From an uncultured virus (IMG/VR IMGVR_UViG_3300022822_000010) (lineage: Duplodnaviria; Heunggongvirae; Uroviricota; Caudoviricetes), in the IMG/VR virus record IMGVR_UViG_3300022822_000010: a stretch of DNA of 64,000 nucleotides; one strand, given 5' to 3'. The notes below the pieces were generated by a model. It worked only from the letters and a program-made list of their open reading frames with translations. It was not told the origin of the DNA and made no database searches. Every line of letters begins with the position of its first letter. Within the stretch, counting starts at the first letter, position 1. Of this stretch, positions 1 to 64,000 are shown in pieces. The position numbers and the translations under genes are program-made.

Positions 1-209
1 AGTGCTATGTCTCGTATTTGAACAGACGACAAAGGTATGATAACGGGATCGGGAATTTTAACAAAAGTGTATACGCCATCAACCCACTCACCAGCGTAAC
101 CTTCTGGCCTTGGCCTAAACCAGTTAACAACTTTAGAATCTGAGTCAATAACATTATTAGCGTTAGACTCTATTTCTTGACGTAATGTTTTTAAATTTAA
201 ATATCTCAT
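1..209 (-). CDS. Probable tail-fibre assembly chaperone-like protein (truncated by window edge)
   Basis: ATG at 209 overlaps the TGA of the upstream ORF (ATGA); reads MRYLNLKTLRQEIESNANN... open to the window edge; follows an adhesin-like ORF as in neighbouring pairs. Confidence 0.5.
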   Translation of the reverse strand, partial: MRYLNLKTLRQEIESNANNVIDSDSKVVNWFRPRPEGYAGEWVDGVYTFVKIPDPVIIPLSSVQIRDIA

Positions 210-784
210 TTCCATTTACCTAAAAGCTTTACAGAAAGTTTACAAGAGATTGTAGTTGTGCCGCCAAGCGCCCCAAAAAATACAAACTCTCCTGCGCTTA
301 GTCCCAGATTTCTTCTAGTATTACCGCCCCACAAATTATATCTGTCGGTTTCTTCAATAATTGAAGATTGAACATTAGGCACATTCCCAAAAAAACTAAC
401 AGGAAAATTTAAGGATTGATGACCGCTTCTAGAAAGACCCGACACCCCAGTTGCGCTTGTAAACGCGACCGAATTAACTTTTAATATTGAGCATTCTAGG
501 CTCCCATTAGCATACTTTATATAATTACCATTGTCCGTACTACCCACCACACTCCCATCTGGGTATATTTTAGCAGTAGGATTAGCGCCTATTGCATCAG
601 GATCAGTATAACTTACGCCTGCCCAATCCTGACCTGCTGTAATTACGGTAGGAGTTGCGGTAATTTTATTGGGTATTGCCGCCTTTTCCGTGTCAGTGAA
701 TTCGTTAAGATGGTCTAAGGCCTGATTGCCTACGTCGCCATCGCTATTTAACAATCCAGCTAATTCTGTTTGTTTACTCATCAC
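206..784 (-). CDS. Small tail-fibre/adhesin-like protein
   Basis: NGNYIKYANGSLEC...LNFPVSF...GKWK C-terminal pattern typical of phage fibre-tip domains; late tail context. Confidence 0.6.
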   Translation of the reverse strand: MMSKQTELAGLLNSDGDVGNQALDHLNEFTDTEKAAIPNKITATPTVITAGQDWAGVSYTDPDAIGANPTAKIYPDGSVVGSTDNGNYIKYANGSLECSILKVNSVAFTSATGVSGLSRSGHQSLNFPVSFFGNVPNVQSSIIEETDRYNLWGGNTRRNLGLSAGEFVFFGALGGTTTISCKLSVKLLGKWK

Positions 785-791
785 TCATTCC

Positions 792-1190
792 TTAATTTAA
801 AAGACTTTGTCTGAAAGTATACCATACTTCGCAAAACTCTTCTATATTAGAAGGCGTTAAGGCTAGAGAGTTACCGTTTTCAAAGTTAAAAGATGTGTTA
901 TTACCGGAGTTCACCCATCGTTCAGCGGCTAAGATACCGTCTGCGTCTCGCTTAGTTGCTGAGCATAATACGTTATCAAACATTACGCCGTTTATTTTAG
1001 ATGCTTCAGTTGTATTTAGCAGTACAATAGCTTTCTTTTGTTTAGCATTCTCGCTGATTACCGAACCCTTAAGCACCCATGTGTCACGATAGTCTTTAGA
1101 CTCAGGGCTTTTTGTAACTTCGATCCACGATTCGTCTAGTTGAATAGCGCAAATTAATACTTGATTGTTTTCTGTTTTAGCAAACATCAT
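792..1190 (-). CDS. Tail-fibre assembly chaperone-like protein (DUF4376-like)
   Basis: SKDYRDTW N-terminal motif; GVMFD...FENGNSLALT C-terminal pattern; paired with adhesin ORFs. Confidence 0.5.
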   Translation of the reverse strand: MMFAKTENNQVLICAIQLDESWIEVTKSPESKDYRDTWVLKGSVISENAKQKKAIVLLNTTEASKINGVMFDNVLCSATKRDADGILAAERWVNSGNNTSFNFENGNSLALTPSNIEEFCEVWYTFRQSLLN

Positions 1191-1391
1191 TCTTTACCTC
1201 CAAAAATTGTTACATCCACGCTCATACAGTTAGCACTAGACGCAGCAGAAGTGTAAGACCGTATTTCAATAGAATTTACGTCGGATTTGCCGAGTCGATC
1301 TTGACACAGCACCGATGGCATATGGACTTCCCACAAACCATTCTGATATACCCGTCTTACCGACATCGGCTAATTTTCTTGCCTTCGACAT
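1187..1391 (-). pseudogene. Internally deleted/frameshifted adhesin gene remnant
   Basis: ATG at 1391 gives MSKARKLADVGKTGISEWFVGSPYAIGAV... with a stop at 1266; a second frame gives ...SIEIRSYTSAASSANCMSVDVTIFGGKE* ending in an ATGA overlap with the next ORF; span is 205 nt, not a multiple of 3. Confidence 0.55.
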
Positions 1392-1511
1392 TAATATTCT
1401 ACCTAGTTGTATTATACATATATTTAGCCTTTAAAAACTATTGCCTTAGTTATTCTAAAAGATTTTGTTAGACGCGAATCAGTTTACAGTTAAGCGTTGT
1501 TCTTGCATAGA

Positions 1512-2039
1512 TTAGCCTATCTTTTGAATGTAAAGCTGTGTGTAAACTTCACCGTTACCGCTTGCAGTATTTGCGGTTGCTTTACCTAAACCGTCGGTAG
1601 ACGAAGCCTTTTCTGTGTAATGCCTAATTTCAAAAACTGCATTTTCATCTAGATCAAGAACCCCTATAAAAAGCGATCTTGTAGACACATTAGTTGCATC
1701 ATCGTTAAACTCAGAATTTCCTTTTAAAGCAATGGAGGCGGAAGTTACGTTATATACAAAGGCATTGTGGTTATCTGATTTGCAAGCAGGGCAGCTACCA
1801 GACACTAAAAATTTTCCTGCTGGTAATGTAATTCGATTGCTGCTAAGACTTGCTCCAGTAATTGAATTATGTATTACTGAATTTAAATCTCTTGTCTGTA
1901 TTCCGGCAATAGAACCTCCTCCAGTAGTACCTGAATTTTTAACGTCTTCAACGAGCATAATTTTATTGTCAACAGCTTGCAACGCCTGCAACGCTGCTAC
2001 CGCATCACCGTTTAACGCGCCTGTGATTAGTGTAGCCAT
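1512..2039 (-). CDS. Small tail-fibre/adhesin-like protein
   Basis: QTRDLNSV...ITLPAGKFLV...FEIRHY...GEVYTQLYIQKI beta-rich tip-like domain; tail context. Confidence 0.55.
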   Translation of the reverse strand: MATLITGALNGDAVAALQALQAVDNKIMLVEDVKNSGTTGGGSIAGIQTRDLNSVIHNSITGASLSSNRITLPAGKFLVSGSCPACKSDNHNAFVYNVTSASIALKGNSEFNDDATNVSTRSLFIGVLDLDENAVFEIRHYTEKASSTDGLGKATANTASGNGEVYTQLYIQKIG

Positions 2040-2342
2040 TTAAACCTCTTTAATATCTGTACGTGCTTTAGCTCTCGCGTCTAAAACATCTTGAGGAACA
2101 TCTTCACCTGACTCTGAACGCCGAGTAACATACCAATCAGTGCGGTTAAGATAAGATAAAGATTCCTCGTTTAAACGTCTTTGTGCTCGATCCGCAACTT
2201 CTTTAGCGGTAGGCACTGGGTCTGAGAACAGCCCGTCTTTTTCTATCTGACCGCAAATTGGATTTTGATCTGTCTCAACAAAACCTTCTTGATTGTTAGG
2301 TTGAGTCTGTACTACTACGTTATCTACTATTAATACAAACAT
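2040..2342 (-). CDS. Tail-fibre assembly chaperone-like protein
   Basis: YLNRTDWYVTRRSESGEDVP...RAKAR motif typical of fibre chaperones. Confidence 0.6.
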   Translation of the reverse strand: MFVLIVDNVVVQTQPNNQEGFVETDQNPICGQIEKDGLFSDPVPTAKEVADRAQRRLNEESLSYLNRTDWYVTRRSESGEDVPQDVLDARAKARTDIKEV

Positions 2343-2346
2343 ATTA

Positions 2347-2628
2347 TTATCCTAGCTTCTTGCGTAGCTCAGAGATTTTATCTTCTGTCTCGCTAATAAA
2401 TGTAGTGTCACCAGAGAGTAAGGCTTCTCGTAAACGTCGAGGTGTTATTGTCTGTTCTAGCTTTAAAATGTTGGAGTAGATAACGTCAATAGGATTAGGC
2501 GTATTCTTAATTGCTTTTGCGTGCCTTCTTTCTCCTTCTGCATTACTAAGTTTAGTTAAGTCAGTATGATTTGCGACTATTGGGTCTACAAATAGCTCGC
2601 CTTCTTTGTTTTCGTAGTAATTGTTCAT
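2347..2628 (-). CDS. Tail-fibre assembly chaperone-like protein
   Basis: LEQTITPRRLREA...ISELRKKL motif; likely start ATG at 2628. Confidence 0.55.
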   Translation of the reverse strand: MNNYYENKEGELFVDPIVANHTDLTKLSNAEGERRHAKAIKNTPNPIDVIYSNILKLEQTITPRRLREALLSGDTTFISETEDKISELRKKLG

Positions 2629-3230
2629 TATCTCAGCTCCGACCATTCGTTTACAGTTCCACCCGCTGCTTTATATACAGACTCATTACCAACTAAACCC
2701 CCGCAAAAATGATACCGACTATCATTGCCTCCTTTTGTTAAAGGTATCAAATCAACAGTAAAAAACATTACATTGTTAGCAAGCTGTACTATAGAAACCG
2801 ATATAGTCCTGCCGGTCGCATTAGTATAATTAGTGTTTATCGAACGAACTGAAGACATATCTACCCAGCCTTGGCCTAAGCCCAGCTCGGCTTTACCGGC
2901 CCTAGCAACTAAAGTTATAGTGGCGCTAACAGTTTCATTAACTAAAGATTTAGTAGTCGTACCGCCTGCATGGGCTTGGTTGACAATAATATTATTAATG
3001 TCGGATATTACTTCAACAGTAAAATCTTTGTTGTTGTTAGAAGTACCAGTGACTGTTATCACATCGCCTACTGCGAGGCCAAAATTACCGATGTTGGGTA
3101 GCCTTATAGTGTTGCTTGAATTAAAAAAGCTAGTGGAGCCGCTAACAGATAAAGAACCTGTCAACTCATCAGCGCTAATTGTTTTATCACCCGCATCGTT
3201 TTCTATACCTGCCTTAACTAAACCGCTCAT
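2628..3230 (-). CDS. Small tail-fibre/adhesin-like protein
   Basis: LGLGQGWVDM...RSINTNYTNATGRTISV...WSELR fibre-tip pattern. Confidence 0.65.
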   Translation of the reverse strand: MSGLVKAGIENDAGDKTISADELTGSLSVSGSTSFFNSSNTIRLPNIGNFGLAVGDVITVTGTSNNNKDFTVEVISDINNIIVNQAHAGGTTTKSLVNETVSATITLVARAGKAELGLGQGWVDMSSVRSINTNYTNATGRTISVSIVQLANNVMFFTVDLIPLTKGGNDSRYHFCGGLVGNESVYKAAGGTVNEWSELR

Positions 3231-3544
3231 GCTTCGTAACTCCTTACATATTCTCTAGCAACACTACGCAAGTATTTTAACTCGTTAGCTTCTTCCTTGC
3301 TGAGTGTTGCGTAGTAATCTACTGTCATTTTAAAGTCGGTATCTGCTAAGGTTTGTTTGTGTTCTTGTACTTTGGCATCGATAGCAACTTGCGGGTTAGC
3401 GTTCCACTGTAAACCGTCCCAAGTATCTAAGCCGTGACTAGGTGCTGTATGAACTTCTACACATTCGACATCAGGCTCGCAACCTTCAAATCCTCCAAGG
3501 TACAGACCGTTTACATCAACGTAATACTTTGTAATATTCATCAC
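3227..3544 (-). CDS. Tail-fibre assembly chaperone-like protein
   Basis: YYVDVNGLYLGGF...APSHG..WDG..W and LADTDF...LRSVAR motifs. Confidence 0.6.
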   Translation of the reverse strand: MMNITKYYVDVNGLYLGGFEGCEPDVECVEVHTAPSHGLDTWDGLQWNANPQVAIDAKVQEHKQTLADTDFKMTVDYYATLSKEEANELKYLRSVAREYVRSYEA

Positions 3545-4002
3545 GCATACGCCTTTACAATTAGATTAATGTTTGAGTTGGTTATAGCGGCAGCGCCGCC
3601 TGTGCTTTTAATGCCCGATGAAAAACATGAACCTTCATTACTATATTTAAAATAAACATTTGTAGAGTCAAAGTATGATGTGTTCCACCTTAAAGAAGAG
3701 CTTGCTGTGGTTATAAGACTAGCTTGGATTACATCTCCGATTGAAAAACCATCTTCAGCTCCAACAAACACTAAATGAAACTCAACAAACTTAGGCGCAA
3801 CTCCAAGACCATGACTTAAAGTCAAAAGACCCGCACTTGTTACTGTTTGTGGAGTGCTTTCATATTCTTTAGTAATTACCGGAAAGTCTAACTCACCGTC
3901 TTTATCTGGCAACGTAATTCTTCTGTCTGTGTTCGTGTTTGGAGCTAAAAGCAAAACTTTACCTGTCCCGCTATCACCCCCTTTTAGTGCTACTTTACTC
4001 AT
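3541..4002 (-). CDS. Small tail-fibre/adhesin-like protein
   Basis: N-terminal GDSGTGKVLLLAPNTNTDRRITLPD adaptor motif; LSHGLGVAPK...VKAYA tip pattern. Confidence 0.6.
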   Translation of the reverse strand: MSKVALKGGDSGTGKVLLLAPNTNTDRRITLPDKDGELDFPVITKEYESTPQTVTSAGLLTLSHGLGVAPKFVEFHLVFVGAEDGFSIGDVIQASLITTASSSLRWNTSYFDSTNVYFKYSNEGSCFSSGIKSTGGAAAITNSNINLIVKAYA

Positions 4003-4619
4003 TAGCTAATCACCCATGTTGAACCATCTGGTACGGTAACAGTAACTCCGTCTTCAATAGTAATAGTTCCTACAGAATGAGAATTCTTATCTGCCGGAAT
4101 TGTAAAATCTTGTGTTACGGTTTTGCTGTTTAATACAAAAACTTCATCTGCGCCACCACCAGTAGCCCCGCCGCCTAATTGACCCCAACTAGAGACAGAG
4201 TATCCCTCATATCTATTTATCTCAGTATTGTACCGTATAAAACCGTTCAAAGGAGAAGATGGTCGTTCGCTTTCGCTGCCCTGAGGTAGTTGAAAGTGAC
4301 TCGAAGAATTGTTACTAATATTACCTGTTATGATATCGCCGCCCTTTTTTAGAGCATCGGTTAATTCGAACCCGCTTTGGCTCATGACGACGATCTGATC
4401 GCCTAATCCAGCACCGCTAGTTAGAGTGATATTAATACCGTCGGGTGCGCTGTAGTCTGTACCAGAAACGAGACGAACCCCGTTTCTAAAAACTTCGGTA
4501 TAACCTACTATGTAGATATTTCCACCAAAAACTGTTTGGTTCAACGTCGCGACATGTATTTTCTTTTGCTGAGTGGATTGAGCAACAATTCCACCATAGC
4601 TGCCGATATATCCCGCCAT
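4002..4619 (-). CDS. Tail-fibre adaptor/branching protein
   Basis: EVFRNGVRL...TDY...ITLTSGA repeat, LPQG..SERP...GFIRYN (T4 gp34 N-terminal-like) and TITIEDGVTVTVPDGSTWVI C-terminus. Confidence 0.6.
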   Translation of the reverse strand: MAGYIGSYGGIVAQSTQQKKIHVATLNQTVFGGNIYIVGYTEVFRNGVRLVSGTDYSAPDGINITLTSGAGLGDQIVVMSQSGFELTDALKKGGDIITGNISNNSSSHFQLPQGSESERPSSPLNGFIRYNTEINRYEGYSVSSWGQLGGGATGGGADEVFVLNSKTVTQDFTIPADKNSHSVGTITIEDGVTVTVPDGSTWVIS

Positions 4620-4620
4620 C

Positions 4621-4926
4621 TTAGCTTTGCTCCAGTAAACTTATAATAACATCAACCGACGATTCTGTTGTGGAAGAAACCGTAATAACTTCTCCAGCAG
4701 TCGCAATTATCTTACCATCAAGTACGCTAAGAGAAGCGCCTGCCGGAATGGGTACGTTAGTTATAATGCTAGTGCTCTCTAAAGTGGCGGTTACATTAAC
4801 GCCTTGATTTGTGGTATTAGATAATGTTAGTCCAATAATCACTCCAGTGGTATTATTTGGTACGGTGTAAATCGCGACTCCAGCGATCGACGATACCCCC
4901 TTTGCGTTTGTGAATACATTTGCCAT
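4621..4926 (-). CDS. Small virion structural protein
   Basis: IYTVP...IIGLTLSN...IPAGASL...GKII...S.LE pattern of a common phage tail-associated family. Confidence 0.55.
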   Translation of the reverse strand: MANVFTNAKGVSSIAGVAIYTVPNNTTGVIIGLTLSNTTNQGVNVTATLESTSIITNVPIPAGASLSVLDGKIIATAGEVITVSSTTESSVDVIISLLEQS

Positions 4927-4938
4927 TTTCGTTTCCTA

Positions 4939-5169
4939 TTATCCTAGCGCTATTGCTAAAGCCGTAGCATCGCCGACAGCTATATCTACGATTGGTTGAA
5001 AGTCTATATTTATTTCGCCACCGTCTCTGGTAACCAACTCTATTTCTCTACTCGTGAGATTAGGCGAACCACTAACGATAAGCTCATCGTTGAGACCAGA
5101 CATGTTAGCATCTAGTTCAACCGATGTTAAGGGAAAACCCTTTGTTGTTCTTAATACTATTGTGGCCAT
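4939..5169 (-). CDS. Small tail-associated protein
   Basis: IVLRTTKGFPLTSVELDANM motif; ALAIALG C-terminus. Confidence 0.5.
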   Translation of the reverse strand: MATIVLRTTKGFPLTSVELDANMSGLNDELIVSGSPNLTSREIELVTRDGGEINIDFQPIVDIAVGDATALAIALG

Positions 5170-5170
5170 A

Positions 5171-5380
5171 TCATTTATTACCTAAAAGTTGTTTTAACAT
5201 ATTTTTTATTTCCGATACATCTTTTTTGAGGTTATCTAGTTCCTCTTTTTCGGCTTTCATTCTCTTATGATTTTCAATAGCCGACTTATGGCCTTCGTTA
5301 TCTTTATTTATAATAGCATTAGATACAGGATCTCTTGCGAGACCCCGATATCCTTCAACTGGTATTAAGTCATTATTCAT
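5171..5380 (-). CDS. Conserved T4-like coiled-coil protein downstream of the VrlC-like gene
   Basis: VEGYRGLARDPVSNAIIN...LKKDVSEIKNMLKQL; late promoter directly upstream. Confidence 0.6.
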   Translation of the reverse strand: MNNDLIPVEGYRGLARDPVSNAIINKDNEGHKSAIENHKRMKAEKEELDNLKKDVSEIKNMLKQLLGNK

Positions 5381-5385
5381 AATAG

Positions 5386-5393
5386 TATTTATA
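5386..5393 (-). promoter_or_regulatory. T4-type late promoter TATAAATA
   Basis: Exact TATTTATA on the + strand just upstream of ORF 5380. Confidence 0.7.
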
Positions 5394-8300
5394 CCGCTAA
5401 AGCAATGGCTCTCAAGTCTTTAATTAACGGGACCTCAGAACTATTCGTACCATTCATTTTAATCTTAATAGCAAATGCTATAAACTCAGGTATGTCATTT
5501 TCAGTGTATTTGTATTCTAAGTATGAAACTCTATCGGCTACAACCGAAACCGCGTCATCTGCTGCTCCATTAGTATTAAAGTAGCTCCAACCAATCTCAT
5601 CAAAGTCTGTAGAATCATCTGAACGAAGAACTTTATACATAACTTGTAAATCAGCAGAAGCATTTCTAACAGAGTCGAAGTATACTCTTATTGCTGTTGC
5701 GGAATTCTCAAGTTGTACCCGCTTAGTGATATACACCGCTTCACCAGAATCGCCATCAGGCGCTGTAGGCGAAACATATGAGCTAGCTGGATAAACATCT
5801 GATGCGCTTCTGATATTATCTATACGGTTGCTATGCATAGTGATAGACTTTCTATCAAGGTCAACTACCGGAGAAACATTATCTTTCAACGATTCCATAA
5901 TAACCCTAACAGTACAAGACTTTGTAGAACTAATATTAGCGGCTTCGTTAGCTTCGCTTGCTATCATTACAGGACTTTCAGAAACTATCCGCTCAGTGAC
6001 AACTGCGTCAAACTCTTCTTCTATAGAGAATGATGCTTGCGTTCCAGAAGCAGAACTTCCGGTGACAAACTTAGTCTTAATTTGCGTAGAAGTATCAGGC
6101 AACTCTAACACAGGCAACATAACTTGATAAGAATCAGCAACTGCGTTATTAGAAGCGCTTGCTATAGACCCACCAACAACCGCGTCAAGCGTAGCGTTTG
6201 TAGAAGTTGATATAGTATAATAATCAAGATTCTGATTAGAAACTAACAGCGAAACATCATTAATCTCGTTTAGAGGTACGCCATTCAACTCGTAAAACTC
6301 AACAACTTCGCCAATATAGTGCGTTCCTTGATCGCCTGATACCGCTCGGGTGATATTAGACAATACCAGATTTCCGCTAGACAACGCAAGGTCGGCAGTT
6401 ATAACTTCGGGCACATTCTCTATTGAATTAGAGGTATATATCTTGAAGGTATGGTTTCCTGTATTTGGAAACTCTGCCGGAAATGATGCTAAAGTGAGCG
6501 TTGTAGCCACATCACTAAACTCTGCTGTCAATAAAGTTGTTGGTATGTCGTTTCTTATATTCGCTAATCTAGCATAGTTATTACTTCCGTACATTCCGTG
6601 ATCGCTATGCGAAACCTTGATGATATTAGACCCTGCCGTCATTTCCAGTGGATTAATATCTAATGAATCAAACGGAATATTGACGTTATTTAAAGTCACG
6701 ACTCCAGCAGAAGCTATATCAAATTTAGCTCGGTAGCAAGTGAATTTCAAATCTTCAAGGTCATAAGGAGTCCATGTAGATTGGTTTTGCGACTTAAATA
6801 GCACACCGAGGTAAGGTTGCTCAGAAACCGCAATATCAGTAGCCGCATCACTTTCGCCTAATCTAGAAATCCAAACTAGATACTTTTGCGAGTTAGTCGT
6901 AAGAACAACCGCAATCTCTACATTTTCTTTTACGTAGATTGGGTTCTCGAACTCAAACGTAGTAGCAACTGATCCATCAAAAGAAACATTGACCTCTTCT
7001 GGATTAAGCGTAACTGAAGCACCAGGAATTACCGTAGTAGTCGGTGTACCATTCTCCATAATTCTTAGGGCTAAGTTCACCGGAATGACGCCATCCTTTT
7101 GAGAGAAGAATATATCAAACTTAGTGATGAACTCACCGCCTTCTGTAGCCGGTAATATAGATTGAGCTAATGGGTCCCACCAACCAGTTTCCACTAGTTG
7201 AGAATTTCTAACCCTCGTTACACTAGTCGTTATGTTAACATTCTGCCTAACCACTCTTGCGTTACGAATAGCAACTATACTTTTTTGGCGACTCTGTAGG
7301 ACGCCTTTAGAAGTAAACTCTGCGATAGCGAAAGATTCTGTGTCGGTAGATGTTTGAGCAGATGTGCTCAATCTAAGCTCACGAGAACCAGTTTGAAACT
7401 TAGGATTACCGGAAACATTAGGATTAGGAATCTTAAATACACCCGCAACTCTTCCTGCTGCGTCTGATACTAAAACCCCTGCCTGAACATCTTCGGTCTT
7501 AGTGAACCTAACATTTCCTGATGTTGATGGTACACTAAAATCACCGCCGGTTATTCTAGCAACAATCTCATGCTGGAATATACCAAACGAAGTTCTTGTA
7601 GCCTGTAACGGCGATTCACCCGACCCGCTTCTATCTGAGTTATGGTTTTGTATTAACGCAACATCGCTGTTGATATCAACTGTTCCGAAAGAGTTGTATG
7701 CTGTAGCGATATTAGACGACGATATAACTTCTGCGTTGTCGATGTTGGATATAACATCACCCGATTGATCATATAATACAACTTCTATTATTTGAATTTG
7801 ATGGTTATCCATCTTACTTCCATCAATGGGTTTTATTCTCAATCTAAAGTAAAGCTCCCCTTTATCATTAGGCGATAATGCGGTGTCGGCTGGTAATAAT
7901 GTATTATTACCTTGATCGAATGTCATGACATCTTGTCTAGTAGATCTTACGTTAGGAGTATTTTGCTCTCCGCGTATTTTCCAGTACTCTAATGGGTTAT
8001 TGATACCAAAAGCAGAATCAGTTTCTCTTGCCGTTTCGATTCTCATCGTTACCGCTGAGTTTCTATTATTATCGTAATACACCTCGACCTTAGAAATAGT
8101 TGACCAGTCAGCATACTGCGGCTTCATCAACGTTGAACCAGTTTTAGCCGTAAATGATCCCGATACTTGATCAATAAACCGAGAAACATCAATCTTATCG
8201 AAAAACGGATAAACTTGGGTCAAAGGTTTTAAGCCAGTTGCTTCGAAATATATTTCTCGTTCGCGCATAAATGGTATAATATTTCTGGCGACTATCTTAT

Positions 8301-11300
8301 TAGATAACGTTTTAAAATCTGTCTGCTCGACGATAGAAGTCTGTATTCCGTTTTGAGAACTAACACCAAGTTCATTGACAGTAACTCTTCTTAATACAGC
8401 TAAACCACGCACGCGTGATCTTTGACGAGATCTAAAAGTATTTCCGGTTTGGGTATCTAAAACTCCTGTCCATTGAGTTACCGGAGCATCCCAAACAGTA
8501 CCAACCGCGTTCCTGTTAGCCGCAACGACTGTATTGAAATTACCTTCTGCATTAGAACGTATAGCAGGCAGCATTTTAGTTTCGAACCACTCGTCTGCTT
8601 CAGGAATTAACTTCAATGAACCTTCCCAGAAAAAGCCTAAAACAGGGTTCAAGTTTTCTACGCGAGTACCATACTTCTGAGTTATAGACTCAAAATGGGT
8701 ATAAGGTAGCATAGCAAGTCCAGCTTTTACTACATATCCAGAAGATAATCGGTCGTCGTCTGTTAAAGCATTTTCTTCCAACTCGATATTCTTCATTATG
8801 TATTTTGGACGTAATGCTCTACTATTCATATCGATAGCGCAACGATAATCTTGGTTAACCGTATCACCTATCTTATGTCCACCAAAGTTATCGACTAAGA
8901 AACCTGCCTTAAATCTATCAAGACCATTAGCGTCTTTAATCTGAGCATTTTCGGCATTCTTTTCGAGTAACGATAGGGCAGTATAGTATTCAATATTATT
9001 GATACGATTTTCTAGTAGGTTAATATCCTTCATTGTGTAATGTTTGTTATTAAACTCTTGCACTTCAACGTCATTAATATCTAACACGTATGGCGACATT
9101 TTAATATCAGCAACGCGCATAGAGTTATCTAAATCGCTTGGAGTCTTAGGGTCTTCTGCGTTATACCCATCAACAATTCTAAATAGGCCCGTATCAGTCA
9201 AGAATATGCTACTATTACGACCAAGATAAAAATCAAAATTGTAAGAAAAGTTTGAGTTATCTTTTACTAGATCGACCTTTGAAGAACCGCTTCCTGAATA
9301 AAATCTACTCTCAAAGTCGAAAGAAGAAAGTGTAACATTCATTTCTCCGTTGGCTTCGATATTCACTCGGTTAGCTATTCTTGGTCTGAAGTCAACGCAA
9401 GATCGTAGATCATACTGACCTTTAGCATTACGGACTTCGGGGTCAATACGGGTAGCATTATATGTAGGCACATCTTTATAGTCAACCGTAGCGTATGAAT
9501 CAACGCTGAAGAAGTCGCCAGAACCGTGAGAAAAATAATCAAAGACTACTAAAAGATCGCCTGCTGGTTTAGAGCCTTTGTTCTTTAAATACAGACGAGC
9601 TATATCATAAAAGTTATCTCGTTGACCAGAGTCTAGCAAAAAGTTGTTTAATATATTAGCATCCGAGTTTGAGACAGAATCTACGATGGAAGTGGCGCCA
9701 GATGATTGGCCAACTAGCTGCTCCCCTATAGAAAATGGGATGCTATTAAAAGCGACGTATTGTATTGGATTTGTAGTAGTAACAGAAATACCGATAGCGC
9801 CAGAAGTCGTTCCTCGTATTTTCTCACCTTTAGTGTAAACGCCCACGACCGAAGATACAGCAAGGCTTTCACCAACTGCCGGAGTACCCACAACGCCAGA
9901 GTCATAAACAGCCAAAAGTTTTACCGCATCCGAAACTCCAAGCGATATTTCGGGATGATGAGCAGATGTACCATACACCGTAACTCCATCAGCAACCAAA
10001 TAATCTTTTTTGTTCAATACTCGAAGCTTTGCTGAACGGTTGATATTTTTAACTTTCGCGGAAACCAACGACTTTTTAATAGTGGCGGATATTTTTAGCT
10101 CTGCCCCGTTACCAAATAGAGCAGGAGAACTAAAGGTGAGAGTGTTAGTTCCGTCGCCTGTGATAGAAATTTTATTGGAATTGATGTTTACTATCGTACC
10201 GACAGATAATGGAGTATCCCCGCCAATTTGTACACCCGCAGTTATTACCGCAATGCTATAGTCTAAGTTAGACTCAGCATTAAAAGTTTGGTTTGCCCCA
10301 GTACTTAAGCTTGCTTGCCCGCTCGTATCTGAGTTAGCAATATATTGCTTACGTACTTCGATGCTAGTATTTGAGGTGTTGCCTATACTATCGACAAGCA
10401 ATGATCTAACGTTATCTTTAGCGAGCTTGCGAATTATAAGATTTTTTTCTTGGTCATTAATGAAAGCTCTTGCTCTTGTGACTCCAATAGACGAAACAGA
10501 GTTAGTGACCGAAGAAGATAATGTAGCAACGCTATCGCTTGATATTGAAGCTATGAATCGAGTTTCTAATACGCCTGCTGCTCCAGAGGGGATTAGAACC
10601 TCATCGCCAACAATTAGATCTGAGGTCAACGACGTATTGAAACCGCTCATGTTTGTTCCGGTAACAGACACCGATCCACTAACAGACTGGCGAATTTCCA
10701 TCAACAAGTCTGCGGTAAAATTTTGGTTGGCGTCGGCGTCGTCCATAAACAACTGTTTTACTTTATCAAAAGCGTTGATGACGGTAGACGATATTGTTAC
10801 AGCAGTACTACCGCCAATGTTAGTTACCCGTTTCCCAGACGCATATGATCCCGTAGAAATTAACTCTTCGCTATCGAAAAACTTTCCTGTGACCGAAGTT
10901 AAATATAAATCAGTGCCCGAAGATGAAGAGTTAACATATCCATATGCCCCAGAAGTTGATCCGGTTATTAAGGACCCTGAGACAATGTGATCAGTTTCCA
11001 CCGAAGCCGAAACGACTAGCTTAGTGAACATCTTGATATCGAACAAAAACATCCTGAATATACTTTCAGCGTCTAGCGAATCATCGAATGCTCCTTGGCT
11101 ACCAGAATCGAATTCTATTGCTCTAATTCTTGATACACCAATCTTTTCTCCTTCAGCAGAACCACCAGAAGAAGTGAATGAATCGAATAAACCGACTTCT
11201 TTGAAAGGTGTAACGCCCTGAGCAAAGTCACCGGATACATCAGGGAGATTGTATGAGTTTTTTACACGAACGAAGTTACCAACCTCAACCGAGGTCGAAG

Positions 11301-12438
11301 CGCTTAGTTGTTCTTTGTAGGTACGTGGCTTTTCTAGGTCAACATAGGTTGGAGCAATAGTATCGACGCGATATCCAGACACATAAGCTTTACCCGAAGA
11401 TAATTGGACAGTTAATAGACTTTCAGCGCTGCTATTTCCAGAGTCGGTGGTGTCGCCTTCGGTATAGACGCCGTTGTTTGTACCATCGTTTAGAGTTTCG
11501 CGTATAATTATATCAAATGGGTCTACGACGTAATCGCCAGACTCTTCGGAAGTTCTTTGTGCTAAACGATCATCCCATATAGTGTTTACGTTGTTAGCTG
11601 CATCAAAGCTTTGTACTTGCCGACCATTATTAATTCTGGAAATTTCGGAAAAGTTGTCTACATCACCGTCTAATGGGTGATAGTTTAATTCAAGCGATAT
11701 AGAATATCTATCAGCTCCGCGAGCCGAAAAGTTAGGCGAACCTTGAGCATTATCAAGTAATGACTCGTCTTCTGTAGATGTTACTATGCTTTCTATAACA
11801 TCAAGTCCAACTCTAGCGCTTTCAGAGTTTGTATATTTTGATATGATAACTCTTTGACTAGGAGTATATACAAAGTGGCCTCTTATAAAGTATACACCAG
11901 ATTGGATAGATGCTGATTGTCCTATTCCGGTATGGTTAGAAGCAGCGACAGATATTACAGGCAATCCAGATTGAATATTATTGACGGTTTCAAACAAAGC
12001 AATTATATTCTCAGAAGCGCTGAATTCAATAGATGCTTTGTCGTCTCCGGTCTTAGTGTAAGATACGTAAATGGTAGGAGCGTCTGTATCAGTTGATTTA
12101 GTTGCGGCGATAATGTTAGCTTGAACACCAGAATCTTCTCCGACCACATCAAGACCGACTAGCTGATCAAGATAATCGTCAACATTGACGCTTTGAAATA
12201 CGGACGTTAGTTTGATTGAACGAAAGTCTTTAGAATAACCAAACTCTCCGCCAATAACTCTAGACCCATCTTTATAAAACGAACCACCCACGCGCTCTAT
12301 TTGCTTTTGTAAAGCTGTTTGAAGCTGGGTCAACTCTCTTGCTTGAACTGATAGACCGGGCTTGAAAAGTATTTTATAGAAACCTTTCTTCTCGTCATAG
12401 TCGTCAAAATATGGGTCGCTGTTAAAATTAATTGCCAT
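5389..12438 (-). CDS. VrlC-like (DUF4815) large virion structural protein
   Basis: NSDPYFDDYD...FYKILFKPG..VQARELTQLQ, NGLDRFKAGFLVDNF, WWDPLAQS, IKDLRAIALA motifs; position after gp8. Confidence 0.85.
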   Translation of the reverse strand: MAINFNSDPYFDDYDEKKGFYKILFKPGLSVQARELTQLQTALQKQIERVGGSFYKDGSRVIGGEFGYSKDFRSIKLTSVFQSVNVDDYLDQLVGLDVVGEDSGVQANIIAATKSTDTDAPTIYVSYTKTGDDKASIEFSASENIIALFETVNNIQSGLPVISVAASNHTGIGQSASIQSGVYFIRGHFVYTPSQRVIISKYTNSESARVGLDVIESIVTSTEDESLLDNAQGSPNFSARGADRYSISLELNYHPLDGDVDNFSEISRINNGRQVQSFDAANNVNTIWDDRLAQRTSEESGDYVVDPFDIIIRETLNDGTNNGVYTEGDTTDSGNSSAESLLTVQLSSGKAYVSGYRVDTIAPTYVDLEKPRTYKEQLSASTSVEVGNFVRVKNSYNLPDVSGDFAQGVTPFKEVGLFDSFTSSGGSAEGEKIGVSRIRAIEFDSGSQGAFDDSLDAESIFRMFLFDIKMFTKLVVSASVETDHIVSGSLITGSTSGAYGYVNSSSSGTDLYLTSVTGKFFDSEELISTGSYASGKRVTNIGGSTAVTISSTVINAFDKVKQLFMDDADANQNFTADLLMEIRQSVSGSVSVTGTNMSGFNTSLTSDLIVGDEVLIPSGAAGVLETRFIASISSDSVATLSSSVTNSVSSIGVTRARAFINDQEKNLIIRKLAKDNVRSLLVDSIGNTSNTSIEVRKQYIANSDTSGQASLSTGANQTFNAESNLDYSIAVITAGVQIGGDTPLSVGTIVNINSNKISITGDGTNTLTFSSPALFGNGAELKISATIKKSLVSAKVKNINRSAKLRVLNKKDYLVADGVTVYGTSAHHPEISLGVSDAVKLLAVYDSGVVGTPAVGESLAVSSVVGVYTKGEKIRGTTSGAIGISVTTTNPIQYVAFNSIPFSIGEQLVGQSSGATSIVDSVSNSDANILNNFLLDSGQRDNFYDIARLYLKNKGSKPAGDLLVVFDYFSHGSGDFFSVDSYATVDYKDVPTYNATRIDPEVRNAKGQYDLRSCVDFRPRIANRVNIEANGEMNVTLSSFDFESRFYSGSGSSKVDLVKDNSNFSYNFDFYLGRNSSIFLTDTGLFRIVDGYNAEDPKTPSDLDNSMRVADIKMSPYVLDINDVEVQEFNNKHYTMKDINLLENRINNIEYYTALSLLEKNAENAQIKDANGLDRFKAGFLVDNFGGHKIGDTVNQDYRCAIDMNSRALRPKYIMKNIELEENALTDDDRLSSGYVVKAGLAMLPYTHFESITQKYGTRVENLNPVLGFFWEGSLKLIPEADEWFETKMLPAIRSNAEGNFNTVVAANRNAVGTVWDAPVTQWTGVLDTQTGNTFRSRQRSRVRGLAVLRRVTVNELGVSSQNGIQTSIVEQTDFKTLSNKIVARNIIPFMREREIYFEATGLKPLTQVYPFFDKIDVSRFIDQVSGSFTAKTGSTLMKPQYADWSTISKVEVYYDNNRNSAVTMRIETARETDSAFGINNPLEYWKIRGEQNTPNVRSTRQDVMTFDQGNNTLLPADTALSPNDKGELYFRLRIKPIDGSKMDNHQIQIIEVVLYDQSGDVISNIDNAEVISSSNIATAYNSFGTVDINSDVALIQNHNSDRSGSGESPLQATRTSFGIFQHEIVARITGGDFSVPSTSGNVRFTKTEDVQAGVLVSDAAGRVAGVFKIPNPNVSGNPKFQTGSRELRLSTSAQTSTDTESFAIAEFTSKGVLQSRQKSIVAIRNARVVRQNVNITTSVTRVRNSQLVETGWWDPLAQSILPATEGGEFITKFDIFFSQKDGVIPVNLALRIMENGTPTTTVIPGASVTLNPEEVNVSFDGSVATTFEFENPIYVKENVEIAVVLTTNSQKYLVWISRLGESDAATDIAVSEQPYLGVLFKSQNQSTWTPYDLEDLKFTCYRAKFDIASAGVVTLNNVNIPFDSLDINPLEMTAGSNIIKVSHSDHGMYGSNNYARLANIRNDIPTTLLTAEFSDVATTLTLASFPAEFPNTGNHTFKIYTSNSIENVPEVITADLALSSGNLVLSNITRAVSGDQGTHYIGEVVEFYELNGVPLNEINDVSLLVSNQNLDYYTISTSTNATLDAVVGGSIASASNNAVADSYQVMLPVLELPDTSTQIKTKFVTGSSASGTQASFSIEEEFDAVVTERIVSESPVMIASEANEAANISSTKSCTVRVIMESLKDNVSPVVDLDRKSITMHSNRIDNIRSASDVYPASSYVSPTAPDGDSGEAVYITKRVQLENSATAIRVYFDSVRNASADLQVMYKVLRSDDSTDFDEIGWSYFNTNGAADDAVSVVADRVSYLEYKYTENDIPEFIAFAIKIKMNGTNSSEVPLIKDLRAIALAV

Positions 12439-12477
12439 CTGTTTCTTAACTCCAAATAAATTCTTTTATATTAAGTA

Positions 12478-12485
12478 TATTTATA
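12478..12485 (-). promoter_or_regulatory. T4-type late promoter
   Basis: Exact TATAAATA on the minus strand upstream of the VrlC-like gene. Confidence 0.7.
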
Positions 12486-12487
12486 AC

Positions 12488-14086
12488 TTAAAATTTTATG
12501 TATGTTTTTAGTATCACGTTTTGATCTAACTTTTCTCTGTAGGCAGATTTGTTATCGTAATAAAGTAAGCTTCCACTAAACTTATCTATCTCAGGAGTAA
12601 TAATGCTCGTCACCTCGAATAGATGAACATCATTCTCGTTTTTAAAGGAATCGCCAACTTCAATACCAGCAGCGGTTAGATTCTGAATCATTATCTTATT
12701 ATCTTCGCTCTTCGATTGGATAACAACAAACTCCACATTATCCGATGATCGAGTGATTATTTCATCAGGTAAAACTGATTGAGATAGACTATCAAAACCA
12801 GCAACCCAACATGCCCCCGCGCGATCATTTATATATAGCCTTCTTGAACCGCCTGTAGTATATTGATCAGGGTTTATTATTATCCCAGCTTGCCTGTAGT
12901 CATTTGTTAGTCTAAACCCTTGACGGATATCTTCTGTTGTATCCATATAAAATGCTAATATATCTGAAAACGATTCTTCTATTATATTGTTACCGTGTCC
13001 TCCAACAGGCGATATTATACTTCTTGCCGAAGCATTAACCCCGTCACCAGAAATAGTAATTGTCGCATAAGTGTAACCAACGCCCCTCGCACCTATTTGT
13101 ATTGATGAAATAGATCCGTTTAAAATCGTGGCGCTTGCGGTTGCTCCGCTACCGTCGCCTGATAACGTTACTGTAGCATTCGTAAAACCACTTCCAGCAT
13201 TTTCTAGGTATATGAAGCTCAACTCTCCATCCACAGCCGATAATTGAACATCGGATTGTGATGATGATAAGTCGCCAACATTCAGATCAATCTCGATAAC
13301 TGCTCCGCTGCCCTGAGGTAACAACGGATTAGGTGAGGAGACTACGACCGAAGCATTAGTGTACCCAGAACCAGCATTTATAACATTTATATTTGTTATC
13401 TCGCCTGTCACGGTATCAATTACTGGTTCGAATTTAGCGTTTGCTCCATCACCGACTATCTGTAACAGAGTATTACCCTCTACGTAACCCGTACCGCCAT
13501 TTACTAATACAGGCGTAACTCCTGGTGAATAAAAATTATCGGTAATGCTGTTCTGAATAGGCATATAAGCGCCTGACATGAATCGTCCTTGAGATAATAT
13601 TGAAACCGGCATCATATACTTCCAAACGTACCCATCAGCCAAAGAAATGAAGCTCAGAGAATTACCCGTGGGTTTTACGGTCGATGGCGAGCCGTAGTTA
13701 TTCGAAATACATTTATAAATATTAAACTCGTCGGTGATAACATAAATGCTTGCTTTGACTAAAGAAGTAGCACCCGATGGAGCAACGTTAGTTACCGAAT
13801 AACTCGGGTCATACATATCATAAACTCTATTAGCGACCCAATCTTGTTTATCGATAGCAAACGATATTTCAGTATCTAGCACTCGCCGTAACGAAATAGT
13901 ATTATTTCGCGTGTTGTATTCATCTTCGTAGGTCTGAGTAGCATCGATTGGTGTATCGGTGAATTCGTCCCAAGGTATGGTTTTACCTAAAAAGAAATAA
14001 GCCGATGTAGTTCTGTTTATAACGCCATTATAAAATGAACGTGCTATTATAGAATGGATATCTTCTTTTAGTATTGATGTCGTCAT
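12488..14086 (-). CDS. gp8: Baseplate wedge subunit gp8
   Basis: YVITDEFNIYKCISNN, DGYVWKYM, NDYRQAGIIINP, SGSLLYYDN motifs; synteny. Confidence 0.85.
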   Translation of the reverse strand: MTTSILKEDIHSIIARSFYNGVINRTTSAYFFLGKTIPWDEFTDTPIDATQTYEDEYNTRNNTISLRRVLDTEISFAIDKQDWVANRVYDMYDPSYSVTNVAPSGATSLVKASIYVITDEFNIYKCISNNYGSPSTVKPTGNSLSFISLADGYVWKYMMPVSILSQGRFMSGAYMPIQNSITDNFYSPGVTPVLVNGGTGYVEGNTLLQIVGDGANAKFEPVIDTVTGEITNINVINAGSGYTNASVVVSSPNPLLPQGSGAVIEIDLNVGDLSSSQSDVQLSAVDGELSFIYLENAGSGFTNATVTLSGDGSGATASATILNGSISSIQIGARGVGYTYATITISGDGVNASARSIISPVGGHGNNIIEESFSDILAFYMDTTEDIRQGFRLTNDYRQAGIIINPDQYTTGGSRRLYINDRAGACWVAGFDSLSQSVLPDEIITRSSDNVEFVVIQSKSEDNKIMIQNLTAAGIEVGDSFKNENDVHLFEVTSIITPEIDKFSGSLLYYDNKSAYREKLDQNVILKTYIKF

Positions 14087-14098
14087 TTTAAATCTCTT

Positions 14099-14551
14099 TT
14101 ATGCAAGCGCCAATGTAATTACCCAAGAAATAATAAACTGATCGCCTGCTTCTTTGTTTATCACAGGGAATACCGTTCTCGCTAACATAATTCCGCCAGT
14201 AGTTTCGCTGTTATATAAAGCAGCTTCTGTTATCGCGCCAGTACCCTCTCCAGATTCGAACGAAGTTTGAAATTCTATGCTGTTGTTAGCTGAAGATATT
14301 GTTTTAGTGGCGATAACGTTTCTGTGAGATTCAGCGCCAAGAGAAGTATCCGTGCCTGCTACAGCAGTCGTATCTGTACCGATAGCCATACCCTTTATAC
14401 CAGCGGGTCGAGCATCATCTATCAGCGAACCAAGTATAAAATCGATACCAGTCTCTACGACTAGGTTGCGAAATGCGAAAACTTCATCGCCTATATTACT
14501 GCGTTTAGTGACCGTTAAATCTCCGCGAACACTAATATTTTCTTTAAACAT
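14099..14551 (-). CDS. Baseplate/tail-associated structural protein
   Basis: NLVVETG...MAIGT...GTGAITEAAL...MLARTVFPVINK pattern; lies between gp7-like and gp8. Confidence 0.6.
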   Translation of the reverse strand: MFKENISVRGDLTVTKRSNIGDEVFAFRNLVVETGIDFILGSLIDDARPAGIKGMAIGTDTTAVAGTDTSLGAESHRNVIATKTISSANNSIEFQTSFESGEGTGAITEAALYNSETTGGIMLARTVFPVINKEAGDQFIISWVITLALA

Positions 14552-14562
14552 TTTTAAAACTC

Positions 14563-16560
14563 CTAGGTAATTGTTACAGGGGTTCTATAGAACCCGACAG
14601 TATCGTGATTGTCTTCAAAATACCCAGACTCGGCATATAACTCTACAACTGTTAATTCAGCATATTCTTCGACGCTCAGACTCTCTTCGAATGGCTTTCT
14701 AGAAGTTTTTGCTTGGCTATCGGCGATCGTCAAGCTTTCGCTAAACGGTTTATGAAAGTATTTAGCTACGCTATCAGATACCCTAACTAGCTCATAAGCT
14801 AGGCTAGTAAATAAGTCGCCGACCTCTACCGCAGAAGCAAAATGATGCTCCGCATTAAGATTTAATCCAGTCAACGAGAAGTCGCTAACGATTACTTGTT
14901 CTGCAAATAGCTTCATCCCCGCAGGGTGTATTGTTCTCGTGATAACATCTTCGGAAACAGTTGGGTTCTGGCTCGATTGTACCGTATATGAAAACTCTTG
15001 ATAGAAGTTGTTATCATGTATCTTGATTATGTCAGACAAAAAACCTTTTCGGTCTTTGTACTCTGCTGCAGTTATTCCTACTGGATTCGATATAAATGAT
15101 AATTCAGCTGGATCGCCGTTAGGGTCATTGGGTGTTACGAATGAAGTATATACTTGAGGATAGTTATAACCAAATGTTACTAGCCTTAAAAGATTTATGC
15201 CGTCATCGCCCCCCGTACCGATAACGCGAACAGATGCCCCTGTGCCAACGCTTTCTATAAATTCGTCATTTAGATCAAGGTCTAATATGGCTTGCCCTAT
15301 AAAAGTATCAACCCAGATTTGTTCATCAGCAGTTACTGTATAGCCTTTAGCTCTTCTGACTAAAATGACGAAATCCGATATATCGACCACGCCATCATTG
15401 TTTATATCCCCTCTGGCAAAATTCTCGCCTGCTGGGACTTCTTCGAAAAATGCCGCAAGGTTGCCGCCACCAGAGAAAGATATTTTATCAATAAATTTCT
15501 CTATCACGGCATCATAGTTGACTCGGATATTCGTAGCAGGCAAATTATCGGGTAGTTCTACTATACTTGTTCTTGAACTACCATCAACGCCGCGTATTTG
15601 CGTTGTTGCTTTTCGTCCCCGCGTAATAATCAGCTTAGTTACATCTTCGCGCGATATCGTCTCAACCGAACTACCGTTAGTGAAATGCTGTCTCTTAACC
15701 GATTCGATTTTATTGGGCTTTAACTTGTCGGCAGAAACGTACCATCGTTTGAAGATTTTTTCTTCATACAAACTGCTAACTGCAGATAGGTATTCTGTCC
15801 GTTCAGGCTCTTGTAAGCCGTTTATGTAATTAAACGAATAGTTATAATCATAATGCGGTATGTTGTATGTTTCGCCTAAACTAAAGCCTGTACCAGCGCT
15901 CGCTATATCCACAACGTTAGAAAGCGATTCAATCAGAGTCATCTTTACGTCTTGGAAAGCAAGCGTAGACCCAGCATAGAAGAAACCTGAATAATAACGA
16001 GATATAAACAGCTCGTATATACCGCCAGCGGAATCTCTAATATTTATTTGCTTTATCTCGACCTCAAACCGCTGTTCGGGCGCTCCAGGAAAAAATGTAG
16101 TGACCGTAACAAACTGACCCGAGGTCTTAAATATGTCACCATCATCCAGTTTTACCGTCACTGAGTAATCTTGACTCCAAGCTCCGGTTGACGGTTTAAG
16201 TATAAATTCTTTCGGTAACGTTACAGTCACTTCTTCGCCGAATAGCGCCCTGAAAAGAACTTTGATAGAATCCACAGACCCCTTGGCCTTGTATATAGAA
16301 TTCAAATTACTTATAATGTTAGCTCTATCGCCAAGTTTATTCTCTACCCAGTCAGCACCAAACTCTTTATATATTACATCGAGATACGTGTCAACTGAAT
16401 TAAATACGTCACGACTCGCGACCGCATTATTTATCATGTATGACGGTAAATCTTCTGTATTCATGTATTCGTAATAAGCTTTCAAAAACTTTACAAACGC
16501 TTGAGACACAGAAGCTAGTTGCTCGGGTATAACGCTTGGTATTCTGTTTTGTTCCATCAT
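14563..16560 (-). CDS. gp7: Baseplate wedge initiator gp7-like
   Basis: FVKFLKAYYEY, YKAKGS..SIKVLFRALFG, IHDNNFYQEFSY, HPAGMKLF motifs; downstream of gp6. Confidence 0.75.
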   Translation of the reverse strand: MMEQNRIPSVIPEQLASVSQAFVKFLKAYYEYMNTEDLPSYMINNAVASRDVFNSVDTYLDVIYKEFGADWVENKLGDRANIISNLNSIYKAKGSVDSIKVLFRALFGEEVTVTLPKEFILKPSTGAWSQDYSVTVKLDDGDIFKTSGQFVTVTTFFPGAPEQRFEVEIKQINIRDSAGGIYELFISRYYSGFFYAGSTLAFQDVKMTLIESLSNVVDIASAGTGFSLGETYNIPHYDYNYSFNYINGLQEPERTEYLSAVSSLYEEKIFKRWYVSADKLKPNKIESVKRQHFTNGSSVETISREDVTKLIITRGRKATTQIRGVDGSSRTSIVELPDNLPATNIRVNYDAVIEKFIDKISFSGGGNLAAFFEEVPAGENFARGDINNDGVVDISDFVILVRRAKGYTVTADEQIWVDTFIGQAILDLDLNDEFIESVGTGASVRVIGTGGDDGINLLRLVTFGYNYPQVYTSFVTPNDPNGDPAELSFISNPVGITAAEYKDRKGFLSDIIKIHDNNFYQEFSYTVQSSQNPTVSEDVITRTIHPAGMKLFAEQVIVSDFSLTGLNLNAEHHFASAVEVGDLFTSLAYELVRVSDSVAKYFHKPFSESLTIADSQAKTSRKPFEESLSVEEYAELTVVELYAESGYFEDNHDTVGFYRTPVTIT

Positions 16561-18416
16561 TAGCTCCCGTTCACGCTAAATGATTCGTATGACGAGACGC
16601 CTGCTAAACTGTAGGCAGCAATAGTGTCAACGAAACCCGTAACCTTTATATCAGAAGACTGAATTGTAATTATCTGATTAAACTTCGGTGCGATGTCATA
16701 GGCATCTGGTCTGATATAAATATCTATCAAATTAGATGTATCAAAACGTATAGAGTTTAGAAAAACTTTTCCTTTAATAACATCAGCATAGCCGATATCA
16801 GAATATTTAGATATTTTTAGCCCCGTACTTGCGTTTATTATATAAAGCTTTCTGTTCTTTGTACCATCAAGCATTGGCTCATCGCGTATTTCTGCGACAA
16901 CCCCGTCAATAATAAACTGGCTTGAGTAAACAACAAACTCGTCTACTTCGCTAGTCTTGAATATTTCTGTTGGGTAGTCTAGAGTGTATGCTACAGAAGA
17001 AAGAGGGTTTGGTTTCAATTTCTTGTACATAGTCATATAGACGATAGAATTTTCTATAGCAGAATCTACATCATCAACTGCGCGTAGCAATTTAGAATAC
17101 CTAAGAACTCCATCAAAACTAGATAATTCATTATTGGAATAGTCGGCTATAGTCTCGGCAACTAGGGTCTCGATATCAAACTTAGTTCGATTAGTGTTCT
17201 TGATATTATATTTGAATCTACAATCTATGTTTATATAATTATACTCAGACGCGACAATCTCTGGTGTTATAGCACCAACGTTTTTAGTCTTCAAAAATTG
17301 TCTTATAGACCCGCTCAAAGATTCTGTTATGTTACTTTGATCAAATAATGCCGGTGCTATGAAAACTTTACCATATTGTACAGGGTCTGCGTCTTCGCCA
17401 CCCCAAACAGAGACATCCTTTATGTTATTAAATTCATTTAATATTAATTGCTTATAGTCCCCTGCAGTGACTGCCCTATTTTGTATGCTATAATTTATAG
17501 GCCCGTTGTGCTTTACCGAATCGATCGACTCTTGTTCCGAACCGCCACTGGTTCTATTATAACCCTCAGAGAAAGATACGGATATATCACTCAACCCTTG
17601 AATAGACCCTGATGGCGACATTAGATTTATATTATTAGCTTCTGCCCCAATGGTCTCTATATATTGTACAACTACGTGAGAACCCGCTGGCGGTAATCTA
17701 CCTATGAAGTCGTCACCAAACCATATTTCATATCGTCCAAAATTATTCTCGCGTAAGAAGTAAACTGGGGACCTAGATGTAACATCGACTATATTACCAA
17801 AGTACTGATATTCTTCGCTCTCATTGGTATTAGGATTCTCAAACACGGTAACGCGTATGGTCTTGGTGTCGATATCCGAAGATTTCATTTCATAACGCTG
17901 AAAAGGTATTGCTCCATCTCGTCTGAACTTTTCTTCCCTGATAGACCCCTCAAAAACCGATACATTGAAAAACTTGTATGAGTTATCATTGAGTTTGCTT
18001 GCTACCGAGTTATCGATTGCGTTGAAAGTGTATACCTCATTATTAATTTTTCCACTAAATCTTGTACCACGCGGCATAGTAATCGATGTTGGATCAGCTA
18101 CTCCGCCCTGTACAACTATATCAATATTGGTGTTAGCGGATGATTTAGATTTCGGGACATATCCGATATTTTGAGCATGCGAGACTACGTTAGAACGAAC
18201 TTGAGCGGTGTCAAGAAATGTTTCGTTCATGTTTAAGTGAGCAAGCAATGCGTTGTAATGGGTATTATGAGATAAAAGATCAATGAGAACATTTATACCA
18301 GAACCCTCAAAATCATAATCGGTAAATTCGTCTTGTGAACTTAGGTATAGTTTAAGTTTCGCCTTAATCTTTTCAAAGTCAAGATTCTCGACGTCTGTTA
18401 CTTTATTACTGTTCAT
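16560..18416 (-). CDS. gp6: Baseplate wedge subunit gp6
   Basis: LDFEKIK...FTDYDFEGSG, QNRAVTAGDY, VWGGED...YGKVFI motifs. Confidence 0.92.
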   Translation of the reverse strand: MNSNKVTDVENLDFEKIKAKLKLYLSSQDEFTDYDFEGSGINVLIDLLSHNTHYNALLAHLNMNETFLDTAQVRSNVVSHAQNIGYVPKSKSSANTNIDIVVQGGVADPTSITMPRGTRFSGKINNEVYTFNAIDNSVASKLNDNSYKFFNVSVFEGSIREEKFRRDGAIPFQRYEMKSSDIDTKTIRVTVFENPNTNESEEYQYFGNIVDVTSRSPVYFLRENNFGRYEIWFGDDFIGRLPPAGSHVVVQYIETIGAEANNINLMSPSGSIQGLSDISVSFSEGYNRTSGGSEQESIDSVKHNGPINYSIQNRAVTAGDYKQLILNEFNNIKDVSVWGGEDADPVQYGKVFIAPALFDQSNITESLSGSIRQFLKTKNVGAITPEIVASEYNYINIDCRFKYNIKNTNRTKFDIETLVAETIADYSNNELSSFDGVLRYSKLLRAVDDVDSAIENSIVYMTMYKKLKPNPLSSVAYTLDYPTEIFKTSEVDEFVVYSSQFIIDGVVAEIRDEPMLDGTKNRKLYIINASTGLKISKYSDIGYADVIKGKVFLNSIRFDTSNLIDIYIRPDAYDIAPKFNQIITIQSSDIKVTGFVDTIAAYSLAGVSSYESFSVNGS

Positions 18417-18818
18417 TTATCGTAATCTCTCTAATATTAAGCTTAAATCTACGTTTGCTTGGCTATTAATTATGAAACAGTTAATAGTTATAGCATATGA
18501 GTTTCTATCTGGGTAGTCTTCTATCATAACGCGATTAATCTGTATTCTTGGCTCTTGCTCGCCGAGCGAATATTCAATTTCTGAACGCATTAAGGACTCG
18601 GTGACTCTATCCGCAGGCTCGAATAAGTAATTTGTTAAATCGCAACCAAATCTAGGGTTGAACGGTCTTTCCCCGCGCTTTGTTAACAATATATTCTTGA
18701 TCGAGTTTTTAATCGCATCGACGTCCTTTACTGGTCGGATATCACCAAATAGTGGGTGAGGCTTCAACGCGAGGTCGAGGTCTTTGTATTGATCTGATGA
18801 TGATATTAGATTAGTCAT
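18417..18818 (-). CDS. gp25: Baseplate wedge subunit gp25
   Basis: AIKNSIKNILLT..GERPFNPRFGC...EPRI motif. Confidence 0.92.
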   Translation of the reverse strand: MTNLISSSDQYKDLDLALKPHPLFGDIRPVKDVDAIKNSIKNILLTKRGERPFNPRFGCDLTNYLFEPADRVTESLMRSEIEYSLGEQEPRIQINRVMIEDYPDRNSYAITINCFIINSQANVDLSLILERLR

Positions 18819-18823
18819 AACTA

Positions 18824-18831
18824 TATTTATA
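18824..18831 (-). promoter_or_regulatory. T4-type late promoter
   Basis: Exact TATAAATA on the minus strand upstream of gp25. Confidence 0.7.
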
Positions 18832-18837
18832 CTCTTA

Positions 18838-19140
18838 TTAACCGTTGGCGAATACGTTTGGTGAACCGCTTATCATTGCCCCAGCGTCTGCGCTATCGCC
18901 TATACGCCCCATAGGTTTTCCCTCGCAAAATACGGTTGATGACCCTGCGTTAAGTTGAGCGCTATGCGGAACACAAACGTTTCCAGATAAAATGGTGTGC
19001 GGCGCAGTTGGCGCTCCGGGAACGCAAATCAGAATACCGTTAGCATAAACAGTTCCTTGATTAGCAGACGCGAGAGTCGTAACTCCATCGCAACCGTGAC
19101 CTGTGGTGAGTGAGTCACCGACTCTTACAGCAGCTGGCAT
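18838..19140 (-). CDS. PAAR-domain spike tip protein (gp5.4-like)
   Basis: MPAAVRVGD..TGH, GSSTVF..GKP.GRIGD, SGSPNVF motifs; follows gp5. Confidence 0.88.
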   Translation of the reverse strand: MPAAVRVGDSLTTGHGCDGVTTLASANQGTVYANGILICVPGAPTAPHTILSGNVCVPHSAQLNAGSSTVFCEGKPMGRIGDSADAGAMISGSPNVFANG

Positions 19141-20036
19141 TAGTTATGATCTATCCTCGAAGCTTTATCGTGCATTTTACCGCCAGACGTTCTATTATCT
19201 GTGCTGCCTATTGTCACATTTCTAGCCGCGCCGACACTTTCTGTCCAATTCTTACCTACGTCTACGTTGACATTTCCATCTACTTTGATGTTCCAATCCT
19301 GTTTTATATATAAATTACAGTTAGAGTCTATAGTAAGATTGACGTCACCCTTTACATTGACGAACTCGTCCCCGTATACTATTTCGTAATTATCAGCAAC
19401 AACCCGAGTAACAACTGTGCCGTCGGGGTGAACTTCTCTAAATGTTCCAGTTCTATGAAACTCGTGTAATCTCTCGGCCCCCTCAGTGTCATCAACTTCT
19501 TTAACATGTCCCGATTCCGATTCCGTTACCTTGTTGAATGGATATTTCGCAGCATACTTTGTAGATACCTCATCCCAAGTTTTGCCAGTCGAAGTCTTGA
19601 CACCTTTAGTCGTATTGCGTTTGTTAACTAGAATTTTCGATTCAGTATCAAGACCCCTAGCGAGTCGGTTTGCGTCAGGTTCGCCTAACAAACTAGATTT
19701 AGGGTACTGACCATCTGGGTCATTAAACCCTTTTCGCGGGTTCGGTGGATCCATACTCTTAGAAGATATCGCACCCATTATTAACGGGTCTTGACGGTCT
19801 TCGCCATCGCGAAAGAACCCATAAACCGTAGAACCTTTAACTAGGCCATGATGCGATTCTCCGATACCCGTAACACCCGCAGAGCTGGTTGGTTGCCCAA
19901 CGGTCGCCCAAGGCAAATCTTCGGTAGCAATTAAAACTTTATTATCTGTATGTATACCATAACACCTAACCCTAACCCTACCCATTTTTTCAGGGTCATT
20001 GCGATCTTCTACTACACCTTCAAACCAAACAAACAT
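19140..20036 (-). CDS. gp5: Baseplate central spike gp5 (OB fold plus beta-helix, no lysozyme domain)
   Basis: WFEGVVEDRNDP..MGRVRVRC.G.H, YPFNKVTESESGHV.EVDDT, C-terminal 8-residue beta-helix repeats ending SRIDHN. Confidence 0.9.
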   Translation of the reverse strand: MFVWFEGVVEDRNDPEKMGRVRVRCYGIHTDNKVLIATEDLPWATVGQPTSSAGVTGIGESHHGLVKGSTVYGFFRDGEDRQDPLIMGAISSKSMDPPNPRKGFNDPDGQYPKSSLLGEPDANRLARGLDTESKILVNKRNTTKGVKTSTGKTWDEVSTKYAAKYPFNKVTESESGHVKEVDDTEGAERLHEFHRTGTFREVHPDGTVVTRVVADNYEIVYGDEFVNVKGDVNLTIDSNCNLYIKQDWNIKVDGNVNVDVGKNWTESVGAARNVTIGSTDNRTSGGKMHDKASRIDHN

Positions 20037-21355
20037 TATTTTTCTTCCAAATGATCATATTTACCTTCAAAAGAGCCGACATTGTTACTATCTTTTTTTA
20101 TACTCACCTTCATCGAATACTCATTATTAATATTATCAATCATATGATCTATAGAGGCAACCATGTATTTCCCAGACATCAGTTCGTCTCTGTGTTCGGT
20201 AACAATAGTTGGGTCAGTAGCGTGAGGCAACCACACAGATACACACTCACCCGAACGAACTCTTGTGTCTCCATTTATTGTTATTTTATGAGACATAGCG
20301 TATTGGTTGCTATAAACCGCTCGACGTTTTGCGATAGTCGTATCAGATTTACCCGACATGTTTACCTCATTCTTAAAGGCTAAACTGTTTCTGTTAACAA
20401 AATATGAAACGGGTTCGCTCAGTTCATTAAGGTTCTTCTCACCAACTGTATAATCTCTCGATATTGAGTAGTCGGTATTCATCTTTGGTAGATCCGAATC
20501 GTTAGAATTGAACAAAATTTTATTATATCGTTTTTCGGATATATCAACATCATGAACTACTGCTGTGAATGCCCCGGTCGTGAATCCATCATAATGAGAA
20601 GCGCCAAGGTTCGATGAAATATCTAATATCCTTATACGGTTTTCGTCAAAATTCTCTTTTGTATCTTTTACTCCCATCTCGCCATCTATTTGTCTAAACT
20701 CTTCTATCGAAGCTCTTGATATGATCTCTTCGTAAGACGTCAATACAGTATCATGAAACAAAGTTTCAAACATAAAAAATATATTACCATTAGACCTTTG
20801 AGCTTTCTTTAATAGAAAGACAAACGCTTCTTTGTATGACATATTTGGAATGATTACTGAAAAGTTTCCGTCTGTCTGATCATCTATTACGTTAATCGGC
20901 GACTTATACATAATCTCATTATACAGGCTTGAGACCATGCTACCTATATTACCCTTTACGGATTTAGATACTCTCATACTCGTCGATACCATAGCTGTCT
21001 CGGATATCGCCGTTAATGTGTACCCTTGTATATTAGGTTTCGGTCTATTATACGCCCCAATCCCCGCTAAAGCCAAATACTTAGTGATTTGTATTTCATC
21101 CTCTTTATTACTGATATCGGATTTGATAAGCTCAAGGCGTATCTTCTCGTTGCCAGTAATAACATATTTTTCTAGCAATGCCACAGAGTCTATTATCAGA
21201 AACTCATAAATCGAGTGTATCAAGTAAATGGATTCTTTTATAACTAGAGTCGAAACCAAAGGAGTGATGTCAATATTTTCTCCCCTATAGTTGGTTAACA
21301 ACACTTGAGATATTTTAATAGTACCTGCTGTCAACTCGCGCTTATCGCTACTCAT
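20036..21355 (-). CDS. Baseplate hub protein (gp27-like)
   Basis: Position between gp53 and gp5; IKESIY...IIDSVAL, FFMFET, SGKYMVASIDH motifs. Confidence 0.65.
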   Translation of the reverse strand: MSSDKRELTAGTIKISQVLLTNYRGENIDITPLVSTLVIKESIYLIHSIYEFLIIDSVALLEKYVITGNEKIRLELIKSDISNKEDEIQITKYLALAGIGAYNRPKPNIQGYTLTAISETAMVSTSMRVSKSVKGNIGSMVSSLYNEIMYKSPINVIDDQTDGNFSVIIPNMSYKEAFVFLLKKAQRSNGNIFFMFETLFHDTVLTSYEEIISRASIEEFRQIDGEMGVKDTKENFDENRIRILDISSNLGASHYDGFTTGAFTAVVHDVDISEKRYNKILFNSNDSDLPKMNTDYSISRDYTVGEKNLNELSEPVSYFVNRNSLAFKNEVNMSGKSDTTIAKRRAVYSNQYAMSHKITINGDTRVRSGECVSVWLPHATDPTIVTEHRDELMSGKYMVASIDHMIDNINNEYSMKVSIKKDSNNVGSFEGKYDHLEEK

Positions 21356-22091
21356 TAATTAAACGCCTATAGATTATGGCAAAGTCTTCTACGAATTGTG
21401 ACCGGATTACTCTAATACTAGCTTTGCTGTCATTTATATTATTTTCATTATCGCGGTTAGTTACGATGCCATTAGCAAACTCAAAGTTCTCAAAGTTGCC
21501 GACTAGCTTATCTTCTCCATCAACAAAATGATGAATAGAATTTTTCTCGGTTCGTATTTGGTACTTATCAACTATGGTTTGCGAACCAACGCCGTTAATA
21601 ATCTCATTTGTAGAAAATCTCAAATCAGAATTATATTCGAATGTTAACTGATTGATTGATGTGTCGCGTTTCGTTATAATCGCAGTTGCTCCAGAAGTTA
21701 CTCCAGTCAACACAGAACCTACTAACCATTTGCTTGTTATATCGTTGTAGTTTATATCATCCCCATTTTCTCTGTAAAGCCTTATAGTATAATTTGGGTA
21801 TTTCGTATCAATGTAGTCTTGCATGTCATTATAAGAAAAGGGCCAACTGTTCATGCCGCCTTTTAGTTTATCGTTGATGATAAAAAATGTCCAATAAAAG
21901 TTTGGGGTCCCGTATAATTTAAAAGATAGTTGATCCGGGCGCTCTTCTTGTATATTATAGTCTTGATAAGTAGTCGCGGAAACAAATCTTTTATCAGTCG
22001 TTGATACGCTACGAAATAGGTCGGGTATTGTTGTCGTTTTGCCGTTTTCGTAAAAGTCGTATTGAGTTTTTGGAAATCTCTGAAAAAACAT
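21348..22091 (-). CDS. gp53: Baseplate wedge subunit gp53
   Basis: FFQRFPK..Y, ERPDQLSFKLYG...YWTFFIIN motifs. Confidence 0.88.
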   Translation of the reverse strand: MFFQRFPKTQYDFYENGKTTTIPDLFRSVSTTDKRFVSATTYQDYNIQEERPDQLSFKLYGTPNFYWTFFIINDKLKGGMNSWPFSYNDMQDYIDTKYPNYTIRLYRENGDDINYNDITSKWLVGSVLTGVTSGATAIITKRDTSINQLTFEYNSDLRFSTNEIINGVGSQTIVDKYQIRTEKNSIHHFVDGEDKLVGNFENFEFANGIVTNRDNENNINDSKASIRVIRSQFVEDFAIIYRRLINE

Positions 22092-22873
22092 TAGCCTCTC
22101 CCGTTATTTCTAAATTCAGATCGAGTTATCTGATCCTTTGAATATAGATCATCACGTTTCAATACTTTAGTCTCTCTGAACGATAGAGCAACCGATATCT
22201 CGCTTGGCGACCCATCAACATGTACCCCATTACCGTTTGGATTAAAAGCGACATTTAATGAGGTGAGATAACACTCTTGTATTTTAGGCATATACAAATT
22301 CTCTTCATCTGCGAAGTTAAACTTAATGTCCCATAGTGATGGGTATCTCAAAATAACTTTATCGCCTGAAGCGTACATATACTTTCTAAACGTGTTTGTG
22401 ATTCTGTCGATTTCTTTAGTCTCGTCTGAACTACCCGCCACCATAGTAAACTGAAAAGAGAACTCTCTAATCTCCGCATTATTAAATTGCAGTACAGTAT
22501 TAGGGTTTATAGCAACCCCGCGCTTTTGAAGAAATATATCATTCGCTCGTCCTGCGGTTTCGCCTATAATACCCGCTTTTTGTAAAGCAGATAATACAAG
22601 GCCTTTTTGAACACCCGCATCTTGTCCGGTCATCGATGCTGCGGCTCTCTCTATGCCTGCTCCGTCAATGCTACCATCCGCTCCTACTGCTGCCCCTAGT
22701 AATACCCCAAGATCAAATGTACCATAAGCTGCTCCATCAGTAATAGAAAAACTTGACGGAGAGTAAGTCGTTATGTTAGCGACCGTTACGCCAGATTCTC
22801 TAGCAGCAAACGTCACGAACCCGTTGTTGTTTCTGGCAATATCAAGAGGATATTGTAAGTTCAGCGTACCCAT
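22091..22873 (-). CDS. gp48: Baseplate tail-tube cap gp48
   Basis: INPNTVLQF...REFSFQF...YPSLW...CYLTSLNV...LSFRE motifs. Confidence 0.8.
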   Translation of the reverse strand: MGTLNLQYPLDIARNNNGFVTFAARESGVTVANITTYSPSSFSITDGAAYGTFDLGVLLGAAVGADGSIDGAGIERAAASMTGQDAGVQKGLVLSALQKAGIIGETAGRANDIFLQKRGVAINPNTVLQFNNAEIREFSFQFTMVAGSSDETKEIDRITNTFRKYMYASGDKVILRYPSLWDIKFNFADEENLYMPKIQECYLTSLNVAFNPNGNGVHVDGSPSEISVALSFRETKVLKRDDLYSKDQITRSEFRNNGRG

Positions 22874-22894
22874 TAATCGATAACCTTTTATGCT

Positions 22895-22902
22895 TATAAA
22901 TA
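22895..22902 (+). promoter_or_regulatory. T4-type late promoter
   Basis: Exact TATAAATA on the + strand upstream of the gp4 operon. Confidence 0.65.
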
Positions 22903-22931
22903 TAGTTATTATTATTTATAACAAAAGAAAG

Positions 22932-23126
22932 ATGATAAAATTGAATACAAGATGGCAAGACGTTAAAGAGTTCTTCGATTGGTCGGTTTGGAGAAAAGAA
23001 TTCAAGTGTTGGGTAGTTCACGGTCATTGTTGGGACAAAACAAATTCTAGTCGTATGAGTACTGGACAAATGAATAGATGTAAGCTATGCGATAAGTATG
23101 ACGCTGGCCCAGATGGATGGCACTAA
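22932..23126 (+). CDS. Small Cys/His-rich hypothetical protein
   Basis: C....GH.W...C..C pattern; follows a late promoter; start uncertain. Confidence 0.4.
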   Translation: MIKLNTRWQDVKEFFDWSVWRKEFKCWVVHGHCWDKTNSSRMSTGQMNRCKLCDKYDAGPDGWH

Positions 23127-23569
23127 TGGCATATCGAGGTAAGTATCATCCAAAAGATATAAAGAAGTATATGGGCGATCATACTAAAGTCGTCTATCGT
23201 TCTTTATGGGAAAGGAACACTTTTAGATGGCTTGATGATAATCCTGAGATAAGAGGTTGGAATAGTGAAGATGTGGTTATCAAGTATATTTGCGGTACTG
23301 ATGGAAAATATCATAGATATTTTATTGACATATACTTTGAGACTATTCATGGCAAGAAGTATCTGATAGAAATAAAGCCTAAGAAAGAGACTATGCCTCC
23401 AAAGGCACCGAAGCGTAAGACAAAAAGGTACATTAGTGAGCAATTGACTTACGTCAAAAATATATCTAAATGGAAGGCAGCTACAGAGTTTGCTAAAGAT
23501 AACGGTGTAAAGTTCTTTATATGGGATGAAACTATATTACGTTCAATGGGTATAAGCATTATTAAATAA
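23126..23569 (+). CDS. gp4: Head completion nuclease gp4
   Basis: MAYRGKYHP...KYMGD...YRSLWE...WNSE...HRYFID...IEIKP motifs. Confidence 0.92.
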   Translation: MAYRGKYHPKDIKKYMGDHTKVVYRSLWERNTFRWLDDNPEIRGWNSEDVVIKYICGTDGKYHRYFIDIYFETIHGKKYLIEIKPKKETMPPKAPKRKTKRYISEQLTYVKNISKWKAATEFAKDNGVKFFIWDETILRSMGISIIK

Positions 23570-23599
23570 CATACTACTCTGGCTGCGGCGGGGTTCCTT

Positions 23600-23628
23600 A
23601 TTATAACCTATTTACGACGAAAAGTCAA
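23600..23628 (-). promoter_or_regulatory. Sigma70-type promoter pointing antisense into gp4
   Basis: TTGACT-N17-TATAAT on the minus strand, same AAAGC context as the early promoter family. Confidence 0.65.
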
Positions 23629-23654
23629 GCTTTATTTTAATTAATTTAAGACGG

Positions 23655-23662
23655 TATAAATA
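23655..23662 (+). promoter_or_regulatory. T4-type late promoter
   Basis: Exact TATAAATA just upstream of the gp2 ATG. Confidence 0.7.
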
Positions 23663-23667
23663 CTTGT

Positions 23668-24264
23668 ATGGCACAATCATTATTCGATAAACTAGAAATA
23701 GAAGCTTTTAGAGCAGGTATTGCTCCAAGGACTGCTCAATCTCGAAAGTGGTTCCAAGATCGCATGAGAGATATGGGTAACATAAACCGTACTGCGTTAC
23801 TTAATGATGAGCGGTTACAGCAACGTCAACGTTTTGGTATTGGTAATCTTTACATGTACTTTTACGACCCAAAACACAGAAAGACTCTACCATACTATGA
23901 CTCCTTTCCATTAACGATAATGGTTGGTCCAGCGAAAGGTGGTTTTTACGGGTTGAATATGCATTACCTACCGCCACCGCTTCGTGCTGTTTTGTTTGAT
24001 AAATTGCTACAAACTACTAACAACGAAAGAATGAATGAAACAACTAAGTTTAAGATAAATTATGCTTTGTTAAGTAGCGTCGCAGCTATGAAGTTTTTCC
24101 GACCTTGCTTCAAGCATTATTTGCGTGGACAAGTCGATTCTAAAATTGCGCTAATAGAACCAGCAGAATGGGAAGTTGCTATGTTTATGCCTACCCAACA
24201 ATTCAATAAAGCTAATGACCGAAAGGTCTGGGCTGATTCAAGAAAAATGGCTAAGAAAAAATGA
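23668..24264 (+). CDS. gp2: DNA end protector gp2
   Basis: YFYDPKHRKTLPYYDSFPL...GLNMHYLPP..R motif. Confidence 0.92.
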   Translation: MAQSLFDKLEIEAFRAGIAPRTAQSRKWFQDRMRDMGNINRTALLNDERLQQRQRFGIGNLYMYFYDPKHRKTLPYYDSFPLTIMVGPAKGGFYGLNMHYLPPPLRAVLFDKLLQTTNNERMNETTKFKINYALLSSVAAMKFFRPCFKHYLRGQVDSKIALIEPAEWEVAMFMPTQQFNKANDRKVWADSRKMAKKK

Positions 24265-24833
24265 GCATTGGTTTAGAGTTATTAAAAGCGAAATTGAGTT
24301 TCGGTGGAGGGCCTGCTGTATCGAATAGGTTTGATGTAGTTTTACCTTCTCCATACTTTAATCGCACCGACATATTTCTAGTTGAGTCGGCTACTTTGCC
24401 CGGAAGAAGTATATCAACTTCTGAGTTTACTACCAACCGTGAAACAATGAAGAACCCGTATACATTTATCGATGGTGAGGTGTCTATGACGTTTATTCTA
24501 GATAACCGATACACTATGAGAAAAGCATTCGATCGATGGATGAATGATGTACTTAACGTAGAAACGTATCAGCTAGGATACAAACACGGTAATAATGGCG
24601 ACGGGTATGCTAAGTCGATAACAGTAAAGCAACAAGACAAAAGATTGTTAACAGTATATCAGGTCGAGTTGCTAAATGCTTACCCTATCAGCATTTCAAA
24701 CATTGACTTATCAAATGAATCAGAGAACACCATAAGCAAATTAACAGTCGAGTTTGCTTATGATAAATACAGACCTATAGACACGCTTCTTGATAGCGCG
24801 ACCGACGAAGTTAGAGGCAGACTTGGAATATAA
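24261..24833 (+). CDS. gp54: Baseplate tail-tube initiator gp54-like (gp19 fold)
   Basis: NRFDV...ATLPGRSIST...LLNAYPISIS...LTVEFAY; synteny with gp2 and gp26. Confidence 0.7.
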   Translation: MSIGLELLKAKLSFGGGPAVSNRFDVVLPSPYFNRTDIFLVESATLPGRSISTSEFTTNRETMKNPYTFIDGEVSMTFILDNRYTMRKAFDRWMNDVLNVETYQLGYKHGNNGDGYAKSITVKQQDKRLLTVYQVELLNAYPISISNIDLSNESENTISKLTVEFAYDKYRPIDTLLDSATDEVRGRLGI

Positions 24834-24859
24834 CTTAATTAAATTAAAGGCGAAATGAG

Positions 24860-25561
24860 ATGGCATTACCCGTATTAAAAACACCTACATATGAATTCGC
24901 GATTCCCTCTACAGGAAAAATAGTGGAATATCGCCCATATACAGTAAAGGAAGAGAAAATTTTACTTTTAGCCAAGGAGACAAAAGACCCCAAAGCGATG
25001 TTGAGAGCATCACGAGATTTAATACGAGCCTGTACCTTTGAAAAGGTTTATACTAACTCTTTGACCATGTTTGACTTTGAGTTTATGTTTCTTCAGATTA
25101 GGGCTAAGTCAGTTGGCGAGACATCAGATATTCAAGTTGCTTGTACTAAATGTCAAGAGTATAATGACATAAACATCAACATAGATGAAGCTGAAGTAAA
25201 AGGCGATTTGAAGCGCGACATGAAGGTGATGATTGATGATAACGTCGGTATAGTTTTAAAGTTTCCAATGTTTAAATCAGCTGAAATGTTTGTAGGGGAA
25301 GAAGAAAGCGTTGACACGGTCTTGAACTTAATCGCATCTTGTATAGATTCCATATTTGATCAAGACTCGGTTTATCCCGCAAAAGAACAAACTGAAGAAG
25401 AACTAATTAAATTTGTCGAGAGTATTTCATCGTCGAAGTTTAAAGATATATCAGCAAAATTAGATGATCTACCTTCGGTGGCGCTTGATACTGTATTCGA
25501 TTGCGTACATTGTGAGCATAAGAACAAAGTTGAGATAAAAGGTCTTCAAAGTTTTTTTTAA
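24860..25561 (+). CDS. gp26: Baseplate hub assembly chaperone gp26
   Basis: MALPVL.TPTY...PSTG...YRPYTVKEEKILL, IRAKSVGE, two CxxC motifs, GLQSFF end. Confidence 0.88.
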   Translation: MALPVLKTPTYEFAIPSTGKIVEYRPYTVKEEKILLLAKETKDPKAMLRASRDLIRACTFEKVYTNSLTMFDFEFMFLQIRAKSVGETSDIQVACTKCQEYNDININIDEAEVKGDLKRDMKVMIDDNVGIVLKFPMFKSAEMFVGEEESVDTVLNLIASCIDSIFDQDSVYPAKEQTEEELIKFVESISSSKFKDISAKLDDLPSVALDTVFDCVHCEHKNKVEIKGLQSFF

Positions 25562-25737
25562 TATGTCTTTCCCATGAATCAATCGAAAATTATTATAGGA
25601 CCACTTTCACTATGGTCCAAAGTCATAATTGGAGTCTGAGCGAGCTGGATAATATGCTCCCTTGGGAAAGACAAATCTATGTTGGTATGCTAGTTAATTT
25701 AATAAAAGAAGAGAACGAAAGACTTACAAAGGGTTGA
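25558..25737 (+). CDS. gp51: Baseplate hub assembly catalyst gp51 (missed by ORF track; -1 frame relative to gp26)
   Basis: Frame reads LICLSHESIENYYRTTFTMVQSHNWSLSELDNMLPWERQIYVGMLVNLIKEENERLTKG*; first ATG at 25612. Confidence 0.8.
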   Translation, partial: LICLSHESIENYYRTTFTMVQSHNWSLSELDNMLPWERQIYVGMLVNLIKEENERLTKG

Positions 25738-25742
25738 TGTAA

Positions 25743-25991
25743 ATGAGCGAAGATAGTGATAACAAAGAAGAAGAATTTCAAATACACCGTAGAAAGGTGA
25801 GAGCACAAAGACATATGGCGACGGTTGCTTTATTTGTTATGATATTGTTTACTGCTTTTTTACTCACGCCGCTTATCCCTATAGATAGAATAAATGCACT
25901 ATCAGACTTATCCGCGATGTTTTATATATCGATGGGCGGTATTATAGCCGCCTATATGGGTGTGTCTGCTTGGATGGAGAAAAAGAAGTAA
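25743..25991 (+). CDS. Two-transmembrane-helix protein (holin-like topology, function unknown)
   Basis: Two hydrophobic segments with charged termini. Confidence 0.5.
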   Translation: MSEDSDNKEEEFQIHRRKVRAQRHMATVALFVMILFTAFLLTPLIPIDRINALSDLSAMFYISMGGIIAAYMGVSAWMEKKK

Positions 25992-27667
25992 TGGAACAAG
26001 AAAGAAATCGAAGTATAAAGAAAGAGTTAGATGCTCTTATTAAAACTATGCAACAGTCAACTAAGCGTAATGCTACGGGGGAGACTATTGGAGAATTATT
26101 AAAAGCAGTTAATAGCAATAAAAAGAAAGATGCCGAGTCTGAAGCAATGAAGGCCGACTTGATAATGAAGTTGACTAATCAGCAAAGGGTCATCGATGAT
26201 ACTAACGCCACTCAAGGTGCGGTCAACCTTGCTCAAAGAAATGTCGCTGTTCTTCAGCAACTAATCGAAGAGCAAGCAAGAAATGCGCAGCCAGAAGAAG
26301 ATAGACGTGAAGCAAATAAAATGTCTAATAAGATTCTTGCGGCCACTAAGGGTATGAGTGATGGTATAAAGAGTCTTGAGAAGGGTATCGGTGATGCTAT
26401 GTCAACTGCCGGTAAAGGACTCGGGATAGCTGGTTTGATTATGTTATTCGCAGACCCCAAGAAACTTATAGAGTATATTACAAAGACGTTCAACTTTATA
26501 AGCGATTTCGTGGGAGACTTCTATAATGTTATTCTAGGTAAAAAAGATTTTCTTGATGCTGTCGGTAACAACCTCACTCTATCTTTATTAGCCGGTGGTG
26601 CTATATTATTAAAAATCGGCCTAGTCTTTGCTAGTATAGTCACTAAAGGCGCTGCCTTGTTTTCGGCTGTATCGACTATGGCTGCTAGCTTGATGGCCAC
26701 TTATGGTTCAGTCCTCGGTATTGTAAAGCATTTTGCGAAAGTCGGCCTAGTAGTCGGTTTGATTGTTATCGCGGTAATATCGTTATTCAAGGCTGTCAAA
26801 GAAGCATTTGCGGTCTTCGAAGAGACTGGCTCAAAGATGGAAGCCTTTAAAGCGCTGATAAGCACGTTTTTCTCTAACCTTATTGGTATCCCTGCCAATT
26901 TGATAAAAGATATGATTGGATTTGTAGCTGGAATGTTAGGGTTCGAAAATATTGAAAAAGAGCTTGATGATCTCGATATAGTCAAAGTACTAAAAGATAC
27001 TATTGAAGGAATGTTCAAGTGGATAAGTGGCGTGTTCGACGATATTATTGGTTCAGTCAGAAGCGTACTTGGCCCCGGTATCGGTGGCTTTAATGATGAA
27101 GAACAAGAAGCATATGATAAGCGCAAACGTGGTCGAGAGATTGAAAGTCTTGAGAAGAAGATGGAAAATGCGCCAGAAACTGCGCGTAATACCCGACGAG
27201 GGCCTGCTACAGAAACAAAGGCTGATATAAAGAAAAAACTTGATGCGCTCTATGAAGAACAAGGAATCGAAGCACCGCTCAAAGTTAAGAAAATGGATGA
27301 TAATGACGCGAGTGAGACGGTTAAGAAATTTCGCGCAGATAAAGTAGAAAACTTAAATCAAAAAGTTGCTGAAGGCGCTTCGCTTTCGGGTAGCGAATCT
27401 GCGTTTTTAGATAGAAATGCCGAAAGTGCGCGGAGATCAGAAATTCCTGCTAGACTGAGTAGTAAGTCTCCCTTAGAAAATCTTAAGTCGGAGCAAGACG
27501 TGAGTAATGCTATAAGCGCTAGGAAAGAGGCGACCAATATGACAGTCGCCTCAGGTGGAAGTAATACTTCAGTGACTAATAACAATACTGTAAACAATAC
27601 AAATATATCGAATGATACTAGCGCAGATACATTAACAAGAGGGTTGTATGCGCCCATTGCTTATTAA
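25991..27667 (+). CDS. Tape measure / baseplate hub gp29-like protein
   Basis: Helical N-terminus, hydrophobic Ala/Gly central region, Asn/Thr-rich C-terminus; follows gp26/gp51. Confidence 0.7.
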   Translation: MEQERNRSIKKELDALIKTMQQSTKRNATGETIGELLKAVNSNKKKDAESEAMKADLIMKLTNQQRVIDDTNATQGAVNLAQRNVAVLQQLIEEQARNAQPEEDRREANKMSNKILAATKGMSDGIKSLEKGIGDAMSTAGKGLGIAGLIMLFADPKKLIEYITKTFNFISDFVGDFYNVILGKKDFLDAVGNNLTLSLLAGGAILLKIGLVFASIVTKGAALFSAVSTMAASLMATYGSVLGIVKHFAKVGLVVGLIVIAVISLFKAVKEAFAVFEETGSKMEAFKALISTFFSNLIGIPANLIKDMIGFVAGMLGFENIEKELDDLDIVKVLKDTIEGMFKWISGVFDDIIGSVRSVLGPGIGGFNDEEQEAYDKRKRGREIESLEKKMENAPETARNTRRGPATETKADIKKKLDALYEEQGIEAPLKVKKMDDNDASETVKKFRADKVENLNQKVAEGASLSGSESAFLDRNAESARRSEIPARLSSKSPLENLKSEQDVSNAISARKEATNMTVASGGSNTSVTNNNTVNNTNISNDTSADTLTRGLYAPIAY

Positions 27668-28224
27668 ACGTAGTGTGCATAACTCGAAATAATATACTTT
27701 GTTCCGCTAATTGGCGGAGTACCGATATGAGGGTACATCCATAGTGGTGGAAAGACTGCCACTGAACCCTCTATCGGCAATACGCTAAATCCTTCTGAGT
27801 CGTTACAACTCCAGTCGAATATGGTTTCTCCACCTTCTTCTACCGTATTAACATAATAGATAAAAGCCAAAAAGCGCTTTGCTGTATCGTGGTTTCCAAC
27901 ATCAACGTGCCAGTCAAAGAACTCACCAGAGTCTGGTTCATACCTTTTCATCCTGAACTCTTCGAAAGTAAAGTTTGTTGGAAAATGTTTTGCTCCAGTC
28001 TCGTTTGCGTAAAATTGTATCAACCTATGTTGCGTTTGCGTCAATAACTCTACTTCTCTTTCAAAGTTTCCGTCCGTACAAAGATTTAATTCCTGAAATT
28101 TATAGCGATCTTCTTCTCTGATAATAGAGTTATCACTTTTATTAAATTTAGAAATTAAGTTTTGACAGGTAAGTTCAGGTAGAGCATTCTCTACGGGTAA
28201 AACTAGATCAATTGTATGTAGCAT
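27664..28224 (-). CDS. 2OG-Fe(II) oxygenase (prolyl-4-hydroxylase-like)
   Basis: WHVD (HxD), YVNTVEEGGET, FPPLWMYPH, KYI motifs. Confidence 0.88.
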   Translation of the reverse strand: MLHTIDLVLPVENALPELTCQNLISKFNKSDNSIIREEDRYKFQELNLCTDGNFEREVELLTQTQHRLIQFYANETGAKHFPTNFTFEEFRMKRYEPDSGEFFDWHVDVGNHDTAKRFLAFIYYVNTVEEGGETIFDWSCNDSEGFSVLPIEGSVAVFPPLWMYPHIGTPPISGTKYIISSYAHYV

Positions 28225-28250
28225 CGTTAGCCTCAATTCGAATCAAATAA

Positions 28251-28273
28251 AAAAGGGGCACAAGGCCCCTTTT
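28251..28273. terminator. Rho-independent terminator after gp32
   Basis: AAAAGGGGC-ACAAG-GCCCCTTTT hairpin with A/T tracts on both sides. Confidence 0.8.
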
Positions 28274-28281
28274 ACGTATGG

Positions 28282-29184
28282 TTAGCTGTTCGCTAAATTA
28301 GAGAAGTATGACATAGTATCTTCGTCGTCGCTAGACTTCACTACATTCGCAGTCTCATTTTCGGCCTTAGCTTTCAATACTGGCGCTTCTTTGGGTTCAT
28401 CTAGTTCAATAGATTCTGCTGTAGTCATAGGTACTGCTGTTTGACCTAAAACTTGCTTCATTTTAGTCTCTAGCTCGGCATAAGATTTATAATTAGCTGG
28501 ATCTACGTAGTCCCCTAGTTTATAGAGTTTGTTAAATACTTCTTCAAGAGCAACTTCGTCGCCATCTAGAAACTCGCTAGGGGCAGCGAATACCGACGAA
28601 CCGTAATTAACCCAACCATCTACTTTACGAACCTTAATTTTAAACTCAGCGCCTTCCCATAAGTCGAATGGGTTCATAGGAGCGTCATCTGGAAACTCAG
28701 GCTGCATTACGTCCATGATCATGTCAAAGATTTTCTTACCATAAACATACTTGAAGATCTTGCCTTCGTTCTGAGGGTTAGCAGGGTCTGAGACTACATA
28801 GATGTTTGACGCGTAATGTAATCGTCGCTTCTGTCTACGCGCAGTTTCTTTATCTTCATCGCGACCAGTGTTCCATAGTAAGCTATTATGCTCAGAAACG
28901 GGGTCTTGCTTACCGATAGATGTTAAAGACTTTTCGATATACCATTTACCGCCGGGACCTTGAAAGCCGTGATCCCAATATTGTACCCAAGGAATATCTT
29001 CGCCTTCGGCAGCAGGGAGGAATCTAATTACAGCGTATGCGTTACCCGCTTTGTCGCGAGAGACTTTCCATTCTGCGTCATCAACAAAGGACTTCTTATC
29101 ACCGCTGCCGCCGACTTTCTCCGCAGCTTTAATTAGTTTGTCCATAGAGTTTGTGCGCGACTTCTTTAAATCTTTAAAAGACAT
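28282..29184 (-). CDS. gp32: Single-stranded DNA-binding protein gp32
   Basis: DKAGNAYAVIRFLPA, HGFQGPGGKWYIEKSL, YGKKIFD, NPFDLWEGA, acidic tail with MSYFSNLA. Confidence 0.95.
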   Translation of the reverse strand: MSFKDLKKSRTNSMDKLIKAAEKVGGSGDKKSFVDDAEWKVSRDKAGNAYAVIRFLPAAEGEDIPWVQYWDHGFQGPGGKWYIEKSLTSIGKQDPVSEHNSLLWNTGRDEDKETARRQKRRLHYASNIYVVSDPANPQNEGKIFKYVYGKKIFDMIMDVMQPEFPDDAPMNPFDLWEGAEFKIKVRKVDGWVNYGSSVFAAPSEFLDGDEVALEEVFNKLYKLGDYVDPANYKSYAELETKMKQVLGQTAVPMTTAESIELDEPKEAPVLKAKAENETANVVKSSDDEDTMSYFSNLANS

Positions 29185-29197
29185 ATTGTTTCTTATC

Positions 29198-29243
29198 CTG
29201 TATATAATTGTATTTAATTGTATTTAAGTGTATCATAATGTAG
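29198..29243 (-). promoter_or_regulatory. Probable gp32 translational autoregulatory operator (AT-rich 10-nt tandem repeats)
   Basis: Four imperfect A(A/C)TTA(A/T)ATAC repeats directly upstream of the gp32 RBS; late promoter at 29269-29276. Confidence 0.5.
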
Positions 29244-29296
29244 TCGCCAAAGTATTATGGCTCACCGTTATTTATAATGCTTATTTTCTCCTGTTA

Positions 29297-29518
29297 TTAA
29301 CACTGTTCTTCGAATTCGTCATCAATACGATCTACCCATTGATTATGTTCGAGCTTTTTACCTATAGTTACCATAGACATCATAAAATCGCTGACATTAC
29401 AGTATGGCTTTCGCTTTAGTTCGCCTAGACACTGATCGCAGATATAACCATAAGTAATAGAATAACGATCACACATTACCCTTTCACAATCGCCTCGCAT
29501 ACATTCTAATACGCTCAT
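29297..29518 (-). CDS. Cys-rich hypothetical protein
   Basis: ORF coupled to upstream stop; C....C....C...C..C pattern. Confidence 0.5.
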   Translation of the reverse strand: MSVLECMRGDCERVMCDRYSITYGYICDQCLGELKRKPYCNVSDFMMSMVTIGKKLEHNQWVDRIDDEFEEQC

Positions 29519-29826
29519 TAGGTGTAACCGAATAAGCGAGCAACACCCAGCGCCCAACCAAGCGGAAAGATTAAGGCAGATATAAACATAGTGCCCCATT
29601 CACCTGCGTAGAAGGTATCATACAACTGATACAATAAAGGCGAAATAAATGCTAGCGAAAAGACATACGCCCAAGGCGATTTACGGTTAGCTTCATCTTC
29701 AATCTGCTTTAGTCGGCGAACTTCAGCAACTTCGGCTTGACGGGCTTCAAAGGTCGCTTTCTTATAGGCTTTCATTTGAGCCTTTTGCTCAGTAATAACA
29801 GCTTTATCTTCTTTAGATTTAAACAT
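29518..29826 (-). CDS. Hypothetical membrane protein
   Basis: First ORF after an early promoter; two C-terminal hydrophobic segments. Confidence 0.6.
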   Translation of the reverse strand: MFKSKEDKAVITEQKAQMKAYKKATFEARQAEVAEVRRLKQIEDEANRKSPWAYVFSLAFISPLLYQLYDTFYAGEWGTMFISALIFPLGWALGVARLFGYT

Positions 29827-29889
29827 AATATAAACTCTTTGTTTTGATTTAAGAACTATTATACCGTACTTCCGTTAAGAAGTAAAGCT

Positions 29890-30081
29890 TTATTTTTTGT
29901 TAGTTAATGTTATAGTGGGTAAATTGGTGAAACAAATCCATAGAACTATTGCCCAAGTAATAGCGCTAAACAAAAAAGTAAATTCTACATCATATAATAT
30001 CATTGAAGCAACAAACAATCCGCTTTGTATTAGCACATTAAAAGTTGCTATTATCGCAATCGTTACTATCGCATAACACAT
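29890..30081 (-). CDS. Small membrane protein
   Basis: Hydrophobic 63-aa ORF directly after thyX. Confidence 0.5.
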   Translation of the reverse strand: MCYAIVTIAIIATFNVLIQSGLFVASMILYDVEFTFLFSAITWAIVLWICFTNLPTITLTNKK

Positions 30082-30084
30082 AAT

Positions 30085-30726
30085 CTAATTCTCTATTCGT
30101 GATTGAAGTGCGGCCCAACCTATTTGAAACTCAGGCTCAATCACAGCTCTTGTTAACTCAGCAAACTCTTTAGCCTCGACTTGAGAGCCTGCCCCTGATC
30201 GAAGATTGTACATATGAAAGAAGGCTAACAAGTTACCGCTCCAGATGAAGTTGACCATCATAGATTGAGGTAAGACCATTCGAGCCATTTCAGGCGCAAT
30301 ACCATCTTCTAACATTGAATTATACAAGCTTAATGAATTCTTGATATGAAGATCGTGAGCTTCTTGCATATTTTGAGATTGATGGTGAATACCACCAGAG
30401 CCTTGCTTGATACTACCTTCTGGACGTAAACGCCATTCTGAGGGTTGGTAAAAATCAGGGTCAGTCGAGATATAGCGCCTTGACTCTTCGTTCCAAGTTA
30501 GGCCTGCTTGATGCTTCATTAGCTGACGGGCTAAAAATAAAGGCACTTCGCATCGCAACTGAATGAAGTTATGACGAAAGGGTGTGTCATGGTAATGCTT
30601 CGCCAGATAATTAATTAACTTCTCGTCTCCTGGCAAGACTTCATCGGCTTCTTTATTGAAGCTAACGCGAGCAGAGTTCACCACTGATAAATCTCCACCT
30701 GCGTGTAATACTAACTCAACTTTCAT
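30085..30726 (-). CDS. thyX: Flavin-dependent thymidylate synthase
   Basis: VVNSARVSF, HDTPFRH, LARQLMKH...NEESRRY, PEMARMVLPQ motifs. Confidence 0.95.
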   Translation of the reverse strand: MKVELVLHAGGDLSVVNSARVSFNKEADEVLPGDEKLINYLAKHYHDTPFRHNFIQLRCEVPLFLARQLMKHQAGLTWNEESRRYISTDPDFYQPSEWRLRPEGSIKQGSGGIHHQSQNMQEAHDLHIKNSLSLYNSMLEDGIAPEMARMVLPQSMMVNFIWSGNLLAFFHMYNLRSGAGSQVEAKEFAELTRAVIEPEFQIGWAALQSRIEN

Positions 30727-30741
30727 ATCTATTTTCTCCTA

Positions 30742-30972
30742 TTAAATTGCTTTTATATTAATTTCTATATCAAAACCGCGATAACTTTGTTCAAATATTA
30801 TACTACCATCACATGAAGGGAAAACGTACCACGGTCCGTTATCTAGATTAGACGCATATATGAGGGCTTTTTCTATAGTCTTTTGACTTATAATGTCAGC
30901 GCCATATGAATCCCAATTTTCTTTAAGATTTCCAAAGCTAATTATTGTATCTGTAATTGTTTCTTCAGTCAT
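30742..30972 (-). CDS. Hypothetical protein
   Basis: LKENWDSYGA motif; directly downstream of an early promoter. Confidence 0.6.
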   Translation of the reverse strand: MTEETITDTIISFGNLKENWDSYGADIISQKTIEKALIYASNLDNGPWYVFPSCDGSIIFEQSYRGFDIEINIKAI

Positions 30973-31032
30973 TATATTTAATTCCTATTAACGTATATTA
31001 TACTATAGTTTAAGCGCGAAGTAAAGATGTTT

Positions 31033-32494
31033 TTAAACTAATTTATACTTCTCAACCATACGCCTTTCGACTGCTTCAACTAGCTCTGGTGATGCGTGAA
31101 ATAGCGGAATCATATCAAGAGCGCCTTTCTTGTCATCTATAGTTACCCAGAAGTTTTTGTGTAATGTGATTTCGAACTCTTCATAGTTCATCTTGAGAAT
31201 GTTACCTATTGGTATGGTAGTCCACAACCAGAATGAAAAAGCTTTCAACCAGAATAAAAAATCTTTCATATACATTTCCTTATTAATTTTTTTGAGAGGG
31301 TTTCGTTAGCTCTCGCGGTTATATCTTCGCATACTTGTCTATCAGACTCATATACGTCCATACACATATTATAATAGTCTGGGCCTAATACCTTATTAAC
31401 CATGACTTGGAAATGCTCTCTCAGATTATCGTATTGTAATAAAGAGATTCTATTCTCATGGTAAAAATCTTCGTATGATATGGTAGGGTTAGTTTCTTCC
31501 GTGTTAGTTTCTTCCTCGCCAGTCTCCCGCTCGAATATGTGCCATACATAATTATTATCAAAGACGGTATCAATAAATGTATATTCCCAACCAGTTGGTA
31601 TTTCTTGGCCAGTACCAAAACAAACAAACGTTTTTTTAACTATTGGTTTATCTATATCTAATTTACACCATATAGATATCTTGTTGAATTGCGGGTGAGC
31701 GCTCAACAACTCATAGCCTTGGTGTAGTTCTATTTGAGTCGAAGAGTCCGATATGTTTATCTGATATTTTTGTATACGTTCAGTCATTATACTTTTCCTT
31801 CCCTATCAATTTCGCGGCAACATACAGCGATCGCATCTTTGAGGGTTATTTGTAGATTGGCGTAATATGTAGACGACTCGACCATATCTATATTGTCGTC
31901 TATTTGAATACGTAACCCGCGAACTAACTCAGCGATTTCTTCTATAGTGGCCAACGATATATTAACATCACCGACGAATATTTGCTGAGTGACCTCGCCT
32001 GTATTTAATATAGGCTCTGAGGATAATTGGCTCTGTTGCGGTTTCGCCTTAATTCTTTCCCACATCGCATCCAAGACTTCTTGTTTGCTTTGACCTTCGA
32101 TAAGTTGTTCAACCCATTCTGGCCTTAAGATAGTGCTCTTTAAGAAGGAGTGCCCCCCTGATCTACGCACTTTATATTCGTGTAGCCAAGAAGGTCTTTT
32201 ACCAAAATCGCTCGCGCAATAATAAGACATGAACAGATATCGAAATATCTCTTTGAGACGATCACTCTCACTGTCGCGCCAAAAAGTTATTAGATGCGTA
32301 CCTCTCAAATAGACGCATTCTTCTAGGGCCGCACCTATGTAATAATCTACAGGGATTGGATGTTGAAGTAATGTTTCTGCGTTACGGTACGCCCACTTTC
32401 CGAACTCTTTGTTTCCTTTTAGAGTAACACACAATTTACTAAACGCAGAATCAAGCTGCTCGTAAGTGGAGAATGGTAAAATTTGGGTTTTCAT
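31033..32494 (-). CDS. Operon of three hypothetical proteins (31033-31275, 31266-31787, 31787-32494)
   Basis: Overlapping stop/start codons behind the early promoter at 32526. Confidence 0.6.
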
Positions 32495-32557
32495 AGTATA
32501 ATCTCTCTTTATCGATTAAGTACCTATTATAACCTATCTAATCCTAGAAGTAAAGCT

Positions 32558-33179
32558 TTATTTTATTGCCTTAAAGCAAACGAGGTAGCTGTTGCTTGAT
32601 ATGGTTCTAGTTTTACCGAAGATATCGACGACATCATAAACTTTAGGCTTAGCATGACCCCAAGTTTCGTTACTAACTGTACTTTTTTGATATACAAAGT
32701 GTTTTTCCGTCTTTGTGTTTTTACAATACATTAGAGAATTTAGCCACTCGTCTGCTGCTGCTTGCTCTCTCTTTTTGGTATAAATATCGTGCGACATATA
32801 AACTATGGCGCACAAAATTACTGATGAAACAAAGGTATAAGATATATTTTTCATTATATCATCACTTCCAAAGTTCCGGCTATACATAGCAAAAGAAAGA
32901 TTACAAGGCAGCAAGCGCAATTAAAATACTTATCGTTCCACATAATTATTTTTCCACCGCTGGTAGTTTAACAAGTAAGCCTAACGTTTTATCGATTACT
33001 TTCTCGGCTTGTCTTCGTTCTAACTGCATAATGTCTACAACAAATTGTGTACCGACTCTACAGATAACGAGGCGAACTTTATTGCTAGTGAACATTTGCT
33101 CGATTGAAAGAGCGAGACCGTTGTTCAAATCGATTTTTTTGTTCCACTCAACTGCTATTCTTGTTCTTCGTGTTGTCAT
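32558..33179 (-). CDS. Two hypothetical proteins (32558-32854 with N-terminal TM segment; 32946-33179)
   Basis: ORFs behind the early promoter at 33215. Confidence 0.55.
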
Positions 33180-33272
33180 ACTATATACTCTCTGTTTCTA
33201 TCAATTAAGTACATATTATACCGCGAAAGGCCTAAGAAGTAAAGAACTTTCTTAGACCGTTTAGCTATATCG

Positions 33273-35537
33273 CTAACTGCTTTTACCTCCGATTCCCTCT
33301 AAAGCATCCAGCGCCCAAGATTGATATTGGTATGAGACAGCATTGTCGCGATTTTTAATCTTTTTTAGAGTCAGTTCATAATAACTAACTTTACGTTCAG
33401 CGATCACTAGAGATGCTTTCAACTCATCATAAGTGGGGCATCGACCATACTTGTTACAAGATCCTTTTTCTTCTGATCCACTAAGAGGCATTTTGTAATA
33501 CTTAGCAGGAAGGCCGCAGCCGCATTTTCTATCTATCAAACTTATCATAACTCCCTCGCATTTAGCTCGTTTACGATATCGCTTAGACTACAAGCGATGC
33601 TTGACGCTTCACGAAGACTCTTGTCAGTTTGTAGTTTATTCAACCGCTGAACAACCCTACCTCTTGGCAAAAGAGTTTTTTGCGTTTTTCTCTTTCTATT
33701 ATCCCAAGCATCGCCGCCAAGCGATCGAACACACTTGAGAGCGTGAATGTTTGAATTGATCATTTCGAAATCAAGATTTTCTAAGTAAGTCATATTATTC
33801 GCCTTTGGATTTTTCTATTAAAACTGATTCGCTGTAACATCCATTAGATTCGCCGAGCCAGCGCATCCATATACCGCCTTTACTAGTCTCGATCTTGTAA
33901 AAAGTCCATGTGCCGCTATTATCAACTTTAGCAGCATCATCGCCATCGCTGACAACTTCTTCAGCATCGACTATTAATCCACCAATAACATCATCATCTT
34001 CAAAATCGATCAGGGTGACTTCTTCGCAGCAGGACTGCTCATGATAAAAGCGGTAAACAAAACCGCTTTTCATGGTTATTTTAACTGAACCTGAATATTG
34101 GACAATGCCCTCAACCTTGGCGATTCTCTCGCCCACTAATGAACTCACGGCCACTCGGACAGATTTAACCTCATTATGATCTTCTGCTGCTCTCGCTTTT
34201 CTTCGCATACTTTCGGCTAGCAACTTTTCAGCATAAGCTAAATTTTCTTGCGCCTTAAGCGATCCTATAAATTTATCGCTGTTCATAGATATGTATCCTC
34301 GTTGCTACATAAATGGCGTCAAACTCGTCCCCTCTAATCTTTCCGAGAGATTCCATCAAAGCCAGCGCCGCCTTTCTAGTTGTCCAGTTGCTGTACCTTT
34401 CTTCAATATTACCTGATACAGCGAATACTGCGTATTTTTCGTCTTCCATATCAATTTGCCTCACTAACTGATTTACGAGCTGCTTTAGCCATTTCTGGCA
34501 TTACGTTATCAAAACGAGCAGGGCTTAATACTACTCTTTAATCTTCAATCGTAAATTTTGCGGAATCCGCCAATAACAATCCGCTTTTTTCGTTCCAAAG
34601 AGATTTAATTTTAATCTCGACAGGGCTGAGTTGTATCGCATTATAGTCTTCTAACAGTTCTGCAAAAGCTGCTCTGAAATGTTCTTCTTGTTCATCTGAC
34701 ATTATCATATTCCTTCGCCTCGCGTAAATCTTTTGATTAGTTTTATGTCATCATATAACATTTCACACCAAACCTCTGTTGGGCTTTCTTCTTTGGCGAG
34801 TTGATGCCAATAACCATTACCTGAGTAATTTTCTCCAAGATAAACAAGCACTGTGGTATCGTTTTCGAATGTATACAATTCGCCTTTAATCAGGGTCATA
34901 TTAAACTCTCTATTTCATCTTGGACTTCTTTAATTTTGCGAGCAGAGACTCCCATGCCCCTAACCAATACCTTATGCTTTTCTAGTAGGGAAAAAAGCTC
35001 GTCTTCTAGTTCTTTCATTCTTAATTTGTCGGTGTATATAACAAACACTTTTTCTGGATCCCAACAAACCATACCCGCACTTTTATTATCGAATGTATAG
35101 CCGTTGGTGACATTTTGGATAGTGGCACCCTCGGCAAATGCGGTAATACATTCGACATGGACGTGAGGCTTCCCTCGGTACTTGTTCATATTGTTTGTTT
35201 CCTCTGGTTCGTGTAACAATTCAAAGTCTTCGGCTAAGTAGATGCCTGAAAGCCCTTGTAGGATTACAAGACATGCGCCTTGAGTCACGTACACTTCGTA
35301 AACTTTTCCTGCAGCGACGTTTCGATTAGCTTGAGTTCTTAAGCATTTTATTTTATCGCCACGCATAAACACTTCGCGATCAGCAACATGCTCAAAGTAC
35401 GATGAATCAAAATAGGCAAAACTACCATAAACCTGGATCGTAGAGCCAGACGAATGTGATACTCTATAATAATGACCCAGCTTTAGCGCATTATGCTTTT
35501 TAACGCAACAGACTGTCTGGTCAGGTTCTACTTTCAT
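33273..35537 (-). CDS. Operon of small hypothetical proteins (33273-33548, 33545-33793, 33795-34286, 34273-34464, 34705-34899, 34896-35537)
   Basis: Tightly packed or overlapping ORFs; 33795-34286 has the common phage HEQSCCE...WTFYK...GESNGCYSE motif. Confidence 0.6.
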
Positions 35538-35839
35538 AATATATTCTCTTTTAAGTATTTGTCGACAACAATAGCCCAGTTTGCTTTCTCTGCTCTAAGG
35601 TTAACTAAGCTATTAAGCGCTCCTTCAATAACTTTTCTTTCTTTGGTATTGATCGGGGTGTAGTCGAGCATGTAACTAGTTAACAATCTGGCTTGCTTAA
35701 ACGCTATTTGGTTAACACGAGCGCCGCTGATATCGAAGCGCTCAGCAACTTTTTTACTAGTCTCCCCATCAACAATGAGGCATTTAAATATGTCTATCAT
35801 CCTTAATTTGTTTTCTTTAGTGATTTTGCTAATAGGCAT
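35534..35839 (-). CDS. Sigma70 region-4-like HTH protein
   Basis: GETSKKVAERFDISGARVNQIAFKQARLL resembles the sigma region 4.2 HTH. Confidence 0.55.
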   Translation of the reverse strand: MPISKITKENKLRMIDIFKCLIVDGETSKKVAERFDISGARVNQIAFKQARLLTSYMLDYTPINTKERKVIEGALNSLVNLRAEKANWAIVVDKYLKENIL

Positions 35840-35916
35840 AATGTATTCGCTCTTGATTAGTTAAGTATTAATTATACCTTAACCTAACAGAAAAGTAAAG
35901 AACTTTCTTAGACCGT

Positions 35917-37237
35917 TTAGTTATCAAATTTTAACTTTAAACGCTCGTAATCTCGGCGATCTCTTTTGGTGGCGATATCTTCGCGCCGTTGCTCTATCTC
36001 GCAGCGCTTTAGCGCTTCTTCGTTGGTCTCTTCGCGTTCATACCGCAATTCAATACACGGGCCGTTATATGATTCGCTTTCGCGGTCTATGACAATTTCA
36101 ATAGAACTGCGACACTCTAAGGGGACTTTGTTTATCTCGTCAGCAAACCATTGAATAAATTCATACCCATTTAGAGGTATTATTTCGTTTGATAAATCCA
36201 CTCTAATTGTTTTTAAACCCATTATAATTTCTCTCCTTTAATCATTTCGCCATATGCTTTGATACGGCCCATTAGCGATAATTCAATATCGTTGTCGTCA
36301 TAAAGTGGTACGTCATGTTCTACCAGAAATCTCACCGCAATATCGTAATCGCGGGCAATTTCTGATAGTATCTCGATTTTTGATTCTTCGGACTCTTCGT
36401 GAAAATGTATCTTAGGCATCCGGCACTCTCTCAATCTTAGTTATTTTGAAGGGGTGTTTATCGAATATACCATAGAAGGCCGCATCAGCAGTCTTTTCTA
36501 TAGTATCGGTTTGTTTACCACACCACCACTCTTCTGTTAACAAGACTTGCCTAATCTCTCCATCCCAATCAGCTACAGCCGTACAGAGAAACTTAGGCGC
36601 TGGCGATCCGTCAGGGAGATTATCGCGGCACATTATTATAGCGCGTCCCATTACGCCCCCTCTGCTGCTAGAATTCGCGTATAAATTTCTTCTATTCGAT
36701 CGATATCTAACGGAGAGTGATCAAAAGAAATCGCAATACCAGAAAGCCTACCGCGCCACCACGCGCAAAGTTGCGGTGTTAAGTCGCTATAGGTTATTAT
36801 CTGATCAACTTCGATAAATAACTCATCGATTAAAACGCTTGGATTTTTCATTACACTCTCTCCTTTAGTATAGCATCTAAATCAGATATGGCATCGACTT
36901 CATCGTAATAGTAGTCGTACTCAAAATTATTGTCGCCGACAATAACCCAAACATCTCGACCTTCGCTGTCGTGGTTCTGAACTATTCTAGGGTTTATCAG
37001 ACCAGCCTTGTCTTCTTCGGTTGGTCCTTCTGGCTCGCCTTCGTCGTCAGACAGGTTATCTTCCAACTCTTGTGCGACTATACCCGTTTTAAAGAACTCG
37101 CGCTCGTCAGCATTAAGGTGCGGAAAGGCATGCTGTATAAGCAGACCGTTGTTGTAAGCCGCGATTTGGGCTTCGGTGATGTTCAACTCCATCTCGCGTA
37201 TTTCGCCGGTCAACATAGATTTTTTAAGTATTTTCAT
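35917..37237 (-). CDS. Operon of five hypothetical proteins (35917-36222, 36222-36434, 36412-36651, 36651-36851, 36851-37237)
   Basis: Coupled ORFs behind the promoter at 37273; 36851-37237 has the common phage LIQHAFPHLNADEREFFKTG motif. Confidence 0.6.
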
Positions 37238-37346
37238 AATATATTCTCTCTGTTTCGATCAATTAAGTATTAATTATACTGGAGTTAAAGAATAAAGTAA
37301 AGAACTTTCTTAGACCGATTAGCTCTAAGAAAGCGCATTTTAATAG

Positions 37347-37703
37347 CTAGGCGACTAGTAGATAATCTTTTTTGTATGTACCAATTTTAATATCGGTGTA
37401 ATGACTAACGTGGTGATAGTCGGTCATTGGCTCGCTGTGGTCAAAGAAGTCTTGTCCTTGCATAGCAGCCAAAAGCTCGTTTAAGAAAGATTGTTGCTCG
37501 CCTTCATAATTCTTATCGATCCAAAACTCGTTTACATCTGCGCTACCCGTAGGTAGATCGAAGTTTAAAACACCGCTTTGGATAGTAACGACTAAAGTTG
37601 AATAGTTGCAAATTGAAATTGAAGCTTTCATCTTATACTTTTTAAGAACAGCTTTGATTTGAGGAGCAAGGGTCTTTTTATTTTCTTGTGATACGTAAGC
37701 CAT
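37347..37703 (-). CDS. Conserved phage early protein (LPD29-like)
   Basis: MAYVSQE.KK.LAP.IKAVLKKY...DHSEPMTDYHHV motif; has its own promoter. Confidence 0.55.
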   Translation of the reverse strand: MAYVSQENKKTLAPQIKAVLKKYKMKASISICNYSTLVVTIQSGVLNFDLPTGSADVNEFWIDKNYEGEQQSFLNELLAAMQGQDFFDHSEPMTDYHHVSHYTDIKIGTYKKDYLLVA

Positions 37704-37801
37704 GATATAGTCTCTCTGTTTCGATCAATTAAGTACCTATTATACCGTAATTGTCAGAGAGAGTAAAGCTGTTTATTATACCGTTTTAGAATAAAAACGG
37801 C

Positions 37802-38774
37802 TCATATCATAACTATAATACCGATAAGGCTCAACATTGTCGTGAACCCGAATATACGTACACCCAACTGCGCCGTAAGTTTTTTCACATTGTTAGGTGA
37901 TAGATAGTTATAAGCATTAGTCATTGAGTGCGCGTATAACAATAAAGTCAAATTTACTGCGAAAAGTTTTAAACTAATATCCATATATTACACCATACAG
38001 CTAGAAGTTATTAGGCTCTCGATAGCGAGATACCAAGCCCAGAAAGGGAAGATGAATGCAAAGAATGTAGACCAAAATCCAGATGCGATTACAATTCCGC
38101 TTATCCAGACAATGATTGCCGCAATTTGAATTAACCGAAGAAATGCTTTATAAATTAGAAAGGGAACGCTCATTTTAAACTCCGTTAGATATTGTTGATA
38201 ATTTGTGTTGATTAATAGGTCCTAATATTTGGTGCTGGCCTTCACACTCAGGGCATCGTATTTCACCGACGTAAAAATGCCTCTCACAATATTCGCGATT
38301 AGTTCTTTTGGTTTCTAACACATCGTTCATATTCCTCTTTGCTTAGCGCCGATGCATCAGTGACCCATTCTTCAGGGTCCTGTTCTTCATATCCCTCTTT
38401 GTCGAACCACTCATCAGCAACCCATTCTTCTGCTTCTGTATGGCTATCATTTGAAAGGGGATCACAACCGTTATCGGCAGCAATAGATGCGCTCAAGTAA
38501 CCTGCGGCGTAAGCTTCTGTTAATAAGTATTTTTCTCTTTTGTTCATATTCATATCTCGCGTATTTGAATAATTCACCAATCTTCTATCTTTGGGGTCCC
38601 GTTAGAGCAAGGCTGTACAAATTTAGGCCAAACTTTAGGCTCTTTCATGTCTAGCCACATATGAGACCCGCAAATGTGTATAAAATGGTATTCCCAACGG
38701 CCTCCGTATAACTTTCTATACCATCGGTACTGTCCGAAAGTTATCTTGAATAGTTTTATTTTTAGTAGGCTCAA
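37802..38774 (-). CDS. Small hypothetical proteins (37802-37984 and 37988-38173 membrane; 38299-38580; 38574-38774)
   Basis: ORFs behind the promoter at 38799. Confidence 0.55.
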
Positions 38775-38862
38775 GCTACTTCTCCTAATTAAGTATCTAT
38801 TATAACTTATCTAAACTAAGAAGTAAAGCTTTTATATTTATTTTCTTGCCGCCGATACGGAA

Positions 38863-40011
38863 TTAGTTAACGCAAATAGCATTTAGTGGAAAGTCTTCAG
38901 GGTCAATATCTCCGTCTTCCTTTATTAAGTCAAGACTCTTCCACTCTTCATTTTCCTCGTCGTAATGACCAACCGATGGCTCAAAATAAATTCCCTCGTA
39001 AGAATTACCCTCATCGTCTGCAGACGCGACTGTTTCGAATTCTGCGTACTCAGGATTATCTACTAACATTTTGTTAACGTTTGCTACATAGTCTTTAAAT
39101 TTCATAATATTTCTCTATATTAAATACGGGATTAAAGTTTGTTGATTGCATTTCTTGCTTGAGGCCAAATACCTTGCGTACTACCGTATTTGCCTGCGTG
39201 TATATCATTCATGATAGCTCGCGCTTGTTTGTCGCCCGACGCATTGCCCCAGGATTTGTACACGCCATACGATATAATGTCAGACAATAATTGTTTATCG
39301 TTTTCGGTGAAACGCTCTTTGGAAAAATTATAATGACTATATTCATGTTGCGGAACCCAAATAAGCTCCATACCCCAAAGTCGCATGAGGTCATCCTTTA
39401 CCTCTAAGACATAGAATATAGTTCCATCCTTAACTGCTTGATCATCTTTCGAGAATTTATTCATTGCTATTAATCTCTGCGTATTTCTTAGCAAGGGTGC
39501 GACAACCTTTATCCAAACTATTGATACCGTTGACAAAGCTTTTTTGATAATCGGTATCGACTACGTATACATAATCTTCTGTAAATTGAGTGAATTCGAC
39601 TGTTTTATGCGATATCATTATGTCGCTAATGTTTTCAGCATTTATATATAAATTTTTTCCATACTCGATTAAATACATAAGTCACACCATTAAGTTTTCT
39701 TTATAGTCTGGGTAGACATAACGAGCCTCGCATCGTTGTCCTTTACCGTCTTGATAATAATTGCGCCAAGCATCGCCGTTTTCCTCACCCTTACCTTCTA
39801 AGATAAAGAAAACATTGGGATACATAACCGAAAACGATTTCATGTCTTTGTCGTAACTATACCAACGACAACTTTCATAGGTATCGCCGTCACGCGTGAG
39901 CGCTATATCAGCCTCCCCGTAGCTCGACTTCAAGTGATCCATAATAAGACCTCGCGCCTCAACGGTTAGGTCGCACTCTAATACTAATTCAAAATTTCTT
40001 GAATAACCCAT
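38863..40011 (-). CDS. Hypothetical proteins (38863-39105, 39132-39464, 39457-39678, 39682-40011)
   Basis: Packed ORFs; DDEGNSY and LEGKGEENGDAWR motifs of common phage families. Confidence 0.6.
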
Positions 40012-40049
40012 AATAATCTCCTAGTTAACATAAATATAAATACTGAGTA

Positions 40050-40334
40050 CTATAATATTCCCTTTTCTTTAGAATACTTCATAAACTTCTCGACCTTGAG
40101 TTTCTTTTTATCTAATAAGCTTTTGTCGATCTCATACGAAATATTAATCTCTGCGCATAACATTTCGTATACTGCTAATAAATCGTGAACTTCCAATATT
40201 AGTCTTTCTAGATTAACATCGCCTGTATCCTCATTAACATCCATTAACCCAAACCTTTGACCTTTACCAACAGCTTGTACGACTTCACCAGCCTCTTCGC
40301 TTATACACGCTAGTAAGTAATTTTCGGTATTCAT
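40050..40334 (-). CDS. MazG-like nucleotide pyrophosphohydrolase
   Basis: SEEAGEVVQAVGK...RFG...LEVHDL (EExxE...ExxD) pattern. Confidence 0.7.
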   Translation of the reverse strand: MNTENYLLACISEEAGEVVQAVGKGQRFGLMDVNEDTGDVNLERLILEVHDLLAVYEMLCAEINISYEIDKSLLDKKKLKVEKFMKYSKEKGIL

Positions 40335-40357
40335 ATATTACTCCACATTACTTTGTT

Positions 40358-40669
40358 CTATTCTAGATTTTTAATTGATTGCTCGATAACTTTTATTTTT
40401 CTTTCGTGTTCTTGCTTCGCGTCCTGTAGATTAGTAATAGCTCTTTGACGCTTTATCTCTTGATAATCTATTACCTCTTCAAACCAGTAGTACGACGTTC
40501 TGAGGATGGGTAATCCGCAAAGAGTCTCACCCATATCATAGTTAATTCTAGCTTTTTCTCTATACTCTTCAGGAACTTCTTCCAACTTAGATTTCCAGAA
40601 TTGAACAAAGTCCGATAGGTTATCTGGTAAATCGTGCTGTTGTACGTAATTCTCGTTTCTTAGATTCAT
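40358..40669 (-). CDS. Hypothetical protein, paralog of 35917-36222
   Basis: FVQFW...LEEVPEEYR versus FIQWF...INKVPLECR; C-terminal coiled coil in both. Confidence 0.55.
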   Translation of the reverse strand: MNLRNENYVQQHDLPDNLSDFVQFWKSKLEEVPEEYREKARINYDMGETLCGLPILRTSYYWFEEVIDYQEIKRQRAITNLQDAKQEHERKIKVIEQSIKNLE

Positions 40670-40725
40670 AATATATCGCTCATTTAAGTACCTATTATAC
40701 TACTTCTTCATTTAAAAGTAAAGCT

Positions 40726-41334
40726 TTATTTTTCTATTACCCCTTCGAAACCCGAGTATGGTTCAAGAACTCCCCCGCTTCTAACCATAAACCCCTCTTT
40801 GCTTATTTCATACGGTATAATACCGCTACCAAAATCGTTATTTTCGAGCCAGTATTGGGCAGCATTGTAGGATGGAAAATATCGCACACTTTGTGACCCA
40901 TCTCCGTTATCTTCGATTACTGTCCACACATAAACTGTTTGCGCAAATATATCACTCATTTAATTCACCAATGTCATTAAAATAACGCCGCTTGCGACCC
41001 CTAATAAGAAAAAGAAATTCACACGTTCTACCCGGCTTATAAAAGTATTGTTACAAAGTTCTTCTTTCATAATACTCTTTGTTATTAGGCCGATAATTAA
41101 TAAAATAAAAGAAATTGATGAAACAACTGCGCCAACATGTATATCTGAAACGATGATGTTTGTTATCACGCTTCCTAGAATGCCGACAAGACCCGCTGAT
41201 AATATCAGTGCGCCGATACAGGCTATTTGATTTCCCTCCATGGCGTCGTCTACCTTAGGGTCGTAATTTAACATGAAGGTAACAGCCCCTGTGACCGTTA
41301 TTATTATCGAAACTATTATCATATCAGTAATCAT
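40726..41334 (-). CDS. Two hypothetical proteins (40726-40959; 40960-41334 with four TM segments)
   Basis: ORF track; hydrophobicity. Confidence 0.55.
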
Positions 41335-41353
41335 AATTTTCTCTCATTATTAA

Positions 41354-41398
41354 TTAAAAAGGTATATCTTCAATCATCTCAGGGTCGTAATCTGACAT
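41354..41398 (-). CDS. Putative micropeptide MSDYDPEMIEDIPF (bacterial SSB C-terminal-tail-like)
   Basis: Hand translation; TGA-T-ATG junction like neighbouring coupled ORFs. Confidence 0.4.
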   Translation of the reverse strand: MSDYDPEMIEDIPF

Positions 41399-41409
41399 AT
41401 CATGCCATA

Positions 41410-42015
41410 TTACACCATCCATATTACATAATGGCACATAAACAATACACTAAACGCAGAAATAATTATTGGGATCGCGCCGAAAACTATACACAACCAC
41501 ATACCCATTACCCAATCTGACGCATCACTGAAGTTAGACATTATTGCGGCAACAGCCGCAGTAAACAAAAACATAGTAACGCCAGACCCAACAAGCTTGC
41601 CTGCTATATCCATTAAGTCCATATTACATCACCCAAGTAGTATAATAAATAACAGTACCCAATACCGCAGCCATATAGATTGGGCCAGAAAAATCTTTAG
41701 CTTTTGTATTTGGTAGTATGCGCTCACATACCCAAACTGTGAAAATATATATGGCTGATAAAATTATTACAGATTCCATATCAATTACTCCATATCTTAT
41801 AAAATAAAAATATTACAACGCCGGTTATAATAGTCAAACGCAAAATCTCTATTAAATCCATATTACATCACCCAAGTAGTATAATAAATAATGCCCAATG
41901 CTAAAAGCATATAGATGGGGCCAACAAGAATCTCAGCTTTCGTATTTGGTAGTAAGCACTCACATATCCAAGTAGTGAAATACAGTAACACGAACATAAT
42001 AAATACAGATTCCAT
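41410..42015 (-). CDS. Tandemly duplicated small membrane proteins (41410-41622, 41624-41779, 41781-41861, 41863-42015)
   Basis: Two MESV...LPNTKA...GPIYM...YYTTWVM paralogs, each followed by an MDL... hydrophobic ORF; joined by TAATATG/TGATATG. Confidence 0.65.
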
Positions 42016-42017
42016 AA

Positions 42018-42484
42018 TTAATCCTTAAGTGAATAATGAATATACATTATATTTTCGCGGGATATAGAGAAATTCCACTTGCTCATCATAGGCTCTCTTT
42101 TTAATATTAACCATTTGATATGCTTGACAACTTTATCCATTACGGCTAGTCGTCGCTTATTATACTTTGTGTTAAACATCGCGCCCCAAGAACTGTCGCT
42201 CTTATCTAACAGCTTCATATAATAATCAAGAAGCTCAGACAATCGAGAATCTTTTTCCAAGGGCATGATATAATCGCGGTTAGCTTTCCATTGAGTAATC
42301 ATTACACCGTCCACGCGCTATAAGAGCCGCAAGCTAATAATACGATCAGCGATAAAAGAAAGATATCTCTCATGACCTTATCGACAGTCTTCGATATTTT
42401 ATCTTCAGGTACATACCGCACTGCTAGTAAGTCTAAAAATATCACTAGTCCAGCAAATAACGCTAAACTGCTTATGATTGTCAT
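42018..42484 (-). CDS. Two hypothetical proteins (42018-42302; 42302-42484 membrane)
   Basis: Coupled ORFs. Confidence 0.55.
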
Positions 42485-42496
42485 ATAATCTCTCTC

Positions 42497-43066
42497 TTAG
42501 TTTGTCTTAAAATATTCATTGACAAAGTATTCATTAACTATGCCCTCTGCTTCATTCCATAAGCCTTCGTCGCCGCCAACAAGAACCTCTAAACGGTTAC
42601 TCATTTCGACCATCCACACTTTAGCAAGATTTGGGTCCTCCCTAATAATACTTTTACTATTACAAATAATATCAGCGAGCTTTACTGTCTTGGCTTTGTT
42701 AGATACTGTAGCGAGCCTCTTACAATCTTGAGCCTTTCGGAAGGCGCGATTACCCGCATCTTTTGGGCAGACATCAGTAAGTTCTACAGCTAAATCGATA
42801 GCATTAAAACTAAAGCCGTATTCGTTTGCTCTAAGGTCTGTTTCGGTGTAGGGTGTGTCTTCTATGACATCGTGTAGAATAGCTGCTACGACCATATCTA
42901 TGTCGTAATAAGCAGCAGTCATAACTTTCTTGGCAACTTCGATAGGGTGAACAATATAACGCTCACCGCTATATTTACGTACTTGATCGCCGTGAGCCGC
43001 ATCAGCGAATTTTACAGCCCAGTTAATAAGGGCTTGGCTTCGTGGGTAGTCGATACCGTGATTCAT
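42497..43066 (-). CDS. RelA/SpoT-type HD-domain hydrolase (small alarmone hydrolase/Mesh1-like)
   Basis: AHGDQVRKYSGERYIVHPIEVA, AAILHDVIEDT, VKLADIICN motifs. Confidence 0.85.
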   Translation of the reverse strand: MNHGIDYPRSQALINWAVKFADAAHGDQVRKYSGERYIVHPIEVAKKVMTAAYYDIDMVVAAILHDVIEDTPYTETDLRANEYGFSFNAIDLAVELTDVCPKDAGNRAFRKAQDCKRLATVSNKAKTVKLADIICNSKSIIREDPNLAKVWMVEMSNRLEVLVGGDEGLWNEAEGIVNEYFVNEYFKTN

Positions 43067-43127
43067 ATTAATACCTCAATTAAGTATCTATTATAACCTA
43101 ACTAATTATAAAAGTAAAGCTTTATTT

Positions 43128-43385
43128 TTAAATTCTAAAGTTTCTGTATCCATGCTGAAGCATGCGATCAATCCATCGAGCCTCGCGATACCCTGGCAAT
43201 ATTGTTTCGAACTTATCATAGTATTGTCCGAATATACCACTTACTAGAGTACGATTAGTTTCACCAGCGAGCGACTTCTTGTAGTTCACCAATATTACTT
43301 TTATTCTGTCCATATGGTTTTCGGTCTCGCAAGATGCGATTATCTTTTCCAACTTCATATACGTATCAAATTTATTCGTCATCAT
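43128..43385 (-). CDS. Hypothetical protein
   Basis: Likely true start MMTNKFD overlapping the end of the ArfA-like ORF. Confidence 0.5.
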   Translation of the reverse strand: MMTNKFDTYMKLEKIIASCETENHMDRIKVILVNYKKSLAGETNRTLVSGIFGQYYDKFETILPGYREARWIDRMLQHGYRNFRI

Positions 43386-43515
43386 CGTCTTTACCTTTGT
43401 GCTTTTCTTTGCGGTTGTACTTGGTCTCATCTTCTTCGACGCGCATTTTGAACATCGGTGTACGGACGATAGCCAAGACTTTGTTTTTAACTTTTGCTTT
43501 TTTCTTCTTGGCCAT
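43372..43515 (-). CDS. ArfA-like (alternative ribosome-rescue factor A-like) protein, 47 aa, missed by ORF track
   Basis: MAKKKKAKVKNKVLAIVRTPMFKMRVEEDETKYNRKEKHKGKDDDDE; N.....L/V..P.F+.RVE...Y.RK.KH pattern; GGTGA RBS. Confidence 0.6.
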   Translation of the reverse strand: MAKKKKAKVKNKVLAIVRTPMFKMRVEEDETKYNRKEKHKGKDDDDE

Positions 43516-43526
43516 AAGAGGTTCAC

Positions 43527-43727
43527 CTATTTACCTAGAAAGTAATTTACTAAAGATTGCTTGTGATTAAAGATTTGGATCAACTTTTGCTCTTCTTGAG
43601 GAGCATTTTTCGCTTTGCTCTCCCTAATAGTTTTCATCTTATTAAGAGCTAATATGTTAAGGGTGCCGAGATCGATGGCGCCATACTGCTCGTCTGTTAA
43701 AGGGCTGTACATTGTAATTGTTTTCAT
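43527..43727 (-). CDS. Hypothetical protein
   Basis: First ORF after the promoter at 43761. Confidence 0.55.
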   Translation of the reverse strand: MKTITMYSPLTDEQYGAIDLGTLNILALNKMKTIRESKAKNAPQEEQKLIQIFNHKQSLVNYFLGK

Positions 43728-44035
43728 AATAAGGTGTCTCTCTCTATCAATTAAGTATTAATTATACTGTATAAAACGGGGTAAGTCAAGTGGTTTCTTA
43801 GATTGTTTTAGAATATTAATTGTTTTTCTTATACCGCTGCGTTTGCGGTTTTTCTTATTAGGTAGGCGATAATTGTTCTGTTTTTCTTCTTCAAAATATT
43901 TTTCTTCTTCAATCTTCTATTATTTAACAAACGGAAAATCCTCTCTCTATCAATTAAGTATTAATTATACCGTAATTGATAGGAGAAGTCAAGAAGTTAG
44001 TTAGATTGTTTTAGACTAAGGAGGGGGTTTTTATA

Positions 44036-44626
44036 CTAAACGAAACAAGACAGGCATTCATCATCTTCGACCATCCAACCATATTGCCTAAGTCTAACTA
44101 CATCTGCGTCTATAATGCCTGCTTCGATTAGCGATTTGATATCGGTGCTATATACTTTATCATGTTCAGCCGCCTCAATACCCGCTTTAGGTAGATATTT
44201 GCGTATAACTGTTAGCCCGTTATAAACATCGCAACCAGAAAACTCTCGAATATCATCTATGGGACTGGCTTGTATAATTTCAATAAATCGATGGAAGTCC
44301 ATTTCAGGAGATATCGGCATTGCTATTAATTCGCCTGCTCGCTCGCTCGTGATGGGTCGATAACCGCCTTTACATTTATTGAGGTAATCGGCAAGCGCAT
44401 CTTTGCCTGTTTTATAATGGCTTGAAGCCTTAAACTCACTGATGCGTCCATTAACAATATTGATAAAAGACCAAACATCTTCTGCTTCGCGATAGCCTAT
44501 ACGATATGTATTTGCCCTTATATCATATTCACTCTGAGTGTTCTCTGGGTGTTCATTACTGGTCACAAATCCGCCAATCATAATATCTTTTAATTCCCAT
44601 TCATGCGTTGTAATCATTATTTCCAC
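44036..44626 (-). CDS. Hypothetical protein (possibly a two-domain fusion)
   Basis: ORF track; C-terminal AEHDKVY...GW motif. Confidence 0.55.
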   Translation of the reverse strand: MEIMITTHEWELKDIMIGGFVTSNEHPENTQSEYDIRANTYRIGYREAEDVWSFINIVNGRISEFKASSHYKTGKDALADYLNKCKGGYRPITSERAGELIAMPISPEMDFHRFIEIIQASPIDDIREFSGCDVYNGLTVIRKYLPKAGIEAAEHDKVYSTDIKSLIEAGIIDADVVRLRQYGWMVEDDECLSCFV

Positions 44627-44828
44627 CTTTTGTATATAAATCTGCCATCCATTCGAATTCTGGCAGAGGTAAGTAATCTAATCCATATTGAACTATTCCG
44701 CCACCTATTCCTTGAGGTAGCGCTATTTTGGTTTCAGGGACCCAAATTTTCATTAAGCTTTCGGACTTAATAAAAACCGGCGCTGCTAGTATTATTCCAG
44801 CACCCTTTAAAAAATCGCGTCTATTCAT
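44601..44828 (-). CDS. Twin-arginine (Tat) signal-like protein
   Basis: Begins MNRRDFLKGAGIILAAP. Confidence 0.65.
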   Translation of the reverse strand: MNRRDFLKGAGIILAAPVFIKSESLMKIWVPETKIALPQGIGGGIVQYGLDYLPLPEFEWMADLYTKGGNNDYNA

Positions 44829-45142
44829 TATATATCATCGCAACGTTTAGTGTAGCATGTTGAACATAAGACGCATAGCAACTTCCTACCCGAAACATCT
44901 TCTGCATGGGGGCAATAAGACTCTGCTACGCCTAACCCTTCGTTGCCGCAATCTTCGCATTCTAATTTATCTTCATAGAATTCGAAATCGGATAGAATTT
45001 CTGCGGCTCGTTTTATGTCTATAGCCTCTTGAAGCTTATCAATCTTGGATTGCTGATACGCCCAAACACTACGCGCAGATGCCTTACCGATAGTTTGGTC
45101 TATTGTCTTAAAAAATTCTTCAAATTCTTTTTCGTTAATCAT
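44828..45142 (-). CDS. Zinc-finger hypothetical protein
   Basis: CEDCG...CPH...LCSTC motifs. Confidence 0.55.
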   Translation of the reverse strand: MINEKEFEEFFKTIDQTIGKASARSVWAYQQSKIDKLQEAIDIKRAAEILSDFEFYEDKLECEDCGNEGLGVAESYCPHAEDVSGRKLLCVLCSTCYTKRCDDI

Positions 45143-45404
45143 ATTAATCCTGCCATAGTTAAACAAAGTATTGCCAGCGGCATATCTCGACTAGACGAAG
45201 GGCTTGGTGTAGGGTATCGCGCTTCGTGTTCGCGGTAGGCCTGAATCTCAATCTGTAGGCGATTATAGGCTAGTGCTGCGACTTTCTTCTTTTGATTATT
45301 ACTCACTACACTCTCCCATGATCGCCTCAATAACTTCGTCTTCTTCTGTAGGGGCTTCGAAATACGGATCAAACCATATTTCTTCGATTAACTCAGCTAT
45401 TAAC

Positions 45405-45809
45405 TCATCCATTATATAGGTTATCCAGTAGTTTGGGATTAAACTCACGCTCAGTAAACATCATATAGAACTCACTCTTCCAATCATCGGGTTCCATCAC
45501 GTCATGAATATGCTGAATCGAATTAATTAAATTTACTTTATTCTCATCAAGTAAACCACTTGTAAAATCGGAAAAACCCGTTCTTTCCATTTCTGGTTTA
45601 TAATTCTGAACAAATGGTCCAGCACCACACGTCTTACCATCAATACCATTGTACACGCATAGCTTGAAAAACTCGTTGGATTTGGAAGATTTTTCGGTTT
45701 TATAATCTACTTCGGATTTTTGGCCTTGCTCTTCTAAATGAGTAGCAGCCAATAGCGCTATTTGCTCAAGCGTATAATCTTTTGGGTTGTATTGTCCTAG
45801 TGTAGCCAT
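45405..45809 (-). CDS. Hypothetical protein (paralog B1)
   Basis: MATLGQYNPKDYTLEQIALLAATHL, identical to the start of 46823-47227. Confidence 0.7.
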   Translation of the reverse strand: MATLGQYNPKDYTLEQIALLAATHLEEQGQKSEVDYKTEKSSKSNEFFKLCVYNGIDGKTCGAGPFVQNYKPEMERTGFSDFTSGLLDENKVNLINSIQHIHDVMEPDDWKSEFYMMFTEREFNPKLLDNLYNG

Positions 45810-45813
45810 GATA

Positions 45814-46245
45814 CTATTCCTCTTCTTCATTATTAAGGGTTTCGATAAAAGTCTTGAGAGATGTATACCCTCTTTTTCCTTTACAAAACGTCCAACCTAA
45901 TTCTACAGAGTACACATACGCCCACTCTTCTTCACACACTTCTTTTAGCGAACTAATTTTCCATCCGCCCTGATGAGTTTCGCCTCGGTCACGACCATAA
46001 GCCTTTGTCCATTTTTTACGTTCATCAGTATCTTCTAGATACTCTTCGAAGTCGTGTTGCTCTCCAATACATTGCCCAAGGGTACTTATATTACCGAGCG
46101 CGATAAGCTCACGGACTTTTTCTTCTGTGTCATAGTACTCAAAAAGAATAGCGCCGTTATGCTGAGGGTATCCATCCATATGGCAATAGATAACGTCATA
46201 TAAACCATTTTCGTTTAGAATTGCTATGTTAGATCTTGTGCTCAT
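45814..46245 (-). CDS. Conserved phage early protein (paralog A1)
   Basis: MSTRSNIAI...IYCHMDGYP...LIALGNISTL...YGRDRGE motif. Confidence 0.7.
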   Translation of the reverse strand: MSTRSNIAILNENGLYDVIYCHMDGYPQHNGAILFEYYDTEEKVRELIALGNISTLGQCIGEQHDFEEYLEDTDERKKWTKAYGRDRGETHQGGWKISSLKEVCEEEWAYVYSVELGWTFCKGKRGYTSLKTFIETLNNEEEE

Positions 46246-46759
46246 TATGCTACCCTCACTAATTTATAATCGAATGCTATGTGATAAACATTTTTTGAAG
46301 TATCTTCTCTGAATACGGCATACCCGCATCTAGCTAGTTGCGCAAACTCGCCTAGTTGCCCTAGTTGCCCTGCCGCGCGATCTGCTCGAACAGGGTCTGT
46401 AACAGTTTCAGTAAACATAAGATCTTTAGATGCGTAATGTACCTTAGCAGATTTTATATCGTTATTTTTAAATAGTAATCCACGAGTACCTTTTGCTATC
46501 TGAAAGCAATTCATAATATATTCTCTCTCTCTCAATTAAGTATTAATTATACTATAATTCTTTAAATAAGTCAAGCGATTTCTTCTGCCTTATCAATTTT
46601 ATTTCTTAAATTAATTCTGGCTTTGTGAACCGCAACGCGAGTAGCGGTCATATCGTCGTCGTAGTCATCTAGATCGCATCCTGCTGCGCGAAGCTCTCCC
46701 ATCAGAAATACCATCTTGGTTAAGGTTTCGTGCTGCATCTTAATTTTTTTTAGGTTCAT
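46245..46759 (-). CDS. Two hypothetical proteins (46245-46514; 46571-46759), each behind its own promoter
   Basis: Promoters at 46546 and 46789. Confidence 0.55.
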
Positions 46760-46822
46760 AATATATTCGCTCTCTCAATTAAGTATTAATTATACTATAA
46801 TTCTTCCCTGAAGTAAAGCTTT

Positions 46823-47227
46823 TTATTTATTCCCGTATAATTCATTAAGCGGCTGAACGTCATACCCCATTTTACTAAACATTTTATAGAATCTCTGTTC
46901 CCAATCTTCGATATGCGAATTATCATGTATTTGTTGGACTTCGCATATCATTTGGGTTCTTTTCCCGTCTAGATCGCCTGCTATAAACTGGCTATCAAAC
47001 AAAGATGATTCCATTTCTACGTCGTAATTCTGAACGAATGGGCCTGCTCCACAAGTTGTCCCGTTTGGGCCATTATACATACATATCTTTGAAATTCCTG
47101 AATGCGGAGGTAAGGCAGGGTTTTCAGCCTCGCTCTTCGCACCTTGCTCGTGTAAATGAGTAGCAGCCAACAGCGCTATTTGCTCAAGCGTATAATCTTT
47201 TGGGTTGTATTGTCCTAATGTAGCCAT
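46823..47227 (-). CDS. Hypothetical protein (paralog B2)
   Basis: Paralog of 45405-45809. Confidence 0.7.
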   Translation of the reverse strand: MATLGQYNPKDYTLEQIALLAATHLHEQGAKSEAENPALPPHSGISKICMYNGPNGTTCGAGPFVQNYDVEMESSLFDSQFIAGDLDGKRTQMICEVQQIHDNSHIEDWEQRFYKMFSKMGYDVQPLNELYGNK

Positions 47228-47241
47228 AATATTAAATCTCG

Positions 47242-47655
47242 CTATTTATCGTCAATTTTTGTTTTTAGTGATAAGAATTTGTTTTTATCTTCGCAGTAAA
47301 TCCAACCATAATCAGCAGCAAACGCATAAGAATAATCTTCTTTAGCGATATCTTCGATCTGAAGAACATTAAAGGATTCGTTATCTTTCTCCCCCCTATC
47401 GCGGCCATAGGCTCTTGTCCAAGTTACGCGTTCATCGTCGGCTTCATAACACAATCCGGCATAGTGTTGCTCTCCAATACACTCACCTAGAGTGCTAATG
47501 TTACCAAGTGATATTAACTCGCGCACCTTTTCTTCGGTATCGTAATGTTTAAAAAGAATAGCACCTGCATCGGATGGATAACCATCCCAATGAAGGTATA
47601 TGACATCGAATGAGCCATTTTTGTTTCGGATTGCTATGTTGGCGTTGGTAGACAT
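47242..47655 (-). CDS. Conserved phage early protein (paralog A2)
   Basis: MSTNANIAI...IYLHWDGYP...YGRDRGE; paralog of 45814-46245. Confidence 0.7.
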   Translation of the reverse strand: MSTNANIAIRNKNGSFDVIYLHWDGYPSDAGAILFKHYDTEEKVRELISLGNISTLGECIGEQHYAGLCYEADDERVTWTRAYGRDRGEKDNESFNVLQIEDIAKEDYSYAFAADYGWIYCEDKNKFLSLKTKIDDK

Positions 47656-47723
47656 AATGTATTCGCTCTTGATCAATTAAGTAACTATTATACCGTAATT
47701 CACTAGAGAAGGCAAGAGGTTTC

Positions 47724-48149
47724 TTATACCGATTCGCTATTACTCAAGCGGTTTATATACGCATCACGTCTAGCTAATTCATCATAAAACGATCGTATAA
47801 AATGAGGTAATATTCCTGGGACGTTTGATAATGTGCGCGCAATATGAGTTGTAGACATATCTTTTAGTTTTACATATGTCAATGGTTGGTCGCCGTTAAT
47901 TCCGCGCGTACCCCAAGTCATTACTTCGCGGATTTCTTCAATAGTGTTTTTGTCATCATCATATAAAGCAAGATTAATCTCATCACCGTGACACGATCGA
48001 CGACTATAACTCAACCCGCCATCAACCATATAAGTTTTACCATTATCATCAACATACTCTTTATAGTCATGAAGGTGGCGAGATTCTAAAACAGTGCCGT
48101 CAGGCGTTTGTATTGCGTTTCGATATAAGCTCATTTTGTATTCTCTCAT
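47724..48149 (-). CDS. Conserved phage hypothetical protein
   Basis: LESRHLHDY...MVDGGLSYSRR...WGTRG motifs. Confidence 0.65.
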   Translation of the reverse strand: MREYKMSLYRNAIQTPDGTVLESRHLHDYKEYVDDNGKTYMVDGGLSYSRRSCHGDEINLALYDDDKNTIEEIREVMTWGTRGINGDQPLTYVKLKDMSTTHIARTLSNVPGILPHFIRSFYDELARRDAYINRLSNSESV

Positions 48150-48157
48150 TATTAAAT

Positions 48158-48335
48158 AGGTGAGGGAGACCGCCTTCCACGCTTATCCTCATTATCAACC
48201 TACAGATCATTATAGGGGTTACAATCTCGGCCTGATATCCACTATGTACAATCGGCTAATCTATACATCATTTACCCATACCCCGTAGGGCATGGCGCCA
48301 AGGTTACGCATTGTTAAGAGGCGTGACGGGACACT
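48158..48335 (-). ncRNA. Candidate structured RNA
   Basis: ORF-free, more GC-rich gap with at least four hairpins, including CCATGCCC-TACG-GGGTATGG. Confidence 0.5.
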
Positions 48336-48336
48336 T

Positions 48337-49391
48337 TTAATCGGCTAATCTGTACATGAATTCTCGGATTACTTTAACGCCAGCCTCATCCATTCTATGA
48401 CTTTGTTTTAGAATTTCTGAAGCAGTAAACGTCTCAAGAAAGATGGCAAGGTAATTAGCTTCATAGTCATCTAGGACTATAGTTGTTTTAATAGTCGTGA
48501 CTTCTTCTTTTGATATATCCATGATTAACTATCTTCTAGTTTTAATCGAGTAGCGCCGCATATTTGGGTCGCCAGTTCAGCTACGCACTCCGCCATTTCC
48601 ACCGATAACCCAAACTCTTCCATTTCATCGATAGACATTTTTTCGATGAGTTTAACAAACGCTTTTGCCTCATATGGGGACATATAAACCGCAATTTCAA
48701 TTTGTCGCATTACTTTTGCCATTATAATTCACCTTCGTCTATTTCAATTTGACCAACGTTACATATCTGAGACGTCAATTCGGTTACACAATCTGCCATT
48801 TCTGTCGATAGGCCAAACTCTTCTATTTCGCCTATAGACATTCGGTCGATTAGCGTAACAAAAGCCGTAACAAAAGCTTTTGCCTCGTCTGGAGACATAA
48901 AGACCGCTATTTCAATTTGTTGCTCTACTCTCGCCATTATAGTAGACTCCTCAATGCGTTATCTAATTCTGTATAGATTTCGCTGAAGTGAACTGTTTGC
49001 TCTTGAGATAAGCAATCTTCCATATCGCTAGGGCGAACTGTCGCCATAAAGGTTCTTAAGGCAGTTGCTTCTTCTTCGCTTAGTTCTAAGACTACAGACT
49101 TTTTAATAGTTGTTTTCATAATATATTCTCTATTGATTAGTTAAGTATTAATTATACCGTAATAGGCCTAAGAAGTAAAGATGTTTCTTAGACCGTTTAG
49201 CTATATTAAGATGAGAATTTGCTTAGCTCGATCTTTAATCCCTGTTGAACTTTCGTGACCAACTCTATCTCTTCTTCACTTACATTTGCTCTTATGGTAG
49301 AAGGGCGAGTTGAAGATAGAAAGTTAGATAGGGCAGCAGCTTCGTGCGAAGAAAGGGTCAAAACAATCTCTTTGTTAGTATGCGCTTTCAT
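48337..49391 (-). CDS. Array of five ~60-70-aa paralogous proteins (48337-48522, 48525-48722, 48722-48937, 48937-49119, 49206-49391)
   Basis: Shared beta-strand then (L/M)S..EA..(L/F)..(F/L) helix pattern. Confidence 0.65.
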
Positions 49392-49484
49392 AATGTATTC
49401 TCTCTAGTGTTTCGATCAATTAAGTAACTATTATACCGTAGTAGGCCTAAGAAGTAAAGAACTTTCTTAGACCGTTTAGCTATA

Positions 49485-49968
49485 TTAAGATGAGAGTTTT
49501 AGTCTTCTTACTTTATAGAAAGATATTAAGTTATCCGTCCAAATCAATACGTCTCTTTCATATTCACACTCTTCTGGAAGCATACATGAATTAATAAACT
49601 CTACAATATCTCTTCGATCTTCTTCGAGGGCCTTTATTAAAACATCCAGATTTTCTACATTACGATTAGTTTTCATATTAGCACCTAGCTAGTGGATCAT
49701 TATCAAAAAAAGACGGATCGTCATAATTAACGACAACTGCGGTTAAGCAAGGCTCACTCGAAAAGCCATTCTCGACTGCTGGCGTATGAGCCTGATTAAG
49801 CGCTTCTTCGGTGGCGGTGGTTTCGCTGTTTCTAGCAGGATCAATCGAGTGAACAAAAACTAAATCTAAGTGCTCTTTCATAATTCTAACTTGGTCGTTC
49901 GTCATCGAGTTATTACCCGACATCTCAAAATGGCCTTGTAGCCAAAAACAAAAATCTACTGGGTTCAT
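49485..49968 (-). CDS. Two hypothetical proteins (49485-49676; 49678-49968)
   Basis: 49678-49968 has the common phage FCFWLQGHFE...IMKEHLDLVF motif. Confidence 0.6.
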
Positions 49969-50156
49969 ACGTAATATGCCTCTGCTAATATTAAAAGAAA
50001 TTGAAGGGTGAATGCCGCAATGACCAGAGGCGTGAAAAGATAGTCGTTGACGATAGGCTCCAACCCTAGATCGGCGCTCGCTTTGTTGAGATACTTGATC
50101 GCTTCTTTTTTCGGCATATTACCGACGTCAATATAAGTTATTTTACGTTTTTTCAT
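49965..50156 (-). CDS. Small membrane protein carrying a T4 portal (gp20)-like YIDVGNMP motif
   Basis: KRKITYIDVGNMPKKEAIKYLN followed by a C-terminal hydrophobic helix. Confidence 0.6.
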   Translation of the reverse strand: MKKRKITYIDVGNMPKKEAIKYLNKASADLGLEPIVNDYLFTPLVIAAFTLQFLLILAEAYYV

Positions 50157-50897
50157 AATTCTTCCTCTAATACTGCTAACACGCGCTCATGAGACTCTAT
50201 AACTCGACATATCCATGCGTGCTCTAATGTAGCGTCATAATTGTCATAAGACTCTCTTATGACTTTGGCCAATCTATCGGCCTCTTCGCCATAAATGGTC
50301 AATATAGTTTTAGTAGTTTTTACCTTTTCTTCAAGTTCTGCGGTAGTCATATTAGTTACTCTCTTTTTGTTTAAGCGGTAGACTTATATAGAGCGGTTTG
50401 TTGAGCCTAATTCGGGTGATGTAGTCATGCCCGTTAACAGCATTTTCCATAGAAGAGTAACGCCCTGTCCTAATTTCTTCATAACAATTAACTTTACAAG
50501 TAACGTCAGGCGCTACTAGGTCCCACATGAGGTAAAGACTACTCCACGACGATGTTTCAAGAATATATAGATCCTTCTTACTGTGATCGCCTTTCTCAAA
50601 TTTTATTCTGTATTTTTCAAACATAATTTAACTCCAATCGAATAAACGTTTAAAGAGACTATCGTGCTTAGTGCTTTTTTTGATAAGCTTGTAGCCAACT
50701 TCTTGACAACCCCAACAAGGTTGCATTAAACCCTCATCTAGACTTAGTACCGCCTTATTTGTTCTACAAACAGAGCAACTATAGTCGTGAGTACATGCTA
50801 TACCAGAGCAGTGCATATATACGTTAACATCTTTCGGTTCTAATTCAGTAGGGTAATCTGGTAAGCCTTCACCGTTACAATCATAAGTTTTTTGCAT
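50153..50897 (-). CDS. Three hypothetical proteins (50153-50350, 50352-50624, 50628-50897 with two CxxC)
   Basis: Coupled ORFs downstream of the RNA ligase. Confidence 0.55.
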
Positions 50898-50898
50898 A

Positions 50899-51780
50899 CT
50901 AAATGTTATCCAAGTAATTCGAAACCCAAACCAAACGCTCTTGCTCGCTCAACGCTGTAAACTCTTCTATATTAGCGCGAATATGATCGATCAACGGGTA
51001 ATATTCTTCATCGACTATTTGCTTAGCTTTCTGACCCAATAGTTTATCGGTGTTAGGGTTACGCGCAACATACTTTTTAACCAGATAGTGCGGTGACTTA
51101 ATTTTAGCCGACACTCCATCACAATCGTAAAATACAAAACCTTCGTGCTTCACGGTCTTAGATAATGCGACCAACTCGCTAAGTAACATCATTATACCGT
51201 CTTCGTTGAAGCAACCAAAGTCTATAGCGAGGAATGGGCAATTTGATGTATAAGTAGGAGAACACCAACGTTTTCTTCGATAACCTATAAGATACATACC
51301 AACCTCTTCGGGTACGATATGCGGGTCACTTGGATGTACGCACTCGAACATGAAGGTAGTGTTAGGCATAAACTTACAAACACGTTTGTATCGTTCTACA
51401 TCAATCATATCGCGAATGTAATCGCAGAAGTCTGAGTCAGTTGAACCCGTAGTGGATATCAAAATATCATTATTATGCCAAGTAATCGTAGCCATAAAAC
51501 CGTTAATCTTGCGGCAGGCTTCTACAAGCTCATGCTCATCAAACTTAGGGCATTTGTCTTCAATACCGTAATTATAAATCTTGGTAAACGGGTAAGATAT
51601 GATATTGAAATCTTCGTCAACGATAGTACCCCGACAATGCTCAAGATACTCATTCCAAAGCCCTTTGTAGAATACTTTCTTGGTGTACTTTAATATATAC
51701 ATACCTTCACCACACGGCTTCATTTTCACAAGCTGAGGGTTATCTAACACATATTGTTTTAGTTCAGTTTGAAAGCTCAT
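50899..51780 (-). CDS. rnlA: RNA ligase 1 (RnlA family)
   Basis: EHCRG...YPFTKIYN, KINGF (motif I), FECVHP, HEGFV, KIKSPHY motifs. Confidence 0.85.
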   Translation of the reverse strand: MSFQTELKQYVLDNPQLVKMKPCGEGMYILKYTKKVFYKGLWNEYLEHCRGTIVDEDFNIISYPFTKIYNYGIEDKCPKFDEHELVEACRKINGFMATITWHNNDILISTTGSTDSDFCDYIRDMIDVERYKRVCKFMPNTTFMFECVHPSDPHIVPEEVGMYLIGYRRKRWCSPTYTSNCPFLAIDFGCFNEDGIMMLLSELVALSKTVKHEGFVFYDCDGVSAKIKSPHYLVKKYVARNPNTDKLLGQKAKQIVDEEYYPLIDHIRANIEEFTALSEQERLVWVSNYLDNI

Positions 51781-52085
51781 AATAATGTCTCTGCTTTAGT
51801 ATTTAATAATGATACCAAGGCATCATCCATATAATCATAATCATCGGGAACGCCCCAAACTTGAACCTTTATCCTACTACCACGGAATCGCTTCACAAGC
51901 TTAGTTTTGTGGCTGGTCTCCATACAAACCACGATAGCTGCCCAGTCCACCATTTCTTTGGTGACAGGCTTGTCGGCTTGAGAATCCAGACCACCGTAAT
52001 CACACGGGCGGGCAACGGCTTGTAGGCAATGAGCAGCGGTTTTGCTACGTAATCTAGCCATACTACAAACAAATAGAACATTCAT
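51777..52085 (-). CDS. Low-molecular-weight phosphatase-like protein
   Basis: VLFVCSMARLRS (Cx5R), WAAIVVCME..H, VPDDYDYMD. Confidence 0.8.
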   Translation of the reverse strand: MNVLFVCSMARLRSKTAAHCLQAVARPCDYGGLDSQADKPVTKEMVDWAAIVVCMETSHKTKLVKRFRGSRIKVQVWGVPDDYDYMDDALVSLLNTKAETLL

Positions 52086-52152
52086 AATTTAATCTCTCTA
52101 TCAATTAAGTAACTATTATACCTTACTTCTTCCCTGAAGTAAAGCTTTATTT

Positions 52153-52704
52153 TTAATGATGAGGTTTTATTTCGCCTTTCATTGCTTCTTCGATAGCAGC
52201 ACCCATCTCAACTAGAAGATGACCCGTAGCATCATAGCCCATATCACGAACCCGATAATGCTCAAGACCTGATACAGCGCCGTGAAGATGACCGTGAAAG
52301 TGTACCGCGCCTCTATGCTGCTTATCAAACGTAGCAATCGGATAATGAAACATTACAACAAATGTCCCATCGTAAACAATAGTAAGATAATCGTGAATAC
52401 TATCAAACGCATCACGAAACTCTTTATTATGACGAATAATCTCATGATCGTGATTACCTTTAACTAGGATAAGACGACCATTTAATCGGTTAACAATAAC
52501 CGCCGACTTAATCGCAGAGCCAAAACAAACGTCCCCAAGGATATAAACTACGTCTTCTTCGTTGACAATATTGTTCCACTCTTCGATCATACTCTCGCGC
52601 ATGTAGTCGATATCACCGTAATATTTGCCGCGTGTTTCAGGGCAAAATTTAAGGATATTTTTATGACCAAAATGTAGGTCACTCGTGATATAGGTCTTGC
52701 TCAT
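52153..52704 (-). CDS. Calcineurin-like metallophosphoesterase
   Basis: SDLHFGH, LGD, GNHD, HYP, HGHLH motifs. Confidence 0.9.
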   Translation of the reverse strand: MSKTYITSDLHFGHKNILKFCPETRGKYYGDIDYMRESMIEEWNNIVNEEDVVYILGDVCFGSAIKSAVIVNRLNGRLILVKGNHDHEIIRHNKEFRDAFDSIHDYLTIVYDGTFVVMFHYPIATFDKQHRGAVHFHGHLHGAVSGLEHYRVRDMGYDATGHLLVEMGAAIEEAMKGEIKPHH

Positions 52705-52710
52705 AATATT

Positions 52711-53229
52711 CTACTCAGCAACAATTATTGAATCAAAGCCTTCGTCAAGTGAAGGCTCTTCAAGTGAGTGTATCATTTTTTTCAGTATAGGCCGTGGAAT
52801 AGTTTTACAACAGTTTTCGACCACTCTGGAATCAAGTCTGGCATCGTGAACTTTTGTCTCAGGCGTTTTAAAATATACCGCAATCTTTTTATATTCCGGG
52901 AGTTTGGCCAACTTCTTTGCTCGACTCTTTACTGTCAAGTTTGTTTGATCCCATATAATGTTGTTTCTAAACTTTTTGGCATTGACTAACTTATTAGCCA
53001 TCACTGTCTGAGCCATACCGATACTTGAATGGAACAACTCGTCATAGGTCATATTGTATGTATAGCCAATACGTTCGATAATATTATCAGTACTTAACAG
53101 TATCACTTTACCTAGATCTTTGGTTATGTCGCCTACATTAGTTTTGTACCAAAACGACTTACCCGAAGCGGGGACGCCTATTAACATATAAAGGGTTGGT
53201 TCGCGCTCCTGTACGATATTTTTTTCCAT
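52711..53229 (-). CDS. P-loop kinase (AAA_33; polynucleotide-kinase-like)
   Basis: GVPASGKS, LSTD, WDQTNL...R, P..DEGFD motifs. Confidence 0.85.
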   Translation of the reverse strand: MEKNIVQEREPTLYMLIGVPASGKSFWYKTNVGDITKDLGKVILLSTDNIIERIGYTYNMTYDELFHSSIGMAQTVMANKLVNAKKFRNNIIWDQTNLTVKSRAKKLAKLPEYKKIAVYFKTPETKVHDARLDSRVVENCCKTIPRPILKKMIHSLEEPSLDEGFDSIIVAE

Positions 53230-53873
53230 TATAATAATTCCTGTATTATATAAGTTGCTACCGCTACGTTTAAAACGGCAAACCAAAATGGGTAGAACAA
53301 TTTTTGAGTAACTTCTCCAAGTTGGGTATCGTATAAATTATTTTTCTTGTATCTTACGTATTCAAAAACGTTACAGTTTTTCCAAACTTTATCGGTTTTT
53401 TCTTTGTATTGAAACCCAAACCTTCGCATAAACATTTTCTCATTTAAGATATAATTATACCCCTTTCGGGGCATAGAGTAAAGAACTTTCTTAGACTATT
53501 TTAGAATAAGAGTGTGTAATTATATAATAGATTATCGGGCTTCTTGCTCTATTAATAGCTCGGTTTCTCGCTCCGCGATATTAACTAGAATATGCGCCGC
53601 AGGAACGTATCTATTACTAGTGATAGCGGCAAAGAAATCTAGCGCCCAACGGAATAAATATTCATCTTTCGGGAACTTTTCGGTTTTACCTTCGCAATCG
53701 GTTTCGTATATCACTAAAGTCTCATCTAGTTTACCACAAGCGCAAGTATCCCAACCTAACGCATCCTTACGGTCCGTTGCGGTGAATCCTTTATTTCGTT
53801 CCGCATTAAGGATTCGTAGACCCCAATCGCTATTTAATAATTCGGTTTCTTGAAATGCTTTTGTTACGTTCAT
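53229..53873 (-). CDS. Two hypothetical proteins (53229 to about 53435; 53532-53873), each behind an early promoter
   Basis: Promoters at 53454 and 53903. Confidence 0.55.
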
Positions 53874-53960
53874 AATATAGTCTCTCTATCAATTAAGTAA
53901 CTATTATACCGTAATCGAAGGATAAAGTAAAGAACTTTCTTAGAACGTTTTAGAATAAAG

Positions 53961-54055
53961 GAGGGAGGTTTTGATAATTGGCTTTGCGAGGTGGTCACTT
54001 AAGCCCGACTACTCAATTGGTGGCCACCAATCTTTTATCACCCATCTTCTCCCTC
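53961..54055 (-). ncRNA. Candidate structured RNA at the 3' end of the tRNA cluster
   Basis: Nested inverted repeats GAGGGAG/CTCCCTC, TGATAA/TTATCA, ATTGG/CCAAT, GGTGGCCAC/GTGACCACC. Confidence 0.5.
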
Positions 54056-54113
54056 ATACGGGAGCGTTTTGTAATCTCCGTGTACTTAGGATACATTTAA
54101 ACTATCGCAAATC

Positions 54114-54189
54114 TGGTGCTCAGTCAGGGAGTCAAACCCCGATTACCCGCTTAGAAGGCGGGTGTTTTGTTCAATTAAACTAACCAAGC
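54114..54189 (-). tRNA. tRNA-Arg(TCT), atypical D and T loops
   Basis: Cloverleaf; CCCGC-CTTCTAA-GCGGG; T-loop TTTGACT; encoded CCA. Confidence 0.8.
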
Positions 54190-54210
54190 GAAAACTTTTA
54201 AAAGATATTA

Positions 54211-54286
54211 GGGTAATCGACGGGGTTCGAACCCGCATAATCTTGATTCACAGTCAAGGGCATTACCTAATCTGTCAAAATTACCC
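54211..54286 (-). tRNA. tRNA-His(GTG), no encoded CCA
   Basis: CTTGA-CTGTGAA-TCAAG; GGTTCGAACC T arm; G-1:C73. Confidence 0.8.
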
Positions 54287-54306
54287 TAATAACTCTTTCT
54301 TTAAAA

Positions 54307-54382
54307 TGGCACGCCTAGCTGGATTCGAACCAACAACCGACCGCTTAGACAGCGGATGTTCTTCCAATTGAACTATAGGCGT
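54307..54382 (-). tRNA. tRNA-Arg(TCT) with G33
   Basis: CCGC-TGTCTAA-GCGG; normal D and T arms; CCA. Confidence 0.75.
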
Positions 54383-54401
54383 ATTACAAACTAACTTAAA
54401 A

Positions 54402-54478
54402 TGGTAGACCCGAAGAGATTCGAACTCTTAACCATCGGCTTAAAAGGCCGGTGCTCTAACCAATTGAGCTACGGGTCT
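54402..54478 (-). tRNA. tRNA-Lys(TTT)
   Basis: CGGC-CTTTTAA-GCCG; CCA. Confidence 0.92.
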
Positions 54479-54483
54479 ATAAA

Positions 54484-54561
54484 TGGTGCGCTGAAGAGGA
54501 CTCGAACCTCTGACACTCTGGGCTTCAACCAGATGCTCTACCAAAACTGAGCTACCAACGC
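54484..54561 (-). tRNA. tRNA-Phe(GAA)
   Basis: TCTGG-TTGAAGC-CCAGA; CCA. Confidence 0.9.
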
Positions 54562-54574
54562 ATGTTCTTTAAAA

Positions 54575-54650
54575 TGGCGCCACTGAGGGAATTCGAATCC
54601 CTAACCTTCACGCTGACAACGTGCTGCTCTACCAGTTGAGCTACAGCGGC
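54575..54650 (-). tRNA. tRNA-Asp(GTC)
   Basis: CACG-TTGTCAG-CGTG; G73; CCA. Confidence 0.9.
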
Positions 54651-54657
54651 AATAAAA

Positions 54658-54732
54658 TGGTGTCCCCTAGGAGAATCGAACTCCTGTTACTAGGATGAAA
54701 ACCTAGCGTCCTAACCGCTAGACGAAGGGGAC
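54658..54732 (-). tRNA. tRNA-Glu(TTC)
   Basis: CTAGG-TTTTCAT-CCTAG; GTCCCCTTCGTCTAG start; CCA. Confidence 0.92.
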
Positions 54733-54800
54733 GTACTAATTAAAAACCAAACGCCGCGCAAGTGGGCTAACCCTATCAGCATTGGTGCTGGTCTTTAAAA

Positions 54801-54875
54801 TGGTTGCGGGTGTGGGTAACGATCCCACTATTTTCGGCTTATGAGGCCGACGACTCGCCATTTGTCTTACCCGCA
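54801..54875 (-). tRNA. tRNA-Met(CAT), initiator-like
   Basis: TCGGC-CTCATAA-GCCGA; TGCGGG/CCCGCAACCA acceptor; atypical T-loop ATCGTTA. Confidence 0.8.
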
Positions 54876-54881
54876 TTAAAT

Positions 54882-54957
54882 TGGCTGGTGTAGTAGGCTT
54901 CGAACCTACAACCTTCCGGTTAACAGCCGGATGCTCTACCAATTGAGCTATACACCA
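54882..54957 (-). tRNA. tRNA-Asn(GTT)
   Basis: TCCGG-CTGTTAA-CCGGA; G73; CCA. Confidence 0.92.
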
Positions 54958-54979
54958 AAATCACTTAATAATTTAAATC

Positions 54980-54987
54980 TATTTATA
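54980..54987 (-). promoter_or_regulatory. T4-type late promoter upstream of the tRNA cluster
   Basis: Exact TATAAATA about 23 nt before tRNA-Asn. Confidence 0.65.
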
Positions 54988-54992
54988 CGTTC

Positions 54993-55208
54993 CTATTTCT
55001 CTAGAATGACGAATTCACCAAAATATTCATCAAAAACAGAAATTAGATTATCATAATCTTTATCCATAGTGAGGCGTTTAAACTCTTCAAAACTTTGCCC
55101 GGTCTGTCGGCAATATTGCTGCGCCCTTGCTAAAAGACTAAAAGCATTTCCATCAGGGCCAGTAAGGTCAATGATTACTATCTGATTAATTAATTTGTCT
55201 CGAATGAT
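54993..55208 (-). pseudogene. Conserved phage hypothetical ORF with ATC in the start-codon position
   Basis: Open frame IRDKLINQIVIIDLTGPDGNAFSLLARA...YDNLISVFDEYFGEFVILEK*; the cassette RBS context ends TATATTATC instead of TATATTATG. Confidence 0.55.
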
Positions 55209-55274
55209 AATATAAACTCTCTTCTCGATTAACTAAGTACCTATTATACTATATCTACATTAGAAAGTAAAGCT

Positions 55275-56588
55275 TTATTTTCGTTTTTTAATAAATAATT
55301 TTATCAGATCAATAACAATTACCGAAAACAACCATACAACATATACTATAAACAAGCAAGCCCATAACACTAAAAACGGCGATTCCATATAGCCTCTGCT
55401 TACTGCTTCAAAACTTGTCACACAATTATCACCGAGTAGCCTAATGTATGTTCAAGTTGAGCCAAGGTCATAGTGATCGGCCTTAACCCTTGGATTTCAT
55501 TCTCAAGGCGATCTAGCTTTTTTAAGGCGACATTGACCGCATCGCGATTCTCATCAAGTCGTTCTATAATATCATAGCCCTCATTTTGAAGCCTAGTTAC
55601 TGATCGCCTTAGTCTAAGATGCTTCATTTGCATCAATCTTAAATTAGGTTTCCTCATTACAACCCTCTCGATTTCGATCTTTTAACTTCCATCTACCCAT
55701 TTCTATATCAACCACCTTACTCTCGATTTGATCTTGAAGTATTTTAATATCAAGAGAATGAGCAGCAATCTGTAAAGTTAATTCACCCACTTCGTGAGTT
55801 TCGCTTCTGACATACATTATAAGCTCTTGTGTAGTGCATGTTTGAAAATTAATCATTATGACATTTCCTCTCTAGGTCTTTTTGAATCGACGAAGCTTTG
55901 CGATTGTGACGTTCTGGTAACTATGTCTAGTCAACATTTTATTATCCTCCACTAAATCTATCGGTTGGTTCACTTCTTAGCTGCCAATCATGAAAAGATT
56001 TAAACTCTCCATTTTTAACTACGACTATCGAAGTCCGAGTTTCTGGGTTAGTCCCTACGACCAAACCAACGTTTCTTTCCCCGATAAAGGCGTCTCGACC
56101 TACTTGTATTTTGTAGGTCTCGGTTATCGTAACAGTTATATCATTTGCAACTCTAGATAACTTTTGTTCTTCTTTTGCTTTCTCTTCATTTAGCTGAGAA
56201 TAAGCTTCAGCGTATAGATTACTCATGTTATTTGTCCTTTAATCGTTTTAATATAGGGATCAAGACATCTTTATGAGCCTCGCAGAATTCTTCAGGAGTA
56301 GGGTCAAGCTTTTTGGTTTCTGGAACAAGGACGACTTCTTTGTTCTTGTTTATAGCTTCGTATACTTTACCCCAAACATCATTCATCATGTTAAATACTC
56401 TCTCTTAATTTTTGTATACGCAAAGCTATATCAGCCATATGTGGGTTCTCTGTTAAAAATTCTAACAAATCTTCGGTCGATACAGGCCCGTCTTGTTTAC
56501 CCCACAACTCGCAGGAAGTGTAGCAATCAAAGAAATTTTCTATTTCCTTACTCATTTTAGATATAGCAATAACGCTTTCTGCTTTCAT
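55275..56588 (-). CDS. Operon of small hypothetical proteins (55275-55388, 55418-55657, 55644-55856, 55942-56226, ~56228-56389, 56391-56588)
   Basis: Packed ORFs behind the promoter at 56620. Confidence 0.55.
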
Positions 56589-56660
56589 AATGTATTCGCT
56601 CTTGACCAATTGAGTACCTATTATATCGTAGATATTCACTAAAGTAAAGCTTTATTTTGC

Positions 56661-57248
56661 TCAATTAGAAAATACTTTCAATACTATGCGTTTTGTACGC
56701 CCTGAATCGAACTCTATAAAAGGGGCATACTTTAGAAGACGACTTTTTATATCAGGCCAAAGAATAGTATCATTGATATCTTTATCAACTCGCCCTATAA
56801 ACCCTAATAACTTATTCATGATCACAACGGTTTCAATGCCTATTTCTTCAGCCAAATACGCCTTCACGATAGGGGGCAGTTGCCCATTCTCGCTTTTGAA
56901 TAACTTATCGAATGACCCAAACTCTTCTTCTAGCTTCATGAGATCTTCTTCAAGTAAGTAACCAAGCGACTCATATCGCTTTAGCCACTCATCATACGTA
57001 TTTTCATCTTTGAGCATATCCCCAATCCAAGATGACCCGTTAACGAAGTGCGATACATAGAAATTTATAAGGCCTTGTCTATCGTTAAACTTTTTGCCTG
57101 CTTTGGCAAAAAAATACTTATCCCGCCGGTTCCAAAAAGATCGCTGCGTTACCCTCGTCTTAAAGTTATACTTGACAGCATCATAACTTTTTGTTTCGAA
57201 GTGAAGCTTCAGCGCACTGTAAATAGAGTATGAATCAAATGGTTCCAT
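56661..57248 (-). CDS. gp59: Helicase loader gp59
   Basis: YSALKLHF...YDAVKYN...F.NRRDKYFF...IETVVI...KYAPF motifs; adjacent to gp33. Confidence 0.9.
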   Translation of the reverse strand: MEPFDSYSIYSALKLHFETKSYDAVKYNFKTRVTQRSFWNRRDKYFFAKAGKKFNDRQGLINFYVSHFVNGSSWIGDMLKDENTYDEWLKRYESLGYLLEEDLMKLEEEFGSFDKLFKSENGQLPPIVKAYLAEEIGIETVVIMNKLLGFIGRVDKDINDTILWPDIKSRLLKYAPFIEFDSGRTKRIVLKVFSN

Positions 57249-57249
57249 A

Positions 57250-57474
57250 TTAAATAGGAAGCGAATTCCCGCCTTTTATGTAATTTTTAGAAATGGCTTC
57301 AGCTTCGAGTTTATCTCTTACTGCGTTAGAAATTAGTTGGGACGTGCTTGAAGGGTCCGTATTAGTCTCTTCGCAAAGAGCTAATATAGCATCAATATAC
57401 CCCAACCCTTCATCTTTAACTTTACTCTCAACATTCATAGAGAAAGCTTTCTTAGATATAAATTCCGCAAGCAT
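57250..57474 (-). CDS. gp33: Late transcription coactivator gp33
   Basis: FSMNVE...YIDAIL..CEE...LIS...DKLEAEA...LPI pattern. Confidence 0.85.
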   Translation of the reverse strand: MLAEFISKKAFSMNVESKVKDEGLGYIDAILALCEETNTDPSSTSQLISNAVRDKLEAEAISKNYIKGGNSLPI

Positions 57475-57759
57475 CTAGATATTTTCTCCCGATTTAAAAT
57501 CAAATACATTCTCTGCTTTGAACGAGCGCCAGCCCATAGCTAAAGTATCGAATACAGGCACGACATTAGACTCTTTCATCGCCTTCGCTTTTTCTGGAGT
57601 TGGGTCAGGTTTCGGTTCATTTTTAGGAGCAAACTCAGCCGGGATTAACTTGCTGTTAAGCGTGCAAGTCATCACCCGCTTGTCGCCATTTACTTTAGTA
57701 AAAGAGACCACACAAGAACCCTTACGCAACTTCGAAACTAACTCATCTTTATTAAACAT
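57475..57759 (-). CDS. WYL_2/DUF2693-like SH3-fold protein
   Basis: VSFTKVNGDKRVMTCTL...VFD....GWRSF motif. Confidence 0.75.
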   Translation of the reverse strand: MFNKDELVSKLRKGSCVVSFTKVNGDKRVMTCTLNSKLIPAEFAPKNEPKPDPTPEKAKAMKESNVVPVFDTLAMGWRSFKAENVFDFKSGENI

Positions 57760-57791
57760 AATTATCTTCCTATTTATCAATTAAGTACCTA

Positions 57792-57995
57792 TTATACTAC
57801 CTTTTCATTTAAAAGTAAAGCTTTATTTACTTTTTTAAGCTTGGCCCCCGCACCAATTAACCCGTTATGAGAAGCCGACAGCGGACAATATGTGATGCCA
57901 GCTTTCCAGTACAAATCTAAGTCTTTACAATAATACAAACCCTTATCTATTTCTTCAGAAGAATGATACGAGAATGCTAAATGCCTGTTATTCAA
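57792..57995 (-). CDS. Hypothetical protein
   Basis: Coupled ORF whose 3' end contains an early promoter. Confidence 0.45.
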   Translation of the reverse strand: MNNRHLAFSYHSSEEIDKGLYYCKDLDLYWKAGITYCPLSASHNGLIGAGAKLKKVNKALLLNEKVV

Positions 57996-58180
57996 AATAT
58001 GTTACCCCCAAATTTTAGTTGTTTATCTTCACGAGCTAGTCGGTCAACTTCGTAAGTTGACAGAGTACCCTCTATCACCGCCACCCGATAATGAAACTGC
58101 TCTTCAGTAATATGAGCCTTCATAAATAAGTCTATTAGATCTTCCATACCTCGGGCGATTTTGTTATCTGATTCGATCAT
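57992..58180 (-). CDS. Small protein ending in LKFGGNIF, the same C-terminus as the Alt-like ART
   Basis: AGGA RBS; direct comparison with 59015-60838. Confidence 0.65.
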   Translation of the reverse strand: MIESDNKIARGMEDLIDLFMKAHITEEQFHYRVAVIEGTLSTYEVDRLAREDKQLKFGGNIF

Positions 58181-58189
58181 GAGTTTTCC

Positions 58190-58444
58190 TTAGTTCCAAT
58201 CGTTATCGCGGCCAACGGTTTCTTGATGAGCATCACCATAAAACTCTTTAGCATAAGCCGACGAGTCTGTGTAATGATTATAATTCTCATCCATCTTATC
58301 GAGCATCTTATCTATCTTCTTTGTTTCGCGGCGACTATGAGCTTTCGAAGCTTCAACGCCGGTCTTATTAGCAAGGCGCTCTTTAAACACTATGCGGTTA
58401 TCTAATTTCTTCGCTACTTTCGCAATCATTTCTAGTCTATTCAT
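58190..58444 (-). CDS. Hypothetical protein
   Basis: First ORF after tandem early promoters. Confidence 0.6.
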   Translation of the reverse strand: MNRLEMIAKVAKKLDNRIVFKERLANKTGVEASKAHSRRETKKIDKMLDKMDENYNHYTDSSAYAKEFYGDAHQETVGRDNDWN

Positions 58445-58704
58445 ATATTTTTCTCTTCTCTAGTTAAGTAGTAATTATACGCTTATTTGTTAATAAAGTA
58501 AAGCTTTTTCTTAGACCGATTAGTTATAATAAACTAACTTATTATCTAATGTTTATCGCTTGTGTTTCGATCAATTAAGCATTAATTATACGCGAGTTAA
58601 CGCATAAAGTAAAGATATTTCTTATACCGTTTTGTACTAAAAAACTTAGTTTTTATATCTACCTAGAATAAGGTAGGTTTACCCCCTGAATAGAGGGTAT
58701 TTAG

Positions 58705-58974
58705 TTACGCACCACCAAAAAGAAAAGTCGTCGCCATCACAATCCCTGTGCTACAAATAGTTATACCAATCCACTGAACCGCTTTGGCTACTAGTTTCTG
58801 ATTAACCATTTCTATTTCTAAGTCGCGTAGTCGCGTAGGCATGTCGCTCATTTGATCCAGAAGTATAGTCATCCTATCAATCCCCCGCTCTAGATGAGTC
58901 ACCATACCCGCTAACCTATCTTCGTTGCTCTCAAGCCTGCGAAGCCGCTCTGTTACATCTCGTTCATCGCTCAT
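58705..58974 (-). CDS. Coiled-coil protein with a C-terminal TM helix
   Basis: Heptad pattern and hydrophobic C-terminus; late-promoter-like CTAAATA upstream. Confidence 0.6.
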   Translation of the reverse strand: MSDERDVTERLRRLESNEDRLAGMVTHLERGIDRMTILLDQMSDMPTRLRDLEIEMVNQKLVAKAVQWIGITICSTGIVMATTFLFGGA

Positions 58975-59014
58975 CGCGCTTTCGCCCCTTTACACACTTA
59001 CCCTATATTTAGCT

Positions 59015-60838
59015 TTAGAATATATTGCCTCCAAATTTTAGGTCGCGGTCAGCTTTTTCTTCTTTGCTCAAACTATCATAATAGTCACTATACGATTTAT
59101 CATCTTTTAATCTTTTACCCTTAGACCTAGATGACTCACTAAGGAAATCACTCAGAAACTTCGCTCTTTCTAGTTCATTATTTTCTTCTTTGATATTCAG
59201 TTCTCCGCTTCCATCAATCACAACATACTCAATCCCGATATCCCATCCGTCTTTATCACTTTTCTGATAAGCATGAAAGTTTATAGGAGTCATGAGGGTC
59301 CCGCGTGACACTATAATCTCTTGCTCAGTTCTGTGAGATGAGAGATTGCCGGGCATCACGACTTTTATTTTTTTAAAATCTTGTCTGGTATATATAAACA
59401 AACTAGCTTGTTCTATCCAAAATGGCGCGTTTGGGTTGTTATACTCGTCCCAAGGGTTTTCAGGTATAAATTTGCTCTTACTAGTTTTCACCATGTGTTC
59501 CATCATCTCAGACCCGCTAGTTGTCTGAAAAACTTTATTACCATCTATCTCTGTTGCTCCATTCATTACAACATTATCCATATCTCTCTGATCAAATTTC
59601 CCGAATTGAGCAGCAACTCTCAACTCTGTAGAGAACGAAGTGTAACTGGGTAGAGCGGTAATCGAGTCTGAAAATATACGTTTCAATGTAACTCCATGCT
59701 CATTCCCATATCTCGCATCAAGCCCCATCCCTCGATAGATAAATCCACGATACCCATCAAGATTATGGCCGTGCTTTTTAAAAGTCATATCAAGACCTTC
59801 TAGTACTTTAACACCTTCTTCCGCAGCAGCTCCAGTTTCTTGTCCTTTCATAACTCTTCTAGCGGCATTATAGCCGTTACCCGTAAAGAACTTTAATGCT
59901 TGAACACTATCTCTTTCGCCAAAATCGATAGGAGTATGAAGCTCTTCCGTCTCGACGAACATTCTACTAACTTCGTGCGAGAAGTTTGCAGCGAGTTCGT
60001 TCTTGCTTCCAAAACCGCTAGCATTTGAGTCATATTTCAGCCATTTACGTCGCATCTCAAGAGGAGCCGTTCTGGTGACAATAGGCTGTAATCTTCTGAG
60101 TTCTCTATTCTCTTCGGTCTCAACCCCGGGAAAAAATAAAGTCGAAAGATCGAGCGTCAACTTTTTACTTAATTGCTTTTCTTTCTTCTTGTGGTCAACA
60201 ACAGATGTGACAAAGTCTGCATTGGTTGATAAACCTTGGAAAGTCATCGATACATCAAGCTTTGAGAATTTTGAGAAGACGTTTTTGAATACCACACTTT
60301 GAGGTTTAGTTTTTACGTGAGCAAACACTATAGCGCCACCGTTAGAGTTATCTGCTGATAAGTCAGCAGAGTCTACGCTCATTACGCTTTTCAAAGAAGA
60401 CCTTTTGAATGCTCGTAGTATAAGTCTACTGTACTTAGCAAATTTTGGCTCAAGGAATATCATTAACCCCTCGGGCTTATTGTCGCCGTAATGACGATCG
60501 ACTGCTTTGATAACCATACTGATAAAGGATGTAGGTTTTTTTATAGTTTTCAGCGTTGTATGTATTCTCCCTCTCAAACCATTATCTGGATCGACGGGGT
60601 GGATCGTAACAGATTGAGCATTTCTACCTATTCGAACATCGTGAGCGTGCCAGCGATTCTCAAATCTTATTAGAAAGTATTCAGTAGTGGAACTCGATGA
60701 TGGGTAATATCCAACATAATATTGCCGAGAAGCTGTCCACTTTTTTTCGAGTACGGGACCCGAGCCGATCAAAACGTCGCCGACGCTATCGAGTACTTCG
60801 AGTAATAATTGGTTTTCATTAAGTATTTCTTGCGACAT
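59015..60838 (-). CDS. alt: Alt-like NAD:protein mono-ADP-ribosyltransferase (probably virion-packaged)
   Basis: IYRG, YTSFST and EQE (R-S-ExE) catalytic motifs; N-terminal LLLE resembling a gp21 cleavage site; late promoter at 60871-60878. Confidence 0.75.
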   Translation of the reverse strand: MSQEILNENQLLLEVLDSVGDVLIGSGPVLEKKWTASRQYYVGYYPSSSSTTEYFLIRFENRWHAHDVRIGRNAQSVTIHPVDPDNGLRGRIHTTLKTIKKPTSFISMVIKAVDRHYGDNKPEGLMIFLEPKFAKYSRLILRAFKRSSLKSVMSVDSADLSADNSNGGAIVFAHVKTKPQSVVFKNVFSKFSKLDVSMTFQGLSTNADFVTSVVDHKKKEKQLSKKLTLDLSTLFFPGVETEENRELRRLQPIVTRTAPLEMRRKWLKYDSNASGFGSKNELAANFSHEVSRMFVETEELHTPIDFGERDSVQALKFFTGNGYNAARRVMKGQETGAAAEEGVKVLEGLDMTFKKHGHNLDGYRGFIYRGMGLDARYGNEHGVTLKRIFSDSITALPSYTSFSTELRVAAQFGKFDQRDMDNVVMNGATEIDGNKVFQTTSGSEMMEHMVKTSKSKFIPENPWDEYNNPNAPFWIEQASLFIYTRQDFKKIKVVMPGNLSSHRTEQEIIVSRGTLMTPINFHAYQKSDKDGWDIGIEYVVIDGSGELNIKEENNELERAKFLSDFLSESSRSKGKRLKDDKSYSDYYDSLSKEEKADRDLKFGGNIF

Positions 60839-61664
60839 GTATAAATTCTCTTAAGGTTTGTTCAATCTTATATTTATAAGCGACTAATTTTTTAGCATAT
60901 CCATCATAACCTATTAATTGACCTAGGATACAAGCATTAGTATCTGTATCGCCTCCAAGTTGAATAATCCCTAGTATTGATTCTTCATAGTCAGAAGAGT
61001 AAAGATCTAGCGCATTGTTCCAAGACCCCTCACAAAAACCCGTAACGGTTCTGTTATTGTTGCTTGTTCTATAGTGTTCTATAGGGGTACTTTCGCCCTT
61101 GTAAATACTCTCTAACATTCTACCCATAAAATACGCGCTCTCATAAGCGATAGTACCGTGACTAACATCAACGACTCGCTTGTAATAACGCTCTTTATCT
61201 TTATTTTTAATTTGGTAAATAGACCATAGAGCGTAAGGCGCAAGCTTCATTAATATACCATTACCGCCAACATTCTCTTCAGGAAAATATAACCCGTTTT
61301 CAGACCAACCCTTGTATGCGTCAAAAGTCGCGTGACCTATATCGAAGCATACATTATTTGGGCAGAATTCACCCATATCAATGTAATCGCCCATAATATT
61401 TGCTTGAGCGTATTCATCAAACCCCTTCTCATTAATAAACGACCGCATAGCTAACGTCATCAGAATAGTATCATCGGTAACGCTACCAAACTTATGCCCA
61501 AATACATTTGTTGGGTTATCTCTTTGCACATCTTCAAAACTGGATAACAAAGGTATATTTTGTGCTGCTTTGAACTCGTAACAGGACCCGTACATGTCCC
61601 CGACAACACCACCCCAGAAGGACCGTTCAAAGTTATCATCTATTTCGTTAGTTCCAATTATCAT
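60819..61664 (-). CDS. ADP-ribosylglycohydrolase (DraG/ARH family)
   Basis: GDMYGSCYEF, TDDT, GNGILM, GGDTDTNA motifs; ATG overlaps the gp52 stop. Confidence 0.9.
   Translation of the reverse strand: MIIGTNEIDDNFERSFWGGVVGDMYGSCYEFKAAQNIPLLSSFEDVQRDNPTNVFGHKFGSVTDDTILMTLAMRSFINEKGFDEYAQANIMGDYIDMGEFCPNNVCFDIGHATFDAYKGWSENGLYFPEENVGGNGILMKLAPYALWSIYQIKNKDKERYYKRVVDVSHGTIAYESAYFMGRMLESIYKGESTPIEHYRTSNNNRTVTGFCEGSWNNALDLYSSDYEESILGIIQLGGDTDTNACILGQLIGYDGYAKKLVAYKYKIEQTLREFIHVARNT
60871..60878 (-). promoter_or_regulatory. T4-type late promoter for the Alt-like gene, inside the ARH 3' end
   Basis: Exact TATAAATA about 33 nt upstream of ATG 60838. Confidence 0.7.
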
Positions 61665-62980
61665 TTTAGTTCCCCAAGATCTGTAGAAAATTGCTCTGCT
61701 GGATCCGTGGCCTCCCAATATTTAAAGTTAGCCTCTTCTTTCTTAATCTGATCGTTCAATGAATCGACCATTTCTTTAGTTAGATTAAGAATGTTTAATT
61801 TTAATAGTCGCTCGCAGTCTTCGTCAGTGACGAGTACCAGCGCATCATGTATTTGAGATATTATATTACTCTTGGTCATACCTAGGAAAACGATCTCGTC
61901 AGTCAACACCGCATTAATAAAGTCGCGCTTCTTCTGTAACCAATCGCATGTAGCAGCGGTTTCTTTTCGACGTAGATCAATACGAGCGCCAAGGATAGTA
62001 TTACGAAAATTAACAAAGTCTTTGATTAGCTCTCGTTCATCTTTATACTCTCTCAGTTTACCATCAAACCCTATGACAGTTAGATTCTCTGAGTGACTCT
62101 TCTCAAGCTTAAACTTAGCGATAACTTTGTCGTCGGTATTTAAAGCTTTGGCCGTAGTGTTTCGAAGCTTTACCTCAAATTGAAACCCAACAGATGAGCA
62201 CTGGTCTTCGTATGATATAATGTCTCCATCATCGTCGAGCTTATCTAATACTTTAACATAAGCTTCGCGATCATAGCCGTAAGGAATCTCTGTAATGATT
62301 ACTTTAGTACTTACTGGGCGCTTATATATTCCTCGACAAACAAACCTATCTGTAGTCTCATTATATATCGTTTTGCCTTTAAAGTCAGGAAACGATACAC
62401 CAAGCCGCTTTTTAATCTTACCAGTCTTTATATACTCTTTACAAGCAGCAATTAAAGCTTTTTCGGAACGGGGTAAAATGTTCGTAGCAAAACCAGTGGC
62501 AATACCCTTGGCGCCATTAGCTAGTACTAAGGGTATGACAGGAATATAAAACTTAGGAGGACTGTGTTCAGGGTCGTCGTGAATAGGCGCAAGATCAACG
62601 TCTTTTATATGTCGCTTAAAGTTAGCGTGAAGCTTTGTGTACACGTAACGAGCAGCGCCAGCAGCTTGTATTTGACGAGTACCGAACGAACCCCGACCCT
62701 CAACTAGACAAATGTTATTATTCCAAGCTGCGGCCATTAACTGACCTGCGCCAGCAGCCGAGGTCTCGCCATGATTATATCCGTAATCAGAAACCACACC
62801 CGATACCGCAGATACTTTCTTAAAGTTAGCAGAAGTATTTATTATAGAGCTGTATAGATAAAACCGTTGTACAGGCTTTAGTCCATCTATCATACTAGGA
62901 ATAGCACGAGACTCGATGGTGTACATAGCAAACTCGCGCATTTCGTTATTAGCGATCTGGCTCAGATTATACTCATTCAT
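61661..62980 (-). CDS. gp52: DNA topoisomerase II medium subunit gp52 (GyrA/ParC-like)
   Basis: RAIPSMIDGLKPVQR, YNHGE, AARY (catalytic Tyr), NGAKGIATGF motifs. Confidence 0.95.
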   Translation of the reverse strand: MNEYNLSQIANNEMREFAMYTIESRAIPSMIDGLKPVQRFYLYSSIINTSANFKKVSAVSGVVSDYGYNHGETSAAGAGQLMAAAWNNNICLVEGRGSFGTRQIQAAGAARYVYTKLHANFKRHIKDVDLAPIHDDPEHSPPKFYIPVIPLVLANGAKGIATGFATNILPRSEKALIAACKEYIKTGKIKKRLGVSFPDFKGKTIYNETTDRFVCRGIYKRPVSTKVIITEIPYGYDREAYVKVLDKLDDDGDIISYEDQCSSVGFQFEVKLRNTTAKALNTDDKVIAKFKLEKSHSENLTVIGFDGKLREYKDERELIKDFVNFRNTILGARIDLRRKETAATCDWLQKKRDFINAVLTDEIVFLGMTKSNIISQIHDALVLVTDEDCERLLKLNILNLTKEMVDSLNDQIKKEEANFKYWEATDPAEQFSTDLGELK

Positions 62981-63011
62981 ATATTACTTCTCTTCGTCAA
63001 TTAAGTACCTA

Positions 63012-63197
63012 TTATACTATACCTATCCCTAGAAGTAAAGCTTTTTTTTCTTCTTCGGTGGTATCAGGGTCTCTAATGATTCTCATCATAGGATTAAACA
63101 AAGATTTGCCTTTGCCGGTGCCTGCGCTTATCGTATAGATTTCACCAACCTTCACACCTCCCTTGGTGGGTTCAAGATGACCAAATATGTCTTGCAT
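63012..63197 (-). CDS. Small protein carrying a gp41/DnaB-like Walker-A segment
   Basis: TKGGVKVGEIYTISAGTGKGKSLF; only about 60 aa. Confidence 0.55.
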   Translation of the reverse strand: MQDIFGHLEPTKGGVKVGEIYTISAGTGKGKSLFNPMMRIIRDPDTTEEEKKALLLGIGIV

Positions 63198-63316
63198 AAA
63201 CCACCGCCATTTCATCGTTGTGTTCGATTTCTACAATACTTATAAAGCTCACTTGCGCGAACCAAGGTAGAACTCTACCGATAGAAATGCTATAGACCCG
63301 CTTATTGAACATATAT

Positions 63317-63666
63317 TTAATTTCCACCCGATGCTCCATAGACTACAGCAAATACTGTGCCAAATATTGCGCTGAATGATCCAGCATACATAAAGAAGAA
63401 TACAGCAGCGCCGTTCCTTTCTAGATTCGAGTGACGTAGAATACGGTCAACCCACTTATCATATTTTGATTTCATATTACAACACCTCCAAAAATTACAC
63501 AATAAGCATTCTTAGTAACATCTTCGTTTTCGAATAGTTTCCAAATTACGCTACCAGTTTCTGCTTCTACAACATACATTGTTAAGTCAAGAGTCAATGG
63601 GGTGACTATATCGCCCAACATTGATATGAAATATAAAAAGTCTGCTACTAATAAACACTGAATCAT
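63317..63666 (-). CDS. Small hypothetical membrane proteins (63317-63475, 63472-63666)
   Basis: Coupled hydrophobic ORFs. Confidence 0.45.
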
Positions 63667-64000
63667 TTTTTACTCTCCTTAAACCCGTATTCATACCCCG
63701 CTTGATAAGCCAATCGCATGTCTTCGCGCGAGTATGTAATTTTAGCTGAAAGATCTTCTTTATCATTATCGCTATCAATGTAGTCGGCTAACCAGACTAA
63801 GAATAGCATCCAGTTCCTAGATAAGTTTCTCATAAGTAGAACTCCGTAAACTCACTTATTTGGATCATTTGGTTTTCGTCCCACTTTCCCATCATTGTTA
63901 TGGTTATTTCGCCACCCCATTGCGAGCATGGTTCTAGTTCTGCATCGTGCTTAGCTAGCAGACTATTTAGGTCTTTGCGGAATGCGGCTTCTCTTTCTTC

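Follow-up and report, generated by a model that had tools for sequence, protein, structure and literature searches.

The window analysed here is the whole stretch of 64,000 nt, from a distant T4-like phage. Between 28 and 64 kb, sigma-70-type promoters of the exact form TTTACT-N17-TATAAT were found 22 times on the coding strand and not once on the opposite strand. These early promoters bear out an earlier sequence-only reading, which had placed four short ORFs in early cassettes, and our analysis showed that all four are indeed present on the minus strand (Table 1). In-frame codon bias is seen in every one of them, namely the portal-clip ORF (P0001), the Alt-tail ORF (P0003), the 14-codon ORF and the "Walker-A" ORF (P0002), and all are missing from relatives at about 50% gp59 identity. 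The region further features a promoter repeat of roughly 75 nt, present in at least 16 copies, with metagenome contigs joining between copies. Genes for this phage's portal, terminase and helicase lie outside the window, and the portal and helicase comparisons rest on the proteins of other phages.

Table 1. Genes, segments and early promoters considered in this analysis, with their positions in the window.
Feature	Coordinates	Strand	Evidence
14-codon ORF MSDYDPEMIEDIPF, SSB-tip-like tail	41354..41398	-	motif count, ORF scan
Early promoter, unit of the 14-codon ORF	43090..43118	-	exact-promoter scan
P0001, 63-aa mini-protein, portal-clip-like N-terminus and C-terminal membrane helix	49965..50156	-	ORF, RBS, Pfam
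Hydrophobic 19-residue stretch, P0001 codons 40-58	49983..50039	-	Kyte-Doolittle mean 2.28
Portal-clip-homologous segment, P0001 codons 2-37 (strand, GNMP tip, helix alpha6)	50046..50153	-	hhalign
Early promoter, P0001 unit	52115..52143	-	exact-promoter scan
P0003, 62-aa mini-protein, predicted three-helix domain and flexible tail LKFGGNIF	57992..58180	-	RBS AAGGA
Octapeptide LKFGGNIF codons in P0003 (repeat D14)	57995..58018	-	repeat comparison with the Alt copy
Early promoter, P0003 unit	58474..58502	-	exact-promoter scan
P0004, Alt-like ADP-ribosyltransferase, 607 aa	59015..60838	-	phrog_26651 E=4e-11, phrog_802 E=6e-10
Early promoter of the topoisomerase gene (gp52)	63011..63039	-	exact TTTACT-N17-TATAAT, within the last 14 codons of P0002
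P0002, 67-aa ORF (61 aa from Met7, 63012-63197)	63012..63215	-	local DnaB-family likeness

The gene for P0001 lies mid-operon, with 4-nt start/stop overlaps on each side and a ribosome-binding site GAGGAAG, and its neighbours in the early unit are accessory genes. Residues 3-29 of the protein match positions 205-231 of the 433 in Pfam Portal_T4 (PF07230; E=3e-4), at 20.1 bits against a gathering cutoff of 22.9 bits, and a match was also recovered to the portal family phrog_213 (E=2e-4). A tblastn search against 50,697 phage records matched 674 records; among the 40 matches listed, 35 are annotated as portal, two represent the same gene otherwise labelled, one falls in an unannotated record and two in an unrelated gene. 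Comparison of the mini-protein family profile with a portal clip-region profile gave an alignment of 36 columns (hhalign probability 98.0%, E=1.7e-13). When the family profile was searched against PDB sequences, the sole three matches at E<=10 were T4 gp20 chains (E~0.03), with residues 3-28 of P0001 aligning with gp20 residues 281-306. P0001 and the T4 gp20 clip have in common the D-x-G-N-M-P tip and the helix after it: the clip-tip motif Y-[IV]-D-x-G-N-M-P then helix is present as YIDVGNMPKKEAIKYL, and AlphaFold2 predicts a helix at residues 16-29. A control with 51 other small ORFs gave no match to any core phage family (E<=0.5). The agreement of the Pfam, PHROG, tblastn and hhalign matches upholds the earlier assignment of a portal-clip motif to this ORF, and these comparisons argue strongly for homology of its N-terminal segment to the portal clip tip. 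P0001 is itself no portal, having 63 aa against the about 500 aa of a protein with wing, stem, clip and crown, of which only 36 residues align. No portal-like sequence flanks it in any frame.

P0001 belongs to a family of four proteins of 63-72 aa (P0006, P0008 and P0009 being 85%, 47% and 38% identical to it), with the clip homology confined to the N-terminal 36 residues. All four match Pfam Portal_T4 (best E=1.6e-5). The family is rare: only these members were found among 1.84 billion representative proteins, and none among 80 IMG/VR loci anchored on gp59, in which the genomes concerned are covered in part. Mean pairwise identity is 63% in the motif, 46% in the linker and 40% in the tail, and 8 of the 21 motif columns are invariant as against 3/13 and 4/26 in the other regions; the invariant residues include Y8 and D10 of the strand. 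Preferential conservation of the motif had been put forward as a test by the sequence-only reading, and the portal motif proved to be the best-conserved part of the family, which is free of pseudogene-like decay. In all four members the most hydrophobic 19-residue stretch (Kyte-Doolittle mean 2.28-2.57) lies at the C-terminal end, and in P0001 AlphaFold2 predicts a helix at residues 38-62. We read residues 40-58 as a predicted tail-anchor membrane helix preceded by a soluble N-terminal part.

In T4, the surface of the portal clip is the docking site of the large terminase gp17 and, at a later stage, of the neck protein gp13. The T4 clip comprises gp20 residues 279-358, of which N291, M292, R295 and K296 contact gp17, and mutating these abolishes packaging (PMC4493910). 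Further, a synthetic peptide of gp20 residues 288-311 binds gp17 and inhibits packaging (PMC4493910, citing Lin, Rao and Black 1999). Unlike that peptide, P0001 is encoded by a natural gene, has 63 aa and carries a membrane anchor. It also departs from T4 gp20 at the contact sites: the K296 equivalent is an invariant Glu across the family (K or R in 32 and E in 2 of 42 distinct portal segments), and at the N291 equivalent the members differ (N/N/D/K). As two of the four gp17-contact positions are not kept, binding of the terminase by P0001 may be altered or absent. P0001 and its relatives are predicted tail-anchored membrane proteins whose cytoplasmic N-terminus presents the first half of the portal clip. 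At the membrane, P0001 would most likely bind a clip partner, most probably the large terminase, and thereby hold back or redirect packaging, be it that of its own phage during the early stage of infection or that of a relative co-infecting the cell. Binding terminase constitutively would harm the phage's own packaging unless the action were timed or specific. A possible parallel is TerI of the TERi system from Listeria prophages, which serves competition between phages (bioRxiv 10.1101/2025.02.27.640495). Compared by its description alone, TerI differs in being prophage-encoded together with two self-immunity proteins; its abstract makes no mention of portal mimicry (bioRxiv 10.1101/2025.02.27.640495), and an action of P0001 on terminase is our proposal.

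The membrane location could also point to a different role, in which P0001 helps portal assembly at the inner membrane by seeding or orienting the dodecamer, functionally like T4 gp40. T4 proheads assemble on the inner membrane, the portals do so with gp40 and YidC, and the clip strands of neighbouring subunits form an intersubunit sheet (PMC4493910). The family-invariant strand residues Y8 and D10 would fit such a role, and the reversed charge at the K296 equivalent might let it pair with portal lysines. Nevertheless, P0001 has no sequence relation to gp40 (hhalign probability 0.1% against Aeromonas phage 65 gp40), and its place in an early unit among accessory genes also counts against this role. 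The family is rare and, as far as the gp59-anchored loci cover the genomes, missing from them, which makes a core assembly factor unlikely. We consider improbable such an assembly helper, whose clip-like strand and helix would pair up with the subunits of the portal rather than compete; binding of a clip partner remains the preferred account.

P0003 presents a second case of a segment shared with a large phage protein. The Alt-like ADP-ribosyltransferase P0004 ends in LKFGGNIF (codons at 59018-59041), and P0003 has exactly this C-terminal octapeptide, as the sequence-only reading had recognised. The last eight residues are identical in the two proteins, with the DNA differing at four synonymous third positions. 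Only the last ~20 residues are shared at all (12/20 aligned positions identical), and an ADP-ribosyltransferase (ART) domain match was obtained with phrog_26651 for P0004 and not for P0003. Among 135 ORFs, just one other pair shares a C-terminal 5-mer or longer, namely two paralogous membrane mini-proteins, and the chance of the P0003/P0004 tail sharing in this set is about 4e-7. Evidence for the octapeptide being common to both is strong, and P0005, which is 72% identical to P0003, keeps DKQLKFGGNIF across an upstream indel. In the predicted structure, a three-helix core, a domain unrelated to Alt, is followed by a disordered tail (pLDDT <50 at residues 58-61). P0003 would most likely dock on, and compete for, the partner of Alt.

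The N-terminus of P0004, MSQEILNE...LLLE, resembles the start of Citrobacter phage Merlin Alt, MEILNEVLDE, a stretch that in T4 Alt is the cleaved capsid-targeting peptide. At the other end the likeness is lost: T4-group Alt proteins have a C-terminal end unlike that of P0004, and those of Merlin end in ...DINNLPERFIN and ...DIDDMPRKFR as against LKFGGNIF.

The 14-codon ORF lies in a 75-nt gap between two membrane mini-genes and is preceded by a TAA-T-ATG-GCA-TGA-T-ATG run of stops and starts. It ends in ...DPEMIEDIPF followed by the stop, and has in common with the tip of bacterial SSB both the acidic run and the E-D-I-P-F ending. The pattern [DE]D[IL]PF plus stop was observed once against 0.015 expected per random window (p about 0.015). 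Alternative starts would extend the product to 22 aa (ATG at 41422) or 27 aa (GTG at 41437). Of the earlier suggestion of an SSB-tail-like peptide, the string itself stands; on the other side, the ORF has no canonical ribosome-binding site at the usual distance and no relatives were found. The SSB-tip string is real, and the ORF is no more than a candidate gene. A bacterial SSB it is not, since it lacks the OB fold and the linker and its product would have only 14-27 residues. The phage's own gp32 (28282-29184) has a C-terminal end that differs from the SSB-like tip. The SSB-Ct hexapeptide DDDIPF is described as a conserved interaction hub (PMC5872125), and peptides mimicking the SSB tip have been designed as inhibitors of SSB-partner binding (PMC10143822). 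If translated, the 14-codon ORF would supply the docking tip of the host SSB as a free peptide, which could compete for SSB-binding enzymes.

P0002 is of a different nature. Its residues 11-39 (63099-63185) resemble the strand and H1/Walker-A segment of DnaB-family helicases such as T4 gp41 and T7 gp4, with the pattern AGTGKGKS. In a tblastn search, 93 records were matched with a best database-wide E of only 0.03, and 33 of the 40 matches listed are to primase and/or helicase, 4 are without an annotated feature and 3 lie in other genes. BLASTP identities are 15/28 with P60 gp4 and 14/23 with Aeromonas phage 65 gp41. There was no Pfam or NCBIfam helicase match at E<=10, DnaB_C (PF03796) included, and no PHROGs match, and the bare P-loop pattern occurs five times in the window against 2.85 expected, which is not unusual. 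The Walker-A pattern claimed earlier for this ORF is therefore present, but its likeness to the DnaB-family motif is marginal and weak and finds no profile match. As a DnaB-family helicase P0002 was rejected, as it shows 23-28 residues of local likeness without a profile match, Walker B or the later motifs. Neither relatives of the ORF nor remains of a parent gene in its flanks were found. It ends 28 residues past the P-loop, its stop codon falling inside the -10 box of the gp52 promoter. The Walker-A strand and loop are buried in RecA-type folds, and such a segment therefore cannot act as a free decoy. P0002 is most likely a remnant or captured fragment of a DnaB-type helicase gene, now running into the promoter, and not a mimic.

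The same origin could be proposed for all four ORFs, as functionless debris of recombination between promoter cassettes, with gene pieces left open by chance. The multiple promoter repeats and the contig joins between them are in keeping with this, as are the end of P0002 inside a promoter and its want of relatives, the lack of flanking parent-gene remains around both P0001 and P0002, and the absence of the four ORFs from relatives at about 50% gp59 identity. Against it, relatives of P0001 down to 38% identity keep the length, motif and membrane helix, the tail of P0003 is kept through synonymous change and in P0005, and codon bias is in frame in all four ORFs. Hence debris is an unlikely account of the set, and we favour it for P0002 alone, at about even confidence.

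Our leading explanation, held tentatively and at slightly less than even confidence, is that these are four unrelated small early ORFs forming no one system, among which the P0001 and P0003 genes are real, are under selection and display a copied docking segment of a large phage protein. A common function, hypothesised before, is not supported, as the ORFs lie in four transcription units and have no shared sequence or common feature. Nor do they consist mainly of one fragment each: P0001 also has a membrane helix and P0003 is a predicted three-helix domain. Of two further mini-proteins that had been tentatively added to the class, a Tat-signal ORF was found at 44601-44828, whereas the Sigma4-like one failed to appear, with no Pfam Sigma70_r4 match among 57 ORFs (E<=0.01) or among 51 in an overlapping set (E<=0.5); the only sigma-family match among the scanned ORFs was Sigma70_r1_2 at E=0.097.

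The idea that the ORFs are coordinated early decoys, which would saturate and yet not trigger the host sensors of portal, helicase, SSB or Alt, can claim their early units, the conserved portal motif in the P0001 family and the existence of sensors that detect portal, the ATPase domains of primase-helicases and further core proteins (bioRxiv 10.64898/2026.01.04.697583). It is very improbable, though, given the separate units without a common feature, a helicase fragment whose strand and P-loop are buried in the folded protein, the absence of any defence or anti-defence family match in Pfam, PHROGs and NCBIfam, and the lack of a description of fragment decoys in the literature listings and abstracts searched. 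Moreover, Avs sensors are described as recognising entire folds across extended interfaces and not short peptides (bioRxiv 10.64898/2026.01.04.697583), and a 25-36-residue segment would be too small to fill one. Of the saturation proposed earlier, then, the part concerning defence sensors is unsupported, while saturation of partners is a reasonable reading for the portal tip, Alt tail and SSB tip, all of them exposed docking segments. Since the mini-proteins copy contact segments of larger proteins, most convincingly in the case of the portal tip, on which the packaging motor docks, they probably compete for the partners of those proteins.

A wider, rather doubtful generalisation is that early micro-proteins in this lineage of phages act by docking-peptide display, with copies of the portal tip, Alt tail and SSB tip. 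The membrane-anchored portal-tip copy would then titrate the phage's own terminase until proheads are ready, or the terminase of a competing T4-like phage; P0003 would compete with the injected Alt enzyme for the partner of Alt; and the 14-residue peptide would copy the host SSB tip. Short-linear-motif mimicry by eukaryotic viruses offers a parallel, in that a docking-peptide copy in a viral protein captures a partner (PMC10694346), with the difference that the portal and Alt cases copy phage proteins rather than host proteins. The listings and abstracts searched held no description of mimicry of a phage's own structural or injected proteins for timing or competition.

Should terminase be bound by P0001, the mini-protein would represent the natural equivalent of the laboratory peptide that blocks T4 packaging, and would offer an easy way to study how phages time genome packaging or sabotage it. 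The common Alt tail, in turn, points to a docking site for an enzyme that is injected to take over the host. On a broader level, screening small phage ORFs for short, conserved copies of exposed segments of large proteins could give testable partners to a share of the many early genes that lack an assigned function.

The window derives from a distant T4-like phage. Besides T4-type baseplate genes, it encodes gp2/3/4-like proteins, gp32, gp59, gp33, an Alt-like enzyme and the topoisomerase gp52. Against cultured phages, gp52 reaches 43% identity at most, and megablast of 41000–50500 against phages returned no match. Between 28 and 64 kb, the minus strand carries almost every gene, and exact TTTACT-N17-TATAAT promoters number 22 on this coding strand versus none on the plus strand (28000–64000). 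Thus, the early cassettes proposed in the sequence-only reading are real. The promoters form part of a ~75-nt repeat that occurs at least 14 times between 40 and 64 kb. Joins between these repeats are seen in metagenome contigs and suggest that cassettes are shuffled.

That reading had further proposed that four mini-ORFs of these cassettes form a decoy repertoire, copying motifs of large proteins to saturate sensors or partners. In each of the four, codon bias favours the ORF's own frame (+0.15 to +0.63 log-odds per codon, the other five frames being negative), a signal of little weight for the ORF of 14 codons. The stretch is contained in four metagenome runs, with no RNA run among those listed; contigs aligned to 41300–61299, from runs of which two are possibly the source of the window, show no differing letters within the three ORFs covered, and hence dN/dS could not be computed. 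The four ORFs are absent from 80 IMG/VR loci found via gp59 (~50% identical), with a best E of 0.47, and an exact 42-mer search of IMG/VR gave no match.

Features of the window considered in this analysis, with coordinates and strand
Feature	Coordinates	Strand	Remarks
Baseplate/fibre-region protein, 2349 aa	5389-12438	-	phrog_358 (function unknown) match over almost whole length
SSB-tail ORF	41354-41398	-	14 codons
Run of small membrane-protein genes	41410-42015	-	two paralogues ending YYTTWVM; TAA-T-ATG stop-start junctions
ORF with N-terminal twin-arginine (Tat) export signal, 75 aa	44601-44828	-	TIGR01409 17.6 bits, cutoff 16.7; no match for the remainder beyond the signal
Two-gene module phrog_17693 + phrog_1987, tandem duplicate	45405-46245 and 46823-47676	-	stretches 94% identical in DNA
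P0001, portal-clip-like ORF	49965-50156	-	63 aa
tRNA cluster	54114-54957	-	nine genes: Arg x2, His, Lys, Phe, Asp, Glu, Met, Asn
gp33 late-transcription co-activator	57250-57474	-	tail KGGNSLPI
P0003, Alt-tail ORF	57992-58180	-	
P0004, Alt-like ADP-ribosyltransferase	59015-60838	-	607 aa
ADP-ribosylglycohydrolase	60819-61718	-	Pfam PF03747, E=5e-28
P0002, Walker-A ORF	63012-63215	-	

The likeness of the small protein P0001 to the clip of the portal was recovered by several routes, bearing out the portal-clip motif that had been assigned to it. Residues 3–29 match Pfam Portal_T4 just below the cutoff (E=3e-4), as well as a portal PHROG, and all four proteins of its family match Portal_T4. A tblastn search of 50,697 phage records matched 674; among the best 40 of these, 35 are annotated as portal, two are the same gene otherwise labelled, one is unannotated and two fall on an unrelated gene. 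The control set, 51 other small ORFs, gave no match to a phage core family at E<=0.5. Profile-profile comparison of the P0001 family with ten portal clip regions gave a probability of 98.0% over 36 columns, and the family profile has three PDB matches at E<=10, all of them to T4 gp20 chains (residues 281–306). Portal proteins used as queries match the window solely at P0001, and thus it is not part of a larger pseudogene. An AlphaFold2 model places helices at residues 16–29, corresponding to portal helix alpha6, and 38–62, while residues 10–33 are the counterpart of the T4 gp20 peptide 288–311.

Three relatives of P0001 (85%, 47% and 38% identical; 63–72 aa) were recovered when 1.84 billion representative proteins were searched exhaustively. 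Across the four members, the motif is conserved best: pairwise identity averages 63% and 8 of its 21 columns are invariant, as against 46% (3 of 13) for the linker and 40% (4 of 26) for the tail. A C-terminal hydrophobic stretch of 19 residues is found in all four (Kyte-Doolittle mean > 2.2). The gene is preceded by a GAGGAAG ribosome-binding site and overlaps each neighbour by 4 nt. It is a real, selected gene that is not decaying: conservation is concentrated in the motif, and there is no pseudogene-like decay. In a scan of IMG/VR with the family, all 80 retained loci are portal genes. Separately, one metagenome contig in run X4 matches just 42 bases (50131–50172), spanning the P0001 start and ribosome-binding site, and is unlike the window on both sides of them; it may derive from a diverged relative.

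As described for T4 (PMC4493910), the gp20 clip (residues 279–358) protrudes from the capsid and is the attachment place of the terminase gp17 and later of the neck protein gp13; the clip-tip residues N291, M292, R295 and K296 face gp17, and mutations there abolish packaging. The same account, citing Lin, Rao and Black 1999, reports that the 24-residue gp20 peptide 288–311 binds gp17 and inhibits packaging, and places the beginning of proheads on the inner membrane. This docking role, the inhibitory peptide and the membrane origin of proheads together point to P0001 as a putative membrane-anchored clip mimic that would bind one of the clip's partners, the large terminase being the likeliest. 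The equivalent of N291 varies across the family (N/N/D/K), and that of K296 is an invariant Glu, a residue found in only 2 of 42 distinct portal segments, 32 of which have K or R. Hence, P0001 may have a different specificity, or may instead partner with the portal itself as a gp40-like helper of portal assembly at the inner membrane. Homology of P0001 to gp40 was rejected on comparison with that protein.

The second case concerns P0003 (62 aa), whose last eight residues, LKFGGNIF, are identical to those of the Alt-like ADP-ribosyltransferase P0004 encoded 1 kb upstream, exactly as had been noticed from the sequence. At the DNA level, the octapeptide codons of the two genes differ in four third positions, all synonymous, and thus the peptide is under selection and not a fresh DNA copy. 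A relative of P0003 at 72% identity retains DKQLKFGGNIF, although an indel directly precedes it. Among 135 ORFs, just one further pair, two paralogous membrane mini-proteins, have a C-terminal 5-mer or longer in common. The structure model shows three bundled helices and, at residues 58–61, a tail of low confidence, as a docking peptide would appear. The T4-group Alt proteins have C-terminal ends unlike LKFGGNIF. The Alt tail was also considered as a sliding-clamp-binding tail and this was rejected, there being no clear match of the gp33 or gp43 tails to it: gp33 ends in GNxLP[ILV] or close variants in the 60 loci listed of the related marine set L001–L080, and gp43 of one relative ends in ATLDEFF.

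A degenerate search of IMG/VR for KFGGNIF directly before a stop codon found a single antisense chance match, and alignment scans with P0003 gave an unrelated bacterial locus in the metagenomes and no match in IMG/VR; the ESM Atlas likewise held none. At the corresponding position in the related locus L020, different ORFs are present. By sequence, nothing in the PDB is related to the Alt-like protein, and tblastn with the Alt tail against phages gave no informative match. The ADP-ribosylglycohydrolase gene lies directly upstream of the Alt-like gene with a 20-nt overlap, and the two look like a writer/eraser pair of ADP-ribosylation.

The SSB-tail-like string is present as had been claimed: the ORF encodes MSDYDPEMIEDIPF, and chance alone would give 0.015 stop-terminated acidic D[IL]PF ends per random window. 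It lies in a 75-nt gap after the stop-start chain TAA-T-ATG-GCA-TGA-T-ATG, and hence translation by reinitiation is conceivable; no ribosome-binding site was found at the usual distance. Neither the 80 gp59 IMG/VR loci nor tblastn of a 27-aa form against phages yielded relatives. Since the phage's own gp32 has a different C-terminal end, the model for such a tail would be the host SSB. In the literature listings and abstracts consulted, no natural phage protein that mimics the SSB tip on its own was described. Frameshift fusion of the upstream membrane gene into the DIPF frame was rejected, with no slippery site seen in the sequence.

For P0002, the proposed helicase Walker-A segment survives only in part: a marginal pairwise likeness stands (15/28 residues versus P60 gp4; 14/23 versus Aeromonas phage 65 gp41), while no profile matches even at E<=10. 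tblastn matched 93 records (best E 0.03); of the best 40, 33 are annotated primase and/or helicase, four lack an annotated feature and three are other genes. The resemblance of P0002 to a DnaB-type H1 segment is probably real but marginal. No relatives were found, the only leads in the ESM Atlas being short DnaB_C-like clusters (scores 0.90–0.93), and a bare P-loop pattern is no rarity in the window, with 5 occurrences against 2.85 expected. In RecA-type ATPases, the Walker-A strand and loop sit in the core of the fold rather than at an exposed docking site. The last 14 codons of P0002 double as the UP element, -35 box and -10 box of the gp52 promoter. We read P0002 as a captured or leftover fragment.

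Two of these four cases are solid and of interest, a third is open and another weak. The ORFs belong to four different transcription units, and nothing unites them as a coherent system. Nor does anything bear on the decoying of defence sensors; sensors of the Avs type are described as recognising whole folds (bioRxiv 10.64898/2026.01.04.697583). The kind of action proposed for P0001 is not new, because TerI, a small phage protein of Listeria prophages, is already reported to block packaging via the terminase (bioRxiv 10.1101/2025.02.27.640495), an effect that for P0001 we only infer; what is new is its design as a copy of the portal.

Follow-up and report, generated by a model that had tools for sequence, protein, structure and literature searches.

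The ADP-ribosyltransferase Alt of phage T4 is the standard textbook case of an enzyme packed in the phage head and injected. The head protease gp21 trims it at both ends, taking off 6 N-terminal residues at ITE-6 (PMC5694885) and, as documented by mass spectrometry, 63 C-terminal residues at LTE-619 (Ali et al. 2017, PMC5694885). In the passages of that report that deal with the C-terminal propeptide, its role is left open, with "controlling its activity" among the possibilities (PMC5694885). Short terminal elements that bring unrelated proteins to one place have been described elsewhere. With the T4 capsid targeting sequence (CTS), which is short and transferable, unrelated proteins are loaded into the head core (PMC9026906); on the internal proteins IPI-III it, too, is removed by gp21 after [LI]-x-E (PMC9026906). 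For the head protease gp245 of phage SPN3US, a 64-residue C-terminal propeptide was proposed to target the prohead core (PMC7411985). Finally, T4 gp43, gp55, and gp33 are described as unrelated proteins with interchangeable C-terminal tails and one clamp as receptor (PMC2988020).

The window analyzed here, the whole stretch of 64,000 nucleotides (IMG/VR IMGVR_UViG_3300022822_000010), comes from an uncultured virus; the source is a salt-lake T4-like phage. Two of its minus-strand genes, one for a 607-aa Alt-like ADP-ribosyltransferase and one for a 62-aa protein, have the C-terminal octapeptide LKFGGNIF in common. Coordinates are collected in Table 1.

Table 1. Features of the locus (positions count from the first letter of the window)
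Feature	Position	Strand	Basis or remark
62-aa gene	57992..58180	-	ORF
LKFGGNIF tail and TGA stop of the 62-aa gene	57992..58018	-	translation
84-aa ORF, first gene of the early unit	58190..58444	-	ends 9 nt before the 62-aa start
Sigma-70-like early promoter CTTTAC-N18-TATAAT, proximal copy	58474..58503	-	upstream of the 84-aa and 62-aa genes
Sigma-70-like promoter of that type, distal copy	58585..58614	-	promoter-family search
89-aa ORF, directly downstream of the Alt-like gene	58705..58974	-	PHROG "hemolysin," weak (E 0.0065)
Alt-like ADP-ribosyltransferase gene, 607 aa	59015..60838	-	ORF; PHROG, hhalign, Foldseek
LKFGGNIF tail and TAA stop of the Alt-like gene	59015..59041	-	translation
C-terminal extension, residues 541-607	59018..59218	-	AF2, A2 alignment, site listing
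ART catalytic domain, about residues 285-540	59219..59986	-	PHROG match 283-535; hhalign; AF2
N-terminal leader, residues 1-14 (MSQEILNENQLLLE)	60797..60838	-	A2 alignment
ADP-ribosylglycohydrolase (ARH) gene	60819..61718	-	Pfam PF03747 E 5e-28; phrog_6572
TATAAATA, T4 late-promoter consensus	60871..60878	-	in the 3′ end of the ARH gene

Two genes with one C-terminal octapeptide

The reverse complement of 57992-58018 reads CTA AAA TTT GGG GGT AAC ATA TTT TGA, that is, LKFGGNIF and a stop, and closes the 62-aa ORF (57992-58180), whose C-terminal sequence is ...EDKQLKFGGNIF. That of 59015-59041 reads CTA AAA TTT GGA GGC AAT ATA TTC TAA, again LKFGGNIF and a stop, and closes the 607-aa ORF (59015-60838; ...ADRDLKFGGNIF). 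Translation of the two sites thus bears out the identical octapeptide that an earlier note on this DNA had claimed, and the codon differences are exactly those it listed: GGG/GGA, GGT/GGC, AAC/AAT, and TTT/TTC, with the stops TGA/TAA. Four of the eight third-codon positions have changed while all eight residues are kept, which points to old divergence under protein-level selection.

Chance as the source of the identity can be excluded, because only 2 of the 940 stop-to-stop frames of at least 30 aa in the window end in FGGNIF, these two genes, and because among 129 non-overlapping window ORFs of at least 45 aa, which make 8256 pairs, only 2 pairs have a C-terminal suffix of more than three residues in common, of length 8 in both. 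The second of these pairs consists of tandem paralogues (41624-41779 and 41863-42015). Within the limits of detection of BLASTP, hhalign, and shuffle tests, our two proteins are as unrelated as the note had them. BLASTP aligned the enzyme with the 62-aa protein only over the last 20 residues and hhalign only over the last 12; with the last 12 residues removed, none of 18 shuffle tests, in which small-protein bodies were locally aligned with Alt C-terminal extensions, reached p<0.05.

The tail is also kept beyond the window. The only homologue found of the 62-aa protein (P0002) is 72% identical to it, with the last 12 residues identical, so that the tail is the best-conserved part of the protein in this comparison. 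Eight relatives of the enzyme were found, down to 19% identity, all with K-[FYW]-[GN]-[GSH]...[FI] at or near the C-terminus. In the alignment of these eight with the window enzyme (A2, nine sequences), K601 is invariant in all nine and makes up one of only 25 invariant columns. Two of the relatives, P0006 and P0007, continue for 4 and 10 residues beyond the motif, and a free C-terminus is therefore not required. The idea that identity is maintained at the protein level accordingly holds for every relative found, one on the small-protein side and eight on the enzyme side.

In both structure models the tail lies on a flexible, low-confidence end. The AF2 model of the 62-aa protein (mean pLDDT 76) has helices at residues 3-21, 26-37, and 40-57, then a free tail; residues 58-61, after the three helices, are at pLDDT <50. 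The "undescribed C-terminal docking signal" of the earlier note stands in part: the octapeptide behaves as a conserved short docking motif, but a C-terminal propeptide of T4 Alt was already in print. Our literature search found no published description of the motif or of its sharing with a second protein.

Further searches gave little. No near or protein match to the enzyme was present among 50,697 phage records, relatives sought in viral, metagenome, and genome contig collections were not found there, and an ESM Atlas search with the 62-aa protein returned no usable match. An exact 40-mer of the window was likewise missing from the metagenome contig collection. Scanning the viral contig collection for LKFGGNIF followed by a stop gave 0 loci. 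The relaxed pattern LKFGGxIF with a stop gave 4, all of which we attribute to chance: three lie in frames of 12-29 aa, and the fourth is internal to a methyltransferase-like frame with TGG instead of the stop. Contigs from three salt-lake metagenome runs, belonging to three studies, carry the stretch, which may itself derive from one of these runs; they are identical over both tails, and hence yield no population variation; no RNA run is among the sequencing runs listed as carrying it.

The Alt-like enzyme and its extension

From its N-terminus, the enzyme has a leader, an N-terminal domain, an ART domain of the R-S-ExE type, and a C-terminal extension that is flexible. Its designation as an Alt-like ART agrees with matches to PHROG Alt families (E 4e-11 and 6e-10), with hhalign to T4 Alt (probability 96.9%, E 1.5e-10, enzyme residues 308-518), and with Foldseek. 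Pfam returned no family for it even at E up to 10, PF03496 (ADPrib_exo_Tox) included, which T4 Alt itself matches at 5.8e-36. The residues of the R-S-E clade are present as R369 (YRG), S401 (TSFS), and E505-x-E507 and are invariant in all nine A2 sequences. An AF2 model built from the nine-row alignment (mean pLDDT 68.7) has the ART fold, with Vis (4xzj, E 1.1e-7) and also Certhrax and C3 among the Foldseek matches in the PDB. The best matches in BFVD are full-length phage Alt models, consistent with the T4 Alt-type arrangement of an N-terminal domain plus ART; the first is Alt of Aeromonas phage phiAS5 (E 1.1e-17, 734 alignment columns for a 647-aa target).

The leader ends in an [LI]-x-E head-protease site of the T4 type. 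E14 is invariant in the family, and [LI]-x-E falls inside the first 14 residues in eight of the nine members. This leader resembles the MELITE leader of T4 Alt, which gp21 removes, and by analogy would be cleaved in the window phage as well; judging from its sequence, it may be a separate CTS-like N-terminal element.

The last ART strand of the model spans residues 531-540. The extension that follows is charged, has a pLDDT of 34-47 over residues 543-607, and contains the candidate [LI]-x-E sites IKE-551 and LSE-568, with E568 invariant. All nine family members have at least one [LI]-x-E in their last 75 residues, at 2.5 per 100 aa versus 0.9 in the bodies, although the motif is frequent in glutamate-rich sequence, which makes these candidate sites weak evidence. 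The upstream I/L-x-E site that the earlier note suggested agrees with the published T4 Alt cut at LTE-619, in the account given in PMC5694885, and would by extrapolation be used in the window phage.

How far does the likeness to T4 Alt go? Both proteins have an N-terminal [LI]-x-E leader, an N-terminal domain, an ART domain, and an extension, and in both the extension comes directly after the ART domain, with 63 residues in T4 and about 67 here. Since the T4 ART domain ends at 614 and the ART fold of the window enzyme near 540, the two extensions are positional equivalents. Both proteins also end in a conserved lysine-aromatic tail. All six T4-type Alts sampled (T4, ST0, KaAlpha, PM2, Berthold, and KFS-EC) end in P-x-K-F-[VIK]-x(1-2), and in T4 Alt this conserved KF tail is the end of the 63-residue piece that the head protease removes. 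A homologue search with T4 Alt gave at least 120 proteins, all at least 97% identical among the matches listed.

The differences are also clear. The T4-type tail is P-x-K-F-[VIK]-x, whereas that of the window family is K-[FYW]-[GN]-[GSH]-x-[FI]; the invariant proline two residues before the lysine in the T4-type tails is lacking in the window family. With only the lysine and an aromatic residue in common and the proline different, homology of the tails is not shown, and hhalign detected no similarity between the T4 and window extensions at the profile level. C-terminal cleavage is demonstrated in T4, whereas in the window phage we infer it. No other T4 ORF of at least 40 aa has a P-x-K-F tail, while the window phage has a second, unrelated carrier.

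Expression signals and neighboring genes

The 62-aa gene was called early, and this is supported: it lies behind two copies of a sigma-70-like promoter whose family numbers 22 copies in the window versus 0.06 expected, all on the minus strand. For the 84-aa ORF between these promoters and the 62-aa gene, neither Pfam nor PHROG gave a family.

The case for a late enzyme gene is different. Its sole basis is the TATAAATA that sits 33 nt upstream of the Alt-like ATG. The window has 14 such octamers versus 10.3 expected, and a count of at least 14 arose in 17 of 100 shuffles; the number is thus not above chance, and the upstream copy is weak evidence. There is also an early-type promoter at 63011-63040 upstream of the enzyme, and no terminator was found between the two.

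The ARH gene overlaps the start of the Alt-like gene by 20 nt. The 89-aa ORF on the other side has a hydrophobic C-terminal segment. No head genes (scaffold, protease, capsid, or portal) were found in the window.

Possible roles of the shared tail

We tentatively put forward, as a reading with a fair way still to go before it could be called probable, that LKFGGNIF is a docking tag within a cleavable C-terminal extension, acting before or during head assembly, and that the 62-aa protein is a co-cargo or competitor. Extension 541-607 would be the counterpart of the 63-residue propeptide of T4 Alt and would do its work in the cell late in infection, when the enzyme is still in precursor form. 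One can picture the tail tethering this precursor to part of the head core under assembly, whether the scaffold, the protease, or some other core protein; cleavage by the head protease at an [LI]-x-E farther upstream would next free the mature enzyme inside the capsid, from which it would be ejected into the next host. The three-helix 62-aa protein, bearing the same tag, would bind the same receptor, either as a second cargo or as a competitor that limits enzyme loading. What we infer here is the cleavage and the receptor, together with what the small protein does.

Two described systems are comparable, each with differences. The T4 CTS is N-terminal, of about 10 residues, and of unrelated sequence; the window motif is C-terminal and does not qualify as a CTS. 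In addition, in the part of PMC9026906 that treats targeting, T4 capsid targeting is demonstrated only for N-terminal sequences, which speaks against the docking tag. The SPN3US gp245 propeptide is of similar length, C-terminal, and removed on maturation (PMC7411985), but it belongs to another carrier protein, is likened here by description, and has a targeting role that is likewise only proposed. A complex prediction for enzyme residues 1-545 with the 62-aa protein, run without controls, scored 0.00 in two runs, which counts neither for nor against an interaction. The early-type promoters of the 62-aa gene fit head assembly poorly, except if its product is long-lived or the gene is expressed late as well.

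A further conjecture, which we regard as doubtful, is that T4-like phages have a second, C-terminal addressing system, in which a head-core receptor recognizes a short lysine-aromatic tail at the end of a cleavable extension, and that the 62-aa early protein is a dedicated gatekeeper to which the tag was transferred in the lineage of the window phage. Such a gatekeeper would occupy or compete for the receptor and in this way set how much of a toxin-like enzyme is loaded, or when. What is new in our data is that a conserved lysine-aromatic tail ends the extension in two distant Alt families and that one lineage puts an identical tail on an unrelated small protein; together, the two observations point to a modular tag with one receptor. 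If that were true, the tag would be a portable handle for the C-terminal loading of foreign proteins, and it would answer what the C-terminal propeptide of T4 Alt does. As a C-terminal loading signal, if it does work as one, the tag would be a counterpart to the N-terminal CTS, with which foreign proteins are already packed into T4 heads.

The tail might instead act in the newly infected cell, docking both proteins early on a conserved host protein such as RNA polymerase, a chaperone, or a translation factor. The injected enzyme would in this way be brought to its substrates, with the early small protein either pushing it off the site or sharing the site with it. Going by the promoters and the T4 analogy, the packaged enzyme and the early protein would occur together in the first minutes of infection, a tail on a flexible linker is typical for docking motifs, and the described targets of T4 Alt include RNA polymerase alpha among other proteins of the host (PMC9503650). 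We nevertheless find both the docking and the displacement or sharing rather unlikely. In T4 the C-terminal 63 residues are removed before ejection, as far as the account of processing goes (PMC5694885), which would leave the injected enzyme without its tail, and the tail varies across the family more than one would expect if it fitted a pocket of a host protein that is itself highly conserved.

Alternatively, the tail could bind the ART domain or a phage partner, for example the adjacent ARH, and keep the precursor harmless in the producing cell, with the 62-aa protein as a trans-acting copy that, for instance, switches off the injected enzyme. The 20-nt overlap of the ARH and enzyme genes would suit such control, as would the ART-ARH effector-immunity pairs known as solved structures, of which 8za7 is among the fold matches; the T4 authors, too, list control of activity as an open possibility (PMC5694885). 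Against this, the monomer model leaves the tail undocked (pLDDT 34-47, from a nine-row alignment), and T4-type phages keep the KF tail, yet the T4 annotation shows no ARH beside alt. Recombinant full-length T4 Alt is, moreover, active. We judge the control of activity by the tail, and the trans-acting role of the small protein with it, to be quite unlikely.

That the tail is a proteolysis tag, recognized by a host or phage protease that times the removal of both proteins, appears improbable. The end is C-terminal, largely non-polar (IF, YI, LI, AI), and in a flexible context, as such a tag might be, but in P0006 and P0007 the motif is followed by polar residues, and the invariant residues are the internal lysine and aromatic, not the terminal ones.

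The earlier note had also offered a clamp as a docking partner. Binding to the phage sliding clamp gp45 would give a hydrophobic C-terminal motif, encoded close to gp33 and gp59, the role that the interchangeable tails of the unrelated gp43, gp55, and gp33 have on one clamp in T4 (PMC2988020). The tails themselves argue otherwise. Those of T4 (ASLDFLFG, SLDFLYEAND, and TLDFLL) are hydrophobic and acidic, of the form S/T-L-D-F-L, and the marine relative, Pelagibacter phage HTVC008M, has SNLEDFF and SKLEYFMQ, with NLNFL... in its gp33. The basic, glycine-rich K-F-G-G-N-I-F, with its invariant lysine, glycines, and no acidic residue, does not fit (S/T)-L-[DE]-x-F. Nor does the KF tail of T4 Alt look like T4's own clamp motif, and gp33 of the window phage ends NYIKGGNSLPI, not KFGGNIF. 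With clamp tails of the L-[DE]-x-F type in both T4 and the marine relative, this option is disfavored and, in our estimation, highly improbable. We also considered the NYIKGGNSLPI tail as a variant of the motif; it aligns better with HTVC008M gp33 (NLNFLPKTATLPV), and this idea was given up.

A functionless relic of recombination or of partial duplication of the alt 3′ end is disfavored and scarcely credible, even though the T4 annotation traces alt.-1 and alt.-2 to an ancient duplication of the beginning of alt and tandem duplications also occur in the window: half of the synonymous positions have diverged with all eight residues kept, the small protein is best conserved in its tail, and the motif persists in enzyme relatives down to 19% identity.

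Candidates for a second carrier in T4 itself were also considered. The tail of Ndd, NFKFVLQAY, was set aside: Ndd orthologues keep NFKF[VIR]xQxY irrespective of the Alt tail in the phage concerned, so that there is no co-variation. So was alt.1, which has 62 aa and adjoins alt; it is unrelated to the window 62-aa protein and was found in only one of five other phages. Among the T4 head proteins gp20, gp21, gp22, gp23, gp24, gp67, gp68, and IPI-III, none has a similar tail. T4 modA.3 ends RKFGFYR.

A C-terminal octapeptide common to two proteins

The 607-aa Alt-like ADP-ribosyltransferase (ART) and the 62-aa protein end in the same octapeptide, LKFGGNIF. Both reverse complements agree with what the earlier note had read at codon level: all eight residues are identical, while four of the eight third-codon positions, all synonymous, and the stop codon differ. 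The C-terminal motif scan proposed there found FGGNIF at the end of only these two among 940 stop-to-stop frames of at least 30 aa in the window. Among 129 non-overlapping ORFs, only 2 of 8256 pairs have a C-terminal suffix of more than three residues in common, and the second pair consists of tandem paralogues (41624-41779 and 41863-42015). Chance does not explain the identity of the two tails. BLASTP aligned the enzyme with the 62-aa protein over the last 20 residues only and hhalign over the last 12; with those 12 cut off, 18 local alignments with shuffle controls gave no p value below 0.05. These comparisons detect no relationship between the two proteins beyond the tail, as had been proposed. 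The tandem paralogues are small and hydrophobic, with the common C-terminal octapeptide IYYTTWVM.

Coordinates of features in the window
Feature	Coordinates	Strand	Remarks
Baseplate and tail genes	12488-25561		PHROG/Pfam, T4-type
gp32	28282-29184		PHROG/Pfam, T4-type
gp59	56661-57248		PHROG/Pfam, T4-type
gp33	57250-57474		PHROG/Pfam, T4-type
Promoter copy upstream of WYL_2 gene	57791-57820	-	CTTTAC-N17/18-TATAAT
62-aa ORF	57992-58180	-	C-terminal end EDKQLKFGGNIF
LKFGGNIF and stop, 62-aa gene	57992-58018	-	reverse complement CTA AAA TTT GGG GGT AAC ATA TTT TGA
Promoter copies in spacer, upstream of 84-aa and 62-aa genes	58474-58503, 58585-58614	-	CTTTAC-N17/18-TATAAT
607-aa Alt-like ORF	59015-60838	-	C-terminal end ADRDLKFGGNIF
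LKFGGNIF and stop, Alt-like gene	59015-59041	-	reverse complement CTA AAA TTT GGA GGC AAT ATA TTC TAA
ADP-ribosylglycohydrolase (ARH)	60819-61718	-	Pfam PF03747, E 5e-28; 20-nt overlap with Alt-like gene start
Topoisomerase II subunit gp52	61661-62980		PHROG/Pfam, T4-type

A word-based search covering 5.8 billion proteins returned one homologue of the small protein (P0002, 60 aa, 72% identity, last 12 residues identical) and two of the enzyme (41-42% identity, both ending KKLKFGSSIF); an exhaustive HMMER search of 1.84 billion representatives gave eight proteins at E<=0.001, query included. Pooling both searches yields families of modest size, nine enzymes (the window protein and eight relatives) and two small proteins. 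The enzyme tails read LKFGGNIF (P0003, the window protein), LKFGSSIF (P0004, P0005), IKFGSNPF-HYDG (P0006), YKWGHNPF-TGDHIKQRKQ (P0007), PKFNGLI (P0008), EKFGSYI (P0009), EKYGSIF (P0010) and DKYNSAI (P0011). Across the nine-sequence alignment, in which identity to the query falls from 44% to 19%, K601 is among 25 invariant columns and the next residue is always aromatic; the linker ahead of the tail varies in length and carries many charged residues.

Both structure models were built on shallow alignments. The enzyme fold ends at strand 531-540, and residues 543-607 (pLDDT 34-47) form short helices only, with the tail not docked on the enzyme body; the small-protein model, from a two-row alignment, has helices at 3-21, 26-37 and 40-57, and pLDDT below 50 at residues 58-61. 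With ends of such low pLDDT, the tail is predicted to hang on a flexible end in both proteins. Short docking motifs are usually found on flexible ends.

The enzyme as an Alt homologue and its C-terminal extension

Pfam assigned the enzyme to no family, even at E 10. Residues 283-535 hit two PHROG families, both annotated "Alt-like RNA polymerase ADP-ribosyltransferase" (E 4e-11 and 6e-10), and the family profile aligns with the T4 Alt ART domain (probability 96.9%, E 1.5e-10). The AF2 model (mean pLDDT 68.7) matches the Vis, Certhrax and C3 ARTs in the PDB and full-length phage Alt models in BFVD, the best being Alt of Aeromonas phage phiAS5 (E 1.1e-17, 734 alignment columns, 647-aa target). 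The R-S-ExE catalytic residues R369, S401, E505 and E507 are invariant in the nine sequences. These lines of evidence uphold the first assignment of the protein as an Alt-like ART, and they therefore argue for a divergent yet full-length Alt homologue, a new member of the family.

According to excerpts of Ali et al. 2017 (PMC5694885), mass spectrometry showed T4 Alt to be shortened by six residues at ITE-6 and by 63 at its C-terminus, at LTE-619; excerpts of a 2022 review (PMC9026906) restate this processing. Because residue 614 is the last of the T4 ART domain, the propeptide is everything past this domain and the positional equivalent of enzyme residues 541-607 (67 residues). Both extensions also end in a lysine-aromatic tail. 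We translated six T4-type Alt C-termini, drawn from 30 phage records spread over the 1221 that matched: MPYKFVQG in T4 (L005, NC_000866 5455-7503) and, at loci L009-L013, VPFKFVQG (ST0), TPEKFVL (KaAlpha), IPEKFIN (PM2), MPQKFID (Berthold) and MPDKFKM (KFS-EC). All six fit P-x-K-F-[VIK]-x(1-2) at the C-terminus, and a lysine-aromatic tail is therefore conserved in classical Alt proteins too. This classical tail sits within the propeptide removed by gp21, the T4 head protease.

The pattern [LI]-x-E occurs in the first 14 residues of eight of the nine family members, with E14 invariant, and at least once in the last 75 residues of all nine (IKE-551 and LSE-568 in the window protein, E568 invariant). 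Such sites number 2.5 per 100 residues over the last 75 and 0.9 in the protein bodies; because the region is glutamate-rich, these are weak candidates for protease sites.

The earlier note called the tail undescribed. The T4 Alt C-terminal propeptide is published, but in the open-access full texts searched we found no paper that describes the conserved tail or reports it on a second protein. Elsewhere in T4, modA.3 (L014 13389-13859) ends RKFGFYR and Ndd (L017 32585-33040) ends NFKFVLQAY. The Ndd tail, considered as a counterpart of the Alt tail, is conserved in orthologues but shows no co-variation with that of Alt; the resemblance is probably coincidence.

Expression signals and possible roles of the tail

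Copies of the promoter family CTTTAC-N17/18-TATAAT number 22 in the window, where chance would give 0.06, and all are on the minus strand within 29858-63040; a consensus scan ranks the three tabulated copies as the top three of their region. Two of them lie in the spacer upstream, and the 62-aa gene therefore belongs to a sigma-70-type, presumably early, unit. Of the proposed pairing of a late enzyme with an early small gene, the early side is thus supported, whereas the Alt-like gene can be called late only tentatively. One copy of the T4 late-promoter consensus, TATAAATA, lies 33 nt upstream of its ATG, and by our reading several others lie just upstream of structural genes, but the octamer is not enriched (14 in the window versus 10.3 expected; 17 of 100 shuffles reach 14). 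The gene is also downstream of an early-type promoter (63011-63040), with no terminator detected in the stretch that separates them. The CTTTAC/TATAAT family marks the early region of the phage, and repeated promoter cores also occur on several separate contigs of the metagenome runs.

We tentatively favor the reading that the tail is a docking tag in a cleavable C-terminal extension. Placed at the end of that extension, the tag would act on the enzyme precursor in the late cell, tethering it most likely to some part of the assembling head core, whereupon the head protease would cut off the extension, a cleavage that we infer here. We imagine that the 62-aa protein, bearing the same tag, would bind the same receptor, as co-packaged cargo or competitor. 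The 64-residue C-terminal propeptide of the SPN3US head protease, proposed as a head-core targeting signal in the excerpts of PMC7411985, is a precedent. Weak points are the early-type promoters of the 62-aa gene and the tails of the two Alt families, which have only the lysine and an aromatic residue in common. A further weak point is that capsid targeting in T4 has been demonstrated only for N-terminal sequences (excerpts of PMC9026906). Both small proteins contain ITE (residues 24-26 in the window's 62-aa protein), a tripeptide cut in T4 Alt, which we record as an observation only.

It is unlikely that the tail docks both proteins on a host protein: the injected enzyme and the early protein would be present together, but in T4 the tail is removed before ejection. 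Control of enzyme activity by the extension, in cis or via a phage partner, the adjacent ARH for example, was raised by the T4 Alt authors (excerpts of PMC5694885), and ART-ARH immunity pairs lend it plausibility (8za7 is among the fold matches); with no cis docking in the enzyme model and no ARH gene annotated beside alt in T4, we regard it as rather improbable. A proteolysis tag has only a slim chance. A clamp, one of the receptors first suggested, is disfavored, and we give it very little credence: the T4 clamp tails (ASLDFLFG, SLDFLYEAND, TLDFLL) and those of Pelagibacter phage HTVC008M (SNLEDFF, SKLEYFMQ, NLNFL...) fit the hydrophobic and acidic character of known ones (excerpts of PMC2988020), whereas LKFGGNIF is basic and glycine-rich. 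A functionless relic is scarcely credible for so conserved a tail. The finding of the common tail extends a question still open in T4, the role of the Alt C-terminal propeptide, and makes it testable in that phage.

Genome setting

By its gene content, the window is part of a T4-like myophage genome whose head genes, gp43, gp45 and gp55 lie outside these 64 kb. Along the minus strand, gp52 is followed by ARH, the Alt-like gene and an ORF of 89 aa whose end is hydrophobic; past a spacer of 260 nt come an ORF of 84 aa, the 62-aa gene, an ORF of 67 aa, the gene of a WYL_2 protein, gp33 and gp59. The phage is distant from every sequenced phage. Neither the window, at nucleotide level, nor the enzyme, at protein level, has a match among 50,697 phage records. 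Identity of gp52 to those of Cronobacter and Aeromonas T4-like phages does not exceed 43.6%, and gp33 resembles cyanophage and Pelagibacter-phage gp33 at less than 40% identity. Window DNA is present in three salt-lake metagenome runs, one possibly its source.

The overlapping ART and ARH genes recall effector-immunity pairs; the ARH might shield the producing cell while the enzyme is being made, or undo the marks that the enzyme leaves. The window gp33 ends NYIKGGNSLPI and that of HTVC008M NLNFLPKTATLPV, both with a terminal [ST]-L-P-[IV] past the presumed clamp-binding element, where T4 gp33 stops at TLDFLL. The WYL_2 protein (57475-57780, an Sm-like SH3 barrel) adjoins gp33 where T4 has dsbA. 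A cassette of two genes is present twice in tandem (45405-46245 and 46823-47676), and the paired proteins are identical over long stretches (phrog_17693 and phrog_1987 families, of unknown function). Nine tRNA genes cluster at 54114-54957 on the minus strand (Arg-tct twice, His, Lys, Phe, Asp, Glu, Met, Asn). Among the baseplate genes lies a 2349-aa ORF (5389-12438; phrog_358, function unknown), with TATAAATA just upstream at 12478-12485.
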